A stretch of 32,198 nucleotides of DNA from contig JBBTZX010000049.1 in NCBI GenBank assembly GCA_038061125.1, forward strand, positions 1 through 32,198. Direction: 5' to 3'. Of the stretch, positions 1 through 32,198 are shown piece by piece (the first letter of the stretch is position 1; the number at the start of each line of letters is the position of its first letter). The stretch comes from Patescibacteria group bacterium. Its GTDB lineage: Bacteria; Patescibacteriota; Microgenomatia; Levybacterales; UBA12049. The notes below the pieces were generated by a model. It was not told where the DNA came from and did no database searches. It saw nothing but the letters and a program-made list of their open reading frames with translations. The position numbers and the translations under genes were made by a program.

Positions 1-431
1 AAAATTAATAAAGATATGGGGGCAAGAAAAATAATAGTCGTAAGAAGCGTTTTGAAAGAATAATTTTCGCGTGAAGAAAGAAATGAAGCGAAAGAAACCA
101 AAAGAAAAGGTTTTAGAATTTCGGAAAACTGAATTTTTATTCCCCAAATCTCAATCCATCTGACAGATCCTCTTGTCGCAGCGCCTAAAACCAGAACTAA
201 TGCAAGTAGAACTAGAGAGGTAATGTAAATTGGAGCAGAGTAAAGCTTAATTATCCTGTAGTTTACTTGGGAAAAAAATAAGAAGGCAAAAAGAGAAATG
301 ATAAGAAAAATAAACTGACTTCTGAATAAAGAAAAACTAATTGAGAAAAGTGTAGTCAAGCTTAGGAGTACCAATACGAAAACCGGCAATACCAAAGTCC
401 AATCTACATCCAAGAGGCTTCTTTTTGTCAT
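1..431 (-). CDS. SEDS-family peptidoglycan polymerase (RodA/FtsW-like), N-terminal part; continues past the left edge
   Basis: Absent from the ORF track because no stop lies in the window. Hand translation from the ATG at 431-429 gives MTKRSLLDVDWTLVLPVFVLVLLSL...GAATRGSVRWIEIWGIKIQFSEILKPFLLVSFASFL. The G..G..RW...Q(P/F)SE..K block after N-terminal TM helices is the SEDS signature. The ATG overlaps the ileS stop (ATGA at 428-431). Confidence 0.8.
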   Translation of the reverse strand, partial: MTKRSLLDVDWTLVLPVFVLVLLSLTTLFSISFSLFRSQFIFLIISLFAFLFFSQVNYRIIKLYSAPIYITSLVLLALVLVLGAATRGSVRWIEIWGIKIQFSEILKPFLLVSFASFLSSRENYSFKTLLTTIIFLAPISLLI

Positions 432-3280
432 ACGCGGTCAACGGTAAATTTTGGCCCTTTTTTAAGATTTCTAATCAAAGCTTTTTTCTTGATGAGACTT
501 TCGAAAGGCAAAGGCCAATCAGGTAAGGTAACGTTTATTTCATCATTAAGTTCTGTCCCCAGTTTTTTTCTCTCCTCTTGAATTTGTCTGATTATGTCTC
601 TTGCTTCCATTTCTTCTTGCAACTCTTTGGTTATATTCGTATCAAATTCAACAGAAAGTTCTCCTTTATTTTTTGCCAAAACAACTTTTTTAACATTTAA
701 CTCATCTTTAATTAGGCCTATTAATTCTTCATCGATTGAAAATTTAGAATTGAAAATTGAAAATTTAGAAAGCGGTTGTCTTACTTTGATATCTAACTCT
801 CTTCGTTTTGCGTGTCCTAATTCGACAACATTTCTAACAAAAGACATATCATCTATTAGTTTTTCATCTAGCAAGCTTTCATCTTTCAACGGATAATTTT
901 GCAAGTGAACTGATTCTTCTCCAGTTAGATTAGTAAACATCTCGTCAGAGATAAAAGGAACGAATGGAGCAAGTAATTTGCAAAGCGTTAGTAAAATTTC
1001 GTACATCGTGGATAAGGTAATATTTCTTTCATTCTTATCCGACGTAGTGCCCACACGGTTTCTGGAACGTCTTACATACCAAGTTGAAAAATCATTGATT
1101 ACGAAATTTTGAATAGCTCGAGACGAAGTCATTGCGTCATACTTTTCTAAAGATTTATTCGTTACGTCTATAACTTGATTTAATTTCGCTAGGATCCATA
1201 AGTCTAAGGGTTTCAATGTTCCTGTCTTAGTATTGGGATTCCAATTGGAGAAAGTTACGTAATCAATAAAAAATTTATAAGAGTTCCAAAGAATTAAATA
1301 AAATTTTCTTTTAGTTTCGCTTGCGGCTTTGTAGCCGAAATTTAAATTATTTTCCGGATTTGTAGTTACGAACATCCATCTCATAACATCTGATCCTATT
1401 TTCGTAGCCCCTTCATTAAATTCAACTGCGTTACCTTTGGACTTATGCATTTCTTCGCCTTTTTCATCTCTGACGGATGCAAATCCCAATACGGTTTTAA
1501 AAGGATTTGTGTTTTTCAAAGCAGTGCTCATGGCTATCAAAGAGTAGAACCAGTTCTTAAACTGTCCGGGAAAACTTTCAGTTATAAAATCTGACGGAAA
1601 CCAATCTTCCGGCAGTGTGGAAAAGGGTACAATTCCAGCGTCAAGCCATGGATTGCCAACATCCTGAACTCTTGACATAAGGGTATCGCATTTTTCGCAT
1701 TTTAATTTGACCTCATCTATCCATGGTCTGTGAGGGCTATTTCCTTCGAATAAATCCCATCCTTGTGCTGCTTTTTCTTTTAACTCGTTTTTTTCTCCAA
1801 CTACTTGGAAATGCTTGCACTTCGTACATTCCCAAATAGGAAGAGCAAGTCCCCAATATCTTTTTTTGCTGATAAGCCAGTCATGCATATTTTTCAGCCA
1901 GTCCAACTCCCTTTCTTTTCCCCAAGAGGGAATCCAGTTAATCTTTTTTGTCACCTCAACCATCTGCTCTCTGTAAGTTTTGCCGGATTTATCTTTTTTA
2001 TCCATGGCTATGTACCATTCGTCAACAACTCTCCAAACTAATTCCGTCTTACACCTCCAACAGGTTGGATATCTATGGGTAATTCTTTCAGTTTCAAAGA
2101 AATACTTACCATTTTCATAAGTTTTAAGGTAATCAATTATCAATTCGGGATGTTTCTTGGCGTTTTTTCCTGCAAATTCACCCATACCAAGAACGTATGA
2201 TGCATCCTCTTCAATAGAGGAGATAACGGGTAATTTATTTTCTTTCCCAAGTTTGAAATCTTCTTCTCCTGCTCCAGGAGCAACATGTAACAATCCTGTT
2301 CCTTCAGTTTCCGTGACGATATCTTTGCCGTCAATGATGCGATGAATGTAACTGCCTAATGTTTTTTTAACCAAAGGGATTTCATCGAAAGGTGCAACAT
2401 ACTCCCAGCCTATGAATTCTTTTCCTAATTTTTTATCAAATACCTCACCTTTTTTGCCTTTAATTAACCATCTTTTTTCCATAAGCCAAAGCTTTTCATC
2501 ATTGGGGCCTTTTGTAAGAACATATTGTTCTTTGGGATTTACAGCGATTGCAACATTTGACGGAATTGTCCATGGCGTTGTTGTCCAAACCAATAAATAT
2601 TCATTTGTTCTATTTTTTATCGGAAGTTTAAAATAAACAGTTTCGTGGGTTATCTCTTTATATTCCTCAGTAAGAATTTCGTGCTGTGAGATTGCCGTTC
2701 CGCATCTTGGACACCAAGGAACAGTATCGTGACCTTTATATAGCCAGCCTTTTTCATTAATTACTTTTAGAAAATTCCAAATCGCGTAATTATTTCCATC
2801 GGAAGAGGTATGATAGGAGTTATCCCAATCCATAAAATATCCAAGCCGTTTACTTTGCTCGGTTTGAATAGCGGAAAATTTTTTGACCCGTTCTTTGCAA
2901 AGATTAATAAATTTTTCAATGCTTTTAAATTTATTTCCAGATACAAGATTTTCAATATCTTTTTTATTTCTTAATCCCAATTCTTTTTCTACTTCCACTT
3001 CAACCCACAAGCCTTGTTCATCAAAGCCGTTCTGAAACCTTTGTTTTCTTCCCCTCATAGTCCAATATCTTTGCCAAAGATCTTTATAGGTTCTTCCCCA
3101 GGCATGATGAACTCCCATTGGGTTATTCGCAGTTATTGGTCCATCTAAGAAGGAAAACTTCTCTTTCGAAGAATCGTTTTTATGTAAATATTTACCAACT
3201 ATTCTTTTTTTTTGCCATTTATTCAATAATTCTTCTTCCAATTTTGGGAAATCTATTTGTGAAGAAACAGGTTTAAACAT
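428..3280 (-). CDS. ileS: Isoleucine--tRNA ligase (class I aaRS with CP1 editing domain)
   Basis: 950 aa ORF. Motifs seen are TTTPWTIPSNVAIAV (IleRS editing-domain signature), PWCPRCGTAISQHE, a KMSKS-like EMHKSKGN and a HIGH-region GPITANNPMGVHHAWGRTYKD. The length is typical for IleRS. Confidence 0.9.
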   Translation of the reverse strand: MFKPVSSQIDFPKLEEELLNKWQKKRIVGKYLHKNDSSKEKFSFLDGPITANNPMGVHHAWGRTYKDLWQRYWTMRGRKQRFQNGFDEQGLWVEVEVEKELGLRNKKDIENLVSGNKFKSIEKFINLCKERVKKFSAIQTEQSKRLGYFMDWDNSYHTSSDGNNYAIWNFLKVINEKGWLYKGHDTVPWCPRCGTAISQHEILTEEYKEITHETVYFKLPIKNRTNEYLLVWTTTPWTIPSNVAIAVNPKEQYVLTKGPNDEKLWLMEKRWLIKGKKGEVFDKKLGKEFIGWEYVAPFDEIPLVKKTLGSYIHRIIDGKDIVTETEGTGLLHVAPGAGEEDFKLGKENKLPVISSIEEDASYVLGMGEFAGKNAKKHPELIIDYLKTYENGKYFFETERITHRYPTCWRCKTELVWRVVDEWYIAMDKKDKSGKTYREQMVEVTKKINWIPSWGKERELDWLKNMHDWLISKKRYWGLALPIWECTKCKHFQVVGEKNELKEKAAQGWDLFEGNSPHRPWIDEVKLKCEKCDTLMSRVQDVGNPWLDAGIVPFSTLPEDWFPSDFITESFPGQFKNWFYSLIAMSTALKNTNPFKTVLGFASVRDEKGEEMHKSKGNAVEFNEGATKIGSDVMRWMFVTTNPENNLNFGYKAASETKRKFYLILWNSYKFFIDYVTFSNWNPNTKTGTLKPLDLWILAKLNQVIDVTNKSLEKYDAMTSSRAIQNFVINDFSTWYVRRSRNRVGTTSDKNERNITLSTMYEILLTLCKLLAPFVPFISDEMFTNLTGEESVHLQNYPLKDESLLDEKLIDDMSFVRNVVELGHAKRRELDIKVRQPLSKFSIFNSKFSIDEELIGLIKDELNVKKVVLAKNKGELSVEFDTNITKELQEEMEARDIIRQIQEERKKLGTELNDEINVTLPDWPLPFESLIKKKALIRNLKKGPKFTVDRV

Positions 3281-3287
3281 ATTATTA

Positions 3288-3317
3288 ATTCTATCTGATT
3301 TGGTATAATTAACGCAA
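3288..3317 (-). promoter_or_regulatory. Putative sigma70-type promoter for ileS (TTGCGT-18-TAGAAT), with the -10 box 7 nt from the ATG
   Basis: Read on the minus strand, TTGCGT (3317-3312), an 18 nt spacer, TAGAAT (3293-3288), then 7 nt (taataat) before the ileS ATG at 3280. Motif match only, in AT-rich DNA. Confidence 0.4.
3301..3309 (+). promoter_or_regulatory. Putative extended -10 promoter (TGgTATAAT) for tRNA-Val and possibly the downstream GT4 gene
   Basis: TG at 3301-3302 and TATAAT at 3304-3309, 8 nt upstream of the mature tRNA 5' end at 3318. Confidence 0.45.
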
Positions 3318-3389
3318 GGACTCGTAGCTCAGCGGTAGAGCGCTTCATTCACATTGAAGAAGTCAGAGGTTCGAATCCTCTCGGGTCCA
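3318..3389 (+). tRNA. tRNA-Val (anticodon CAC)
   Basis: Hand-folded cloverleaf: acceptor GGACTCG/CGGGTCC (one G-U pair), D arm GCTC-AGCGGTA-GAGC, anticodon arm CTTCA-TTCACAT-TGAAG, variable loop AAGTC, T arm AGAGG-TTCGAAT-CCTCT, discriminator A. CCA is not encoded. Confidence 0.9.
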
Positions 3390-3390
3390 C

Positions 3391-4449
3391 ATGAAGATTC
3401 TTTTTTTGTCCAGACTTTTTTATCCCCATATCGGCGGAGTTGAAAAGCATGTAATGGAAATAAGCAGATTGTTAGTTGAGAAAGGTCATCAGGTAAGCGT
3501 GGTAACGGAAGAATTACCAGCTGAAGATATACCAGTATATCTTCAATCAAAGAGGTTACCGGAGCATGAGGTTTTTAATTCAATTGAAGTTTATAGAATT
3601 CCGGTTGGCAAAAATGAATGGTTTAAAAAGTTTATTATTTGGAAATGGTTTTGGACAAACAGAAAATTGATAGAGGATGCAGATATAGTACATTGTCATG
3701 ATGTATTTTTTTGGTACCTCCCTTTTAGATTTTTATTTCCTTTCAAAAAAGTATTTACAACATTTCATGGATACGAAGGTTATCCTCTAAAACCAAAAGA
3801 TATTTTAGTGCACAAATTGTCAGAAAAGCTATCCAATGGCAATATTTGTATTGGTGATTTTATTCAAAGATGGTATGGAACAAAGCCAACATATGTTTCG
3901 TATGGAGGCGTTAACGTAAGCGAAAAACGAAAAGCGAAAAGCGAAAAGCAGGTAGAACGATCAGCGGTTTTTGTAGGAAGACTTGATGAGCAGACGGGTT
4001 TTTTAACCTATCTTGAGGCGGTTAAAAAAATAAGAGAAAAATTTCCGGATTTTAAATTCACCGTATTTGGAGATGGAAAGCTTAGGAATAAAATTAATAA
4101 AGATATCGATTTCAGAGGTTTAGTAGAAAATCCGGAGAAAGAATTGCCGAAATTCAATTTTATTTTTGCCTCAAGATACTTATCGATTTTGGAAGCAATG
4201 GCTGCAAAAAGATCGGTATTGGCAGTATACGATAATCCCTTAAAAAAAGATTATTTAAAGATGTCACCGTTTGCGGATTATATTTCGATTAGCGATTCAT
4301 CGGAGGGTTTAGCTAAAAATGTAGAATATTTTTTAAAAAATCCCAAAGAGAAAGAAAAATTAACTAATAAAGCTTTTGAGTGGGTAAAAAAGCAATCCTG
4401 GGGAAATCTATCTAATGTATGCATAAATCTTTGGCAACGAAGTAAATAG
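3391..4449 (+). CDS. GT4-family (GT-B fold) glycosyltransferase
   Basis: The N-terminus MKILFLSRLFYPHIGGVEKHVMEISRLLVEKGHQV is the classic GT4 beta1/Gly-rich loop. The C-terminal half has VFVGRLDEQTG and SILEAMAAKRSVLA (EX7E-like region). The start codon lies 1 nt after the tRNA-Val discriminator base. Confidence 0.85.
   Translation: MKILFLSRLFYPHIGGVEKHVMEISRLLVEKGHQVSVVTEELPAEDIPVYLQSKRLPEHEVFNSIEVYRIPVGKNEWFKKFIIWKWFWTNRKLIEDADIVHCHDVFFWYLPFRFLFPFKKVFTTFHGYEGYPLKPKDILVHKLSEKLSNGNICIGDFIQRWYGTKPTYVSYGGVNVSEKRKAKSEKQVERSAVFVGRLDEQTGFLTYLEAVKKIREKFPDFKFTVFGDGKLRNKINKDIDFRGLVENPEKELPKFNFIFASRYLSILEAMAAKRSVLAVYDNPLKKDYLKMSPFADYISISDSSEGLAKNVEYFLKNPKEKEKLTNKAFEWVKKQSWGNLSNVCINLWQRSK
3920..3947 (+). 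repeat. Heptanucleotide tandem repeat (gcgaaaa/acgaaaa/gcgaaaa/gcgaaaa) inside the GT4 CDS
   Basis: Four consecutive 7-nt units plus a partial gc, read directly. They encode SEKRKAKSEK in the predicted inter-domain linker. Confidence 0.9.
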
Positions 4450-4455
4450 AGGGAG

Positions 4456-5478
4456 TTATATTTCATACAAAGCTTCAAAAAACAGTCTTTGAATCGGGTG
4501 AGGATGCTGGTAAATAGTGCGCCAATTTTTAGGAATGGGGTATTCGTCTTCCCTTATGCAGGAATTATCCTTTGCATACGATCTTATCCATTGTTTGTTA
4601 TAAAAATAGCCATCAGTTAAGCGGTTAATCTCATTAATATAATTACTTATTTGTCTTCGTGTCATTTCATGCAGTGTGCTTATCGAAATCATAAGATTAA
4701 AATACTTATCGGGTAAATATTTTATTTGATGAGCCATAATAAATCTAATTCGCGCGGCTTCAAATTCTTCCTTTATTTCTCCAAACGATGAAAAAGGCCT
4801 AAAGAGAAAAATCTTTTCCTCAGGAAACACTTTTGATAAATACTCCTGCGATATAAAAAGAGCAGGCGGAATGTCGATAATGCAATAGGAAATTTTTGGC
4901 AGCGCCTGCAGAAATACATATGCCAATCTTCCATATCCCGCACCTATTTCTGCCACTTCCATATGTTTTTGTGAATTAATTTTATCGGTTATACTATAAA
5001 ACTCATGTACGGAGTTGCATAAGTCTTGAGAGACAAAGTTCTTTTTATAGCTAACGATGAAAGGGTTTCCGACAAGAGGCTCTTTGATACGATCTAAAAG
5101 TTTCAATTTGTCTTTGCGATAAACATAGTCGCTTAGATAAGCGACATATATTTTGTATATGAAAGCAGTAATGTGATTAAAAGACGTAACGTATGAGCGG
5201 ATTTGCGACCGAGGATTTAAAAATCGGCTCCTAAATATCGGAGCAAAATTTCCTCTTTTCAACTCTGAAATTATTGGCGATAGCTGATGTCTAATAATCA
5301 TCAGGATTTTCCAATTAAAATAGTGTACCGTAACCGATCTTTTAAAATTGTCAAAACCAGAATGCAGCAATTGTGCGTTATGTATTTTATTTAATTTTTT
5401 CCAAAATTCCGAAGGATAATAGACTGAAGGAGCTTTCTTGATTTCGGTAATCATTTCTTTTAGCTTCGCGTTATTCAT
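4456..5478 (-). CDS. Class I SAM-dependent methyltransferase, putative sugar O-methyltransferase type
   Basis: 340 aa. The N-terminal PSEFWKKLNKIHNAQLLHSGFDNFKRSVTVHYFNW and the central VAEIGAGYGRLAYVFL (SAM motif I) resemble the putative sugar O-methyltransferase family found in O-antigen-type clusters. The ATG overlaps the upstream stop (ATGA at 5475-5478). Confidence 0.65.
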   Translation of the reverse strand: MNNAKLKEMITEIKKAPSVYYPSEFWKKLNKIHNAQLLHSGFDNFKRSVTVHYFNWKILMIIRHQLSPIISELKRGNFAPIFRSRFLNPRSQIRSYVTSFNHITAFIYKIYVAYLSDYVYRKDKLKLLDRIKEPLVGNPFIVSYKKNFVSQDLCNSVHEFYSITDKINSQKHMEVAEIGAGYGRLAYVFLQALPKISYCIIDIPPALFISQEYLSKVFPEEKIFLFRPFSSFGEIKEEFEAARIRFIMAHQIKYLPDKYFNLMISISTLHEMTRRQISNYINEINRLTDGYFYNKQWIRSYAKDNSCIREDEYPIPKNWRTIYQHPHPIQRLFFEALYEI

Positions 5479-7232
5479 ATAAGATTTCGAAAAATATTTT
5501 TTATCCTTTTTGATGAAATTATTAAAAATATCAAAATAAGAGCAAGGAAAGAAAAAAAGCTTAAGAACATCGAGAAAGCCCTGACTTTCGTATTCATAAA
5601 GCTTACATCCACTTTATATGATCCTTTATTTAAATTGAAGGTTATAATTCCAGGATAAGCGGTATCAATGAAGCTAAATGGATAAGGATTGCCATTCACC
5701 CTTACAATCCAGTTTGGGAAATATAAGGTGTTCTCCTTTATAAGCGCGTTTTTTGATGTAACATTTATTAAATATGAGTGTTTTACTGAATTTCTTGATA
5801 TTTCGGATATATCTGCTTTTCCTTGTACAATCTCAATATGGGGCACTGTTCTCTGATTGGATTTGAAATTATTGGAATTGACCCATATCGTAGTTCCCTG
5901 CCCAACTTTAGTGATATTGCTGGGTAATTCGTATAAGATAGAAGAATCTGTTAAAAGAGGTAAAGTTTTCCTATTTCCCCAGTTTGGAATAGTTGTTAAT
6001 ATTGCAATTAAACACAAGCTGACAAAAAGCCATTTCTGGGTAATATTTTTTATAACTACTCCGGCGATTATGGAGACAAAAAATGAAATTAGCAAAAGCA
6101 GTCTATAGGAATATTGGAAACCTTTTAGTAATGAAACATTCATCCACATTGTTCTCGAAAACGACTGAGTCATAATTAGAAATAGGAAAAGAGAGGTAAC
6201 AGATATTAAATATACGACTTTTCCTTTCAGAGAAATCTTGCCTTTAAAAAATAAAATAATCGAAAATATGATGATAAACCATTGTATATATCCTACTATG
6301 AAGGATAGCTCCCCGTTGGGTCCTTGGAATAAAAACCCCCACCTCCATGGAGAATAAAAAAGCTGACTTAACGATATGAACGATACAGCTCCCGTTGTTA
6401 ATAAATTTGTATATTTAGCTTCAAAAATAACTGGCATCCAGTAGAAAGAAGATAGCAATAGTCCCATGATAAGGGATAGGATATAGAAAAATATGTATTT
6501 AATTTTTTTTCTGTTTTTTGTTATCCAAAGATAAAGACAGTAAGCAATAATAAACGGAAACGATATGAGCGATATAGCTTGATGGGAAAGCACAAGGAGA
6601 GTTACGCTTAAGGAAGATAAGAAAAACCACAAAAAGGTAATTTTATTAGACATCTTCCTTATTGTTAAGAAACAAAAAGGAAGAATTGCAAAGGCAATAA
6701 TCTCCCCGATAGCTGCCCTAAAATGTAAATCAACAAGATGATACGGAGAAAAAAGATAAATGATAGCGGCGATAAATGCGGAACATCTATTCTTCAGTTC
6801 TTCTTTTATGAATAAATACATCATAATACCAGAGGCGATAAATGAAAGAGCAAGGATGAGTTTTAGGCTATTAATAAAATTAAATCCTATAAAATGAAAT
6901 AAAGATGCTAAGTAATAAGGAAGAGGATAGGCGAAAAGAAAGAGCGGATATCCATATCCGTAAATAATTTGACTGCTCCAGCGCGGAATAATATTTCCGT
7001 CTTTTAGGGATTCGTAGAATGACATGGCGAATCCGGTATGTATAGTTAAATCTCCGCTTTCATACGTGCCTTTTCTTAGGATACTTACAAGAGGTAACAG
7101 GGAGATTAAGACTAAGAGAAATAATAGGTTAATATTGCGTTTTGGGTAAACATATTTATAAATTATTATTCCAAGCAGCAATAAGACAGAAAATATTAGG
7201 TTGACCATTGTCATTCTGTAAGGTTCAATCAT
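5475..7232 (-). CDS. Polytopic membrane protein, GT-C-like (PTPS-related/COG5617- or YfhO-like); paralog A
   Basis: 585 aa with more than 10 hydrophobic segments. An acidic first-loop motif YESGDLTIHTGFAMSF is followed by GYPLFLFAYPLPYY. A C-terminal beta-rich soluble domain (IKENTLYFPNW...) precedes a terminal TM anchor. Tandem paralog of 7237-8976. Confidence 0.6.
   Translation of the reverse strand: MIEPYRMTMVNLIFSVLLLLGIIIYKYVYPKRNINLLFLLVLISLLPLVSILRKGTYESGDLTIHTGFAMSFYESLKDGNIIPRWSSQIIYGYGYPLFLFAYPLPYYLASLFHFIGFNFINSLKLILALSFIASGIMMYLFIKEELKNRCSAFIAAIIYLFSPYHLVDLHFRAAIGEIIAFAILPFCFLTIRKMSNKITFLWFFLSSLSVTLLVLSHQAISLISFPFIIAYCLYLWITKNRKKIKYIFFYILSLIMGLLLSSFYWMPVIFEAKYTNLLTTGAVSFISLSQLFYSPWRWGFLFQGPNGELSFIVGYIQWFIIIFSIILFFKGKISLKGKVVYLISVTSLFLFLIMTQSFSRTMWMNVSLLKGFQYSYRLLLLISFFVSIIAGVVIKNITQKWLFVSLCLIAILTTIPNWGNRKTLPLLTDSSILYELPSNITKVGQGTTIWVNSNNFKSNQRTVPHIEIVQGKADISEISRNSVKHSYLINVTSKNALIKENTLYFPNWIVRVNGNPYPFSFIDTAYPGIITFNLNKGSYKVDVSFMNTKVRAFSMFLSFFSFLALILIFLIISSKRIKNIFRNLI
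7072..7109 (-). repeat. 38-nt exact repeat shared with 8816-8853 (core of an approximately 106-nt high-identity tract, 7045-7150)
   Basis: tttcttaggatacttacaagaggtaacagggagattaa is identical at both sites. A second exact 22-mer (7129-7150 = 8873-8894) has the same 1744-nt offset. Confidence 0.95.
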
Positions 7233-7236
7233 AAGA

Positions 7237-8976
7237 TTAAAATTTTTTCAGGATTGGTTTTAGCAATACGCCTTTTAACAACACTATAAATATAAATAAT
7301 AATGCTGTGATGCTGCTCAATTGAGATATCGTTCTGAGTCTAGTATTTTCAAATCTCAACTCCGCTTTGTATGTTCCAGGATTCAATTTAAAAGTGATGA
7401 CCCCCATATATTTGGGATCCTTAAAGTAAATAGGATGTGGGGAATTATTTATCAATAACGTCCAGTTTGGAAAATATAAAGTGTTTTCTTTAATTATCAC
7501 ATCTGTTTTTGCATCAATCAGGTATTCATGATCCGTTGGGCTTCTATAGATTTGCTTGATTTCGGCTTCACCTTTTATTGTTTCTATTGGTAATTTAGGT
7601 ATGTCTTTTAAAACAATATGATTTAGATTAGGATAAATATTTTTATAGATCGGGTCTGATGGGTCATAATATTCCGTATATAATGTTTCATAGCCTGCCC
7701 GGTTTACTTTTTGTTCAGGTACAATTTTTCTGTTTCCCCAGTTAAGAATTGTTGAAAAAATGGCAAAAACACAGATAACGATCACTATTTTTTTATTTAT
7801 TTTTTTTGCCACGATTGCTGCTATCGCAGATAGTATGAAAGCAATGGGAACTAGCAATCTCCATGCGAATTGTAAATTATTAAGATATGAAAAAGTTTCC
7901 CATATTTTTTTAGATACAGGCAATATCATAAAAAAAAGAATGAGAAAGGAAAATTGGAAAAACAATAAGAGAATCTTTTCTTTTTTGTCATGAATCCTAT
8001 TGATTAAGAAGAATGAAATAATGAATGCCAGTAATTGCGCATAGCCTAAAAGATAATGCGTTTCTCCGTGATGGCCTTGAAATAATAAGCCCAACATAGT
8101 AGGAGAATAAAGCAGATCTTTTAATGATAAAAATCCACCCGTAGGTAGAGTGAAGGAATATAGGGTATATTGCACTTCAAACTTTGCTGGTATCCAATAA
8201 AATGAAGATAATAACAATCCAAGTATTATGGAACTCAACCAACAAAGAAGGTCAATTTTTCTCTTATTCTTCTTTTTTATCCATATAATAAAAATATAAA
8301 TGGCAGCCAGATGAAGCACGATTAGCGAGGTCGATAAATGCGACAATATTAACAAGGCAAAGCTTATGGCTCCCCAAATTAAAAATTTATATTTTCTCGT
8401 TTCAATAATCTTTTTGGAAAATAGAAAAATTAATGGTATAAAAGCAAAAGATAAAGTTTCCCCAACAGATGCTCTAAAATGCATATCTACTAAATGAAAT
8501 GGGGCAAAAAGATATAAAATTGATGCAGTAAATCCGGAAACTTTTCCGAATTCTTCTTTTGCCCAGCAGTACATTGCTATACCGGAGGCTATAAACGAAG
8601 TTATTAATACCAATTTCATACTAGCAAGAAATGGAAAACCTAGAAAATGAAAAAGCGAAGCAAGATAAAATGGTAATGGATACAGAAATATAAAAACAGG
8701 AGTTCCGTAACCAACATTTGTCCATGCGGGAAATATGTTACCGGCTATTAGGTTGTCATAAAAAGACATAGCATAGTGCGTATGTAGAGTTAAATCCCCG
8801 CTTTCATAGCTGCCCTTTCTTAGGATACTTACAAGAGGTAACAGGGAGATTAAAATTAAAAGAAATAAAAGATTAATATTGCGTTTTGGGTAAATATACC
8901 TATAGATCAATACTCCTAAGAATAATGAAATTGAAGAAACGAGATTAACAGCAACCATCCTATACGGATCTATCAT
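7237..8976 (-). CDS. Polytopic membrane protein, GT-C-like (PTPS-related/YfhO-like); paralog B
   Basis: 579 aa with the same architecture as 5475-7232. Motifs: YESGDLTLHTHYAMSF, GTPVFIFLYPLPFY, C-terminal IKENTLYFPNW...GVITFKLNPGTYK and a terminal TM. The ATG overlaps the GT2 stop (ATGA at 8973-8976). Confidence 0.6.
   Translation of the reverse strand: MIDPYRMVAVNLVSSISLFLGVLIYRYIYPKRNINLLFLLILISLLPLVSILRKGSYESGDLTLHTHYAMSFYDNLIAGNIFPAWTNVGYGTPVFIFLYPLPFYLASLFHFLGFPFLASMKLVLITSFIASGIAMYCWAKEEFGKVSGFTASILYLFAPFHLVDMHFRASVGETLSFAFIPLIFLFSKKIIETRKYKFLIWGAISFALLILSHLSTSLIVLHLAAIYIFIIWIKKKNKRKIDLLCWLSSIILGLLLSSFYWIPAKFEVQYTLYSFTLPTGGFLSLKDLLYSPTMLGLLFQGHHGETHYLLGYAQLLAFIISFFLINRIHDKKEKILLLFFQFSFLILFFMILPVSKKIWETFSYLNNLQFAWRLLVPIAFILSAIAAIVAKKINKKIVIVICVFAIFSTILNWGNRKIVPEQKVNRAGYETLYTEYYDPSDPIYKNIYPNLNHIVLKDIPKLPIETIKGEAEIKQIYRSPTDHEYLIDAKTDVIIKENTLYFPNWTLLINNSPHPIYFKDPKYMGVITFKLNPGTYKAELRFENTRLRTISQLSSITALLFIFIVLLKGVLLKPILKKF
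8816..8853 (-). repeat. 38-nt exact repeat, partner of 7072-7109
   Basis: Identical 38-mer read directly. It lies in the codons for the conserved N-terminal LISLLPLVSILRKG segment of paralog B. Confidence 0.95.
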
Positions 8977-9872
8977 AACGATTTTATTTTATTGAGTTTT
9001 TCTTTTGGGTATCTCAAAAACTCTACAATCATAAACAAGACAAGTCTTGCTAGAATTCCTGCATAAACAACGAAGTTTATTAAAAAAAAGTTTTGACTTG
9101 AATAATGTTTATTGTAATACAAAAAGATTCCTTTATGGAAAAGAAGTAACGCTTTTAGCTTAAATTTACTTGTTGTCCCTCCGTGCATGTGTATTACTTT
9201 TACTTTTGGAAAATAGTATATATCCCATCCCGCTTTTATTGCCCTATAGCAATAATCTGTGTCTTCGCAATATATGAAAAATTCTTCATCCATATGTCCG
9301 ATTTGCTCTATTAATTTTTTTCTTATGAGCATAAATGCCCCAAGACCCCCAACCTTTGCGGGTTCGTTGTCCGAGAGATAAGTCATATAATAATTTATAG
9401 ATTTGATTTTCGGAAATAATTTATATAAACCAAATGGCTGAAAAAATGAGTTTTTCAAGGTAGGTATTGCATGCTTACAGGGGAGATCCAAAGATCCGTC
9501 ATGTCTTATAATTTTGCAGCCGCAGATGCCAATGTTTGGATTTTTGTTCATAAAATCTATTAGCAGGCCTATCGATGTGTCCTTTGTAAAGTTTACGTCG
9601 GAATTTAATTGAAGAACATATTTCCCCTTGGCAAGTTTTGTTCCTATATTACAGCTCTTGCTATATCCTAAATTTTTAATATTTCTTATTGCTTTAATTT
9701 TAGGAAAATATTTATTGATCATTCCTACAGAGTCGTCTGTAGACCCGTCATCTACAACAATAATCTCAAAGGAAATGTTTCTAGCGTTTTTATAAATAGA
9801 AGAAAGTGTATTTTTCAGTATTTTACTGGTGTTATAATTACAGATGACTATTGATATGTCTGGAAGTTTCAT
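8973..9872 (-). CDS. GT2-family (GT-A fold) glycosyltransferase with a C-terminal hydrophobic segment
   Basis: ISIVICNYNTSKILKNTLSSI...EIIVVDDGSTDDS...NLGYSKSCNIGTKLAKGKYVLQLNSDV and EEFFIYCEDTDYCYR are typical GT2 (WbbL/COG1216-like) motifs. The C-terminal FFLINFVVYAGILARLVLFMIV is predicted TM. Confidence 0.85.
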   Translation of the reverse strand: MKLPDISIVICNYNTSKILKNTLSSIYKNARNISFEIIVVDDGSTDDSVGMINKYFPKIKAIRNIKNLGYSKSCNIGTKLAKGKYVLQLNSDVNFTKDTSIGLLIDFMNKNPNIGICGCKIIRHDGSLDLPCKHAIPTLKNSFFQPFGLYKLFPKIKSINYYMTYLSDNEPAKVGGLGAFMLIRKKLIEQIGHMDEEFFIYCEDTDYCYRAIKAGWDIYYFPKVKVIHMHGGTTSKFKLKALLLFHKGIFLYYNKHYSSQNFFLINFVVYAGILARLVLFMIVEFLRYPKEKLNKIKSL

Positions 9873-9882
9873 TCTATGTACT

Positions 9883-9891
9883 GCATTCTAA
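9883..9891 (-). promoter_or_regulatory. Putative extended -10 (TGtTAGAAT) for the minus-strand GT2/GT-C/GT-C/O-MTase operon
   Basis: The minus strand reads tgttagaat, then 10 nt, then the ATG at 9872. Motif only. Confidence 0.35.
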
Positions 9892-9948
9892 CATTTCTCC
9901 GTTAAAAACAAAACTAAATTGAAGAATGAGGTTAAATATGGAATTTTA

Positions 9949-9957
9949 TGGTAAAAT
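9949..9957 (+). promoter_or_regulatory. Putative extended -10 (TGgTAAAAT) with the hexamer ending 6 nt before the ATG at 9964
   Basis: TG at 9949-9950, TAAAAT at 9952-9957, tgttaa, then ATG. The expected TSS falls on or next to the A of the start codon. Confidence 0.4.
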
Positions 9958-9963
9958 TGTTAA

Positions 9964-11223
9964 ATGTCAGCGATAGTAAGTAATGTAATAAAAATAAAAA
10001 AATGCAGAATATGTACATCAGCAGAGCTATTCGATGTAATTGACTTAGGCGATCAGCCGATCCCGAACGGTTTTTTGTCGAAAAAAGATCTTTCGAAAAA
10101 AGAACCAAGATACCCTCTTGTCGTTTGTTTTTGCAATAATTGTTCGTTGCTTCAGCTAAGATATTTAGTTAAGCCAGAAGTCATGTTTAAAAATTACTTA
10201 TATATACCGTCTTCTTCCAAGACAAGGGTTGAGCATTTTCGAAAACTTGCAGAATGCATTAAATCCATTGTTAAGCTAGATGACAAGTCTTTGGTAATTG
10301 ATATAGGAAGTAACGATGGAAGTTTACTTATATGTTTCAAAAATTTGGGAGCAAGAGTTTTGGGAATAGATCCTGCAAAAAACTTGGTTAAGATAGCAGT
10401 TCTTAATGGAATTGAAACTGTGGAGGGATATTTCGACTCTAAATTGGCATTAAGAGCTGCAAAAAAATATGGAAAAGCAAGAGCAATTCTTTCCACGAAC
10501 ACAATAGCTCATATTCCAAATCTTAATGAGGTATTGAAAGGAGCGAGTATCTTAATGGAGAAAGAAGGAATATTTGTAATGCAGTTTCCATACGTCATGG
10601 ATTTGCTCGACAAGAACCTTTTTGACACTATTTATCACGAACATCTTTCATATTTTTCTTTAAAATCTTTATTGAAACTTTCAGAAAAATCCGATCTGGG
10701 AATATTTGATATACAAAGAAACGATTTGGATGGCGGGGCAATAAGAGTATTTTGGAAGAAGGGGGAAGGGACGCGGAATAAAATTAACAAAAAAAACATA
10801 AACAAAATTCTCGGAGAAGAGAAGAGATACGGTTTATACAAAAAAGAAACATATAGTAAATTTGCAGATAGAATAAAAGCATTGAAAATCGACTTTCTGC
10901 AAAAAATTAATTATCTTAAAAAAAAGAAAAAAAGAATTGTTGGGTATGGGGCAGCAGCCAAAGCTAATGTTCTGCTGAATTATTTTGGGCTTGATACGAA
11001 AACCATAGATTACATAGTAGATTCTACTCCGTATAAACAGGGACTTTTTACTCCGGGTACACATATACCCATCTATTCTGAAGAGAAAATTTATGATAAT
11101 ATTCCTGACTATATTTTAATTTTCGCTTGGAATTTTAGTCAAGAGATTATTAAAAAAAACAGAAAGTACAAGAAGAGTGGTGGAAAATTTATCCTTGTTG
11201 AGCCTAAAATGCAAATTATTTAG
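9964..11223 (+). CDS. Zinc-ribbon C-methyltransferase family protein (NDP-hexose C-methyltransferase-like, Methyltransf_13/14 architecture)
   Basis: An N-terminal CRIC...(about 35 aa)...CNNC four-Cys ribbon, then the SAM motif VIDIGSNDGSLL, EHLSYFSL, and a C-terminal Rossmann-like RIVGYGAAAKANVLLNYF. This matches TylCIII-type sugar C-methyltransferases. Confidence 0.75.
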   Translation: MSAIVSNVIKIKKCRICTSAELFDVIDLGDQPIPNGFLSKKDLSKKEPRYPLVVCFCNNCSLLQLRYLVKPEVMFKNYLYIPSSSKTRVEHFRKLAECIKSIVKLDDKSLVIDIGSNDGSLLICFKNLGARVLGIDPAKNLVKIAVLNGIETVEGYFDSKLALRAAKKYGKARAILSTNTIAHIPNLNEVLKGASILMEKEGIFVMQFPYVMDLLDKNLFDTIYHEHLSYFSLKSLLKLSEKSDLGIFDIQRNDLDGGAIRVFWKKGEGTRNKINKKNINKILGEEKRYGLYKKETYSKFADRIKALKIDFLQKINYLKKKKKRIVGYGAAAKANVLLNYFGLDTKTIDYIVDSTPYKQGLFTPGTHIPIYSEEKIYDNIPDYILIFAWNFSQEIIKKNRKYKKSGGKFILVEPKMQII

Positions 11224-11272
11224 ACTATAAACTACTTTTATGAAAAATGAATTTTTTCTTTGATTGGCAAAT

Positions 11273-12238
11273 ATGAAGATTTCATTTATAGCAACGGTAT
11301 TAAATGAAGGAGATAATGTAGTACGGTTACTTAATTCTATTATTAATCAATCTAAAAAAGCAGATGAAATTATAATTGTTGATGGGGGCTCAACCGACAG
11401 TACGCTGTCGGTAATTTCAAATTTCATCCTGAGTAGAATCGAAGGACAAATTTCAAATAAAAATATAAAATTTAAATTTATTGTGAAAAAAGGGAATAGG
11501 GCGGTAGGAAGAAATGAGGCGATAAGACAAGCTACGGGAAATATTATAGTTTGTTCTGACGCAGGATGCATATTGGATAAAAATTGGATTGAAGAAATTA
11601 CGAAGCCATTTCATAAATTAGATGTAGATGTTGTTTCTGGTTACTATAAAGGAAAATCTAGTAATTCTTTTGAGAAGTGCATAATTCCTTATTTTTTAGT
11701 AATGGAAGACAGAATAGATCCGAATAATTTTTTCCCGGCGACAAGATCAATGGCATTTAGAAAATTGATATGGGAAAAAGTGGGTGGCTTTCCGGAAAAA
11801 TTTAGCAATAACGAAGATTATATATTTGCTCAAAACCTTAAAAAAATAAAAGCAAAAATCGTTTTTGAGAAAAATGCGATAGCTTATTGGTTGCCAAAAA
11901 AAAATCTTAAAGAAGCGCTTATTTCTTTTTATCGTTTTGCAAAAGGCGATGCGGAGTCAGGAATTTTTAGGCCCAAGGCAATTATCATTTTGATGCGTTA
12001 TCTAATTGGATTAATTCTCCTGTTTGCTTTTGTAATGTTAAAAACATACATAATACTTAATGCATTATGCTTAATGCTTATTTTATATATTCTCTGGTCA
12101 ATATTTAAAAATTATAAATACGTAAAATTATTTGCTGCTGTATATTACTTGCCTTTAATTCAAATAACAAGCGATCTAGCAATCATACTGGGAACTATTG
12201 AGGGGTTTTCATTATCCAAAAATAATAATGGCGAATAA
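11273..12238 (+). CDS. GT2-family glycosyltransferase with a C-terminal TM hairpin (polyprenyl-phosphate-sugar synthase-like architecture)
   Basis: ISFIATVLNEGDNV...EIIIVDGGSTDST...GNRAVGRNEAIRQATGNIIVCSDAGC, then two or three C-terminal TM helices (AIIILMRYLIGLILLFAFVML...LCLMLILYILWSIF). The track ORF starts at a TTG at 11264; the ATG at 11273 (MKISFI) is preferred. Confidence 0.8.
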   Translation: MKISFIATVLNEGDNVVRLLNSIINQSKKADEIIIVDGGSTDSTLSVISNFILSRIEGQISNKNIKFKFIVKKGNRAVGRNEAIRQATGNIIVCSDAGCILDKNWIEEITKPFHKLDVDVVSGYYKGKSSNSFEKCIIPYFLVMEDRIDPNNFFPATRSMAFRKLIWEKVGGFPEKFSNNEDYIFAQNLKKIKAKIVFEKNAIAYWLPKKNLKEALISFYRFAKGDAESGIFRPKAIIILMRYLIGLILLFAFVMLKTYIILNALCLMLILYILWSIFKNYKYVKLFAAVYYLPLIQITSDLAIILGTIEGFSLSKNNNGE

Positions 12239-13880
12239 ACAGTTTTTCTTAAAAAAAATCGTTACCTCTTCGTTATTTGTTAGTATTTTATTTTTTTTAT
12301 TATTACAATTGCCAATATTTAATTACGGATTTAATTACAGAGATGAGGGATATTTATTAAATAATGCCCAAAGAATAAATAGCGGAGAAATACCCTATGT
12401 GGATTTTTCTTTAGCAATTACTCCTGGTTCATTCTATATTCAGGCACTTGCTCTAAAACTATTTGGAAATTATATTATTACAGATAGAATTCTATATGTC
12501 TTGTGTATAATTTTAGTATTGGTACTAAACTCTAGACTTTTTAAGTTTCCCAAACACTGGAACTATATCTCTTTATTGTTTTTGGCATTAATATATACAG
12601 GAATAGGAGCTTTTGCATCTTACAATATGTATGGAGTAGTTTTTGTTATGACTGCACTTTTTCTATTCCATAAACTAAAAAATGGTAACAAAACCTACTT
12701 TTATTCTTTTTTAATTGGATTAACAAACTCTTTAGTATTTATTACAAAACAAACTTATGGTTTTATTTTCTTTTTTACTTTATTATTTTTGATAGTTTAT
12801 TCTACCAGACGCAAAGACCGGTTTAAAAATATACTTTTTTACTTCTTTGGTAGCTTACTTCTGCCAGCTATTATCCTTTTGGTTTTTTATTTCAATGGGA
12901 TATTGAATAAATTAGTATATAACGTTTTTTATTTTGCACTGGCTGTAAAAAATGACCGTTTGCCCTTTATTACTACTTCAATCCTATTCATTCCATTGTT
13001 CATGTTTATGGTTAACTTTATCAAAAAAATCACTCCTAAAAAATTGGGAATAGTATTCATTTTCTTCACATTATTCATTTTTTTATATATTTTTATATCT
13101 CCAGCAAGAATTTCCTATCTACAGTCTTTTTATAAACAGCAAACAATTTATTATTTTTTACTTTTTTTTACAGTTCCCCTTACTTTAATAAGTTTATTCT
13201 TTAAATCAAAAAATGCATATAAAAAACTAATAGTAATTATATCTATTGAAGCGTTTAGTCTTTTTTTAGCCAGTGCTTTTTCAGGTAGAGATTATACTAC
13301 TGTTATTGTTACAGCTCCCTTATATATTCCTTTGTTTCTGTATTTGTTTACAATTAAATACAAAAAATTCAAGTTGCCGTTAAGCAATATCTCTATATCC
13401 CTATTGCTAATTTTATTTATATTTCCATCTATTTTATCATTGACTGAAATCTATGGTAAGTTATATGGGATTGGATATAGGAAAGAAATTTATGCAAATT
13501 TAGATATTAAAGAGGCAAAATATATAAAAATTCCTATAAATCAAAAAAATGACTTGGAATTAGTAACTAATTACATTAAAAGTAATGCATCGTCGAGCAC
13601 TAAATTACTTTGTGTTCCGTATTGTTCATTTTGGAACTTTTTAGGCGAAAGAAAAAATGCATCATATTTTAGTTTTTTCTATAAGTTCAATAAGGATGAT
13701 CAAGATAGGGTTATAGACGATCTTAAGAGAAATGATGATTCAGTAATATTGGTTCAGAGGCCAAACGTAATTGAGAAAGAGGCTAATTATGAAGACGAAA
13801 ATCTTAATTTATTGAAAACATTTATATATAAAAAACATAAATTAGTTAAAACAACAGAAAATTTCTATATTTATAGATAA
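12228..13880 (+). CDS. GT-C fold membrane glycosyltransferase (ArnT/PMT GT39/GT83-like)
   Basis: Polytopic protein. The first-loop acidic motif NYRDEGYLLNNAQRINSGEIPYVDF follows TM1, and there is a soluble C-terminal domain. The track start is a TTG at 12198; the ATG at 12228 (MANKQFF) is preferred and overlaps the GT2 stop by 11 nt. Confidence 0.7.
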   Translation: MANKQFFLKKIVTSSLFVSILFFLLLQLPIFNYGFNYRDEGYLLNNAQRINSGEIPYVDFSLAITPGSFYIQALALKLFGNYIITDRILYVLCIILVLVLNSRLFKFPKHWNYISLLFLALIYTGIGAFASYNMYGVVFVMTALFLFHKLKNGNKTYFYSFLIGLTNSLVFITKQTYGFIFFFTLLFLIVYSTRRKDRFKNILFYFFGSLLLPAIILLVFYFNGILNKLVYNVFYFALAVKNDRLPFITTSILFIPLFMFMVNFIKKITPKKLGIVFIFFTLFIFLYIFISPARISYLQSFYKQQTIYYFLLFFTVPLTLISLFFKSKNAYKKLIVIISIEAFSLFLASAFSGRDYTTVIVTAPLYIPLFLYLFTIKYKKFKLPLSNISISLLLILFIFPSILSLTEIYGKLYGIGYRKEIYANLDIKEAKYIKIPINQKNDLELVTNYIKSNASSSTKLLCVPYCSFWNFLGERKNASYFSFFYKFNKDDQDRVIDDLKRNDDSVILVQRPNVIEKEANYEDENLNLLKTFIYKKHKLVKTTENFYIYR

Positions 13881-13916
13881 TGATTGTGCCAAAATGTTAA
13901 AAACTTTAAAGAAATT

Positions 13917-14750
13917 ATGAAAAGTGTTAGTTCGAAAATATACGATAAAAAATATTACCTTACCGTATGTCCAGGATCGGAAGAGTTTAAGGAGAGCGGT
14001 GGGAAAAAATTGCATCTGCGATTAGAAAAACTATTACAGCAAATTACTATAGATAAATCTACTAAGATTCTCGATGTAGGTTGCGGTAGGGGAGATATAG
14101 CTCTTTATTTAGGCAGAAATTCCGAAGAAGCGATTGGCATAGATTACTCAAAAGAGGCTATTGAATTGGCGGATTCTATCAAGGAAAATTTTCCACTTGC
14201 CATACGGAAAAAAGTACATTTTAAAGTTATGAATATTAAAACATTATCTTTTCCCGATAATTATTTTGACGTAGTTATTTGTATAGACGTATTGGAGCAT
14301 TTGTATAAAGATGAGGTAAAACAGGCAATGCGGGAAATAAAGAGAGTCCTTAAGAACAACGGTGTTCTTTTTGTGCATACTGGAACAAATAGAATACTTC
14401 ATGATTATACATATAGGTACTATATTTACCCTTTAAATAAACTGATAACTAAAATTGACAGTTTTATTAGGGGAGTTACCTATGATTCCTTACCGGAAGA
14501 TCCTAGAACGGTCGATGAGAAAAGGCAACATGTCAATGAACCAACATATTTCTATCTTAAGAATCTATTCTCTAAATTTAAATTTGAAGGTAAGATAAAA
14601 ACTGAAATTGGCTACATAAAGCCAGTAAAAAGCGTTAAAACAATTATTTATAATTTCCTTATCGCCTTCTATCCGCTTTCAGCCATTTACCCTTTTTCTG
14701 TTATTTTTGGCTGGGTATTTATCTGTAAGTTAAAAAACAATAAGCAATAA
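13917..14750 (+). CDS. Class I SAM-dependent methyltransferase
   Basis: ILDVGCGRGDIALYL (motif I), IGIDYS, FDVVICIDVLEHL, and a hydrophobic C-terminal tail. The track start is a TTG at 13884; the ATG at 13917 (MKSVSSKIYDKKYY) is preferred. Confidence 0.8.
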   Translation: MKSVSSKIYDKKYYLTVCPGSEEFKESGGKKLHLRLEKLLQQITIDKSTKILDVGCGRGDIALYLGRNSEEAIGIDYSKEAIELADSIKENFPLAIRKKVHFKVMNIKTLSFPDNYFDVVICIDVLEHLYKDEVKQAMREIKRVLKNNGVLFVHTGTNRILHDYTYRYYIYPLNKLITKIDSFIRGVTYDSLPEDPRTVDEKRQHVNEPTYFYLKNLFSKFKFEGKIKTEIGYIKPVKSVKTIIYNFLIAFYPLSAIYPFSVIFGWVFICKLKNNKQ

Positions 14751-14782
14751 CTCTGAATAAGCAATTTTCATACAGTCTAATT

Positions 14783-16435
14783 ATGAAATTCAAAAATAAA
14801 CTGAAGAATAACTTTTCTTGTTTAATGAATTGCATTTTACGTAATAAATTTCTTTTAAGTGTTTTAGTGATTTATGCGATTCTAATGTTAAGCGTAATCG
14901 ATTGGGGAACACCGAATGTGTCGCATCCATTTAATTATCAAATGGATGAATGGCATCAATTGCAAGCGGTAAGATCAACATTTAAATATCTTTCACCAAA
15001 TGTTTCCGGTTCTGCTCATGGAACAATGCTGCATTTCATATTATCGGGCATATATTTAATCCCATTTGTTATATTTGGAGCAATAAATCCATTTGCGATT
15101 AAATCTTCTGTTGATTTTTTGGATTTGCAGCAAAAGCTTTTTCAAATATTAAGATTAAACACTCTTATTTTTGGATTACTTTCTATATTTTTTATCGCAA
15201 AGATAGCAAAGGAACATCTTAAGATTAATCAAAACATGGCGATAATTCTGTTTGTTGTTACTCCTTTATGGCTATCTCTTAGTAATTATTTTAAGTACGA
15301 TATTGCGCTCGTATTTTGGATAACCATATCTCCGTATTATTTATTAAAATTTGCAGAAAAACCGACATTGCGAAATTATTTAATTGCCGGAGCCTTCTGT
15401 TCCCTAGCTGTTGCTACTAAAATTAGTGCTTTTCCTTTATTCATAGCGTATGTAGTGTCATTTTTTTTGTTCAAAAAGAAAGGAAAAATTATATTTAAAG
15501 ATTTAGGCATAGGGTTGTTTATTTTTTTTATAACTTTTCTAATTCTAGGCATTCCGGATTTGATATTGGGAAAGGGCAATTGGGATGAATTTTTATATTC
15601 AAATTTGGTTTCCGGTTCAAGCGGATATAGTAATGTCTTAACGGGATTTAGTAGTTGGTGGCAATATTTACTTTTTAAAGTTTTACCTATAGATTTCGGA
15701 TATGGATTTCTCCTTATCTATATATTTGGGATAATATATTGGATAATCTTATTTCTCAAGAACATTCTAAATAAGAGATTATTTTTATTTAAAAATGAAT
15801 TATTTCTGTTCTTCTGTTTTTTATTATTTTTTCTTAGTTTGGTTCCTCTCAAGCTGGGAGGAAATGGTAATCGACTGTTAATTTTACTGCCATTTTTCAC
15901 CCTTTTAGCAGCTTCTTTCTTGCAAAGAATAAAAAGTGTTATCGCAAACAACAACGTGGCAATAGAAGGATTACTAATAGTTATTTTTATTGTTCAATTT
16001 TATCAATCAATAATAATGGTATATGTTAAGTGGCTGCCTGATGTTAGACAGACATCTTCTCAGTGGATACAAAAGCATATAGAAAAAGATACGTTAATCG
16101 GCATAGAAAATATTCCCATATATCAGTTGTTACCCGATATTGTTGTTAAGGAATTTTATTCAAGGGACAAGAATTATGATTATCAAATAATCGATGCGTC
16201 AAGTAAGACTATCCCGTCGCTAGTAATCGTGACAGATAAAGAGCTTGATCTTAATTATTTTAAAGAATCAGCTAAGAAACGATTGCTGAAAAGATTGAAG
16301 GAAGAAGAATATAGGGAGATAATAGAATTTAAACCGCCAAAAATTTTATACTTATTCACGGGAAATGAACTGAATTATTCTAGTTCCGGTTTAGCTCCGA
16401 TATCGACGATATCTATATTCAAAAAAGATAAATAG
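14783..16435 (+). CDS. GT-C fold membrane glycosyltransferase (ArnT/PMT-like)
   Basis: 550 aa polytopic protein. The first-loop motif after TM1 is DWGTPNVSHPFNYQMDEWHQLQAV (acidic DE), and there is a soluble C-terminal domain. Confidence 0.65.
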   Translation: MKFKNKLKNNFSCLMNCILRNKFLLSVLVIYAILMLSVIDWGTPNVSHPFNYQMDEWHQLQAVRSTFKYLSPNVSGSAHGTMLHFILSGIYLIPFVIFGAINPFAIKSSVDFLDLQQKLFQILRLNTLIFGLLSIFFIAKIAKEHLKINQNMAIILFVVTPLWLSLSNYFKYDIALVFWITISPYYLLKFAEKPTLRNYLIAGAFCSLAVATKISAFPLFIAYVVSFFLFKKKGKIIFKDLGIGLFIFFITFLILGIPDLILGKGNWDEFLYSNLVSGSSGYSNVLTGFSSWWQYLLFKVLPIDFGYGFLLIYIFGIIYWIILFLKNILNKRLFLFKNELFLFFCFLLFFLSLVPLKLGGNGNRLLILLPFFTLLAASFLQRIKSVIANNNVAIEGLLIVIFIVQFYQSIIMVYVKWLPDVRQTSSQWIQKHIEKDTLIGIENIPIYQLLPDIVVKEFYSRDKNYDYQIIDASSKTIPSLVIVTDKELDLNYFKESAKKRLLKRLKEEEYREIIEFKPPKILYLFTGNELNYSSSGLAPISTISIFKKDK

Positions 16436-16456
16436 GCATTTTCAGACAGAAAAATA

Positions 16457-16462
16457 TATAAT
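16457..16462 (+). promoter_or_regulatory. Possible internal -10 box (TATAAT) 8 nt upstream of the flippase ATG
   Basis: TATAAT at 16457-16462, tacagaat, then ATG at 16471. Could be a chance match in AT-rich spacer. Confidence 0.25.
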
Positions 16463-16470
16463 TACAGAAT

Positions 16471-17709
16471 ATGGGATATTCGAAGCAAGCTGTTGTCGGA
16501 ATTTCGTGGATTGGGGCATTCAGAGTGTTCTCAAGATTGATAGCATTTCTAAGAGTTGTTGTATTGGCAAGGTTGCTTGTTCCTGCGCAATTTGGCGTGT
16601 TTGGTATTGCCTCGATGGCGTTGGCTCTTCTGGAGATATTAACAGAAACAGGGATAAACGTTTTCCTCATACAGGAGAAAGAAGACGTGGATTCCTATGT
16701 AAACGATGCTTGGTTTGTGTCTATAATTAGGGGGTTATTAATTGCTATTTTTATAATCTTAACGGCTCCCTTAGTTGTTTCATTTTTTAAAATTCCTCAA
16801 TCTTACAGTTTGATACTTTTAATTAGTGCAGTTCCTCTCATAAGAGGTTTTATCAATCCATCAATTGTCAAATATCAGAAAAATTTGCAATTCAACAAGG
16901 AATTTCTTCTAAGATCTGCAATATTTTGCTTTGATTCGCTGGTTGCAATTATAGTCTCTTTGATCACTCGAAGTGCGATAGGTTTGGTTTTCGGGTTGAT
17001 AGCGGGAGCAATTCTTGAAGTGATCTTGTCGTTTATATTAATTAAACCTACGCCAAGCATACAGTTCAATCTTCAAAAAATTAGCAAGATATTTCATAGA
17101 GGCAAGTGGGTAACATTATACGGAATTTTAAATTTTGCTGCCTCAAAAGGGGACAGTGTCATTATAGGCAGAATACTTGGGTCAGGCCCGCTTGGAATTT
17201 ATCAGATGGGATACACTATCTCGACAATGCCTGTTAGCGAAATAGCGGATACTGCTAACAGAGTGACATTTCCCGTATACACAAAGATAGCGGGAGATGT
17301 AAATAGATTGAAAAAAGGATTTACGAGAACAATTTTATTCGTTTCTGCTATTTCAATCCTAATCGGAACTTTAATCTTCTTTTTTCCGAAAGATTTATTT
17401 ATTTTAGCATTTGGTCAGAAATGGGCAGATACAATGATTGTATTGAAGCCGCTTGCGATTTTCGGCGTAATTAGGGCAATTTCGGGTACAACGTCTTCTC
17501 TATTCTTATCCGTTGGTAGGCAAAATTACGTTGCGGGCATGACATTTTTAAGATTTGCAGCTTTAGCTCTCACAATAGTACCGCTTACGATAGTCTATGG
17601 AATAGAGGGAACTAGCTATTCTATTCTTATTTCAGGAATTGTTGAAGTGCCTTTGGTAGCTTATTATGTTTGGTTAATTTTTAAAACTGACGGAACAAGC
17701 AAGAATTAG
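16471..17709 (+). CDS. MOP-superfamily oligosaccharide/polysaccharide flippase (Wzx-like)
   Basis: 412 aa with about 12 TM segments. The N-terminus GISWIGAFRVFSRLIAFLRVVVLARLLVPAQFGVFGIASMALALLEILTETGINVFLIQ is the typical Polysacc_synt-type signature. Confidence 0.8.
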   Translation: MGYSKQAVVGISWIGAFRVFSRLIAFLRVVVLARLLVPAQFGVFGIASMALALLEILTETGINVFLIQEKEDVDSYVNDAWFVSIIRGLLIAIFIILTAPLVVSFFKIPQSYSLILLISAVPLIRGFINPSIVKYQKNLQFNKEFLLRSAIFCFDSLVAIIVSLITRSAIGLVFGLIAGAILEVILSFILIKPTPSIQFNLQKISKIFHRGKWVTLYGILNFAASKGDSVIIGRILGSGPLGIYQMGYTISTMPVSEIADTANRVTFPVYTKIAGDVNRLKKGFTRTILFVSAISILIGTLIFFFPKDLFILAFGQKWADTMIVLKPLAIFGVIRAISGTTSSLFLSVGRQNYVAGMTFLRFAALALTIVPLTIVYGIEGTSYSILISGIVEVPLVAYYVWLIFKTDGTSKN

Positions 17710-18939
17710 CTATATAACTTCTAGGAACGGAAGCGGAAATATAAAATGTCCTCCTGATCTTAGATACTTTCTCTCCCGTTTTAAAAACTCTTCCTTAAAG
17801 AACCATGGTAGTGCAAGCATATAATCCGGTTTTTCCCTTCTTGCTTGATCTTCAGAGATAATAGGTATACCTAGAGAGGCAATTTTTTTACCCCATTTCT
17901 CAGGATTTCTTTCAACGGCTGCAGTAATAAGTCTATTGTTCAATTTGTAGTATTGCAGCAGGGTATTGCCTCTTGTGGAGGCTCCATATACATAAATTTT
18001 TTTATTTTTTTTGATCTGTTTCTCAATGAAATCTTTTAGCACCTTTTTACTCTTTTTTATTCTTTTCGCGAATCTTATATACGTTTCCTTATTGTCTAAA
18101 CCAACTTTTCCTTCTTGTCTCAAAAGTTGAAAAACCGACCCCTGTATCTTTCTCCTATTTTTAAATGCAATATAGGTTCTGAAACTGCCTCCATTCACAT
18201 CGTTTGTTTCTACGTCAAATATTTCAAGACCGTGTTTTGCTAGGAGGTTGTTAAGAGAATACATCGAATAATATTCCAAATGTTCATGAACGATGTTGTC
18301 AAATGCGTTAAGTTCAAGCATGGATTTTAAATAATTTTGTTGAATTACGAATATGCCATTTTCATCAAGTATTTTAGTAACATCAGAAAGAAATTGATTG
18401 GGATTGTCAATATCATAAAAACAAGAAATTGCAGTAATGATCGACGCTTTTCTAACCCCAACTAATTTTATATATGCTTTATAGTTGAAAAAATCATTAA
18501 TTATGATGTTTGCATGTTTCTCGCACTCTTTTGCCAATTTTCCTATCGGCTCAATGCCGATTTTGAACACGTAATTTGGGTAATTTTTAAGAAGTGTTCC
18601 GTCATTAGCGCCGATATCAACACATACTACATTTTCTTTCCTACCTTTAATTTTCTTTAGTGATTTTTGGACAATTTCTCTTAATTCATTACGCATTGTG
18701 TCGTTTATCCCTGATTTATATCCGTAGTTTTCTGTATATAAAACAGAAGCAGGAGCGGTATGCTGCAATTGAAGCAAAAAACATTTTGTGCAAATAACCA
18801 AAGAGAGAGGGTATGATTTAGGCTTTACATTAAGATTTGTAAATTCAGATAAATGAAAATTTCCTAGAGATATTACTTTTTCAAGTGCCGTCGAATTGCA
18901 TGAACGGCAATTGACTTTCTTAATTGCTGAATCGAGCAT
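17710..18939 (-). CDS. Zinc-ribbon C-methyltransferase family protein (second paralog)
   Basis: CRSC...CTKC ribbon, VDIGANDGTLL (SAM motif I), EHLEYYSM, and C-terminal IYVYGASTRGNTLLQYY. Same architecture as 9964-11223 but strongly diverged. Confidence 0.75.
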   Translation of the reverse strand: MLDSAIKKVNCRSCNSTALEKVISLGNFHLSEFTNLNVKPKSYPLSLVICTKCFLLQLQHTAPASVLYTENYGYKSGINDTMRNELREIVQKSLKKIKGRKENVVCVDIGANDGTLLKNYPNYVFKIGIEPIGKLAKECEKHANIIINDFFNYKAYIKLVGVRKASIITAISCFYDIDNPNQFLSDVTKILDENGIFVIQQNYLKSMLELNAFDNIVHEHLEYYSMYSLNNLLAKHGLEIFDVETNDVNGGSFRTYIAFKNRRKIQGSVFQLLRQEGKVGLDNKETYIRFAKRIKKSKKVLKDFIEKQIKKNKKIYVYGASTRGNTLLQYYKLNNRLITAAVERNPEKWGKKIASLGIPIISEDQARREKPDYMLALPWFFKEEFLKRERKYLRSGGHFIFPLPFLEVI

Positions 18940-18983
18940 AATTTACAATTTAAGGTTATGTTGGTGTATTATAAGTTAATTAT

Positions 18984-18992
18984 TGATATAAT
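18984..18992 (+). promoter_or_regulatory. Putative extended -10 (TGaTATAAT) 9 nt upstream of the GT4 ATG at 19002
   Basis: TG at 18984-18985, TATAAT at 18987-18992, ttcaagaag, then ATG. Lies in the divergent intergenic region. Confidence 0.4.
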
Positions 18993-19001
18993 TTCAAGAA
19001 G

Positions 19002-20114
19002 ATGAAAATCGCGATTTTCTATAATTTACCTTTTGGTGGGGCGAAACGTGTTGTTTTAGAACAGGTTAAAGGTTTGAAAAGTTTAGGACACGTCGTTGAC
19101 GTTTATACATTGGAGAAGGAACGCGATTCATTTAGTCCCGGTTTTGTTGCAGATAACGAATATAAATATGATTATTCCCCTTTTGATATAAGGATTCCCA
19201 TACTCTCTAGGATTTTTGGAGATCTTCAAATGTTTTATCGCCTTAGAAGGCTTCATGAAAAAATAGCTTGGGATATAGATAATCGTGGGTACGATATCGT
19301 TCTTGTTCATACGGATACCCTTACTCAAGCGCCGTTTATATTACGATTTCTCAAAACAAAAAGCGTTTATTTTTGCTTAGAACCGCTAAGAATGGTGTAT
19401 GAGTATTCCTTGAGGGTTTCCGATAATCTTGGTTTTTTTAATAAGCTCTACGAATCAATAAATAGACTAGTTAGGAAAAAAATTGATCGGGACAATGCAA
19501 GAAAAGCAGATTTCGTGTTAGCGATTAGTTTGTTTGGGAGAGAGTACATGATTCAGGCATTTGATCTTTATCCAAAAATTTCCTACCTTGGCGTTGACCA
19601 AACTGTTTTTAGACCATTGAAGAGAAAGAAAAAGAATCAAGTTCTTTTTGTTGCCGAAAGGGAATATGTATATGGATATGATTTAGCTCAAATTGCAATT
19701 AAGCTTATTCCGGAGAACATAAGACCTAATTTCAAAATTGTATTTGGTACAAAAAAAGAACAGAGAATATCCGAAGAGGAACTGGTCAAAACTTACAATG
19801 AATCCTTAGTAACATTATCATTAAGTAGATTTGATACTTTCGGATTGGTTCCATTGGAATCAATGGCTTGTGGAACACCCGTTATTGTCTTAAATGTTGC
19901 AGGATACAGGGAAACAATACTGAATGGTAAAGTAGGATTTACTGTCGACTTTGATCCCAAAGAGATTGCAGAAAAAATCATGTGTTTCGTAAAAGATCCT
20001 TTACTTGCTGTAAGAATGGGAAGAGAGGGAAGGAAATGGGTTGAGAATAATTGGACATGGGAGAAAAGTGCAGAAAAATTAGAGAAATATTTAAAAACTG
20101 TAAGTAAAAAATGA
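19002..20114 (+). CDS. GT4-family (GT-B fold) glycosyltransferase
   Basis: MKIAIFYNLPFGGAKRVVLEQVKGLKSLGHVVDVYT at the N-terminus and FGLVPLESMACGTPVIVLNVAGYRETI (EX7E region) in the C-terminal half. Confidence 0.85.
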   Translation: MKIAIFYNLPFGGAKRVVLEQVKGLKSLGHVVDVYTLEKERDSFSPGFVADNEYKYDYSPFDIRIPILSRIFGDLQMFYRLRRLHEKIAWDIDNRGYDIVLVHTDTLTQAPFILRFLKTKSVYFCLEPLRMVYEYSLRVSDNLGFFNKLYESINRLVRKKIDRDNARKADFVLAISLFGREYMIQAFDLYPKISYLGVDQTVFRPLKRKKKNQVLFVAEREYVYGYDLAQIAIKLIPENIRPNFKIVFGTKKEQRISEEELVKTYNESLVTLSLSRFDTFGLVPLESMACGTPVIVLNVAGYRETILNGKVGFTVDFDPKEIAEKIMCFVKDPLLAVRMGREGRKWVENNWTWEKSAEKLEKYLKTVSKK

Positions 20115-22339
20115 AAATAAAACTATCGGTCATTTACGTTTATTACAATACGCCGGAGGAATTACAATTATCCATTAAATCTTTGGAGCGAGCTTGTGTC
20201 AAAATACCCTACGAAGTAATAATCGTAAACAATAATTCTCAAAAAGGCATTCCTAAAAAGATTTATGATAAGTCTAATATAACGATAATAAATAACGATA
20301 CTAATTACGGATACGGTAAAGGTTTAAATCAAGGCGCCGGTATCGCAAAAGGGGAATATCTGCTTTTGGTAAATCCGGATGTGGAGTTTACGGAAAATTC
20401 AATAAAACATCTTTTAGGTAAGATAGAAAGCGATTCAAGAATCGGAGCGGTTGCCCCTCAATTAATAGATGAAAAAGGGAATATTTTGCAAAGCATTAGT
20501 GGTATGCCTTATTTGCCCCAGAGTTTATTTGTATTTTCATTTCTAGATAAAATATGGGGTAAGAATCCGTTTTTGGTCAAATATCATAATTTAAATCTTG
20601 ATAGAAGCAAAGAACACGAAGTAGATGTAGCTGGTGGGGCATGTATGATGGTTAGAAGATCTATATTCGATAAAGTTGGTGGATTCGATGAAAGATTTTT
20701 TATGTATTTCGAAGAGGCTGACTTTTGTTCCCGAATAAAACAATTAGGGTGCTCGATAATTTACTATCCGAAGGCAAAAGCGATACACCTTGTCGGACGA
20801 AGCAGTCAGGATAAGGAGTGGATAGAAAAAACATTTGAACAAAGCAGATTCAAATTTTTTAAAAAATATCACGGTTTAATTCCTGCCTTATTGGGGGAAT
20901 TCGCTTTGAGGTTTTTTAAACCGTTAAATATGCTGTTATTAACAATATTAGCTCTTTCAGCTTTTCTGAATTTATATAAATTAAATGAGCAAATGATTTT
21001 TATCGGTGATCAGGGATGGTTTTACCTATCGGCAAGAGACTTGCTTTTAACAGGTGAAATTCCCTTGGTTGGGATAACCTCAAGCCATACGTGGCTTCAC
21101 CAGGGACCATTATGGACATACATTCTTGCTGTAATTTTTTGGTTATTTAAATTTAATCCCATTGCACCCGCATATTTTACAGGATTACTTAGTACAGTAA
21201 CTGTTTTTCTAGTTTATAAAGTCGGAAGAATTCTTTTTTCCAAGAATGTAGGTTTGATAGGAGCAGTGCTGTATGCTACATCACCGTTGATTATTATTAA
21301 TTCTCAAATGCCATACCATACTAGTCCTATTCCCTTATTAACTTTGGGTTTAATTTACTCAGTTTTTAAATGGATAAAAGGAAATGTATACTTTTTTCCC
21401 ATAGCTATTCTTTTTATGGCATTATTATATAATTTTGAGCTCGCAACGCAAATATTCTGGTTTCCAATTGGGTTTATTTTTATCGTAGGCTTTCTAGGAA
21501 AGAAACAATGGGCGAAGGCCGTATTGAGAGCAGGGATTCTATTTACATCTTTAGCTTTTTTTATCCTGCCGATGGTCCCAATTTTTATTTACGATATTAA
21601 TCATAAATTTGCGCAAACTTTAAAATTTTTCGTATGGTTTCCGTACAGAATAGCGAGCCAATTATTGAATATAAAAAGCGCACTTCTGTTAACTAAAACG
21701 CAAGAGTCTTTTGTTTCTATGATTAGTTTTTTTTCGGCTAATTATCAACAGCTTGTTTTTGCGTCAAATAATTTAGCGTCATTACTTATTTTATCTTTAA
21801 GTATTATATGCATAACGTTTTATTTATTAAAGACTAGGAATATAAACAATCTTTTTTCCCCAATTAGTTTACTGATAGTATTTATAATCATCCCTTTAGT
21901 GGGGTTTTTTCTCAACATGATAGCTTCGGGTGCCTATCTTCCTTTATTTTTTCCGAGTGTAATTATTATTACGGCGTGGGTGTTTGACAGAATAATGCAT
22001 AAGAAATATTTGTTTTTTCCTATTTTGGCTTTAGTTTTTTATATTGCAGCGTTAAACACTCTGTTTGTTTTAGATAAGACTAAAAGTAAACCTGCTTACG
22101 GTATTTATTTTTCGGAGAGGCTAAATGCCGTAAAAACGATATTGAAAGAAACCGATGGGGAAAGTTATAGAATTAGAGGAAGTGGTCCCGGAAGTCAGTT
22201 TGAAAGCTTTACGATGAATTATGAATATATTGTCTGGTGGTTGGGTAAGCCGCCATCGGAAAAATCTGCAAAAAATCTATTCACAATCAGCGAGGATAAA
22301 AATGGAGTTGTTATAAATAAGGAGATATTTAATAAATAA
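20111..22339 (+). CDS. Bifunctional fusion: N-terminal GT2 (GT-A) domain plus C-terminal GT-C (ArnT/PMT-like) polytopic domain
   Basis: About aa 1-260: SVIYVYYNT...EVIIVNNNS...NYGYGKGLNQGAGIAKGEYLLLVNPDVEF and FFMYFEEADFCSR. From about aa 270, TM1 is followed by FIGDQGWFYLSARDLLLTGEIPLVG and about 12 TM segments, then a soluble C-terminus. This is one uninterrupted 742-aa ORF; its ATG overlaps the GT4 stop (ATGA). Confidence 0.8.
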   Translation: MKIKLSVIYVYYNTPEELQLSIKSLERACVKIPYEVIIVNNNSQKGIPKKIYDKSNITIINNDTNYGYGKGLNQGAGIAKGEYLLLVNPDVEFTENSIKHLLGKIESDSRIGAVAPQLIDEKGNILQSISGMPYLPQSLFVFSFLDKIWGKNPFLVKYHNLNLDRSKEHEVDVAGGACMMVRRSIFDKVGGFDERFFMYFEEADFCSRIKQLGCSIIYYPKAKAIHLVGRSSQDKEWIEKTFEQSRFKFFKKYHGLIPALLGEFALRFFKPLNMLLLTILALSAFLNLYKLNEQMIFIGDQGWFYLSARDLLLTGEIPLVGITSSHTWLHQGPLWTYILAVIFWLFKFNPIAPAYFTGLLSTVTVFLVYKVGRILFSKNVGLIGAVLYATSPLIIINSQMPYHTSPIPLLTLGLIYSVFKWIKGNVYFFPIAILFMALLYNFELATQIFWFPIGFIFIVGFLGKKQWAKAVLRAGILFTSLAFFILPMVPIFIYDINHKFAQTLKFFVWFPYRIASQLLNIKSALLLTKTQESFVSMISFFSANYQQLVFASNNLASLLILSLSIICITFYLLKTRNINNLFSPISLLIVFIIIPLVGFFLNMIASGAYLPLFFPSVIIITAWVFDRIMHKKYLFFPILALVFYIAALNTLFVLDKTKSKPAYGIYFSERLNAVKTILKETDGESYRIRGSGPGSQFESFTMNYEYIVWWLGKPPSEKSAKNLFTISEDKNGVVINKEIFNK

Positions 22340-22340
22340 G

Positions 22341-23093
22341 ATGATAAGCGCAGTCGTTCTTACTAGGAATGAGGAGAATAGTATCATTGATTGCTTAGAA
22401 TCAATGGGCTGGTGCGATGAGATAATTGTTGTTGATGATTTTTCTCAAGATAGAACAATTGAGATTATAGGTGGGCTAAGGAATAAAAAAATTTCTGTTT
22501 TTAAACGTGCTTTAAATAAAGATTATTCAAAACAGCGAAATTTTGGCTTGTCGAAAACAAGCTATGAATGGATATTATTTGTTGATGCAGACGAAAGAGT
22601 TTCACCGTTTCTTAGGGATGAAATATTAAAAGCAACAAGTACGAGAAGTAAATATGACGGTTATCTGATAAGAAGAAGGGATATTTTGTGGGGTAAAGAA
22701 TTAAGATACGGTGAATTAGGAGATGTTAAGCTTTTAAGGTTGGCAAAGAAAGGTAAGGGGGAGTGGAGCGGTCGCGTACATGAAGAGTGGGAAATAAGAG
22801 GAGCAGTTGGGCAACTTAATTCTTCCTTGATTCATTATCCTCACCAAACTATTACGGAGTTTCTAAGAGAGATAAATTTTTATACGGATATAAGGGCAAA
22901 AGAATTATTCGATAATGGGACAAGGGTTTCATGGTTGTCAATACTGTTATACCCAAAAGCTAAATTCATCCTAAATTATTTTTTAAGATTAGGTTTTTTA
23001 GACGGCATACAGGGATTAATAGTGGTCATTTTTATGAGTTTTCACTCTTTTTTAGTTAGGAGTAAGCTGTGGAAACTGCGGCAAGGAAGATAA
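22341..23093 (+). CDS. GT2-family glycosyltransferase (WaaE/KdtX-like small GT2)
   Basis: ISAVVLTRNEENSIIDCLES...EIIVVDDFSQDRT...KQRNFGLSKTSYEWILFVDADERVS, and the C-terminal LGFLDGIQGL motif typical of this subgroup. Starts 1 nt after the preceding stop. Confidence 0.8.
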   Translation: MISAVVLTRNEENSIIDCLESMGWCDEIIVVDDFSQDRTIEIIGGLRNKKISVFKRALNKDYSKQRNFGLSKTSYEWILFVDADERVSPFLRDEILKATSTRSKYDGYLIRRRDILWGKELRYGELGDVKLLRLAKKGKGEWSGRVHEEWEIRGAVGQLNSSLIHYPHQTITEFLREINFYTDIRAKELFDNGTRVSWLSILLYPKAKFILNYFLRLGFLDGIQGLIVVIFMSFHSFLVRSKLWKLRQGR

Positions 23094-23104
23094 CTATTTA
23101 TATT

Positions 23105-24682
23105 ATGTTTACGATTGCCGTTTTGATAGGAATCTACTCATATTTTATTTTCGTTTTGGGCTTACTGGGACTTTTGTATAGAGAAAACGTTATTATTTTT
23201 TCCTTACTGTATATTGCAGTTATAGTTTTAGCCTACAGGAAAAAAATAATCAATGTTCTTAAATTAATTCGTATCGAAAAAACTCCCAACATAAATTTTA
23301 GTTTTGTATTAATTACGTTAATTGTTTCCCTCGCATTGGTAAATTTAATTGGAGTTCTTGGTCCGGAGCTTGGTTTCGATGCGTTATGGTATCACTTAAC
23401 GCTTCCTAAAATTTATCTAAATACACACATGATTACACATATTCCGGGCGGGTTATTATATTACTCCGATATGCCAAAGCTTACGGAGATGCTCTATGTC
23501 GGAGCATTATCTTTTGGGAGCGAAACATTAGCAAAATTAGTTCATTTTGCGTTTGGAATACTTTCCGCTATTGCGTTGTATAAACTCTCAAGAAATCTTT
23601 TTAGTAAAACATATTCTTTTCTAGCGGTTCTAATTTTTTATAGTAATTTGGTGGTAGCGTGGCAGTCAACAACTGCCTATATTGATCTTGCTAGAACCTT
23701 TTTTGAAATAATGGCGCTTTGGGGATTTGTTAATTGGTGGAAAAAAGGAGAGAGAAAGTGGCTCATAGAGTCTGCTGTAATGCTGGGACTTTCTATTTCA
23801 GTTAAACTTCTTGCCGTAGAATCATTGCCTATATTCTTAATTTTAATAGGGCTATGCACGTATACATATAAAAAATCCATAAAATATTTTTTGATAAATA
23901 TATCTAGCTATTGGTTTATGGCTCTTTTGATTCCACTGCCATGGTTTATTTTTTCATTTATCCATACGGGAAATCCTATTTACCCATTTTTTTCTGCTGT
24001 TTATAATGTAGGATTAAACCTTCGATTTATAAACCCGTTTATCCATAGATCCGATTCCATTTCTGTTGTTTATATTCTAATTCCAGCTTTTCTTCCGTTT
24101 GTTTTTAGAAAATTAAAGCGTGAAATTAAGATTATTTTCCTATATTCATTTTTAGGATTTATTGTTTGGTATCTGACCCCAAAAACTGACGGCGGAAGAT
24201 TTATGCTTCCCTATCTGCCGGCATTTTCTTTGCTTTTGGTTTCAATGCTGGTTTTTCTAAAGAACAATTTATTTAAAAAAATCATTATTTGTTTTATTGT
24301 TCTAACCTCAATTGTTTCCATCATTTACAGAGGAGCTGCTGATTATAAATATTTACCTGTAATTTTAAGTAAAGAATCAAAGAGCGATTTTTTAGCCAAA
24401 CATCTTAATTTTTCGTACGGAGATTTTTACGATACTGACGGATATTTTGCAAAAAATATAACACGAAACAATAAAGTTCTCCTATATGGATTTCACAATC
24501 TATATTACGTAGATTTCCCATTTATAGATTCGTCATGGGTTAAAAAGGGAGATACTTTCGATTATATCGCAGTTCAAAATTCAATAATTCCCAAAAGATT
24601 TTCGTATTGGAATCTTGTATACTACAACAAGAAAACTAACGTAAAACTTTATTCTTTAGGAGGGCAAAAATGGGTTTATTAA
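23105..24682 (+). CDS. GT-C-like polytopic membrane glycosyltransferase
   Basis: Many TM segments, the first-loop motif GPELGFDALWYHLTLPKIYL, and a soluble C-terminal domain. The track start is a GTG at 23069, inside the upstream gene; the ATG at 23105 (MFTIAVLIG) is preferred. Confidence 0.6.
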   Translation: MFTIAVLIGIYSYFIFVLGLLGLLYRENVIIFSLLYIAVIVLAYRKKIINVLKLIRIEKTPNINFSFVLITLIVSLALVNLIGVLGPELGFDALWYHLTLPKIYLNTHMITHIPGGLLYYSDMPKLTEMLYVGALSFGSETLAKLVHFAFGILSAIALYKLSRNLFSKTYSFLAVLIFYSNLVVAWQSTTAYIDLARTFFEIMALWGFVNWWKKGERKWLIESAVMLGLSISVKLLAVESLPIFLILIGLCTYTYKKSIKYFLINISSYWFMALLIPLPWFIFSFIHTGNPIYPFFSAVYNVGLNLRFINPFIHRSDSISVVYILIPAFLPFVFRKLKREIKIIFLYSFLGFIVWYLTPKTDGGRFMLPYLPAFSLLLVSMLVFLKNNLFKKIIICFIVLTSIVSIIYRGAADYKYLPVILSKESKSDFLAKHLNFSYGDFYDTDGYFAKNITRNNKVLLYGFHNLYYVDFPFIDSSWVKKGDTFDYIAVQNSIIPKRFSYWNLVYYNKKTNVKLYSLGGQKWVY

Positions 24683-25902
24683 AAACATTTTTCATTATAT
24701 TTATTCTTTTTTTGTTTCCAATGGGGGAGATCGCCAGATATCAGTTTGGTAACGGTATATCTATAACTGCTATTGACGCAGGAGCAATACTGCTTATTCT
24801 TATTTGGTTAATCTCAAACATTATACGAGGAAAAAGAAAACTAATTTTTAAATCTTCTTTGACCAATCCAATTCTTCTGTTTGTTGCAATATGCATATTG
24901 TCTTTGATTGTAAATCTATCGAATCTCAAAAGCTCAGAACTTTTCGTATCCAGCCTTTATCTTATAAGGTGGATTATGTACGCACTTATTTACTTCGTGG
25001 TTTCGGGATTTGACAAAAAATTTAAGGCAAAAATACCTATTCTTATGGTTATTTCGGGCTTACTCATTTTGGGGGGCGGTTATATTCAATACTTTTTTTA
25101 TCCCAGCCTTCGCAATTTATATTATCTTGGGTGGGATGAACATTTGTATAGGATGTTTTCCGTATTCTTGGATCCAAATTTTGCCGGTGCATTTTTTGTC
25201 CTTTTATTATTCCTTATGTTTGGCTTAATTGTTTATTGTATGAAAAGTAGAAAATTAATTTGTACCATAGCGTTATTGTTGCTGGCTGGCTTTACGGCTA
25301 TAGGAATCTTTTTAACTTATTCAAGAAGCGCATTCGTTATGTTTTTTGCGGGAATATTTATATTCCTCGTTTTAACAAACAAGAAAAAAGTGATGATTCC
25401 CGTTCTTGCTATCTGTCTAATTGTATTTGCCATTTCTTCAAAAAATTTCAATATAGAAAATACAAATCTCCTAAGAACTGCTTCTGGCGTGGCAAGATTA
25501 GATTCGGCAAATAAGGCAGTTACTGTAATTAGAGATCATCCGTTGTTTGGCGTTGGATTTAATGCTTATAGATACGCACAGATACGATACGGATTCGTTG
25601 GAGATAAGGAATTAATGGTAAGTCACGCTGCTGCAGGAACGGATAATAGCTTTTTATTCGTATTGGCAACCACAGGATTGGTTGGTTTTACAGCCTACGC
25701 TTATCTTTGGTATAGAATATCAAGCAATCTATATGCACTTTTTAAACAAAATATAGGTTTAGACAAAATAATACCTTTAGTTTTATTTTCTTCTTACGTA
25801 GGTATTTCTCTAGCAAGCTTTTTTATAAATGCTTTATTTTACCCTTTCATTATAGTTTGGATATGGATATTGTTGGGGTACTGCGAAAAGACTAGGGGTT
25901 AA
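24670..25902 (+). CDS. Wzy_C-domain protein (O-antigen ligase/polymerase or O-oligosaccharyltransferase-like)
   Basis: Polytopic protein. It has LTYSRSAFVMFFAGIFIF and a large loop HPLFGVGFNAYRYAQ...HAAAGTDNSFLFVLATTGLVG, the pattern shared by WaaL/Wzy/PglL-type proteins. Overlaps the upstream gene by 13 nt. Confidence 0.7.
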   Translation: MGLLKTFFIIFILFLFPMGEIARYQFGNGISITAIDAGAILLILIWLISNIIRGKRKLIFKSSLTNPILLFVAICILSLIVNLSNLKSSELFVSSLYLIRWIMYALIYFVVSGFDKKFKAKIPILMVISGLLILGGGYIQYFFYPSLRNLYYLGWDEHLYRMFSVFLDPNFAGAFFVLLLFLMFGLIVYCMKSRKLICTIALLLLAGFTAIGIFLTYSRSAFVMFFAGIFIFLVLTNKKKVMIPVLAICLIVFAISSKNFNIENTNLLRTASGVARLDSANKAVTVIRDHPLFGVGFNAYRYAQIRYGFVGDKELMVSHAAAGTDNSFLFVLATTGLVGFTAYAYLWYRISSNLYALFKQNIGLDKIIPLVLFSSYVGISLASFFINALFYPFIIVWIWILLGYCEKTRG

Positions 25903-26627
25903 GGATTGTAGATGACTTTTAAGTCTATCTCTTTTTTGTTCCCTGCTTGATCGGTTGCCACAATTTTAATAGGATTTTCTCCGTTCTTAAGGGGTAAGCT
26001 GTAAGAGAAATTGTTACTTTCATCAACTATTACCCAGAGATCATTAACTGTAACTTTTACATCACTGTCGGTCTTTCCTTTTACCTGCGTAGCATTTTGG
26101 TCTTTGGAAAATACTTGTCCGTCGGATGGGGAGTCTACAGTAAGAGAAGGAATAGCGCTTTTGAAAACAACGGTTTGCGTTTCGGAAAAACCACTAGTTT
26201 TGTCATCAAGAACTGCGTTTGTTTTGATTGCATTGTTTCCCGGAATTAAAGACTCGGCAAAAGTAAAACTTCCGTCTGATTTTGCCTGTATTTTATCTAT
26301 TAAAGAGTTATTTATATATAAATTTATAATTTGATTAGGCGAAGAATTTCCGGAAATTATTATATTTGCGCTATTTGTTGCGGATAATAGTGGATTTATA
26401 ATCGGAGGTGAAATAAATTGAATTGAATTGTTTTGCGTAGGTTCCTGAGACGATTTGGATCCAGATAAGAATAATGTTAGGTTAACCATAAGCGGAAGTC
26501 CGAATTTAATGACAATAAACATTACGATTGCTATTCCAGCCAAACTTAAAAACAAGTTTCTTCGAATTCTTGTTTCTTTTAGGTTTGACAATCTAGATCT
26601 GTTTCTGTTCATTCTTGCCATAATCAC
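25899..26627 (-). CDS. N-terminally membrane-anchored surface protein with two Ig-like (bacterial Ig fold) modules
   Basis: A basic N-terminus and TM (LFLSLAGIAIVMFIVIKFGLPLMV) are followed by two modules of the form G.....I.LY/VTVN.....(S)DG/NNF.....L..G.N.I...A.D.AGN. The track start is a GTG at 26627; ATGs at 26621 or 26612 are equally possible. Confidence 0.6.
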   Translation of the reverse strand: MIMARMNRNRSRLSNLKETRIRRNLFLSLAGIAIVMFIVIKFGLPLMVNLTLFLSGSKSSQEPTQNNSIQFISPPIINPLLSATNSANIIISGNSSPNQIINLYINNSLIDKIQAKSDGSFTFAESLIPGNNAIKTNAVLDDKTSGFSETQTVVFKSAIPSLTVDSPSDGQVFSKDQNATQVKGKTDSDVKVTVNDLWVIVDESNNFSYSLPLKNGENPIKIVATDQAGNKKEIDLKVIYNP

Positions 26628-26642
26628 AGATAGAATATGCAG

Positions 26643-26715
26643 AGCCGAAGGAGGGAGTCGAACCCTCGACTTACTCTTTACGAAAGAGTTACTCTACCAA
26701 CTGAGTTACTTCGGC
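26643..26715 (-). tRNA. tRNA-Thr (anticodon CGT)
   Basis: The reverse complement folds as acceptor GCCGAAG/CTTCGGC, D arm ACTC-AGTTGGTA-GAGT, anticodon arm ACTCT-TTCGTAA-AGAGT, variable loop AAGTC, T arm GAGGG-TTCGACT-CCCTC, discriminator T. CCA is not encoded. Confidence 0.9.
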
Positions 26716-26729
26716 ATTTTATCATTATT

Positions 26730-26758
26730 ATTGTATGAAATTGTGCGGTAAAGAGCAA
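26730..26758 (-). promoter_or_regulatory. Putative sigma70-type promoter for tRNA-Thr (TTGCTC-17-TACAAT)
   Basis: The minus strand reads TTGCTC (26758-26753), a 17 nt spacer, TACAAT (26735-26730), then 14 nt to the tRNA 5' end. It sits just downstream of the pyrE stop. Confidence 0.45.
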
Positions 26759-26764
26759 CCTTTT

Positions 26765-27397
26765 CTAACTTTTCTTCTTCGATTCTAAATATTTTTTACC
26801 GTGCCCAACAGAAGTATTTATGGGAATTTGCTTTTTACATAGAATACAGTCGTTTTCTTCATACGCTACAACAGGCAGAGTTCCAAGGGATTTAAATTTT
26901 ACAGTTAAGAATTTTTCGTTAACTTCTTTTGGATTTCTATTTACCATAACTCCAACTCCAACAACTTTGCCCCCTGCTTTTCTTACGCTGTCGATAACTT
27001 TTTTGACAGATCCTCCTGTTGTAGTCAAATCTTCTATCACGAGAACTTTTTTCCCCTTAATCAATTTGTCGTAACCCCTTGTAAATATTTGATTTTTGTC
27101 TATTGTCTTTTCCGTATAAACGCTCAGAATTTCTTTTTTCTTTAGTTTGGAAAGATGGTACGATGTCCATTGAGAGAGAATAATGCCTCCTAAGGCGGGG
27201 GCAGCCACGACATCTATTTGAAGATTTTTGAATTTTTCGGCAAAGAGTTTCCCAACCATTGAAGCTTCTTTTGTATGAATATATATTGCGTCTTTGTTTA
27301 TGTAAATCGGGGAATGTTTTCCTGATGTTAAGACAAAGTGATCGTTGTCAATTAGAGCTTTAGTTTTTTTGAGAATGCTAAAGATATTTCTTTTCAT
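26765..27397 (-). CDS. pyrE: Orotate phosphoribosyltransferase
   Basis: FVLTSGKHSPIYINKD and the PRPP-binding motif VLVIEDLTTTGGSV. 210 aa. The ATG overlaps the pyrF stop (ATGA). Confidence 0.85.
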   Translation of the reverse strand: MKRNIFSILKKTKALIDNDHFVLTSGKHSPIYINKDAIYIHTKEASMVGKLFAEKFKNLQIDVVAAPALGGIILSQWTSYHLSKLKKKEILSVYTEKTIDKNQIFTRGYDKLIKGKKVLVIEDLTTTGGSVKKVIDSVRKAGGKVVGVGVMVNRNPKEVNEKFLTVKFKSLGTLPVVAYEENDCILCKKQIPINTSVGHGKKYLESKKKS

Positions 27398-28191
27398 CTA
27401 TATTTATTTATATTGTTTCTTAATTGCAATGCGGCTGTTCTCGGGTTTTCTGAAAAGATTATCCCACGAGAGGAATTTATTATCAAGCCCGATTTGTTTT
27501 TCGTAAGACCTGCTTCTAAAGTTTTTTCCAGGCTTCCTCCCTGAACCCCAATTCCCGGAATTAAGAAGAACATATCTTTTGCAAGAGCACGCACTTTTTT
27601 TAATTGTTGCGGCCACGTTGCTCCTACGACCATCAGGCAATTCCCGTAGGTTTTGTTCCAAACAACTACTTTTTTAGCAACCTCTATATAAAGAGGAGTT
27701 TTATTTATTTTCAAATCTTGAAAATCCGAGGCCCCAGGATTTGATGTTCGGCAAAGGATAATAATGCCTTTATTTTTATAATTCAAGAATGGTTCAATAG
27801 CATCAAAACCCAGATAGGGATTAACGGTTATGGCATCAAAACTGAAGTAATCAAAAAGAGATTTAGCGTATTGTTGGGACGTGGATCCGATATCCGCTCT
27901 TTTAGCGTCACAAATAATAGGGATGTATGGGTATTTTTTGTTAATATATTCAACTGTCCTTTTTAAGCTTTTGAGTCCCTCAATTCCTTTCGCTTCATAA
28001 TATGCAATTTGGGGTTTATATGCACAAACTAAGTCCGATGTTTGATCAATTATAAATTTATTGAACTCAAATACAGGATCGTTTTTCTTTAAAAAGGTTT
28101 TTGGAAGTTTTTCTAAATCGCTGTCTAAACCGACACACAGAAGAGAATTGTTTTTCCTTATCGCTTTTTCAAGTTTTTGTATAAAATTCAT
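27394..28191 (-). CDS. pyrF: Orotidine 5'-phosphate decarboxylase (long, type 2 form)
   Basis: LCVGLDSDLEKLP, ICDAKRADIGST and FLIPGIGVQGG motifs. The track start is 28206. The ATG at 28191 (MNFIQKLEKAI) is preferred because GGAGG lies 5 nt upstream and it overlaps the pyrD stop as ATGA. Confidence 0.85.
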   Translation of the reverse strand: MNFIQKLEKAIRKNNSLLCVGLDSDLEKLPKTFLKKNDPVFEFNKFIIDQTSDLVCAYKPQIAYYEAKGIEGLKSLKRTVEYINKKYPYIPIICDAKRADIGSTSQQYAKSLFDYFSFDAITVNPYLGFDAIEPFLNYKNKGIIILCRTSNPGASDFQDLKINKTPLYIEVAKKVVVWNKTYGNCLMVVGATWPQQLKKVRALAKDMFFLIPGIGVQGGSLEKTLEAGLTKNKSGLIINSSRGIIFSENPRTAALQLRNNINKYR

Positions 28192-29255
28192 TTTTCCTCC
28201 TTCCAAATCTCATAAGCCAGATACGGGTTCCACATTGCTCCTGTTGCGGATTGTACCAGATCTGCTCCTGCTTTTCGATAATCAAGAAAATCCCCCGGTG
28301 TCATAACTCCGCCTATTCCTACAATTTCATATTTATATTTATTTTCTTTCTTTATTTTTTTTAGTTTTTTGACCATTTCAATTCCCGCCCATTTAATAGC
28401 ACTGCCGCAAACTCCGCTTTTTAGTCTATTTTTCCCAGGCAATGCTTGATTGCCGTTTTTGTCGACAATTTCGACCTGCAGAGTGTTTATCGCAGCTATT
28501 GCGTTGGCATATTTATCGGCAATTCTGGCAATTTCTCCTAGATCCTTTTTGTTTTTGTAATATCCTACTTTAAGAATTAGCGGGGTGTTGCCAATAGCTT
28601 TTCTTATTGCCTTGCATACCTTTTCGGTAACGCTTAAGTTATAACAGACAAGTCCTTCGTTTCCGATGTTTGGACAGGAAAGATTTGCCTCGATTACTCT
28701 TGCTCCTGTTTCTTTCGCAAGTTTTGCCGCAAGAACGAAATCATTTATAAATTCTTCTTGGGTTTGGTTTGGTTTTACCGTGCCCATAAAACTTAATATT
28801 AATAGCTGTCCGTTTCTTTCATATTTCATTGCTTTTCGTACATCTTTTTGCCAAATAGCGGGTTTTTTCGACGGAACACCAAAAGAATTAGTGATTGTTA
28901 ATTGTTTTCCGTTTGTCTCATCCTGCGTAATAAGTCTTGGTGTTTTAAGAGGGAACAGTTTTTTCGGTGCTTTTACATATGTTACATTTGGATAAGGATG
29001 GCAAGGAAAAGAATCGCTTCTTACGGTTTTGTATGTTGAAACTGAAAAACCGAAATCAAAAGCTGCTTTTATAAATTTACTATTTAATAATGGACCTGCG
29101 GGAATTCCAAAGGGAATATTGATAGGGAATCCCAGAAAAGAATATTTAGTTTTTGTTTTGGAAATTAACGGCTTCTTTAGCTGATTGATTTTAATTGGCC
29201 CAAGTTTGTAATTATCTTCATAGGCTTTGTGGATATCATATAAAAGCGAATGCAT
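28188..29255 (-). CDS. pyrD: Dihydroorotate dehydrogenase-like flavoenzyme, class 1-type (Cys active-site loop)
   Basis: The NLSCPNIGNEG loop (class 1 enzymes carry Cys here, class 2 carry Ser), FGIPAGP, and GIGGVMTPGDFLDYRKAGADLVQSATGAM. At 355 aa it has an N-terminal extension relative to typical class 1A enzymes. Confidence 0.75.
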   Translation of the reverse strand: MHSLLYDIHKAYEDNYKLGPIKINQLKKPLISKTKTKYSFLGFPINIPFGIPAGPLLNSKFIKAAFDFGFSVSTYKTVRSDSFPCHPYPNVTYVKAPKKLFPLKTPRLITQDETNGKQLTITNSFGVPSKKPAIWQKDVRKAMKYERNGQLLILSFMGTVKPNQTQEEFINDFVLAAKLAKETGARVIEANLSCPNIGNEGLVCYNLSVTEKVCKAIRKAIGNTPLILKVGYYKNKKDLGEIARIADKYANAIAAINTLQVEIVDKNGNQALPGKNRLKSGVCGSAIKWAGIEMVKKLKKIKKENKYKYEIVGIGGVMTPGDFLDYRKAGADLVQSATGAMWNPYLAYEIWKEEK

Positions 29256-29256
29256 A

Positions 29257-29669
29257 CTACGATAGTCTTTTTCTATACTTGGTGGCGACTCTTAATTCCA
29301 GAATGGCTTTTCTAAGTTCTGCTTCTGCCACCTTAAAGTCTTTTTCCGTGGCTTTTTCTTTCATTAAGCGTTCTGCTCTTTCCTGTGCTTCTTTAGCTTT
29401 GGCTACTTCAATGTCACCGGCTTTTATAGCATAATCTGCCAAAATAGTTATTCCGTTTTTATTTACGTCTAGAAAGCCTCCGGTTATCGCAATTGATTCT
29501 GTTTTCTCACCACGCTTTATGATTAATTCCCCGGGAATAATTTGCGAGAGTAAATTTACATGATGGGGAAGTACTGCAATTTCGCCATTAACAGTAGGGA
29601 TGATAATTTCATCAACCTCGTCTTTGTAAACGACTTTTTCCGGTGTAATTATCTCAAGATGAAGACTCA

Positions 29670-29670
<1 letters not shown>
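29257..29670 (-). CDS. atpC: F-type ATP synthase epsilon subunit
   Basis: 137 aa. LEIITPEKVVYKDEVDEIIIPTVNGEIAVLPHHVNLLSQIIPGEL plus a C-terminal helical hairpin. Positioned after atpD. Confidence 0.9.
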
Positions 29671-31929
<2,259 letters not shown>

Positions 31930-31934
31930 ATTTT

Positions 31935-32198
31935 TTACGCGTTAAAAGTTTTTTTAAAGTCCGTGATCGATCTTTGTATTTCTTTAATGGTTAGTTCTGA
32001 TGGTTTTTGTCCTGTTGAAAGCAATTCTATTATTTTTGGATAGCTTCTTTTTACGAAATCATGATATTCTGTTTCAAATTTTTCGAAAAGTTCAAGCTTT
32101 ATGTCGTCCAGATATCCATTTGCAACTGCAAAAATGCTTAATATTTCTAAACTTTCTTCAAGAGGATGGAATTGTGGCTGTTTCAGAATTTCGATTGT
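31935..32198 (-). CDS. atpA: F-type ATP synthase alpha subunit, C-terminal 87 codons; continues past the right edge
   Basis: Not in the ORF track. Hand translation gives TIEILKQPQFHPLEESLEILSIFAVANGYLDDIKLELFEKFETEYHDFVK...TFNA*, with the stop TAA at 31937-31935. This matches the alpha C-terminal helical domain, and the position upstream of atpG fits. Confidence 0.8.
   Translation of the reverse strand, partial: TIEILKQPQFHPLEESLEILSIFAVANGYLDDIKLELFEKFETEYHDFVKRSYPKIIELLSTGQKPSELTIKEIQRSITDFKKTFNA

What the first reader, a model, noticed from the sequence alone, without database searches (positions are those of the whole stretch)
3301..3393. tRNA-Val ends 1 nt before a glycosyltransferase start codon: possible tRNA-punctuated, processing-generated leaderless mRNA
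The tRNA-Val discriminator base is 3389 and the GT4 ATG is 3391-3393, on the same strand. The GT4 N-terminus (MKILFLSRLFYPHIGGVEKHV) is the conserved first strand and Gly-rich loop of the fold, so the start cannot be moved downstream. That leaves no room for a promoter or ribosome-binding site between the two genes. The only promoter-like element is TGgTATAAT at 3301-3309, upstream of the tRNA. The simplest reading is a tRNA-mRNA co-transcript. Because CCA is not encoded, 3' end processing after the discriminator (RNase Z-type) would release an mRNA beginning C-AUG, which is effectively leaderless. This resembles mitochondrial tRNA punctuation and would be an unusual way to start a bacterial operon.
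Basis: partly seen in the sequence, partly recalled or inferred. Interest (0 to 1): 0.6.

Follow-up and report, generated by a model that had tools for sequence, protein, structure and literature searches.

The report
tRNA gene abutting leaderless glycosyltransferase gene

Summary
tRNA-Val(CAC) is 3318-3389, C3390 follows, and the GT4 ATG is 3391. The start is fixed by invariant N-terminal residues in 17 orthologues. The only good promoter is the extended -10 TGGTATAAT (3301-3309), 8 nt before the tRNA. The 37-nt ileS-tRNA spacer is identical in three congeners whose synonymous sites are saturated.

The genome is a Levybacteria MAG that shows no Shine-Dalgarno enrichment. It has a sharp peak of TGnTAnnnT boxes ending 6 nt before ATGs, so leaderless mRNAs are its normal mode.

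tRNA-Val(CAC) lies upstream of GT4 in 24 of 94 distinct orthologous loci, with spacers of 1 to 329 nt. Junctions of 1-2 nt arose at least twice.

Best reading (0.55): the two genes form a co-transcript, and a cut at the tRNA 3' end frees a leaderless GT4 mRNA.

RNase Z was not found (0 of 101 genomes of the order over cut-off). GT4 is a single gene, not an operon head.

All 35 scorable tRNA genes encode C74, so C3390 probably belongs to the pre-tRNA.

No RNA data exist. This scan has already noted the same arrangement in other CPR and DPANN genomes.

The parts
3301..3309 (+). Extended -10 promoter TGGTATAAT for the tRNA-Val/GT4 transcript. It lies 8 nt before the tRNA 5' end, so the predicted start is about 3316-3318 and the tRNA leader is 0-2 nt.
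   Evidence: Sequence. The same TGnTAnAAT type sits 8-19 nt before many other tRNA genes and 6-9 nt before many ATGs. It is 100% conserved, with the whole 37-nt spacer, in G001 and G002. Function is inferred.
3318..3389 (+). tRNA-Val(CAC), the only copy of this anticodon in the assembly; discriminator A3389; CCA not encoded.
   Evidence: Rfam 71.5 bits; ARAGORN. Acceptor-stem covariation: T5.G68 here against G5-C68 in the congeners.
3390..3390 (+). C at tRNA position 74, the only base between the discriminator and the ATG. It is probably part of the pre-tRNA and not a spacer.
   Evidence: C74 is encoded in 35 of 35 scorable tRNA genes of G000 and in 43 of 43 distinct tRNA-Val(CAC) genes in related loci.
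3391..4449 (+). GT4-family glycosyltransferase gene (352 aa). It is monocistronic and the first gene of a glycan-type locus.
   Evidence: ORF; Pfam PF13439 and PF00534; conserved N-terminus; dN/dS 0.12-0.21.
3288..3293 (-). TAGAAT -10 box of the divergent ileS gene, 7 nt before its ATG at 3280. This is the leaderless-type spacing.
   Evidence: Sequence; listed among leaderless-spaced promoters.
428..3280 (-). ileS (isoleucine-tRNA ligase), divergent neighbour.
   Evidence: TIGR00392, 663.6 bits, over cut-off.
4456..5478 (-). Convergent 340-aa ORF of no Pfam family. It shows that GT4 has no downstream co-oriented partner.

Best explanation
tRNA-Val(CAC) and the GT4 gene form one transcription unit. 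It is driven by the extended -10 promoter at 3301-3309 and starts within about 2 nt of the tRNA 5' end. RNase P trims any leader. An endonucleolytic cut at the tRNA 3' end, after A3389 or more likely after C3390, separates the two products. One is a tRNA that the CCA-adding enzyme completes. The other is a 5'-monophosphate mRNA that begins at, or 1 nt before, the AUG.

That mRNA is translated by the leaderless route, which this organism appears to use for most genes at the head of a transcription unit. The cutting enzyme is unknown. It is not a recognisable RNase Z. RNase J, RNase Y and an undescribed enzyme are the candidates.

Shown: the anatomy, its conservation, the genome-wide leaderless promoter spacing and the gene content. 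Inferred: co-transcription, the position of the cut, and translation of the product.
For: 1. Anatomy. One base lies between the discriminator and the ATG. There is no in-frame upstream start. No terminator-like site occurs in 2800-5000.
2. The start codon is fixed by invariant N-terminal residues in 17 orthologues.
3. The promoter matches the TGnTAnAAT type seen before other tRNAs. The 37-nt spacer is identical in three congeners (37 of 37) while GT4 dS is 0.9-1.5.
4. Leaderless translation is native to this genome. TGnTAnnnT ends exactly 6 nt before the ATG in 28 ORFs, 7 nt in 11, 8 nt in 10 and 9 nt in 9, against 0-5 at spacings of 13-39 nt and 0-1 at 0-5 nt (spacings of 10-12 nt: 7, 3 and 9). 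Shine-Dalgarno 4-mers are not enriched (12.9% against 12.7% in an internal control), although the congener's 16S rRNA ends in CACCTCCTTTCT.
5. GT4 is under purifying selection (dN/dS 0.12-0.21), so it must be expressed.
6. The tRNA-Val to GT4 linkage is present in 24 of 94 distinct orthologous loci. Spacers after the discriminator include 1, 2, 6, 12, 13, 19, 22, 25 and 35 nt and reach 329 nt, mostly without a Shine-Dalgarno motif. Junctions of 2 nt or less need at least two origins on the GT4 tree.
7. The RNase P protein and a CCA-adding family enzyme are present. RNase P RNA is present in the congeners.
8. In the MFE fold of 3316-3470 the acceptor stem, D arm and T arm form as in the cloverleaf (the anticodon arm is drawn slightly differently), and the 10 nt after the acceptor stem, AUG included, are unpaired.
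9. Leaderless initiation needs a 5' phosphate. It is inhibited by extra 5' nucleotides and by structure near the start (review PMC9031893). This favours a processed 5' end over an attached tRNA.
Against: There is no RNA evidence of any kind. No recognisable enzyme for a precise 3' endonucleolytic cut was found. RNase Z, RNase E/G, RNase R/II, RNase T and RNase D were not found in G000 (85% complete) or in G001, G002, G041 and G032 (86-100% complete). The only 3' exonuclease found is PNPase. If tRNA 3' ends here are made by exonucleolytic trimming, maturing the tRNA would destroy the mRNA 5' end. A 5'-monophosphate mRNA would also be a good substrate for the 5' exonuclease activity of RNase J (established knowledge of the family).
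Confidence: 0.55

Rival explanations
1. The two genes are co-transcribed, but there is no precise cut. The chimeric tRNA-mRNA is itself the translated species, with ribosomes starting at an AUG 2 nt after the acceptor stem. The tRNA is matured only later, when the mRNA part is degraded 3'-to-5' (PNPase after RNase Y or J cuts) back to C74. Each transcript would then serve first as message and then as tRNA precursor.
For: RNase Z and every other recognisable precise or near-precise 3' processing enzyme are missing, while PNPase, RNase Y and RNase J are present. The universal encoded C74 could be an exonuclease stop or an RNase P contact. This organism initiates without Shine-Dalgarno pairing in general. 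An attached tRNA would shield the 5' end from RNase J.
Against: Leaderless and Shine-Dalgarno-independent initiation are both inhibited by structure near the start and by 5' extensions (PMC9031893). A folded tRNA ending at -2 would sit where the 30S platform holds the mRNA. PNPase is known to stall several nucleotides 3' of stable helices (general knowledge), so it would not by itself give a C74 end.
Confidence: 0.22
2. GT4 has its own promoter inside the tRNA gene and is transcribed independently as a primary leaderless or short-leader mRNA.
For: Leaderless primary transcripts are the norm in this genome. The T-loop region contains TCGAAT at 3371-3376, a 4-of-6 match to TATAAT.
Against: For a start at 3391 a -10 box should end near 3384, but 3376-3390 reads tcctctcgggtccac, which is G+C-rich with no TAnnnT. 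TCGAAT lacks the critical A at position 2 and is part of the near-universal T loop. The promoter scan lists nothing there.
Confidence: 0.05
3. The junction has no expression logic. GT4 is weakly or not expressed here, or it starts at a downstream codon (Met22 at 3454), and the tight spacing is a neutral result of genome compaction.
For: The genome is very compact. About 16 of 36 tRNA genes have a co-oriented candidate ORF of at least 80 aa, several with TTG or GTG starts, beginning within 60 nt. Spacer length varies freely among relatives.
Against: GT4 is under purifying selection (dN/dS 0.12-0.21). Residues 1-21 include nine invariant positions that form the first strand and the glycine loop. 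The junction has persisted through saturating synonymous divergence and recurs independently.
Confidence: 0.05

Closest known systems
Mitochondrial tRNA punctuation (Ojala, Montoya and Attardi 1981; cited in the reference list of PMC4633059 and discussed in PMC5716156)
   Same: A tRNA directly abuts a coding sequence on one transcript. Excising the tRNA defines the mRNA 5' end. The resulting mRNAs are leaderless and are translated without a Shine-Dalgarno motif.
   Different: In mitochondria RNase P and RNase Z (ELAC2) do the cutting and the scheme covers the whole genome. Here it is one junction, with looser ones nearby, in a free bacterial genome that has many promoters. RNase Z was not found. 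Nothing has been shown at the RNA level.
Bacterial and archaeal tRNA-mRNA co-transcription units: E. coli thrU-tyrU-glyT-thrT-tufB (own knowledge) and Thermococcus kodakarensis tRNA-Lys inside the 159-nt 5' UTR of TK0306 (PMC4247193)
   Same: A tRNA promoter drives a downstream protein gene, and the tRNA is cut out of the shared transcript.
   Different: Those mRNAs keep a leader of tens of nucleotides or more after the tRNA. Here there is no leader at all.
Primary leaderless mRNAs of Actinobacteria and Deinococcus (PMC4633059, PMC3848588, PMC4007540)
   Same: A -10 box lies about 6-7 nt before the start codon, there is no Shine-Dalgarno motif, and a large share of transcription units is affected. 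G000 shows the same genomic signature.
   Different: Those 5' ends are primary (triphosphate). The GT4 mRNA would be made leaderless by processing, so it would carry a monophosphate.
MazF-generated leaderless mRNAs in E. coli (Vesper et al. 2011; questioned according to PMC9031893)
   Same: A leaderless mRNA is created post-transcriptionally by an endonuclease.
   Different: MazF leaves a 5'-OH end, acts under stress and is disputed. Here the cut would be constitutive tRNA maturation.

Membership tests
tRNA-punctuated (processing-generated) leaderless mRNA | tRNA and ORF on the same strand, abutting, with no promoter or terminator between them | tested here: met
   One base (C3390) lies between them. 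No terminator-like site and no -10-like box occurs in 3376-3390.
tRNA-punctuated (processing-generated) leaderless mRNA | A single primary transcript spans the tRNA and the ORF | not testable with these tools
   No RNA run holds the locus. The one run laid is probably DNA of relatives.
tRNA-punctuated (processing-generated) leaderless mRNA | RNase Z (tRNA 3' endonuclease) encoded | tested here: not met
   For TIGR02651 the best hit is 22 bits in a ComEC-like MBL domain. The only other MBL protein is RNase J. None of 101 genomes of the order scores over cut-off. tblastn with relatives' RNase Z-like proteins finds nothing in G000. G000 is 85% complete, G002 96%.
tRNA-punctuated (processing-generated) leaderless mRNA | RNase P and a CCA-adding enzyme encoded | tested here: met
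   PF00825 is found in all five genomes. A divergent RNase P RNA is found in G001, G002, G032 and G041 but not in G000. PF01743 scores 117.7 bits in G000.
tRNA-punctuated (processing-generated) leaderless mRNA | A processed (monophosphate) mRNA 5' end at the start codon | not testable with these tools
   This needs dRNA-seq or 5' RACE.
Leaderless-translating organism | Genome-wide -10 box at a fixed 6-7 nt before start codons and no Shine-Dalgarno enrichment | tested here: met
   TGnTAnnnT ends 6 nt before the ATG in 28 ORFs, against 0-5 at spacings of 13-39 nt and 0-1 at 0-5 nt. Shine-Dalgarno 4-mers: 12.9% against 12.7% in the control. This is an indirect, sequence-only test.
Functional tRNA-Val | Full cloverleaf, CAC anticodon, compensatory changes in relatives | tested here: met
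   71.5 bits over model positions 1-71. Acceptor pair 5-68 is T.G here and G-C in the congeners. It is the only Val-CAC gene among the 36 tRNAs.
GT4 glycosyltransferase (GT-B fold) | Glyco_transf_4 N-domain plus Glycos_transf_1 C-domain | tested here: met
   PF13439 at 59.5 bits and PF00534 at 46.1 bits, both over cut-off. The sugar and the acceptor are unknown.

The most novel reading that the evidence does not exclude
Levybacteria mature their CCA-less tRNAs without RNase Z, RNase E/G, RNase R/II, RNase T or RNase D. An unrecognised endonuclease, or RNase J or Y acting in a new role, cuts just after a universally encoded C74. At loci like this one, the same cut turns tRNA maturation into the birth of an exactly leaderless mRNA. 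That would be a bacterial counterpart of mitochondrial punctuation run by different enzymes.
Probability: 0.25. Interest if true: 0.7.

Novelty: new variant of a known kind. Interest (0 to 1): 0.5.

Why it matters
If the reading is right, a free-living-type bacterial lineage uses tRNA excision to create a translatable leaderless mRNA. That mechanism is textbook for animal mitochondria, and I found no description of it for bacteria in the literature searched.

The case also exposes a gap. These genomes have almost only CCA-less tRNA genes, yet they lack every recognised tRNA 3'-end nuclease except PNPase. So how CPR bacteria finish their tRNAs is open, and this junction is a natural reporter for where the cut falls.

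For annotation there are two practical lessons. In such genomes a start codon that touches a tRNA gene should not be moved downstream. [quoted passage not shown]

Tried and rejected
- RNA evidence: no RNA holder is listed for 3100-4500. The single run laid (X1, labelled RNA-Seq but probably DNA) gave only short contigs from relatives. One 151-nt contig crosses the junction with 9 differences. This says nothing on expression.
- RNase Z: searched with TIGR02651, PF12706, PF00753 and tblastn with relatives' RNase Z-like proteins. Only a ComEC-like domain and RNase J turned up.
- Internal promoter in the tRNA: none is convincing.
- Link between tRNA identity and the gene: GT4 uses GTG for only 2 of 28 Val codons, against 12% genome-wide. 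There is no codon-supply logic.
- ileS next to tRNA-Val: the neighbour is IleRS, not ValRS, so there is no cognate pairing.
- Literature: searches for leaderless mRNA together with Patescibacteria or CPR, tRNA punctuation in bacteria, and tRNA-mRNA processing found no description of this arrangement in bacteria.
- 16S and RNase P RNA were not found in G000 itself because the MAG is incomplete. I used congeners instead.
- The careful tree search did not finish in time. The tree cited is the quick one.

Full report
**1. Observation**

The Rfam tRNA model matches 3318-3389 over its full length (71.5 bits, E 2e-15). ARAGORN calls tRNA-Val(CAC) at 3318-3390. The extra base arises because ARAGORN extends over a C after the discriminator. 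The sequence reads ...CGGGTCC-A(3389)-C(3390)-ATG(3391).

The ORF 3391-4449 encodes 352 aa. Its ATG is the first start codon after an in-frame TGA at 3355-3357. Pfam finds Glyco_transf_4 from residue 14 and Glycos_transf_1, which is a GT4-type GT-B enzyme.

In an alignment of 17 orthologues (42-75% identity) M1, F5, P12, G15, G16, V17, E18, H20 and V21 are invariant. The start is therefore fixed.

**2. Surroundings**

The upstream neighbour on the other strand (428-3280) is ileS (TIGR00392, 663.6 bits). Only 37 nt (3281-3317) separate it from the tRNA. This spacer holds TGGTATAAT (3301-3309, plus strand), 8 nt before the tRNA. It also holds TAGAAT (3288-3293, minus strand), 7 nt before the ileS ATG.

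The next gene after GT4 (4456-5478) is convergent. GT4 is therefore a single gene behind the tRNA and not the head of an operon. No terminator-like site occurs in 2800-5000.

**3. The organism**

The assembly has 819 kb, 106 contigs, 36.6% G+C and 36 tRNA genes, and is 85% complete by the genome table. Record titles of the closest relatives name Candidatus Levybacteria/Levyibacteriota, which belong to the Microgenomates within Patescibacteria (CPR).

Shine-Dalgarno 4-mers occur before 12.9% of starts, against 12.7% at random internal positions. G frequency at -7 to -12 is only 0.12-0.17. Yet the 16S rRNA of a congener ends in GGATCACCTCCTTTCT.

The extended -10 motif TGnTAnnnT ends exactly 6 nt before the ATG in 28 of 550 unambiguous ORFs. 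It ends 7 nt before in 11, 8 nt in 10 and 9 nt in 9. Counts are 7, 3 and 9 at 10-12 nt, 0-5 at 13-39 nt, and 0-1 at 0-5 nt. This is the genomic signature of primary leaderless mRNAs, as described for Actinobacteria and Deinococcus (PMC4633059, PMC3848588, PMC4007540).

tRNA genes carry the same promoter type 8-19 nt upstream. Short or absent 5' leaders are therefore the rule in this genome. The lack of a ribosome-binding site before GT4 is not special in itself.

**4. Conservation**

GT4 orthologues occur in most genomes of the order. tRNA-Val(CAC) lies upstream on the same strand in 12 of the first 30 loci and 22 of 80 further loci. Together that is 24 of 94 distinct proteins.

Spacers after the discriminator:
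- 1 nt in G000, G001 and G002 (one genus), and also in G041 (another family, with a quite different tRNA sequence).
- 2 nt with a GTG start in L065 and L069.
- 6, 12, 13, 13, 19, 22, 25 and 35 nt in other loci.
- Longer ones from 48 up to 329 nt.

Most spacers lack a Shine-Dalgarno motif. Many loci without the tRNA show a TGnTAnAAT box between about 7 and 20 nt before the GT4 ATG, and others abut an upstream ORF.

On a quick maximum-likelihood tree the junctions of 2 nt or less need at least two origins.

Among the three congeners GT4 has dS 0.9-1.5 and dN/dS 0.12-0.21. The 37-nt spacer is identical in all three, and the tRNA shows a compensatory change in acceptor pair 5-68. The tRNA, the gene and the promoter region are all under selection.

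**5. How GT4 can be expressed**

A promoter giving a start at 3391 would need a -10 box ending near 3384. That stretch is tcctctcgggtccac. The only -10-like hexamer inside the tRNA is the T-loop TCGAAT, which lacks the key A at position 2. Co-transcription from the tRNA promoter is therefore the only sensible reading.

In the MFE fold of 3316-3470 the acceptor stem, D arm and T arm form as in the cloverleaf (the anticodon arm is drawn slightly differently), and the 10 nt after the acceptor stem, AUG included, are unpaired.

Leaderless initiation requires a 5' phosphate. It is weakened by extra 5' nucleotides and by structure near the start (review PMC9031893). This argues that the tRNA must be removed for efficient translation. 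Cuts by metal-dependent RNases leave the required 5' phosphate (general knowledge).

**6. The enzyme problem**

In G000 the hit lies in a 289-aa MBL protein that scores best as the ComEC C-terminal domain.

A census of MBL-fold genes finds only that protein and RNase J (TIGR00649, 491 bits) in the genus. Of 101 genomes of the order, none passes the RNase Z cut-off. About 14 carry a 250-270 aa RNase Z-like protein, but it has no homologue in G000.

Also not found in the five genomes examined:
- RNase E/G
- RNB-type RNase R/II
- RNase T
- RNase D

Present:
- RNase P protein
- A divergent RNase P RNA in the congeners and relatives
- RNase Y
- PNPase
- A CCA-adding family enzyme

The 3' processing route for the largely CCA-less tRNA genes of this clade is therefore unknown. 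This is the main weakness of the processing model. It keeps alive the rival in which the tRNA-mRNA chimera is translated and the tRNA is matured only when the message decays.

**7. C74**

In G000, 35 of 35 scorable tRNA genes encode C at position 74. Only 5 encode CCA and 4 encode CC. All 43 distinct tRNA-Val(CAC) genes in related loci also have C74.

C3390 is therefore probably part of the functional pre-tRNA. It could be retained in the mature tRNA, or it could be a contact for RNase P. The L15 loop of the G041 RNase P RNA keeps the GGU motif, which pairs with tRNA positions 73-75 (own knowledge).

If the cut falls after C74, the mRNA starts exactly at the A of AUG. That would explain why the minimal spacing seen is 1 and never 0. 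This last point is inference.

**8. What is known**

I found no paper describing tRNA excision that creates leaderless mRNAs in bacteria, and no paper on leaderless mRNAs in Patescibacteria.

The closest described cases are:
- Mitochondrial tRNA punctuation.
- tRNA-mRNA operons with real leaders, namely E. coli tufB (own knowledge) and the T. kodakarensis tRNA-Lys in the TK0306 5' UTR (PMC4247193).
- Primary leaderless mRNAs.

Earlier notes of this scan report the same kind of junction in other CPR and DPANN genomes:
- tRNA-Ala before an acyl-CoA ligase gene.
- tRNA-Val before tsaD.
- tRNA-Leu before miaA.
- tRNA-Gly before a phosphatase-like gene.

I did not test those notes. They mean this locus is one more instance of a recurring pattern and not a singular find.

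**9. Verdict**

- Co-transcription is close to unavoidable.
- Release of a leaderless mRNA is the best-supported mechanism (0.55) but is unproven.
- The RNase Z step is not supported.
- The 'operon' and 'no RBS' arguments do not hold.

I rate it a new variant of a known kind, of moderate interest. The interest is raised somewhat by the missing 3' nuclease and the universal C74.

Noticed in passing
whole genome G000 (all contigs); window 3390: Every scorable tRNA gene (35 of 35) encodes C at position 74. Only 5 encode full CCA. The same holds for 43 of 43 distinct tRNA-Val(CAC) genes in related Levybacteria loci. This suggests that C74 is kept from the gene, or is needed by RNase P. The L15 loop of the G041 RNase P RNA keeps GGU.
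   Followed up: partly
G000, G001, G002, G041, G032 (whole genomes): The RNase set is minimal: RNase P, RNase J, RNase Y and PNPase. RNase Z, RNase E/G, RNase R/II, RNase T and RNase D were not found, although most tRNA genes lack CCA. How tRNA 3' ends are made in this clade is open.
   Followed up: partly
L110 2321-2496 (same as L011); L098 about 1409-1640; L025 1284-1460; metagenome loci L158, L209, L210, L184: A complete tRNA gene sits on an insert of about 104 nt with the conserved ends CCCGCCTGC...GGCGGGCAGG, and the insert lies inside another tRNA gene. Cases: Val(CAC) in the Val(CAC) anticodon loop (L098, L025); Pro(CGG) in Pro(CGG) (L158, L209); Arg(CCT) in Arg(CCT) (L210); and, unusually, Val(CAC) inside the D stem of a tRNA-Thr(CGT) whose 3' end lies 5 nt before the GT4 ATG (L110). 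Earlier scan notes describe this kind of replacement cassette.
   Followed up: partly
G000 contigs C8, C17, C60, C71, C101 (trailers of 7 tRNA genes): Seven tRNA genes share a trailer right after C74: TTCG or TC, then an optional short hairpin, then CTCAGTGCAAGCAC-like. The core [CT]TC[AG]GTGC occurs 20 times in the genome, 7 of them within 80 nt after a tRNA. Its function is unknown. It could be a processing signal, a terminator or a cassette scar.
   Followed up: partly
window 3281-3317: The 37-nt ileS-tRNA spacer carries two divergent, partly interleaved -10 boxes. It is 100% identical in three congeners whose synonymous sites are saturated.
   Followed up: yes
window 26642-26715 (minus strand) and downstream: tRNA-Thr(CGT) at the other end of the glycan locus is followed on the same strand by an ORF whose candidate starts lie about 14-30 nt after it. 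This is a looser copy of the same tRNA-then-gene layout.
   Followed up: no
L038 (G002:C6) 1-2052; L036 (G032:C2) 416-627: The 16S rRNA gene of congener G002 matches the model in several separated pieces, which implies inserted sequences. A group I intron match (57.8 bits) lies on the same strand as the G032 16S gene and about 0.9 kb downstream of it, where a 23S gene would be expected (not checked).
   Followed up: no
G014:C4, G048:C25, G060:C7, G037:C2 (GT4 orthologues): In several relatives the GT4 match is split within one open frame. Residues 1-45 match, then the match resumes at about residue 62-75. This indicates an insertion after the N-terminal glycine loop.
   Followed up: no

What the first reader, a model, noticed from the sequence alone, without database searches (positions are those of the whole stretch)
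3391..26627. tRNA-bracketed ~23 kb glycan locus built from iterated GT2 -> GT-C cassettes, lacking canonical O-antigen/capsule parts
Nineteen CDS sit between core genes (ileS on one side, pyrE/atp on the other). They include six polytopic GT-C-like proteins, each with a different acidic first-loop motif: YESGDLT (twice), YRDEGY, QMDEW, GDQGW and GFDALW. The rest are a Wzy_C-like protein, one MOP flippase, three free GT2 genes, two GT4 genes, four methyltransferases and an Ig-like surface protein. A GT2 unit lies immediately upstream of a GT-C unit four times: 8973-9872 -> 7237-8976 (ATGA overlap), 11273-12238 -> 12228-13880 (11-nt overlap), fused within 20111-22339, and 22341-23093 -> 23105-24682. 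This is the logic of known two-component extracytoplasmic glycosylation pairs such as GtrB/GtrC, ArnC/ArnT, CsbB/YfhO and Ppm1/Pmt. In those pairs a GT2 makes polyprenyl-phosphate-monosaccharide and a GT-C transfers it outside the membrane. Here the pairing is iterated and combined with heavy methylation. I see no priming phosphoglycosyltransferase (WecA/WbaP/PglC type), no chain-length regulator, no ABC exporter and no NDP-sugar biosynthesis gene. The locus does not match a described Wzx/Wzy, ABC or synthase pathway, so it is a candidate undescribed multi-donor surface decoration system.
Basis: partly seen in the sequence, partly recalled or inferred. Interest (0 to 1): 0.75.

Follow-up and report, generated by a model that had tools for sequence, protein, structure and literature searches.

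The report
Variable surface-glycan locus of a Levybacterium
This is a cell-surface sugar-polymer gene cluster of an ultra-small groundwater bacterium: a conserved flippase/polymerase-type core sits at a fixed chromosomal site and carries an unusually large, swappable set of membrane (GT-C) glycosyltransferases and methyltransferases, so it is a rich variant of known pathways and not a new kind of system.

Summary
Between tRNA-Val and tRNA-Thr lie 18 CDS (not 19). They are six GT-C-like polytopic proteins, a Wzy_C protein, a MOP flippase, three free GT2s plus one GT2 fused to a GT-C, two GT4s, four methyltransferases and an Ig-like protein. All claimed motifs and gene overlaps are present.

None of the four GT2s is a GtrB/ArnC/DPM1-type polyprenyl-phosphate sugar synthase. 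They score 17-38 bits against a family HMM, while a held-out relative scores 351 bits. True GtrB-type genes do occur beside the YfhO-like GT-C in eight related loci.

Comparison with about 90 related Levybacteria/Microgenomates loci shows a conserved core at the same site: GT4, GT2b, Wzx, GT4, GT2, GT2c, Wzy_C, Ig-like protein. One complete genome shows that core with no GT-C between GT4a and pyrE. GT-C and methyltransferase genes come and go around it, and the GT2s persist without GT-C neighbours.

Two "missing parts" claims weaken. The locus encodes two TylC3-type NDP-sugar 3-C-methyltransferases, and relatives carry NDP-sugar genes. No priming transferase is found in the window or in any relative's locus.

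Best reading: a Wzx/Wzy-type lipid-linked glycan pathway with variable extracytoplasmic GT-C decoration and methylation. The GT-C donor synthase and the primer are probably encoded elsewhere.

The parts
3318..3390 (+). tRNA-Val(cac), the conserved left boundary of the locus
   Evidence: ARAGORN. The same tRNA sits at the same position in L008, L021, L079 and L072.
3391..4449 (+). GT4a, a cytoplasmic GT-B glycosyltransferase and core gene
   Evidence: Pfam Glyco_transf_4 and Glycos_transf_1. It is kept in minimal loci L015 and L021.
4456..5478 (-). NanM-type putative sugar O-methyltransferase (accessory)
   Evidence: NCBIfam TIGR04371, 132 bits against a cut-off of 44. Absent from L015.
5475..7232 (-). 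PTPS1, a YfhO/PTPS_related-type GT-C with the YESGDLT motif at residue 57 (accessory)
   Evidence: Pfam PF10131 E = 6.7e-13 and YfhO E = 5.5e-4. 46% identical to PTPS2. Hydropathy.
7237..8976 (-). PTPS2, a YfhO/PTPS_related-type GT-C paralogue with the YESGDLT motif
   Evidence: Pfam PF10131 E = 8.8e-18. ATGA overlap with GT2a.
8973..9872 (-). GT2a, a GT2 with a rhamnosyltransferase-like C-terminal half and one C-terminal TM helix. It is not GtrB-type (accessory).
   Evidence: Pfam PF00535. NCBIfam TIGR01556 matches the C-terminal part. PDB best hits are chondroitin synthase and RmlT. PI-GT HMM 37.5 bits, N-terminal only. Relatives L027 and L047 have a true GtrB-type gene at this position.
9964..11223 (+). 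CMT1, an NDP-hexose 3-C-methyltransferase of the TylC3/TcaB9 type (accessory)
   Evidence: PDB 4rv9 E = 1.5e-93 over the full length. Pfam Methyltransf_13/14. Absent from L007 and L013.
11273..12238 (+). GT2b, a membrane-anchored GT2 (GT-A domain plus three C-terminal helices). It is the most widespread core gene.
   Evidence: More than 2,600 homologues. AF2 pLDDT 88. Foldseek best hits are hyaluronan synthase (TM-score 0.62-0.68) and PcManGT. PI-GT HMM 30.1 bits. Directly followed by Wzx in 23 of 54 relatives.
12228..13880 (+). GTCx, a divergent GT-C missed by Pfam and NCBIfam; most likely PMT_2/ArnT-like. D39-E40 (YRDEGY) is invariant and lies after TM1 (accessory).
   Evidence: No Pfam or NCBIfam hit. 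Alignment A1 invariant columns. AF2 model. Foldseek top 12 are all GT-C. Profile search finds 12,431 representatives at E <= 1e-3. The exact 550-aa product is on record.
13884..14750 (+). Class I SAM methyltransferase with a hydrophobic C-terminus (accessory)
   Evidence: Pfam Methyltransf_11 E = 1.2e-24. In L008, L012 and L014 it is replaced by a 133-aa 4-TM ORF and a 663-aa polytopic ORF.
14783..16435 (+). PMT2a, a PMT_2-type GT-C with the QMDEW motif at residue 53 (accessory but common)
   Evidence: Pfam PF13231 E = 3e-11. It follows GT2b directly in 17 related loci.
16471..17709 (+). Wzx-type MOP flippase (core)
   Evidence: Pfam Polysacc_synt_3 E = 5.4e-60. NCBIfam PRK10459, 152 bits.
17710..18939 (-). 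CMT2, a second TylC3-type C-methyltransferase (accessory, single-gene indel)
   Evidence: Pfam Methyltransf_14 E = 2.2e-44 and Methyltransf_13. Absent from L008, L012 and L014; present in L013.
19002..20114 (+). GT4b, a cytoplasmic GT-B glycosyltransferase (core, but a highly divergent allele)
   Evidence: Pfam Glycos_transf_1 E = 2.7e-24. Only 41% identical to the L008/L012 copy, while the flanks are 90-94%.
20111..22339 (+). Fusion of a GT2 (residues ~1-260, a paralogue of GT2a) to a PMT_2-type GT-C. The GDQGW motif lies just after the first TM helix.
   Evidence: Pfam PF00535 plus PF13231. 31% identical to GT2a over the GT-A domain. 811 homologues, the top 120 all fused. An unfused 285-aa orthologue exists in L015. 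PI-GT HMM 28.1 bits.
22341..23093 (+). GT2c, a short GT2 of the GmaR/SunS-like type (core)
   Evidence: Pfam PF00535. PDB GmaR E = 1.4e-14 and SunS. Kept in minimal loci L015 and L021 with no GT-C downstream. PI-GT HMM 17.3 bits.
23105..24682 (+). PMT2c, a PMT_2-type GT-C with the GFDALW motif (accessory)
   Evidence: Pfam PF13231 E = 2.8e-9. Absent from L015, L021 and L079.
24670..25902 (+). Wzy_C-family polymerase or ligase (core)
   Evidence: Pfam PF04932 E = 1.2e-17. Kept in all loci that reach this end.
25899..26627 (-). TM-anchored Ig-like surface protein (core, and the most conserved gene of the locus)
   Evidence: Pfam Glucodextran_B E = 3.1e-16. 94% identical to the L012 copy. Present in L015 and L021.
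26642..26715 (-). tRNA-Thr(cgt), the conserved right boundary
   Evidence: ARAGORN. The same tRNA lies next to pyrE in L012, L015, L021, L013, L079, L060, L038 and L072.

Best explanation
The window is a contig of a groundwater Levybacteria-type (Microgenomates, CPR/Patescibacteria) bacterium. The 23-kb stretch is that lineage's variable cell-surface glycan locus. It sits at a fixed site between ileS/tRNA-Val and tRNA-Thr/pyrE.

Shown: a conserved core recurs at this site across relatives. It consists of GT4a, the membrane-anchored GT2b, a Wzx-type flippase, GT4b, a GT2, GT2c, a Wzy_C-family polymerase/ligase and a TM-anchored Ig-like protein.

Inferred: the core builds an oligosaccharide on a polyprenyl carrier at the cytoplasmic face. 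Wzx flips it, and Wzy_C polymerises it or ligates it to its final acceptor.

Shown: around this core the window carries an accessory shell. The shell holds six GT-C transferases, one extra GT2, two NDP-sugar 3-C-methyltransferases, a NanM-type O-methyltransferase and a class I methyltransferase.

Inferred: the GT-Cs add side-branch sugars from polyprenyl-phosphate-sugar donors on the outer face. A GT-C tends to follow the GT2 whose product it decorates, or with which it forms a complex. The methyltransferases supply C-methylated deoxysugars and O-methyl caps. The polyprenyl-P-sugar synthase, the priming phosphoglycosyltransferase and the basic NDP-sugar enzymes are encoded elsewhere in the genome.
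For: Source and taxon. Identical proteins occur on Hainich groundwater contigs. The nearest named genomes are Levybacteria/Levyibacteriota.

Core versus shell.
- The Levybacteria MAG JAUSEW010000027.1 has the whole locus from ileS to atpG in the same order, at 41-94% protein identity.
- The complete genome CP066685.1 shows only the core from GT4a to pyrE.
- L021 has GT4a, GT2b, Wzx, GT2c, Wzy_C and Ig in 5.9 kb between the same two tRNAs.
- In 54 assessable relatives the gene after GT2b is Wzx in 23 and a GT-C of three different families in 23.
- The 20111-type GT2 is fused in 18 loci and unfused in 6.

Family calls. MOP flippase and Wzy_C. GT-C calls by Pfam and by structure. TylC3-type C-methyltransferase. 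NanM-type O-methyltransferase.

The GT2s are not PI-GTs. True GtrB-type genes exist in eight relatives' loci, several next to the YfhO-like GT-C, so the lineage does use the classical donor synthase.

Relatives' loci also carry NDP-sugar epimerases/dehydratases, nucleotidyltransferases and further PMT_2/GT87 genes.

The locus diverges faster than its flanks: GT4b 41% and GTCx 60%, against 90-94% for ileS, pyrE and atpD. That pattern is expected of a surface-antigen locus.

Several GT-A/GT-C pairs in one organism, and Wzx-type flippases serving such systems, are documented (PMC8035078).
Against: - No priming transferase was found in the window, nor in 95 related loci totalling 1.13 Mb. The Wzx/Wzy assignment therefore lacks its first enzyme. 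The E. coli probes used may also miss a divergent CPR enzyme.
- No GtrB-type synthase and no GtrA-type flippase are in the window, so the donors for six GT-Cs are unexplained. I could not search the rest of the genome.
- The strong positional association and the fusions between GT2 and GT-C are explained here only by inference.
- GT2b has a membrane-embedded architecture whose acceptor is unknown.
- CP066685.1 may encode GT-Cs further upstream or elsewhere; only 6 kb on each side of GT2b was seen.
- There is no biochemical evidence for any step.
Confidence: 0.55

Rival explanations
1. The locus is a set of iterated two-component cassettes. Each GT2 makes its own polyprenyl-phosphate monosaccharide, and the GT-C encoded immediately downstream, or fused to it, transfers that sugar outside the membrane. 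The GT2s would then be a new, non-GtrB class of polyprenyl-phosphate glycosyltransferase.
For: - All four GT2 units are directly followed by a GT-C, with overlapping or nearly abutting genes (P about 0.004 by chance).
- The fusion is widespread and stable.
- GTCx homologues are fused to two different GT2 types.
- GT-C genes in relatives rarely follow anything other than a GT2 or another GT-C.
- GT2a, GT2b and GT2c each have C-terminal hydrophobic helices.
- In L027 and L047 a true GtrB-type gene occupies the position of GT2a beside the YfhO-like GT-C, so the position itself is used for a donor synthase.
- The fusion's topology is coherent: GT-A inside, and the GT-C acidic loop after the first TM helix.
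Against: - None of the GT2s belongs to the GtrB/ArnC/DPM1 family: 17-38 bits against 351 bits for a held-out lineage member, with profile and structure results agreeing.
- The GT2s persist without a GT-C neighbour. GT2b is followed by Wzx in 23 of 54 loci, the unfused GT2 and GT2c occur in CP066685.1 and L021, and 6 loci have the unfused form. A synthase without a consumer would trap the lipid carrier.
- The GT-C following GT2b belongs to three different families.
- The closest relatives of GT2a and the 20111 GT2 are Leloir enzymes acting on polymers or lipid-linked glycans: chondroitin synthase, RmlT and rhamnosyltransferase-type enzymes.
Confidence: 0.2
2. A protein O-glycosylation system. 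The PMT_2 and YfhO-like GT-Cs glycosylate Ser/Thr-rich regions of surface proteins, for example the adjacent Ig-like protein or pilins. The Wzy_C protein acts as a PglL-like oligosaccharyltransferase that moves the flipped oligosaccharide onto protein.
For: - Three GT-Cs hit the protein-mannosyltransferase-related PMT_2 model.
- GTCx's best structural matches are the oligosaccharyltransferases AglB and STT3.
- The flippase also matches NCBIfam 'O-glycosylation flippase' at 94 bits.
- The Wzy_C family includes O-oligosaccharyltransferases (own knowledge).
- GT2c's best solved relatives, GmaR and SunS, glycosylate proteins or peptides.
- The TM-anchored Ig-like protein is always kept in the locus and has a Ser/Thr/Asn-rich linker.
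- Streptococcal Pgf systems pair a GtrB-type GT2 with GT-Cs for protein O-glycosylation (PMC11092751, seen).
Against: - PMT_2 also covers ArnT-like and polysaccharide-decorating GT-Cs.
- All matches fall far below any family-specific cut-off (the flippase scores 94 bits against a cut-off of 720).
- No acceptor evidence exists.
- This rival differs from the best explanation only in the final acceptor, so the two are not exclusive.
Confidence: 0.15
3. A pathway with no classical primer. The membrane-embedded GT2b, which overlaps the Wzx gene in relatives, starts the glycan directly on a lipid. That lipid could be a polyprenyl monophosphate, as in haloarchaeal AglJ-type priming, or a glycerolipid. 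No WecA/WbaP-type enzyme would then be needed.
For: - No primer is found in the window or in 95 related loci.
- GT2b is the most conserved and most widespread gene of the locus.
- It has three C-terminal TM helices and resembles membrane-integrated GT2s (hyaluronan synthase, PcManGT).
- It gives Pfam GT21 and weak NCBIfam HpnI hits, both families with lipid acceptors.
- It directly precedes and overlaps Wzx in minimal loci.
Against: - GT2b is not AglJ/DPM1/GtrB-like by HMM.
- Its best sequence-profile matches, TarS and TarP, act on teichoic acid.
- Primers are commonly encoded away from glycan loci, as with E. coli wecA.
- No genome-wide search was possible.
Confidence: 0.1

Closest known systems
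Wzx/Wzy-dependent repeat-unit polysaccharide loci at fixed chromosomal sites (E. coli O-antigen clusters, pneumococcal cps loci)
   Same: The locus has a MOP flippase, a Wzy_C-family membrane enzyme and several cytoplasmic GT4 and GT2 transferases. It sits at a fixed site between housekeeping genes. Its gene content is mosaic, and it diverges faster than its flanks. As in E. coli, the primer is not in the locus.
   Different: The host is a CPR bacterium, which as far as is known has no outer membrane or LPS (own knowledge). No Wzz/PCP protein and no primer are visible in any relative's locus. Up to six GT-C genes are embedded in the locus. The basic NDP-sugar genes are absent from this version.
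Multi-component transmembrane glycosylation systems of Gram-positive bacteria (CsbB/GtcA/YfhO, GtlA/GtlB, L. lactis CsdAB/CD/EF, S. pyogenes GacI/J/K/L), reviewed in PMC8035078
   Same: YfhO-type and PMT_2-type GT-Cs lie next to GT-A genes. Several GT-A/GT-C pairs can occur in one organism. A Wzx-type flippase can serve such a system. Relatives of this locus contain true GtrB-type plus YfhO-like pairs.
   Different: In the window, none of the GT2 neighbours is a GtrB/CsbB-type C55-P-sugar synthase, and no GtrA-type flippase is present. Six GT-Cs are concentrated in one locus, and one is covalently fused to a non-GtrB GT2.
GtrA/GtrB/GtrC serotype-conversion and ArnC/ArnT lipid A modification systems
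   Same: The general logic is shared: a GT-C acts at the outer face with an acidic first-loop motif. GTCx and the PMT_2 proteins resemble ArnT in fold or family.
   Different: Similarity of the window's GT2s to ArnC and GtrB is confined to the N-terminal ~60-140 residues, the shared nucleotide-binding region. The GT2s are core genes that exist without GT-C partners in relatives.
TylC3/TcaB9/KijD1 NDP-hexose 3-C-methyltransferases of deoxysugar antibiotic pathways
   Same: CMT1 gives a full-length match (E = 1.5e-93) with the same zinc-binding, methyltransferase and C-terminal domain architecture, and CMT2 shares that Pfam architecture.
   Different: Here they lie in a surface-glycan locus of a CPR bacterium, without the RmlA/RmlB-type genes that would make their 4-keto-6-deoxy substrate.

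Membership tests
GtrB/ArnC/CsbB/DPM1-type polyprenyl-phosphate glycosyltransferase (PI-GT) | Full-length sequence membership, covering the GT-A domain plus the juxtamembrane and TM region | tested here: not met
   An HMM of six CPR GtrB-like proteins plus E. coli GtrB and ArnC scores a held-out CPR member at 350.6 bits over HMM positions 4-307. GT2a scores 37.5, GT2b 30.1, the 20111 GT2 domain 28.1 and GT2c 17.3 bits. Three of the four align only over the N-terminal ~100 positions, and GT2b aligns weakly over positions 6-254. BLASTP to E. coli ArnC and GtrB aligns only the N-terminal region.
GtrB/ArnC/CsbB/DPM1-type polyprenyl-phosphate glycosyltransferase (PI-GT) | [quoted passage not shown] | tested here: inconclusive
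   The GT2b model has a GT-A domain plus three long C-terminal helices (234-256, 259-284, 289-319) and no C-terminal hairpin. Its Foldseek top 50 contains hyaluronan synthase, PcManGT, TarP/S and RmlT but not GtrB, ArnC or DPMS. GT2a and GT2c each have one hydrophobic C-terminal segment. No structures were predicted for GT2a, GT2c or the fusion.
GtrB/ArnC/CsbB/DPM1-type polyprenyl-phosphate glycosyltransferase (PI-GT) | Formation of polyprenyl-monophosphate sugar from an NDP-sugar | not testable with these tools
   Needs a membrane assay with labelled NDP-sugars and lipid extraction.
GT-C fold glycosyltransferases | A polytopic membrane protein recognised by a GT-C family model or by fold | tested here: met
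   PTPS_related/YfhO hits for 5475 and 7237. PMT_2 hits for 14783, 23105 and the 20111 C-terminal part. 12228 has no Pfam hit, but its AF2 model (pLDDT 79) matches AglB, STT3, ArnT and AftA in its top 12 at probability 1.00 and TM-score 0.4-0.5.
GT-C fold glycosyltransferases | A conserved acidic motif in the first extracytoplasmic loop | tested here: met
   All six motifs are present just after an N-terminal hydrophobic segment. D39 and E40 of GTCx are invariant in 23 homologues. That the loops face outward is inferred from hydropathy and the positive-inside rule. No topology predictor was run.
Wzx/Wzy-dependent polysaccharide pathway | A MOP-family repeat-unit flippase | tested here: met
   Polysacc_synt_3 E = 5.4e-60. 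NCBIfam MOP flippase PRK10459 at 152 bits, below its equivalog cut-off of 273.
Wzx/Wzy-dependent polysaccharide pathway | A Wzy polymerase or WaaL-type ligase | tested here: met
   Wzy_C PF04932 at 64.6 bits against a cut-off of 31.7. Whether it acts as a polymerase, a ligase or an oligosaccharyltransferase cannot be told.
Wzx/Wzy-dependent polysaccharide pathway | A priming phosphoglycosyltransferase (WecA/MraY-type or WbaP/PglC-type) | tested here: not met
   No PF00953 or PF02397 hit in any CDS. Six-frame tblastn with WecA and WcaJ gives a best E of 0.8 in the window and no hit at E < 0.05 in 95 related loci. Neither family is among the 25 listed in the Pfam census of 125 unassigned ORFs. 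The rest of the genome could not be searched.
Wzx/Wzy-dependent polysaccharide pathway | A chain-length regulator (PCP/Wzz) | tested here: not met
   No Wzz-family Pfam hit in any of the 18 CDS. Such a regulator is not universal outside Gram-negative O-antigen and capsule systems (own knowledge).
Multi-component transmembrane glycosylation system (PI-GT + flippase + GT-C) | All three components encoded together | tested here: not met
   In the window, GT-Cs and a Wzx-type flippase are present, but there is no PI-GT and no GtrA-like gene. The full set is met in relatives L027, L028 and L047, where a GtrB-type gene lies next to the YfhO-like GT-C.
NDP-hexose 3-C-methyltransferase (TylC3/TcaB9) | Full-length homology with the zinc-binding N-domain, the SAM methyltransferase domain and the C-terminal domain | tested here: met
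   CMT1 against 4rv9 gives E = 1.5e-93 over residues 11-418, and against TcaB9 E = 3.8e-66. Pfam Methyltransf_13, _23 and _14 hit both CMT1 and CMT2. CMT2 was not compared with the PDB.

The most novel reading that the evidence does not exclude
The GT2~GT-C fusion (20111-22339) is widespread and uncharacterised, and the unfused GT2/GT-C neighbours may work the same way. Together they could be a new class of self-contained extracytoplasmic glycosylation module. In that class a non-GtrB GT2 domain would load a sugar onto polyprenyl phosphate for its own GT-C domain. Alternatively, the membrane-embedded GT2b could prime the whole pathway on a lipid monophosphate, so that CPR bacteria build surface glycans without a classical phosphoglycosyltransferase. 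Either case would define a new lipid-sugar synthase family.
Probability: 0.15. Interest if true: 0.7.

Novelty: new variant of a known kind. Interest (0 to 1): 0.42.

Why it matters
CPR/Patescibacteria are ultra-small bacteria, many thought to live attached to host cells, and their surface chemistry is almost unknown (own knowledge). This analysis shows that Levybacteria-type genomes keep a surface-glycan locus at one fixed site. Its size between the same two tRNAs ranges from about 6 to 23 kb. It diverges much faster than its flanks and swaps GT-C and methyltransferase modules. That behaviour resembles O-antigen or capsule loci and suggests diversifying selection from phages, hosts or grazers. 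The analysis also flags hundreds of uncharacterised GT2~GT-C fusion proteins, and a large divergent GT-C branch that Pfam misses, as targets for biochemistry. It does not reveal a new pathway type. The individual families and the overall logic are known.

Tried and rejected
- The exact-sequence look-up of the 12198 TTG-start ORF failed. The ATG start at 12228 is the product on record.
- Literature searches for GT-C or surface-glycan loci in Patescibacteria found nothing specific. The PcManGT paper is not in the library.
- PTPS2 has no sequence match in the PDB even at E = 1.
- 'tRNA-bracketed island' was rejected. Both tRNAs are conserved at the same positions in relatives, whatever the locus size.
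- GTCx as an orphan family was rejected. Its profile finds 12,431 cluster representatives. A close homologue (P0015) carries a PMT_2 hit and a distant one (P0038) is named ArnT-like.
- GT2b as the specific partner of GTCx was rejected. GT2b has more than 2,600 homologues and GTCx has 39, and GT2b is followed by Wzx or by other GT-C families in most loci.
- The first Pfam census call exceeded the residue limit and was repeated with 125 ORFs. The other 76 of the 201 unassigned ORFs were not scanned.
As a result, the complete relative genome could not be searched for a primer or a GtrB-type gene.

Full report
**Layout and source**

The window has about 33% G+C. ileS lies at 428-3280(-), tRNA-Val(cac) at 3318-3390(+), tRNA-Thr(cgt) at 26642-26715(-), and pyrE/pyrF/pyrD and atpC/D/G at 26765-31929(-). 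Proteins identical to those of the window occur on contigs from Hainich groundwater metagenomes, in the 0.1 and 0.2 um filter fractions. The closest named relatives are Candidatus Levybacteria/Levyibacteriota and other Microgenomates/Patescibacteria. The window is therefore a contig of a CPR bacterium.

**Checking the observation**

Eighteen CDS fill 3391-26627. Pfam and NCBIfam give the following.

| Class | Genes (start coordinate) |
|---|---|
| GT4 | 3391, 19002 |
| YfhO/PTPS_related GT-C | 5475, 7237 (46% identical paralogues) |
| PMT_2 GT-C | 14783, 23105, and the C-terminal part of 20111 |
| Polytopic, no Pfam or NCBIfam hit | 12228 |
| GT2 | 8973 (GT2a), 11273 (GT2b), 22341 (GT2c), and the N-terminal domain of 20111 |
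| MOP flippase | 16471 |
| Wzy_C | 24670 |
| Ig-like protein with TM anchor | 25899 |
| Methyltransferases | 4456 (NanM-type O-MT, 132 bits against a cut-off of 44), 9964 and 17710 (Methyltransf_13/14), 13884 (class I) |

All six acidic motifs are present, each just after an N-terminal hydrophobic segment. The stated overlaps and gaps between paired genes are correct.

For the protein with no Pfam hit, I collected 39 homologues and predicted a structure (pLDDT 79, pTM 0.83). Its twelve best Foldseek matches in the PDB are all GT-C enzymes: AglB, STT3, ArnT and AftA. D39-E40 in YRDEGY is invariant. A full profile search shows it is a divergent branch of a very large family, with 12,431 cluster representatives at E <= 1e-3. 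A close homologue carries a PMT_2 hit and a distant one is named ArnT-like, which suggests the PMT_2/ArnT-like superfamily.

In a random gene order, all four GT2 units would be followed by a GT-C with a probability of about 0.004.

**Are the GT2s polyprenyl-phosphate sugar synthases?**

- By phmmer against the PDB, none of the four has GtrB, ArnC or DPMS as its best match. GT2a hits chondroitin synthase and RmlT. GT2b hits TarP and TarS. GT2c hits GmaR and SunS.
- BLASTP against E. coli ArnC and GtrB (fetched) aligns only about the first 60-140 residues.
- A profile of 33 GT2b homologues scores TarS at E = 2.5e-12, but GtrB and ArnC only at about 2e-3.
- The GT2b model (pLDDT 88) has a GT-A domain followed by three long C-terminal helices. 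It is most similar overall to Chlorella virus hyaluronan synthase (TM-score 0.62-0.68) and PcManGT. GtrB, ArnC and DPMS are not in the top 50.

The decisive control came from relatives. Eight related loci contain genes 32-39% identical to E. coli GtrB, nearly full length in seven; the eighth is cut by a contig end. An HMM built from six of them plus E. coli GtrB and ArnC scores the held-out seventh at 350.6 bits, full length. The window's GT2a, GT2b, 20111 GT2 domain and GT2c score 37.5, 30.1, 28.1 and 17.3 bits. Three of these align only to the N-terminal nucleotide-binding region, and GT2b aligns weakly over most of the model.

GT2a and the 20111 GT2 domain are paralogues (31% identity) with a rhamnosyltransferase-like C-terminal half.

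- The Levybacteria MAG contig JAUSEW010000027.1 carries the same locus, from ileS to atpG, in the same order.
- The complete 762-kb Levyibacteriota genome CP066685.1 has, next to tRNA-Thr and pyrE, only a methyltransferase, an unknown ORF, GT4a, GT2b, Wzx, GT4b, an unfused 285-aa orthologue of the 20111 GT2 domain, GT2c, Wzy_C and the Ig-like protein. None of the window's GT-C genes has a counterpart in the fetched 13-kb stretch.
- A metagenome scan with the GT2b alignment gave 80 more loci, which I mapped with tblastn.
- The order ileS, GT4a, GT2b, Wzx, GT4b, GT2, GT2c, Wzy_C, Ig, pyrE recurs, with GT-C and methyltransferase genes present or absent at fixed positions.
- The gene after GT2b is Wzx in 23 of 54 cases and a GT-C in 23. 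Those GT-Cs belong to three different families.
- The 20111-type GT2 is fused in 18 loci and stands alone, with room downstream, in 6.
- The YfhO-like gene usually lies divergent from GT2b (27 cases). It is preceded by a GtrB/ArnC-like gene in 3 cases and by GT2a in 2.
- Both tRNAs are conserved at the same positions. The distance between them ranges from 5.9 kb (L021) through 8.7 and 14.6 kb to 23.3 kb in the window.

So the GT2s are core genes that persist without GT-C neighbours. The GT-Cs are the variable shell, and the tRNA bracket is ancestral gene order.

**What still speaks for a functional link between GT2 and GT-C**

- Of 100 standalone GT-C genes in the 80 loci, 36 lie directly downstream of a non-GtrB GT2. 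Another 26 are divergent from a GT2, 10 follow another GT-C, 1 follows a GT4 and none follows Wzx. These loci were selected around GT2b, which biases the counts.
- The fusion is a stable architecture. There are 811 hits at E <= 1e-10, the best 120 are all 700-750 aa, and none has a name beyond generic glycosyltransferase labels.
- Two GTCx homologues are fused to GT2 domains of two different types.
- In L027 and L047 a true GtrB-type gene sits where GT2a sits in the window.

I read this as coupling within one pathway. The GT-C may decorate the residue installed by the neighbouring GT2, or the two may form a complex. That reading is inference, and the donor-coupled model is not excluded.

**The 'missing parts'**

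- Nucleotide-sugar genes are not absent. CMT1 is a full-length homologue of TylC3 (E = 1.5e-93), KijD1 and TcaB9, and CMT2 has the same domains. This predicts a C-methylated deoxysugar.
- Relatives' loci contain NDP-sugar epimerases/dehydratases (13 of 125 unassigned ORFs), nucleotidyltransferases (3), more PMT_2 (13) and GT87 (3) genes, and many methyltransferases.
- A priming transferase is absent from the window.
- I also found none in 95 related loci totalling 1.13 Mb, using tblastn with E. coli WecA and WcaJ at E < 0.05.
- Nor is a primer family among the 25 families listed in the Pfam census.
- In E. coli the primer wecA is likewise encoded far from the O-antigen cluster (plus textbook knowledge), so the absence is not in itself unusual. 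Its consistency across the lineage is still notable.
- No ABC exporter or Wzz-type protein is present, and no GtrA-like gene either. In the Levybacteria MAG, a 133-aa four-TM ORF and a 663-aa polytopic ORF replace the class I methyltransferase.

**Divergence pattern**

Against the Levybacteria MAG, flanking proteins are 90-94% identical (ileS 92, pyrE 92, atpD 94) and the Ig-like protein is 94%. By contrast GT4b is 41%, GTCx 60%, GT4a 71%, PMT2a 70-78% and Wzy_C 75%. GTCx also coincides with a G+C dip to about 26%. This is the pattern of a rapidly diversifying surface-antigen locus.

**Conclusion**

The most likely reading (confidence about 0.55) is a Wzx/Wzy-type lipid-linked glycan assembly core. 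It is overlaid by a variable set of extracytoplasmic GT-C decorating enzymes and sugar methyltransferases. The polyprenyl-P-sugar synthase, the primer and the basic NDP-sugar enzymes would be encoded elsewhere.

The rivals are:
- a protein O-glycosylation system, which differs only in the final acceptor (0.15);
- a pathway primed by GT2b on a lipid, with no classical primer (0.1).

Several GT-A/GT-C pairs in one organism, and Wzx-type flippases serving such systems, are already described for Gram-positive bacteria (PMC8035078). The defining architecture of PI-GTs is given in PMC4728340. The locus is therefore a new variant of a known kind. It is notable for its GT-C density, for the widespread uncharacterised GT2~GT-C fusion, and for being a variable glycan locus in a CPR lineage. 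It is not a new pathway type.

Noticed in passing
window 25899-26627 (-): The TM-anchored Ig-like protein is the most conserved gene of the locus (94% aa against L012). It is retained even in the minimal 6-kb versions (L015, L021). It has a Ser/Thr/Asn-rich linker and a weak NCBIfam hit to the CPR pilus protein PamR (E = 7.6e-5). It could be the glycan's acceptor or an assembly factor.
   Followed up: partly
window 12000-14000: G+C drops to 25.6-26.6%, against about 33% elsewhere, exactly over the GTCx gene. GTCx is also the least conserved GT-C relative to the Levybacteria MAG (60% aa).
   Followed up: partly
window 19002-20114 (+) versus L008 16975-18072 / L012 8898-9995: GT4b is only 41% identical between the two genomes, while the flanking genes are 80-94% identical. 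This looks like replacement by a divergent allele at the same position.
   Followed up: no
window 27394-28206 (-) versus L012 17278-18018: pyrF is only 56% identical to its counterpart, while the adjacent pyrE (92%) and pyrD (82%) are well conserved. This is an odd divergence for a housekeeping gene next to the locus.
   Followed up: no
L008 11663-14052 (also L012, L014): In the Levybacteria MAG, the class I methyltransferase (window 13884-14750) is replaced by a 133-aa ORF with four hydrophobic segments and a 663-aa polytopic ORF. The small ORF has the size of a GtrA-type flippase but no Pfam hit. This looks like a swapped candidate flippase plus GT-C module.
   Followed up: partly
L013 (CAZRWL010000002.1) and L014 (CAYPUE010000006.1): These MAG contigs are titled 'uncultured Gammaproteobacteria bacterium' but carry the Levybacteria-type locus at 43-87% protein identity. 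The taxon label is probably wrong.
   Followed up: no
L027 4867-5751, L028 3157-4062, L047 1491-2396, L062, L066, L067, L094: True GtrB-family genes (32-39% identical to E. coli GtrB, nearly full length) occur in some related loci, in three of them (L027, L028, L047) directly beside the YfhO-like GT-C. These are classical CsbB/YfhO-type pairs in CPR bacteria.
   Followed up: yes
window 13884-14750 (+): The class I methyltransferase has a hydrophobic C-terminal segment (residues ~258-283). This suggests membrane anchoring, which is unusual for a small-molecule methyltransferase and fits action on a lipid-linked or membrane-proximal glycan.
   Followed up: no
L010 10001-14490: In a distant lineage, a 33%-identical GTCx homologue stands alone immediately upstream of ileS, with no glycosyltransferase neighbours. 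The link between ileS and this GT-C may therefore be older than the rest of the locus.
   Followed up: no

What the first reader, a model, noticed from the sequence alone, without database searches (positions are those of the whole stretch)
20111..22339. Single-polypeptide GT2::GT-C fusion (Rosetta-stone link between donor synthesis and extracytoplasmic transfer)
One uninterrupted 742-aa ORF joins a complete cytoplasmic GT-A/GT2 domain to a roughly 470-aa polytopic domain. The GT2 part has VIIVNNNS, LLLVNPDVEF and FEEADFCSR. The polytopic part has a GT-C-like first loop (FIGDQGWFYLSARDLLLTGEIPLVG) and a soluble C-terminal domain. In characterised systems these two activities are separate proteins. 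A covalent fusion argues that the neighbouring unfused GT2/GT-C pairs also act together. It also raises a mechanistic question, because the lipid-linked product of the cytoplasmic domain must be flipped before the GT-C domain of the same chain can use it. The GT2 domain looks more like WbbL/COG1216-type transferases than GtrB/DPM-type synthases. It could therefore instead extend a lipid-linked glycan that the GT-C half then transfers.
Basis: partly seen in the sequence, partly recalled or inferred. Interest (0 to 1): 0.65.

Follow-up and report, generated by a model that had tools for sequence, protein, structure and literature searches.

The report
Fused inside-outside membrane glycosyltransferase, Levybacteria
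A real gene, conserved in one group of tiny uncultured (CPR) bacteria, joins a cytoplasmic sugar-adding enzyme to an outward-facing membrane sugar transferase; the cytoplasmic half is probably not the enzyme that makes the lipid-linked sugar donor, so this is an uncharacterised variant of known cell-surface glycan pathways rather than a new kind of machine.

Summary
The 742-aa ORF (20111-22339, +) is real and uninterrupted. Independently assembled contigs from two studies span it without indels. More than 100 full-length homologues share the architecture. All six sampled genera of the window's own family carry it, it is sporadic elsewhere in the class, and it was not found in the rest of the phylum.

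- **N half (1-232):** a GT2/GT-A domain of the COG1216/WbbL/ppGalNAc-T-like type. It is not DPMS/GtrB/ArnC-like.
- **C half (271-742):** a PMT_2-type GT-C. It has about 11 TM helices, an outward first loop with an invariant Asp (D300), and a small outward C-terminal domain.
- **Evolution:** the fused state is ancestral. Relatives show overlapping split gene pairs, loss of the GT2 half with the GT-C kept in the same place, and the same GT-C family fused instead to a GT4 or to another GT2 of the same cluster.
- **Donor supply:** the genome encodes canonical DPMS/ArnC-like synthases elsewhere. One is a DPMS::GtrA fusion next to the closest GT-C paralogue.

Best reading: a cytoplasmic glycan-extending transferase tethered to an outward-facing GT-C of the same Wzx/Wzy_C pathway, not a donor synthase fused to its user. 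A fold search of the GT-C half alone could not be done. The architecture appears uncharacterised in the literature I could search. Interest is moderate.

The parts
20111..22339 (+). Whole fusion gene: 742 aa, GT2 (GT-A) joined to a PMT_2-type GT-C
   Evidence: ORF. Pfam. AF2 model built with a 46-sequence alignment has pLDDT 87.6 and pTM 0.81. Contigs of independent runs span it.
20111..20806 (+). Cytoplasmic GT2/GT-A catalytic domain (residues 1-232), COG1216/WbbL/ppGalNAc-T-like. NPD (N88-D90) is at 20372-20380 and FEEAD (E201-D204) at 20711-20722.
   Evidence: Pfam PF00535, PF10111 and PF02709. N88, D90, E201, D204 and H226 are invariant in 46 homologues. The PDB profile matches cover the whole domain for chondroitin synthase K4CP and ppGalNAc-Ts, but only about the first 110 residues for DPMS, GtrB and ArnC. 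The 50 listed Foldseek hits are all GT-A enzymes: ppGalNAc-Ts, WrtF and a Leptospira GT (6p61).
20813..20914 (+). Two amphipathic interface helices (residues 235-254 and 256-268) that link the GT2 domain to TM1. The first is rich in K and R.
   Evidence: AF2 secondary structure. Charge and hydropathy count.
20921..22072 (+). Polytopic GT-C core (residues 271-654), about 11 TM helices, N terminus inside and C terminus outside
   Evidence: AF2 helices combined with the positive-inside rule. The PMT_2 match lies at residues 331-484, nt 21101-21562. A PDB profile hit to A. fulgidus AglB has E 0.001 over the segment 327-390.
20975..21163 (+). First extracytoplasmic loop EL1 (residues 289-351) with the FIGDQGWFYLSARD motif. 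The putative catalytic Asp D300 is at 21008-21010.
   Evidence: F297, G299, D300, G302, Y305, A308 and R309 are invariant in 46 homologues. The position is D or E in all 26 C halves, including distant Woesebacteria.
22073..22336 (+). Small extracytoplasmic alpha/beta C-terminal domain (residues 655-742) with the conserved GSQFESFTMNYEY..WW motif. No family match.
   Evidence: AF2 secondary structure. Conservation. Outside location is inferred from the 11-TM topology.
19002..20114 (+). Upstream GT4 gene (GT4b), whose stop overlaps the fusion's start by ATGA. Its orthologue is itself fused to this GT-C family in other lineages.
   Evidence: Pfam. P0193 is a GT4::GT-C fusion, 35% identical to GT4b over 361 aa.
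22341..23093 (+). Downstream GT2 gene (GT2c, 250 aa). It lies directly downstream of the GT-C gene in the window and in all four relatives annotated here, whether that gene is fused or not.
   Evidence: Pfam. Synteny in L001, L020, L022 and L031.
23069..25902 (+). Rest of the operon: a PMT_2-type GT-C (23069-24682) and a Wzy_C-domain protein (24670-25902)
   Evidence: Pfam. Gene starts and stops overlap.
16471..17709 (+). Wzx-type flippase (Polysacc_synt_3) of the cluster, the candidate translocase for the lipid-linked intermediate
   Evidence: Pfam E 5e-60. Conserved in L001, L020 and L031.

Best explanation
The gene encodes a bifunctional membrane glycosyltransferase of a Wzx/Wzy_C-type surface-glycan pathway in a Levybacteria-like CPR bacterium.

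The N-terminal GT-A domain sits in the cytoplasm, held at the membrane by two amphipathic helices. It uses a nucleotide sugar to add a sugar to a polyprenyl-(di)phosphate-linked saccharide, as WbbL or WpsC do. It does not make a polyprenyl-phosphate monosaccharide donor.

The intermediate is flipped by a separate flippase; the Wzx homologue in the cluster is the candidate.

The C-terminal GT-C domain has its active site, including D300 in the first loop, on the outer face. It acts on the same glycan or on its final acceptor. Most likely it adds a single sugar from a polyprenyl-phosphate sugar made by one of the DPMS/ArnC-like synthases encoded elsewhere in the genome. I put this at roughly 60:40 over the alternative that it transfers the flipped oligosaccharide itself.

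The fusion arose from a translationally coupled gene pair. It serves to anchor and co-localise two steps of one pathway.

Shown: the architecture, its conservation, the domain types, the fission and loss history, and the alternative fusion partners.
Inferred: the topology, the substrates and the order of steps.
For: - **Type of the GT2 half.** The best NCBIfam hits are MftF, EpsD, rhamnosyltransferase TIGR01556 and HpsN. There is no ArnC, GtrB or PpgS hit. The PDB profile aligns the whole domain to K4CP and ppGalNAc-Ts, but only about the first 110 residues to DPMS, GtrB and ArnC. None of the 50 listed Foldseek hits is a polyprenyl-phosphate sugar synthase. phmmer with E. coli ArnC gives E 0.0014 over the N-terminal part only.
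- **Canonical synthases exist elsewhere in the genome.** C26_6556 and C59_574 align full length to ArnC (E 3e-44 and 7e-44). C33_4156 is a DPMS::GtrA fusion that overlaps by 4 nt the closest paralogue of the GT-C half.
- **The GT-C half works without this GT2.** Of 150 cluster representatives, 80 are stand-alone. In L020 and L031 the order is GT4, GT-C, GT2c, with the GT2 half simply missing. Their genomes hold only paralogue-level matches of 29-33%.
- **The same GT-C family is fused to other cytoplasmic transferases of the cluster.** P0193 and P0213 are GT4::GT-C, and the GT4 of P0193 is 35% identical to the window's GT4b. P0258 is GT2b-like::GT-C, 45% identical to GT2b.
- **Split pairs with overlapping stop and start** occur in L026 (4 nt) and L039 (22 nt).
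- **The fused state is present in all deep clades**.
- **The GT-C half looks catalytic.** Conserved outward polar residues are D300, R309, H403, N441/E443, D495, Q502, T503 and W509.
- **Precedent.** In the lactococcal PSP pathway, cytoplasmic transferases extend GlcNAc-P-C55, a Wzx-type flippase exports it, and GT-C enzymes then act on it (PMC10821137).
Against: - No biochemical data exist for any member.
- A COG1216-like GT2 takes the same position, directly upstream of or fused to a GT-C, that DPMS-like synthases take in classical pairs. Such adjacency recurs in this genome: GT2a with the PTPS_related gene in the window, and C59 12511-15191. A non-canonical donor synthase is therefore not excluded.
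- No initiating phosphoglycosyltransferase or DPMS-type enzyme lies in the window, so the lipid-linked acceptor is unidentified.
- The fold of the GT-C half was not confirmed by a structure search. An hhalign comparison with a single E. coli ArnT sequence found nothing.
- The window protein has Asn where over 90% of homologues have the nucleotide-binding Asp (D40N).
Confidence: 0.55

Rival explanations
1. Donor synthase fused to its user. The GT2 half makes a polyprenyl-phosphate sugar on the inner face. This is flipped, and the GT-C half of the same chain uses it as donor. The protein would be a single-chain version of the GtrB/GtrA/GtrC three-component system.
For: - The N-terminal position matches that of DPMS-like genes upstream of GT-C paralogues: C33 4156-5289 before 2633-4159, and C38 12908-13624 before 13575-15110.
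- Split versions have overlapping genes.
- The fusion is conserved in 6 of 6 sampled genera of the family.
Against: - The GT2 subtype is not DPMS/GtrB/ArnC-like by sequence or fold.
- Dedicated synthases exist elsewhere in the genome.
- The GT-C half is kept where the GT2 half and its orthologue are absent.
- The same GT-C family is fused to a GT4, a GT-B class with no known polyprenyl-phosphate sugar synthase (the last point is from my own knowledge).
Confidence: 0.12
2. The GT2 half extends a lipid-linked oligosaccharide, and after flipping the GT-C half itself uses that oligosaccharide as donor, transferring or polymerising it en bloc as WpsJ/WpsI or an oligosaccharyltransferase does.
For: - The GT2 half is WbbL/WpsC-like.
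- There is a weak profile similarity to the archaeal oligosaccharyltransferase AglB (E 0.001; TIGR04154 E 0.0011).
- The lactococcal PSP pathway is a precedent (PMC10821137).
Against: - The closest in-genome paralogue is coupled to a DPMS::GtrA monosaccharide-donor module.
- The Pfam match is to PMT_2, the profile that E. coli ArnT also matches. ArnT and the PMTs transfer monosaccharides (from my own knowledge).
- The operon already has a Wzy_C-domain protein for en bloc steps.
Confidence: 0.2
3. The polytopic half is only a membrane anchor or scaffold for the GT2 domain and has lost catalysis.
For: Different cytoplasmic transferases (a COG1216-like GT2, a GT2b-like GT2 and a GT4) are fused to the same membrane family, as would be expected for a docking platform.
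Against: - Outward-facing polar residues are invariant (D300, R309, E443, D495, Q502/T503, W509).
- Stand-alone members are as common as fused ones (80 of 150). This argues for an activity of its own.
Confidence: 0.05
4. Assembly or gene-calling artefact: two adjacent genes joined by an indel in the homopolymer-rich junction.
For: The junction has T6/A6 and T6 runs at 20855-20866 and 20912-20917. Genuinely split pairs exist in some relatives.
Against: - Contigs from independent runs and studies are identical, with no indels.
- More than 100 full-length homologues at 40-80% identity keep one frame.
- 6 of 6 sampled genera of the family have an open frame of 729-743 aa.
Confidence: 0.01

Closest known systems
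Lactococcal pellicle polysaccharide (PSP) pathway: WpsA/B, WpsC-F, WpsG (Wzx-type), WpsH/I, WpsJ (PMC10821137)
   Same: Cytoplasmic Leloir transferases, including a rhamnosyltransferase, extend a polyprenyl-phosphate-linked saccharide. A Wzx-type flippase exports it. GT-C fold enzymes then act on it outside. The window cluster has the same kinds of parts: GT2s, GT4s, a Wzx homologue, several GT-Cs and a Wzy_C protein.
   Different: All PSP components are separate proteins. Here one cytoplasmic transferase is covalently joined to a GT-C. No WpsA/GacI-type initiator lies in the window. No product is known.
Three-component transmembrane glycosylation systems: GtrB/GtrA/GtrC, ArnC/ArnEF/ArnT, GacI/J/K/L, CsbB/GtcA/YfhO
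   Same: A cytoplasmic GT2 and an outward-facing GT-C are encoded together. The GT-C half matches the same Pfam profile (PMT_2) at the same relative position as E. coli ArnT.
   Different: The GT2 half is not of the GtrB/ArnC/DPMS synthase type. There is no GtrA-type flippase in the window. The genome's true example of this system is the DPMS::GtrA plus GT-C pair on contig C33.
WbbL/COG1216-type GT2 transferases and GT27 ppGalNAc-transferases
   Same: The whole GT-A domain is similar, including the Glyco_transf_7C-like second half. The NPD and (E)ED motifs are present.
   Different: All NCBIfam scores are far below the family cut-offs (for example TIGR01556, 50 bits against 200). The known enzymes are soluble or peripheral and are not fused to a polytopic transferase.
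M. tuberculosis Ppm1 (Rv2051c), cited from my own knowledge
   Same: It is a natural fusion of a GT2 catalytic domain to a polytopic membrane partner that is a separate, interacting protein in related species. This is a precedent for reading such fusions as functional links.
   Different: The Ppm1 GT2 is a genuine polyprenyl-phosphate mannose synthase, and its membrane partner is an Lnt-like domain, not a GT-C.

Membership tests
GT2 / GT-A fold (Pfam PF00535) | Profile match above the curated cut-off | tested here: met
   71.4 bits against a cut-off of 23.3, residues 6-189. Found in 46 of 46 homologues.
GT2 / GT-A fold (Pfam PF00535) | DXD-type metal and nucleotide-sugar motif, and an acidic catalytic region | tested here: met
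   NPD (D90 invariant) and FEEAD (E201 and D204 invariant). The first nucleotide-binding Asp is Asn in this protein and in two close relatives (D40N).
GT2 / GT-A fold (Pfam PF00535) | GT-A fold | tested here: met
   The AF2 model has pLDDT 87.6. Foldseek matches to ppGalNAc-T2, WrtF and 6p61 reach E down to 3e-10 at probability 1.00.
Polyprenyl-phosphate sugar synthases (DPMS/GtrB/ArnC/PpgS type) | Similarity over the whole catalytic domain to characterised synthases | tested here: not met
   Only about the first 110 residues align to DPMS 5mlz, GtrB 5ekp and ArnC. phmmer with E. coli ArnC gives E 0.0014 over the N-terminal part only, whereas two other genes of the same genome align full length at E 3e-44 and 7e-44. 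No NCBIfam ArnC or PpgS hit.
Polyprenyl-phosphate sugar synthases (DPMS/GtrB/ArnC/PpgS type) | Enzymatic formation of a polyprenyl-phosphate monosaccharide | not testable with these tools
   Needs an in vitro assay.
GT-C superfamily, PMT_2/ArnT/PMT-like branch | Profile match to a GT-C family | tested here: met
   PMT_2 scores 26.5-27.7 bits (cut-off 26.1) in the window protein. It is found in 46 of 46 and 26 of 26 relatives, best E 5.5e-12. The match is collinear with that of E. coli ArnT, which itself scores only 37 bits.
GT-C superfamily, PMT_2/ArnT/PMT-like branch | Polytopic protein with a cytoplasmic N terminus and a first extracytoplasmic loop that carries a conserved acidic residue | tested here: met
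   About 11 TM helices. All K/R-rich loops fall on one side. D300 is invariant, and the position is D or E in distant members. The topology is inferred, not measured.
GT-C superfamily, PMT_2/ArnT/PMT-like branch | Fold similarity to a solved GT-C structure | tested here: inconclusive
The sequence profile hits AglB 3waj at E 0.001. hhalign against a single E. coli ArnT sequence found nothing.
Three-component (Gtr-type) glycosylation system | [quoted passage not shown] | tested here: not met
   The GT-C is present and a Wzx homologue lies 2.4 kb upstream, but the GT2 half is not a synthase type and there is no GtrA in the window.

The most novel reading that the evidence does not exclude
The protein is a self-contained trans-bilayer glycosylation machine. 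A non-DPMS-type GT-A charges polyprenyl phosphate, or a lipid-linked sugar, at the inner face. The polytopic domain of the same chain guides the lipid-linked product across the membrane. Its outward GT-C site then uses that product. Levybacteria would thus have invented a new class of donor synthase and would dispense with a separate flippase.
Probability: 0.07. Interest if true: 0.8.

Novelty: new variant of a known kind. Interest (0 to 1): 0.42.

Why it matters
GT-A and GT-C enzymes normally act on opposite faces of the membrane as separate proteins. A conserved covalent fusion shows that the inner-face and outer-face steps of one glycan pathway can be physically coupled. There are natural split, loss and partner-swap variants. 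The same GT-C family is fused to a COG1216-like GT2, to a GT2b-like GT2 or to a GT4.

This gives a ready-made comparative set for asking what such tethering is for. It also gives a tractable target (one chain, AF2 pTM 0.81) for structural work on how cytoplasmic and extracytoplasmic glycosylation are coordinated.

It also highlights how heavily these 0.8-Mb CPR genomes invest in surface glycosylation: the genome gives 27 PMT_2 matches.

The finding does not, on present evidence, reveal a new mechanism.

Tried and rejected
- **Single-sequence AF2 model**: pLDDT 39, unusable. It was replaced by the model built with the alignment.
- **Foldseek of the whole model against the PDB**: all 50 listed hits belong to the GT-A half, so the fold of the GT-C half remains untested.
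- **hhalign of the C-half alignment against a single E. coli ArnT sequence**: probability 1.3%, no signal. The template had Neff 1, so this is a weak negative.
- **PDB sequence search with the full-length profile**: no GT-C hit. The C-half profile gave only AglB at E 0.001.
- **NCBIfam**: no family reached its cut-off for either half.
- **Literature searches** for GT2/GT-C or GT-A/GT-C fusions, CPR or Levybacteria glycosyltransferases and three-component systems: I found no description of this architecture. The library does not hold most subscription-journal papers.
- **Assembly artefact:** rejected.
- **D40N as a sign of an inactive GT2 half:** not adopted, because all other catalytic residues are intact and Asn recurs in relatives.
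Full report
**Observation.** The window holds an uninterrupted 742-aa ORF at 20111-22339 on the + strand. Its ATG overlaps the TGA of the upstream GT4 gene as ATGA. The next gene, a GT2, starts 1 nt after its stop.

Pfam finds Glycos_transf_2 at residues 6-189 (E 1e-19) and PMT_2 at residues 331-484 (26.5 bits, cut-off 26.1).

The gene lies in a large glycan cluster of a genome with about 33% G+C. The cluster contains:
- two GT4 genes;
- three further GT2 genes;
- two PTPS_related/YfhO-like and two PMT_2-type polytopic proteins;
- a 12-TM protein with no family match;
- four methyltransferases;
- a Wzx-type flippase (Polysacc_synt_3);
- a Wzy_C-domain protein.

**Is the fusion real?** Logan contigs of runs from two different studies (X1, X2) cover 19900-22500 with no differences. 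A third run (X3) crosses the junction with substitutions only and no indel. This holds although the junction has T6/A6 runs. One of these runs may be the source sample, so it is not fully independent.

Independent support comes from more than 100 public proteins of 720-750 aa that align over 99% of the length at 40-80% identity and carry the same two Pfam domains. The named ones are Candidatus Levybacteria, Roizmanbacteria, Parcubacteria and 'Patescibacteria group'.

In evenly drawn genome samples, 6 of 6 genera of the window's own family have the C half inside an open frame of 729-743 aa. The family is sporadic elsewhere in the class, both fused and stand-alone. It was not found (E <= 1e-40) in the sampled genomes outside the class. 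The artefact explanation is rejected.

**The N half.** An AF2 model built with 46 homologues is confident (pLDDT 87.6, pTM 0.81). The 50 Foldseek hits listed against the PDB are all GT-A enzymes: ppGalNAc-T2, -T3, -T4 and -T12, the fucosyltransferase WrtF and a Leptospira GT.

A profile search of PDB sequences aligns the whole domain (5-231) to chondroitin synthase K4CP and the ppGalNAc-Ts. DPMS, GtrB and ArnC match only the first 110 residues or so.

The best NCBIfam hits are MftF, EpsD, rhamnosyltransferase TIGR01556 and HpsN, all far below their cut-offs. There is no ArnC, GtrB or PpgS hit.

N88, D90 (the NPD motif), E201, D204 and H226 are invariant in 46 homologues. The window protein and two relatives have Asn where more than 90% have the first nucleotide-binding Asp. 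I do not read this as inactivation.

**The C half.** PMT_2 is matched by 46 of 46 full-length homologues and by 26 of 26 C halves, with best E 5.5e-12. E. coli ArnT matches the same profile at the same relative position with only 37 bits. The modest score of the window protein is therefore normal for this profile.

A profile of the C halves hits the archaeal oligosaccharyltransferase AglB (3waj) at E 0.001 over the segment after the first loop.

Combining the AF2 helices with the positive-inside rule gives an 11-TM model:
- TM1 (271-288) runs from inside to outside.
- A 63-residue first loop holds two juxtamembrane helices and the invariant FIGDQGWFYLSARD motif. D300 is D or E in every member.
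- All K/R-rich loops lie on the cytoplasmic side.
- All other conserved polar residues lie outside: H403, N441/E443, D495, Q502, T503, W509 and Y609.
- An 88-residue alpha/beta C-terminal domain lies outside.

hhalign against a single ArnT sequence found nothing.

**History of the fusion.** Related loci from species-representative genomes show full-length fusions in Levy-, Woese- and Gottesmanbacteria and in Microgenomates. They also show four other arrangements:
- *Split pairs.* In L026 the GT2 and GT-C ORFs overlap by 4 nt, and in L039 by 22 nt.
- *A GT2 followed by two GT-C paralogues,* in L022.
- *Stand-alone C halves in the syntenic place.* In L020 and L031 the order is GT4, GT-C, GT2c, with the GT2 half simply absent. 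Their genomes hold only paralogue-level matches of 29-33%.
- *Stand-alone orthologues of the N half,* at 46-54% identity, next to other genes.

A tree of the C halves places fused members in all three deep clades, with unfused ones nested among them. The well-supported branches force at least three changes of state, and the most parsimonious count is eight.

Among the 150 best 50%-identity cluster representatives of the C-half family:
- 80 are stand-alone;
- 67 carry the same GT2 domain (60 of full fused size, six apparently truncated at the N terminus, and one 1092-aa protein);
- two are GT4::GT-C fusions;
- one is fused to a different GT2.

The GT4 of P0193 is 35% identical over 361 aa to the window's upstream gene GT4b. 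The GT2 of P0258 is 45% identical to the window's GT2b.

The GT-C has therefore been welded, in different lineages, to three different cytoplasmic Leloir transferases of the same cluster.

**Donor supply.** The 819-kb genome (85% complete) gives 27 PMT_2 matches. It also encodes canonical DPMS/ArnC-like synthases:
- C26_6556 and C59_574 align full length to E. coli ArnC (E 3e-44 and 7e-44). C98_273 also aligns over nearly its full length (E 1e-21).
- There are shorter ones on C38.
- C33_4156-5289 is a DPMS::GtrA fusion (Pfam PF00535 plus PF04138). Its stop overlaps by 4 nt the start of C33_2633-4159, the closest in-genome paralogue of the GT-C half.

Small phosphoglycosyltransferases (Bac_transf) and WecA/MraY-type genes lie on other contigs.

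**Mechanism.** These facts argue against the donor-synthase-plus-user reading:
- the GT2 half is of the wrong subtype;
- proper synthases exist elsewhere in the genome;
- the GT-C persists without this GT2;
- a GT-B enzyme can take the same fused position.

They fit a reading in which cytoplasmic glycan-extending transferases are tethered to an outward-facing GT-C of the same pathway. The closest characterised analogue is the lactococcal PSP pathway. There, cytoplasmic transferases extend GlcNAc-P-C55, a Wzx-type flippase exports it, and GT-C enzymes act on it outside (PMC10821137).

I favour, about 60:40, a monosaccharide transfer from a polyprenyl-phosphate sugar by the GT-C half. The reasons are that the closest paralogue is coupled to DPMS::GtrA, that the match is to PMT_2/ArnT-type enzymes, and that a separate Wzy_C protein is available for en bloc steps. 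The alternative is that the GT-C half transfers the flipped oligosaccharide itself.

A non-canonical synthase is not excluded. COG1216-like GT2 genes recur next to GT-C genes in this genome.

**Novelty.** Both domains are known kinds. The fused architecture is visible in public databases: one JGI product name reads 'GT2 family glycosyltransferase/4-amino-4-deoxy-L-arabinose transferase-like glycosyltransferase'. I found no paper that describes or characterises it.

Earlier notes of this scan report the same architecture in other Levybacteria genomes, with similar conclusions. They are not independent evidence.

My verdict is a real, conserved, uncharacterised variant of known surface-glycan machinery, of moderate interest.

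Noticed in passing
whole genome G000; window 5475-8976, 14783-16435, 20111-22339, 23069-24682: An 819-kb, 85%-complete genome gives 27 PMT_2 (GT-C) matches, about 20 of them above the Pfam cut-off. They include a tandem array of four genes on contig C38 (20996-27266). This is an extreme investment in extracytoplasmic glycosylation for so small a genome.
   Followed up: partly
genome contig C33:2633-5289 (- strand): A 377-aa DPMS-type GT2 is fused to a GtrA/DPMS_TM flippase-like domain. Its stop overlaps by 4 nt the start of the closest paralogue of the fusion's GT-C half. This is a compact, classical three-component system in two genes.
   Followed up: partly
proteins P0193, P0213, P0258, P0121 (other metagenomes): The same GT-C family occurs with other partners. 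P0193 and P0213 are GT4::GT-C, and the GT4 of P0193 is 35% identical to window GT4b. P0258 is GT2b-like::GT-C, 45% identical to window GT2b. P0121 is a 1092-aa form with about 360 extra residues between the GT2 and GT-C parts.
   Followed up: partly
window 12198-13880 (+): A 560-aa protein with 12 hydropathy peaks has no Pfam or NCBIfam match and no paralogue in the genome. Its start overlaps the end of GT2b by 41 nt, and it is conserved in L001 (54% identity). It may be an unrecognised GT-C-like partner of GT2b.
   Followed up: partly
window 20228-20236 (residues 40-42 of the fusion): The first nucleotide-binding Asp of the GT-A fold, present in over 90% of homologues in the VVDND motif, is Asn here (VNNNS). 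The same change occurs in P0003 and P0010. It may reflect a change of nucleotide-sugar specificity.
   Followed up: partly
loci L001, L009, L011-L013 and others: Many TPA_asm records titled 'uncultured Gammaproteobacteria bacterium' carry loci syntenic with this Levybacteria-type cluster, in genomes of 0.8-1.1 Mb. The titles look like placeholder mislabels. L021 ('Sulfotelmatobacter') and L017 ('Actinomycetota') may be binning contaminants.
   Followed up: no
genome G296:C2:143252-144658: A same-family genome has one in-frame TGA inside its fused gene (741-aa frame). This could be a sequencing error, a pseudogene or a recoded stop.
   Followed up: no
genome contig C59:12511-15191 (- strand); window 7237-9872 (- strand): COG1216-like GT2 genes that are paralogues of the fusion's N half overlap GT-C genes by 4 nt in two further places. 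On C59 the GT-C gene comes first. In the window, GT2a precedes the PTPS_related gene.
   Followed up: partly
genome contig C26:15388-17523 (+): A 711-aa PMT_2-type GT-C has a soluble C-terminal extension of about 250 residues that was not assigned to any family. It is another elaborated GT-C in this genome.
   Followed up: no
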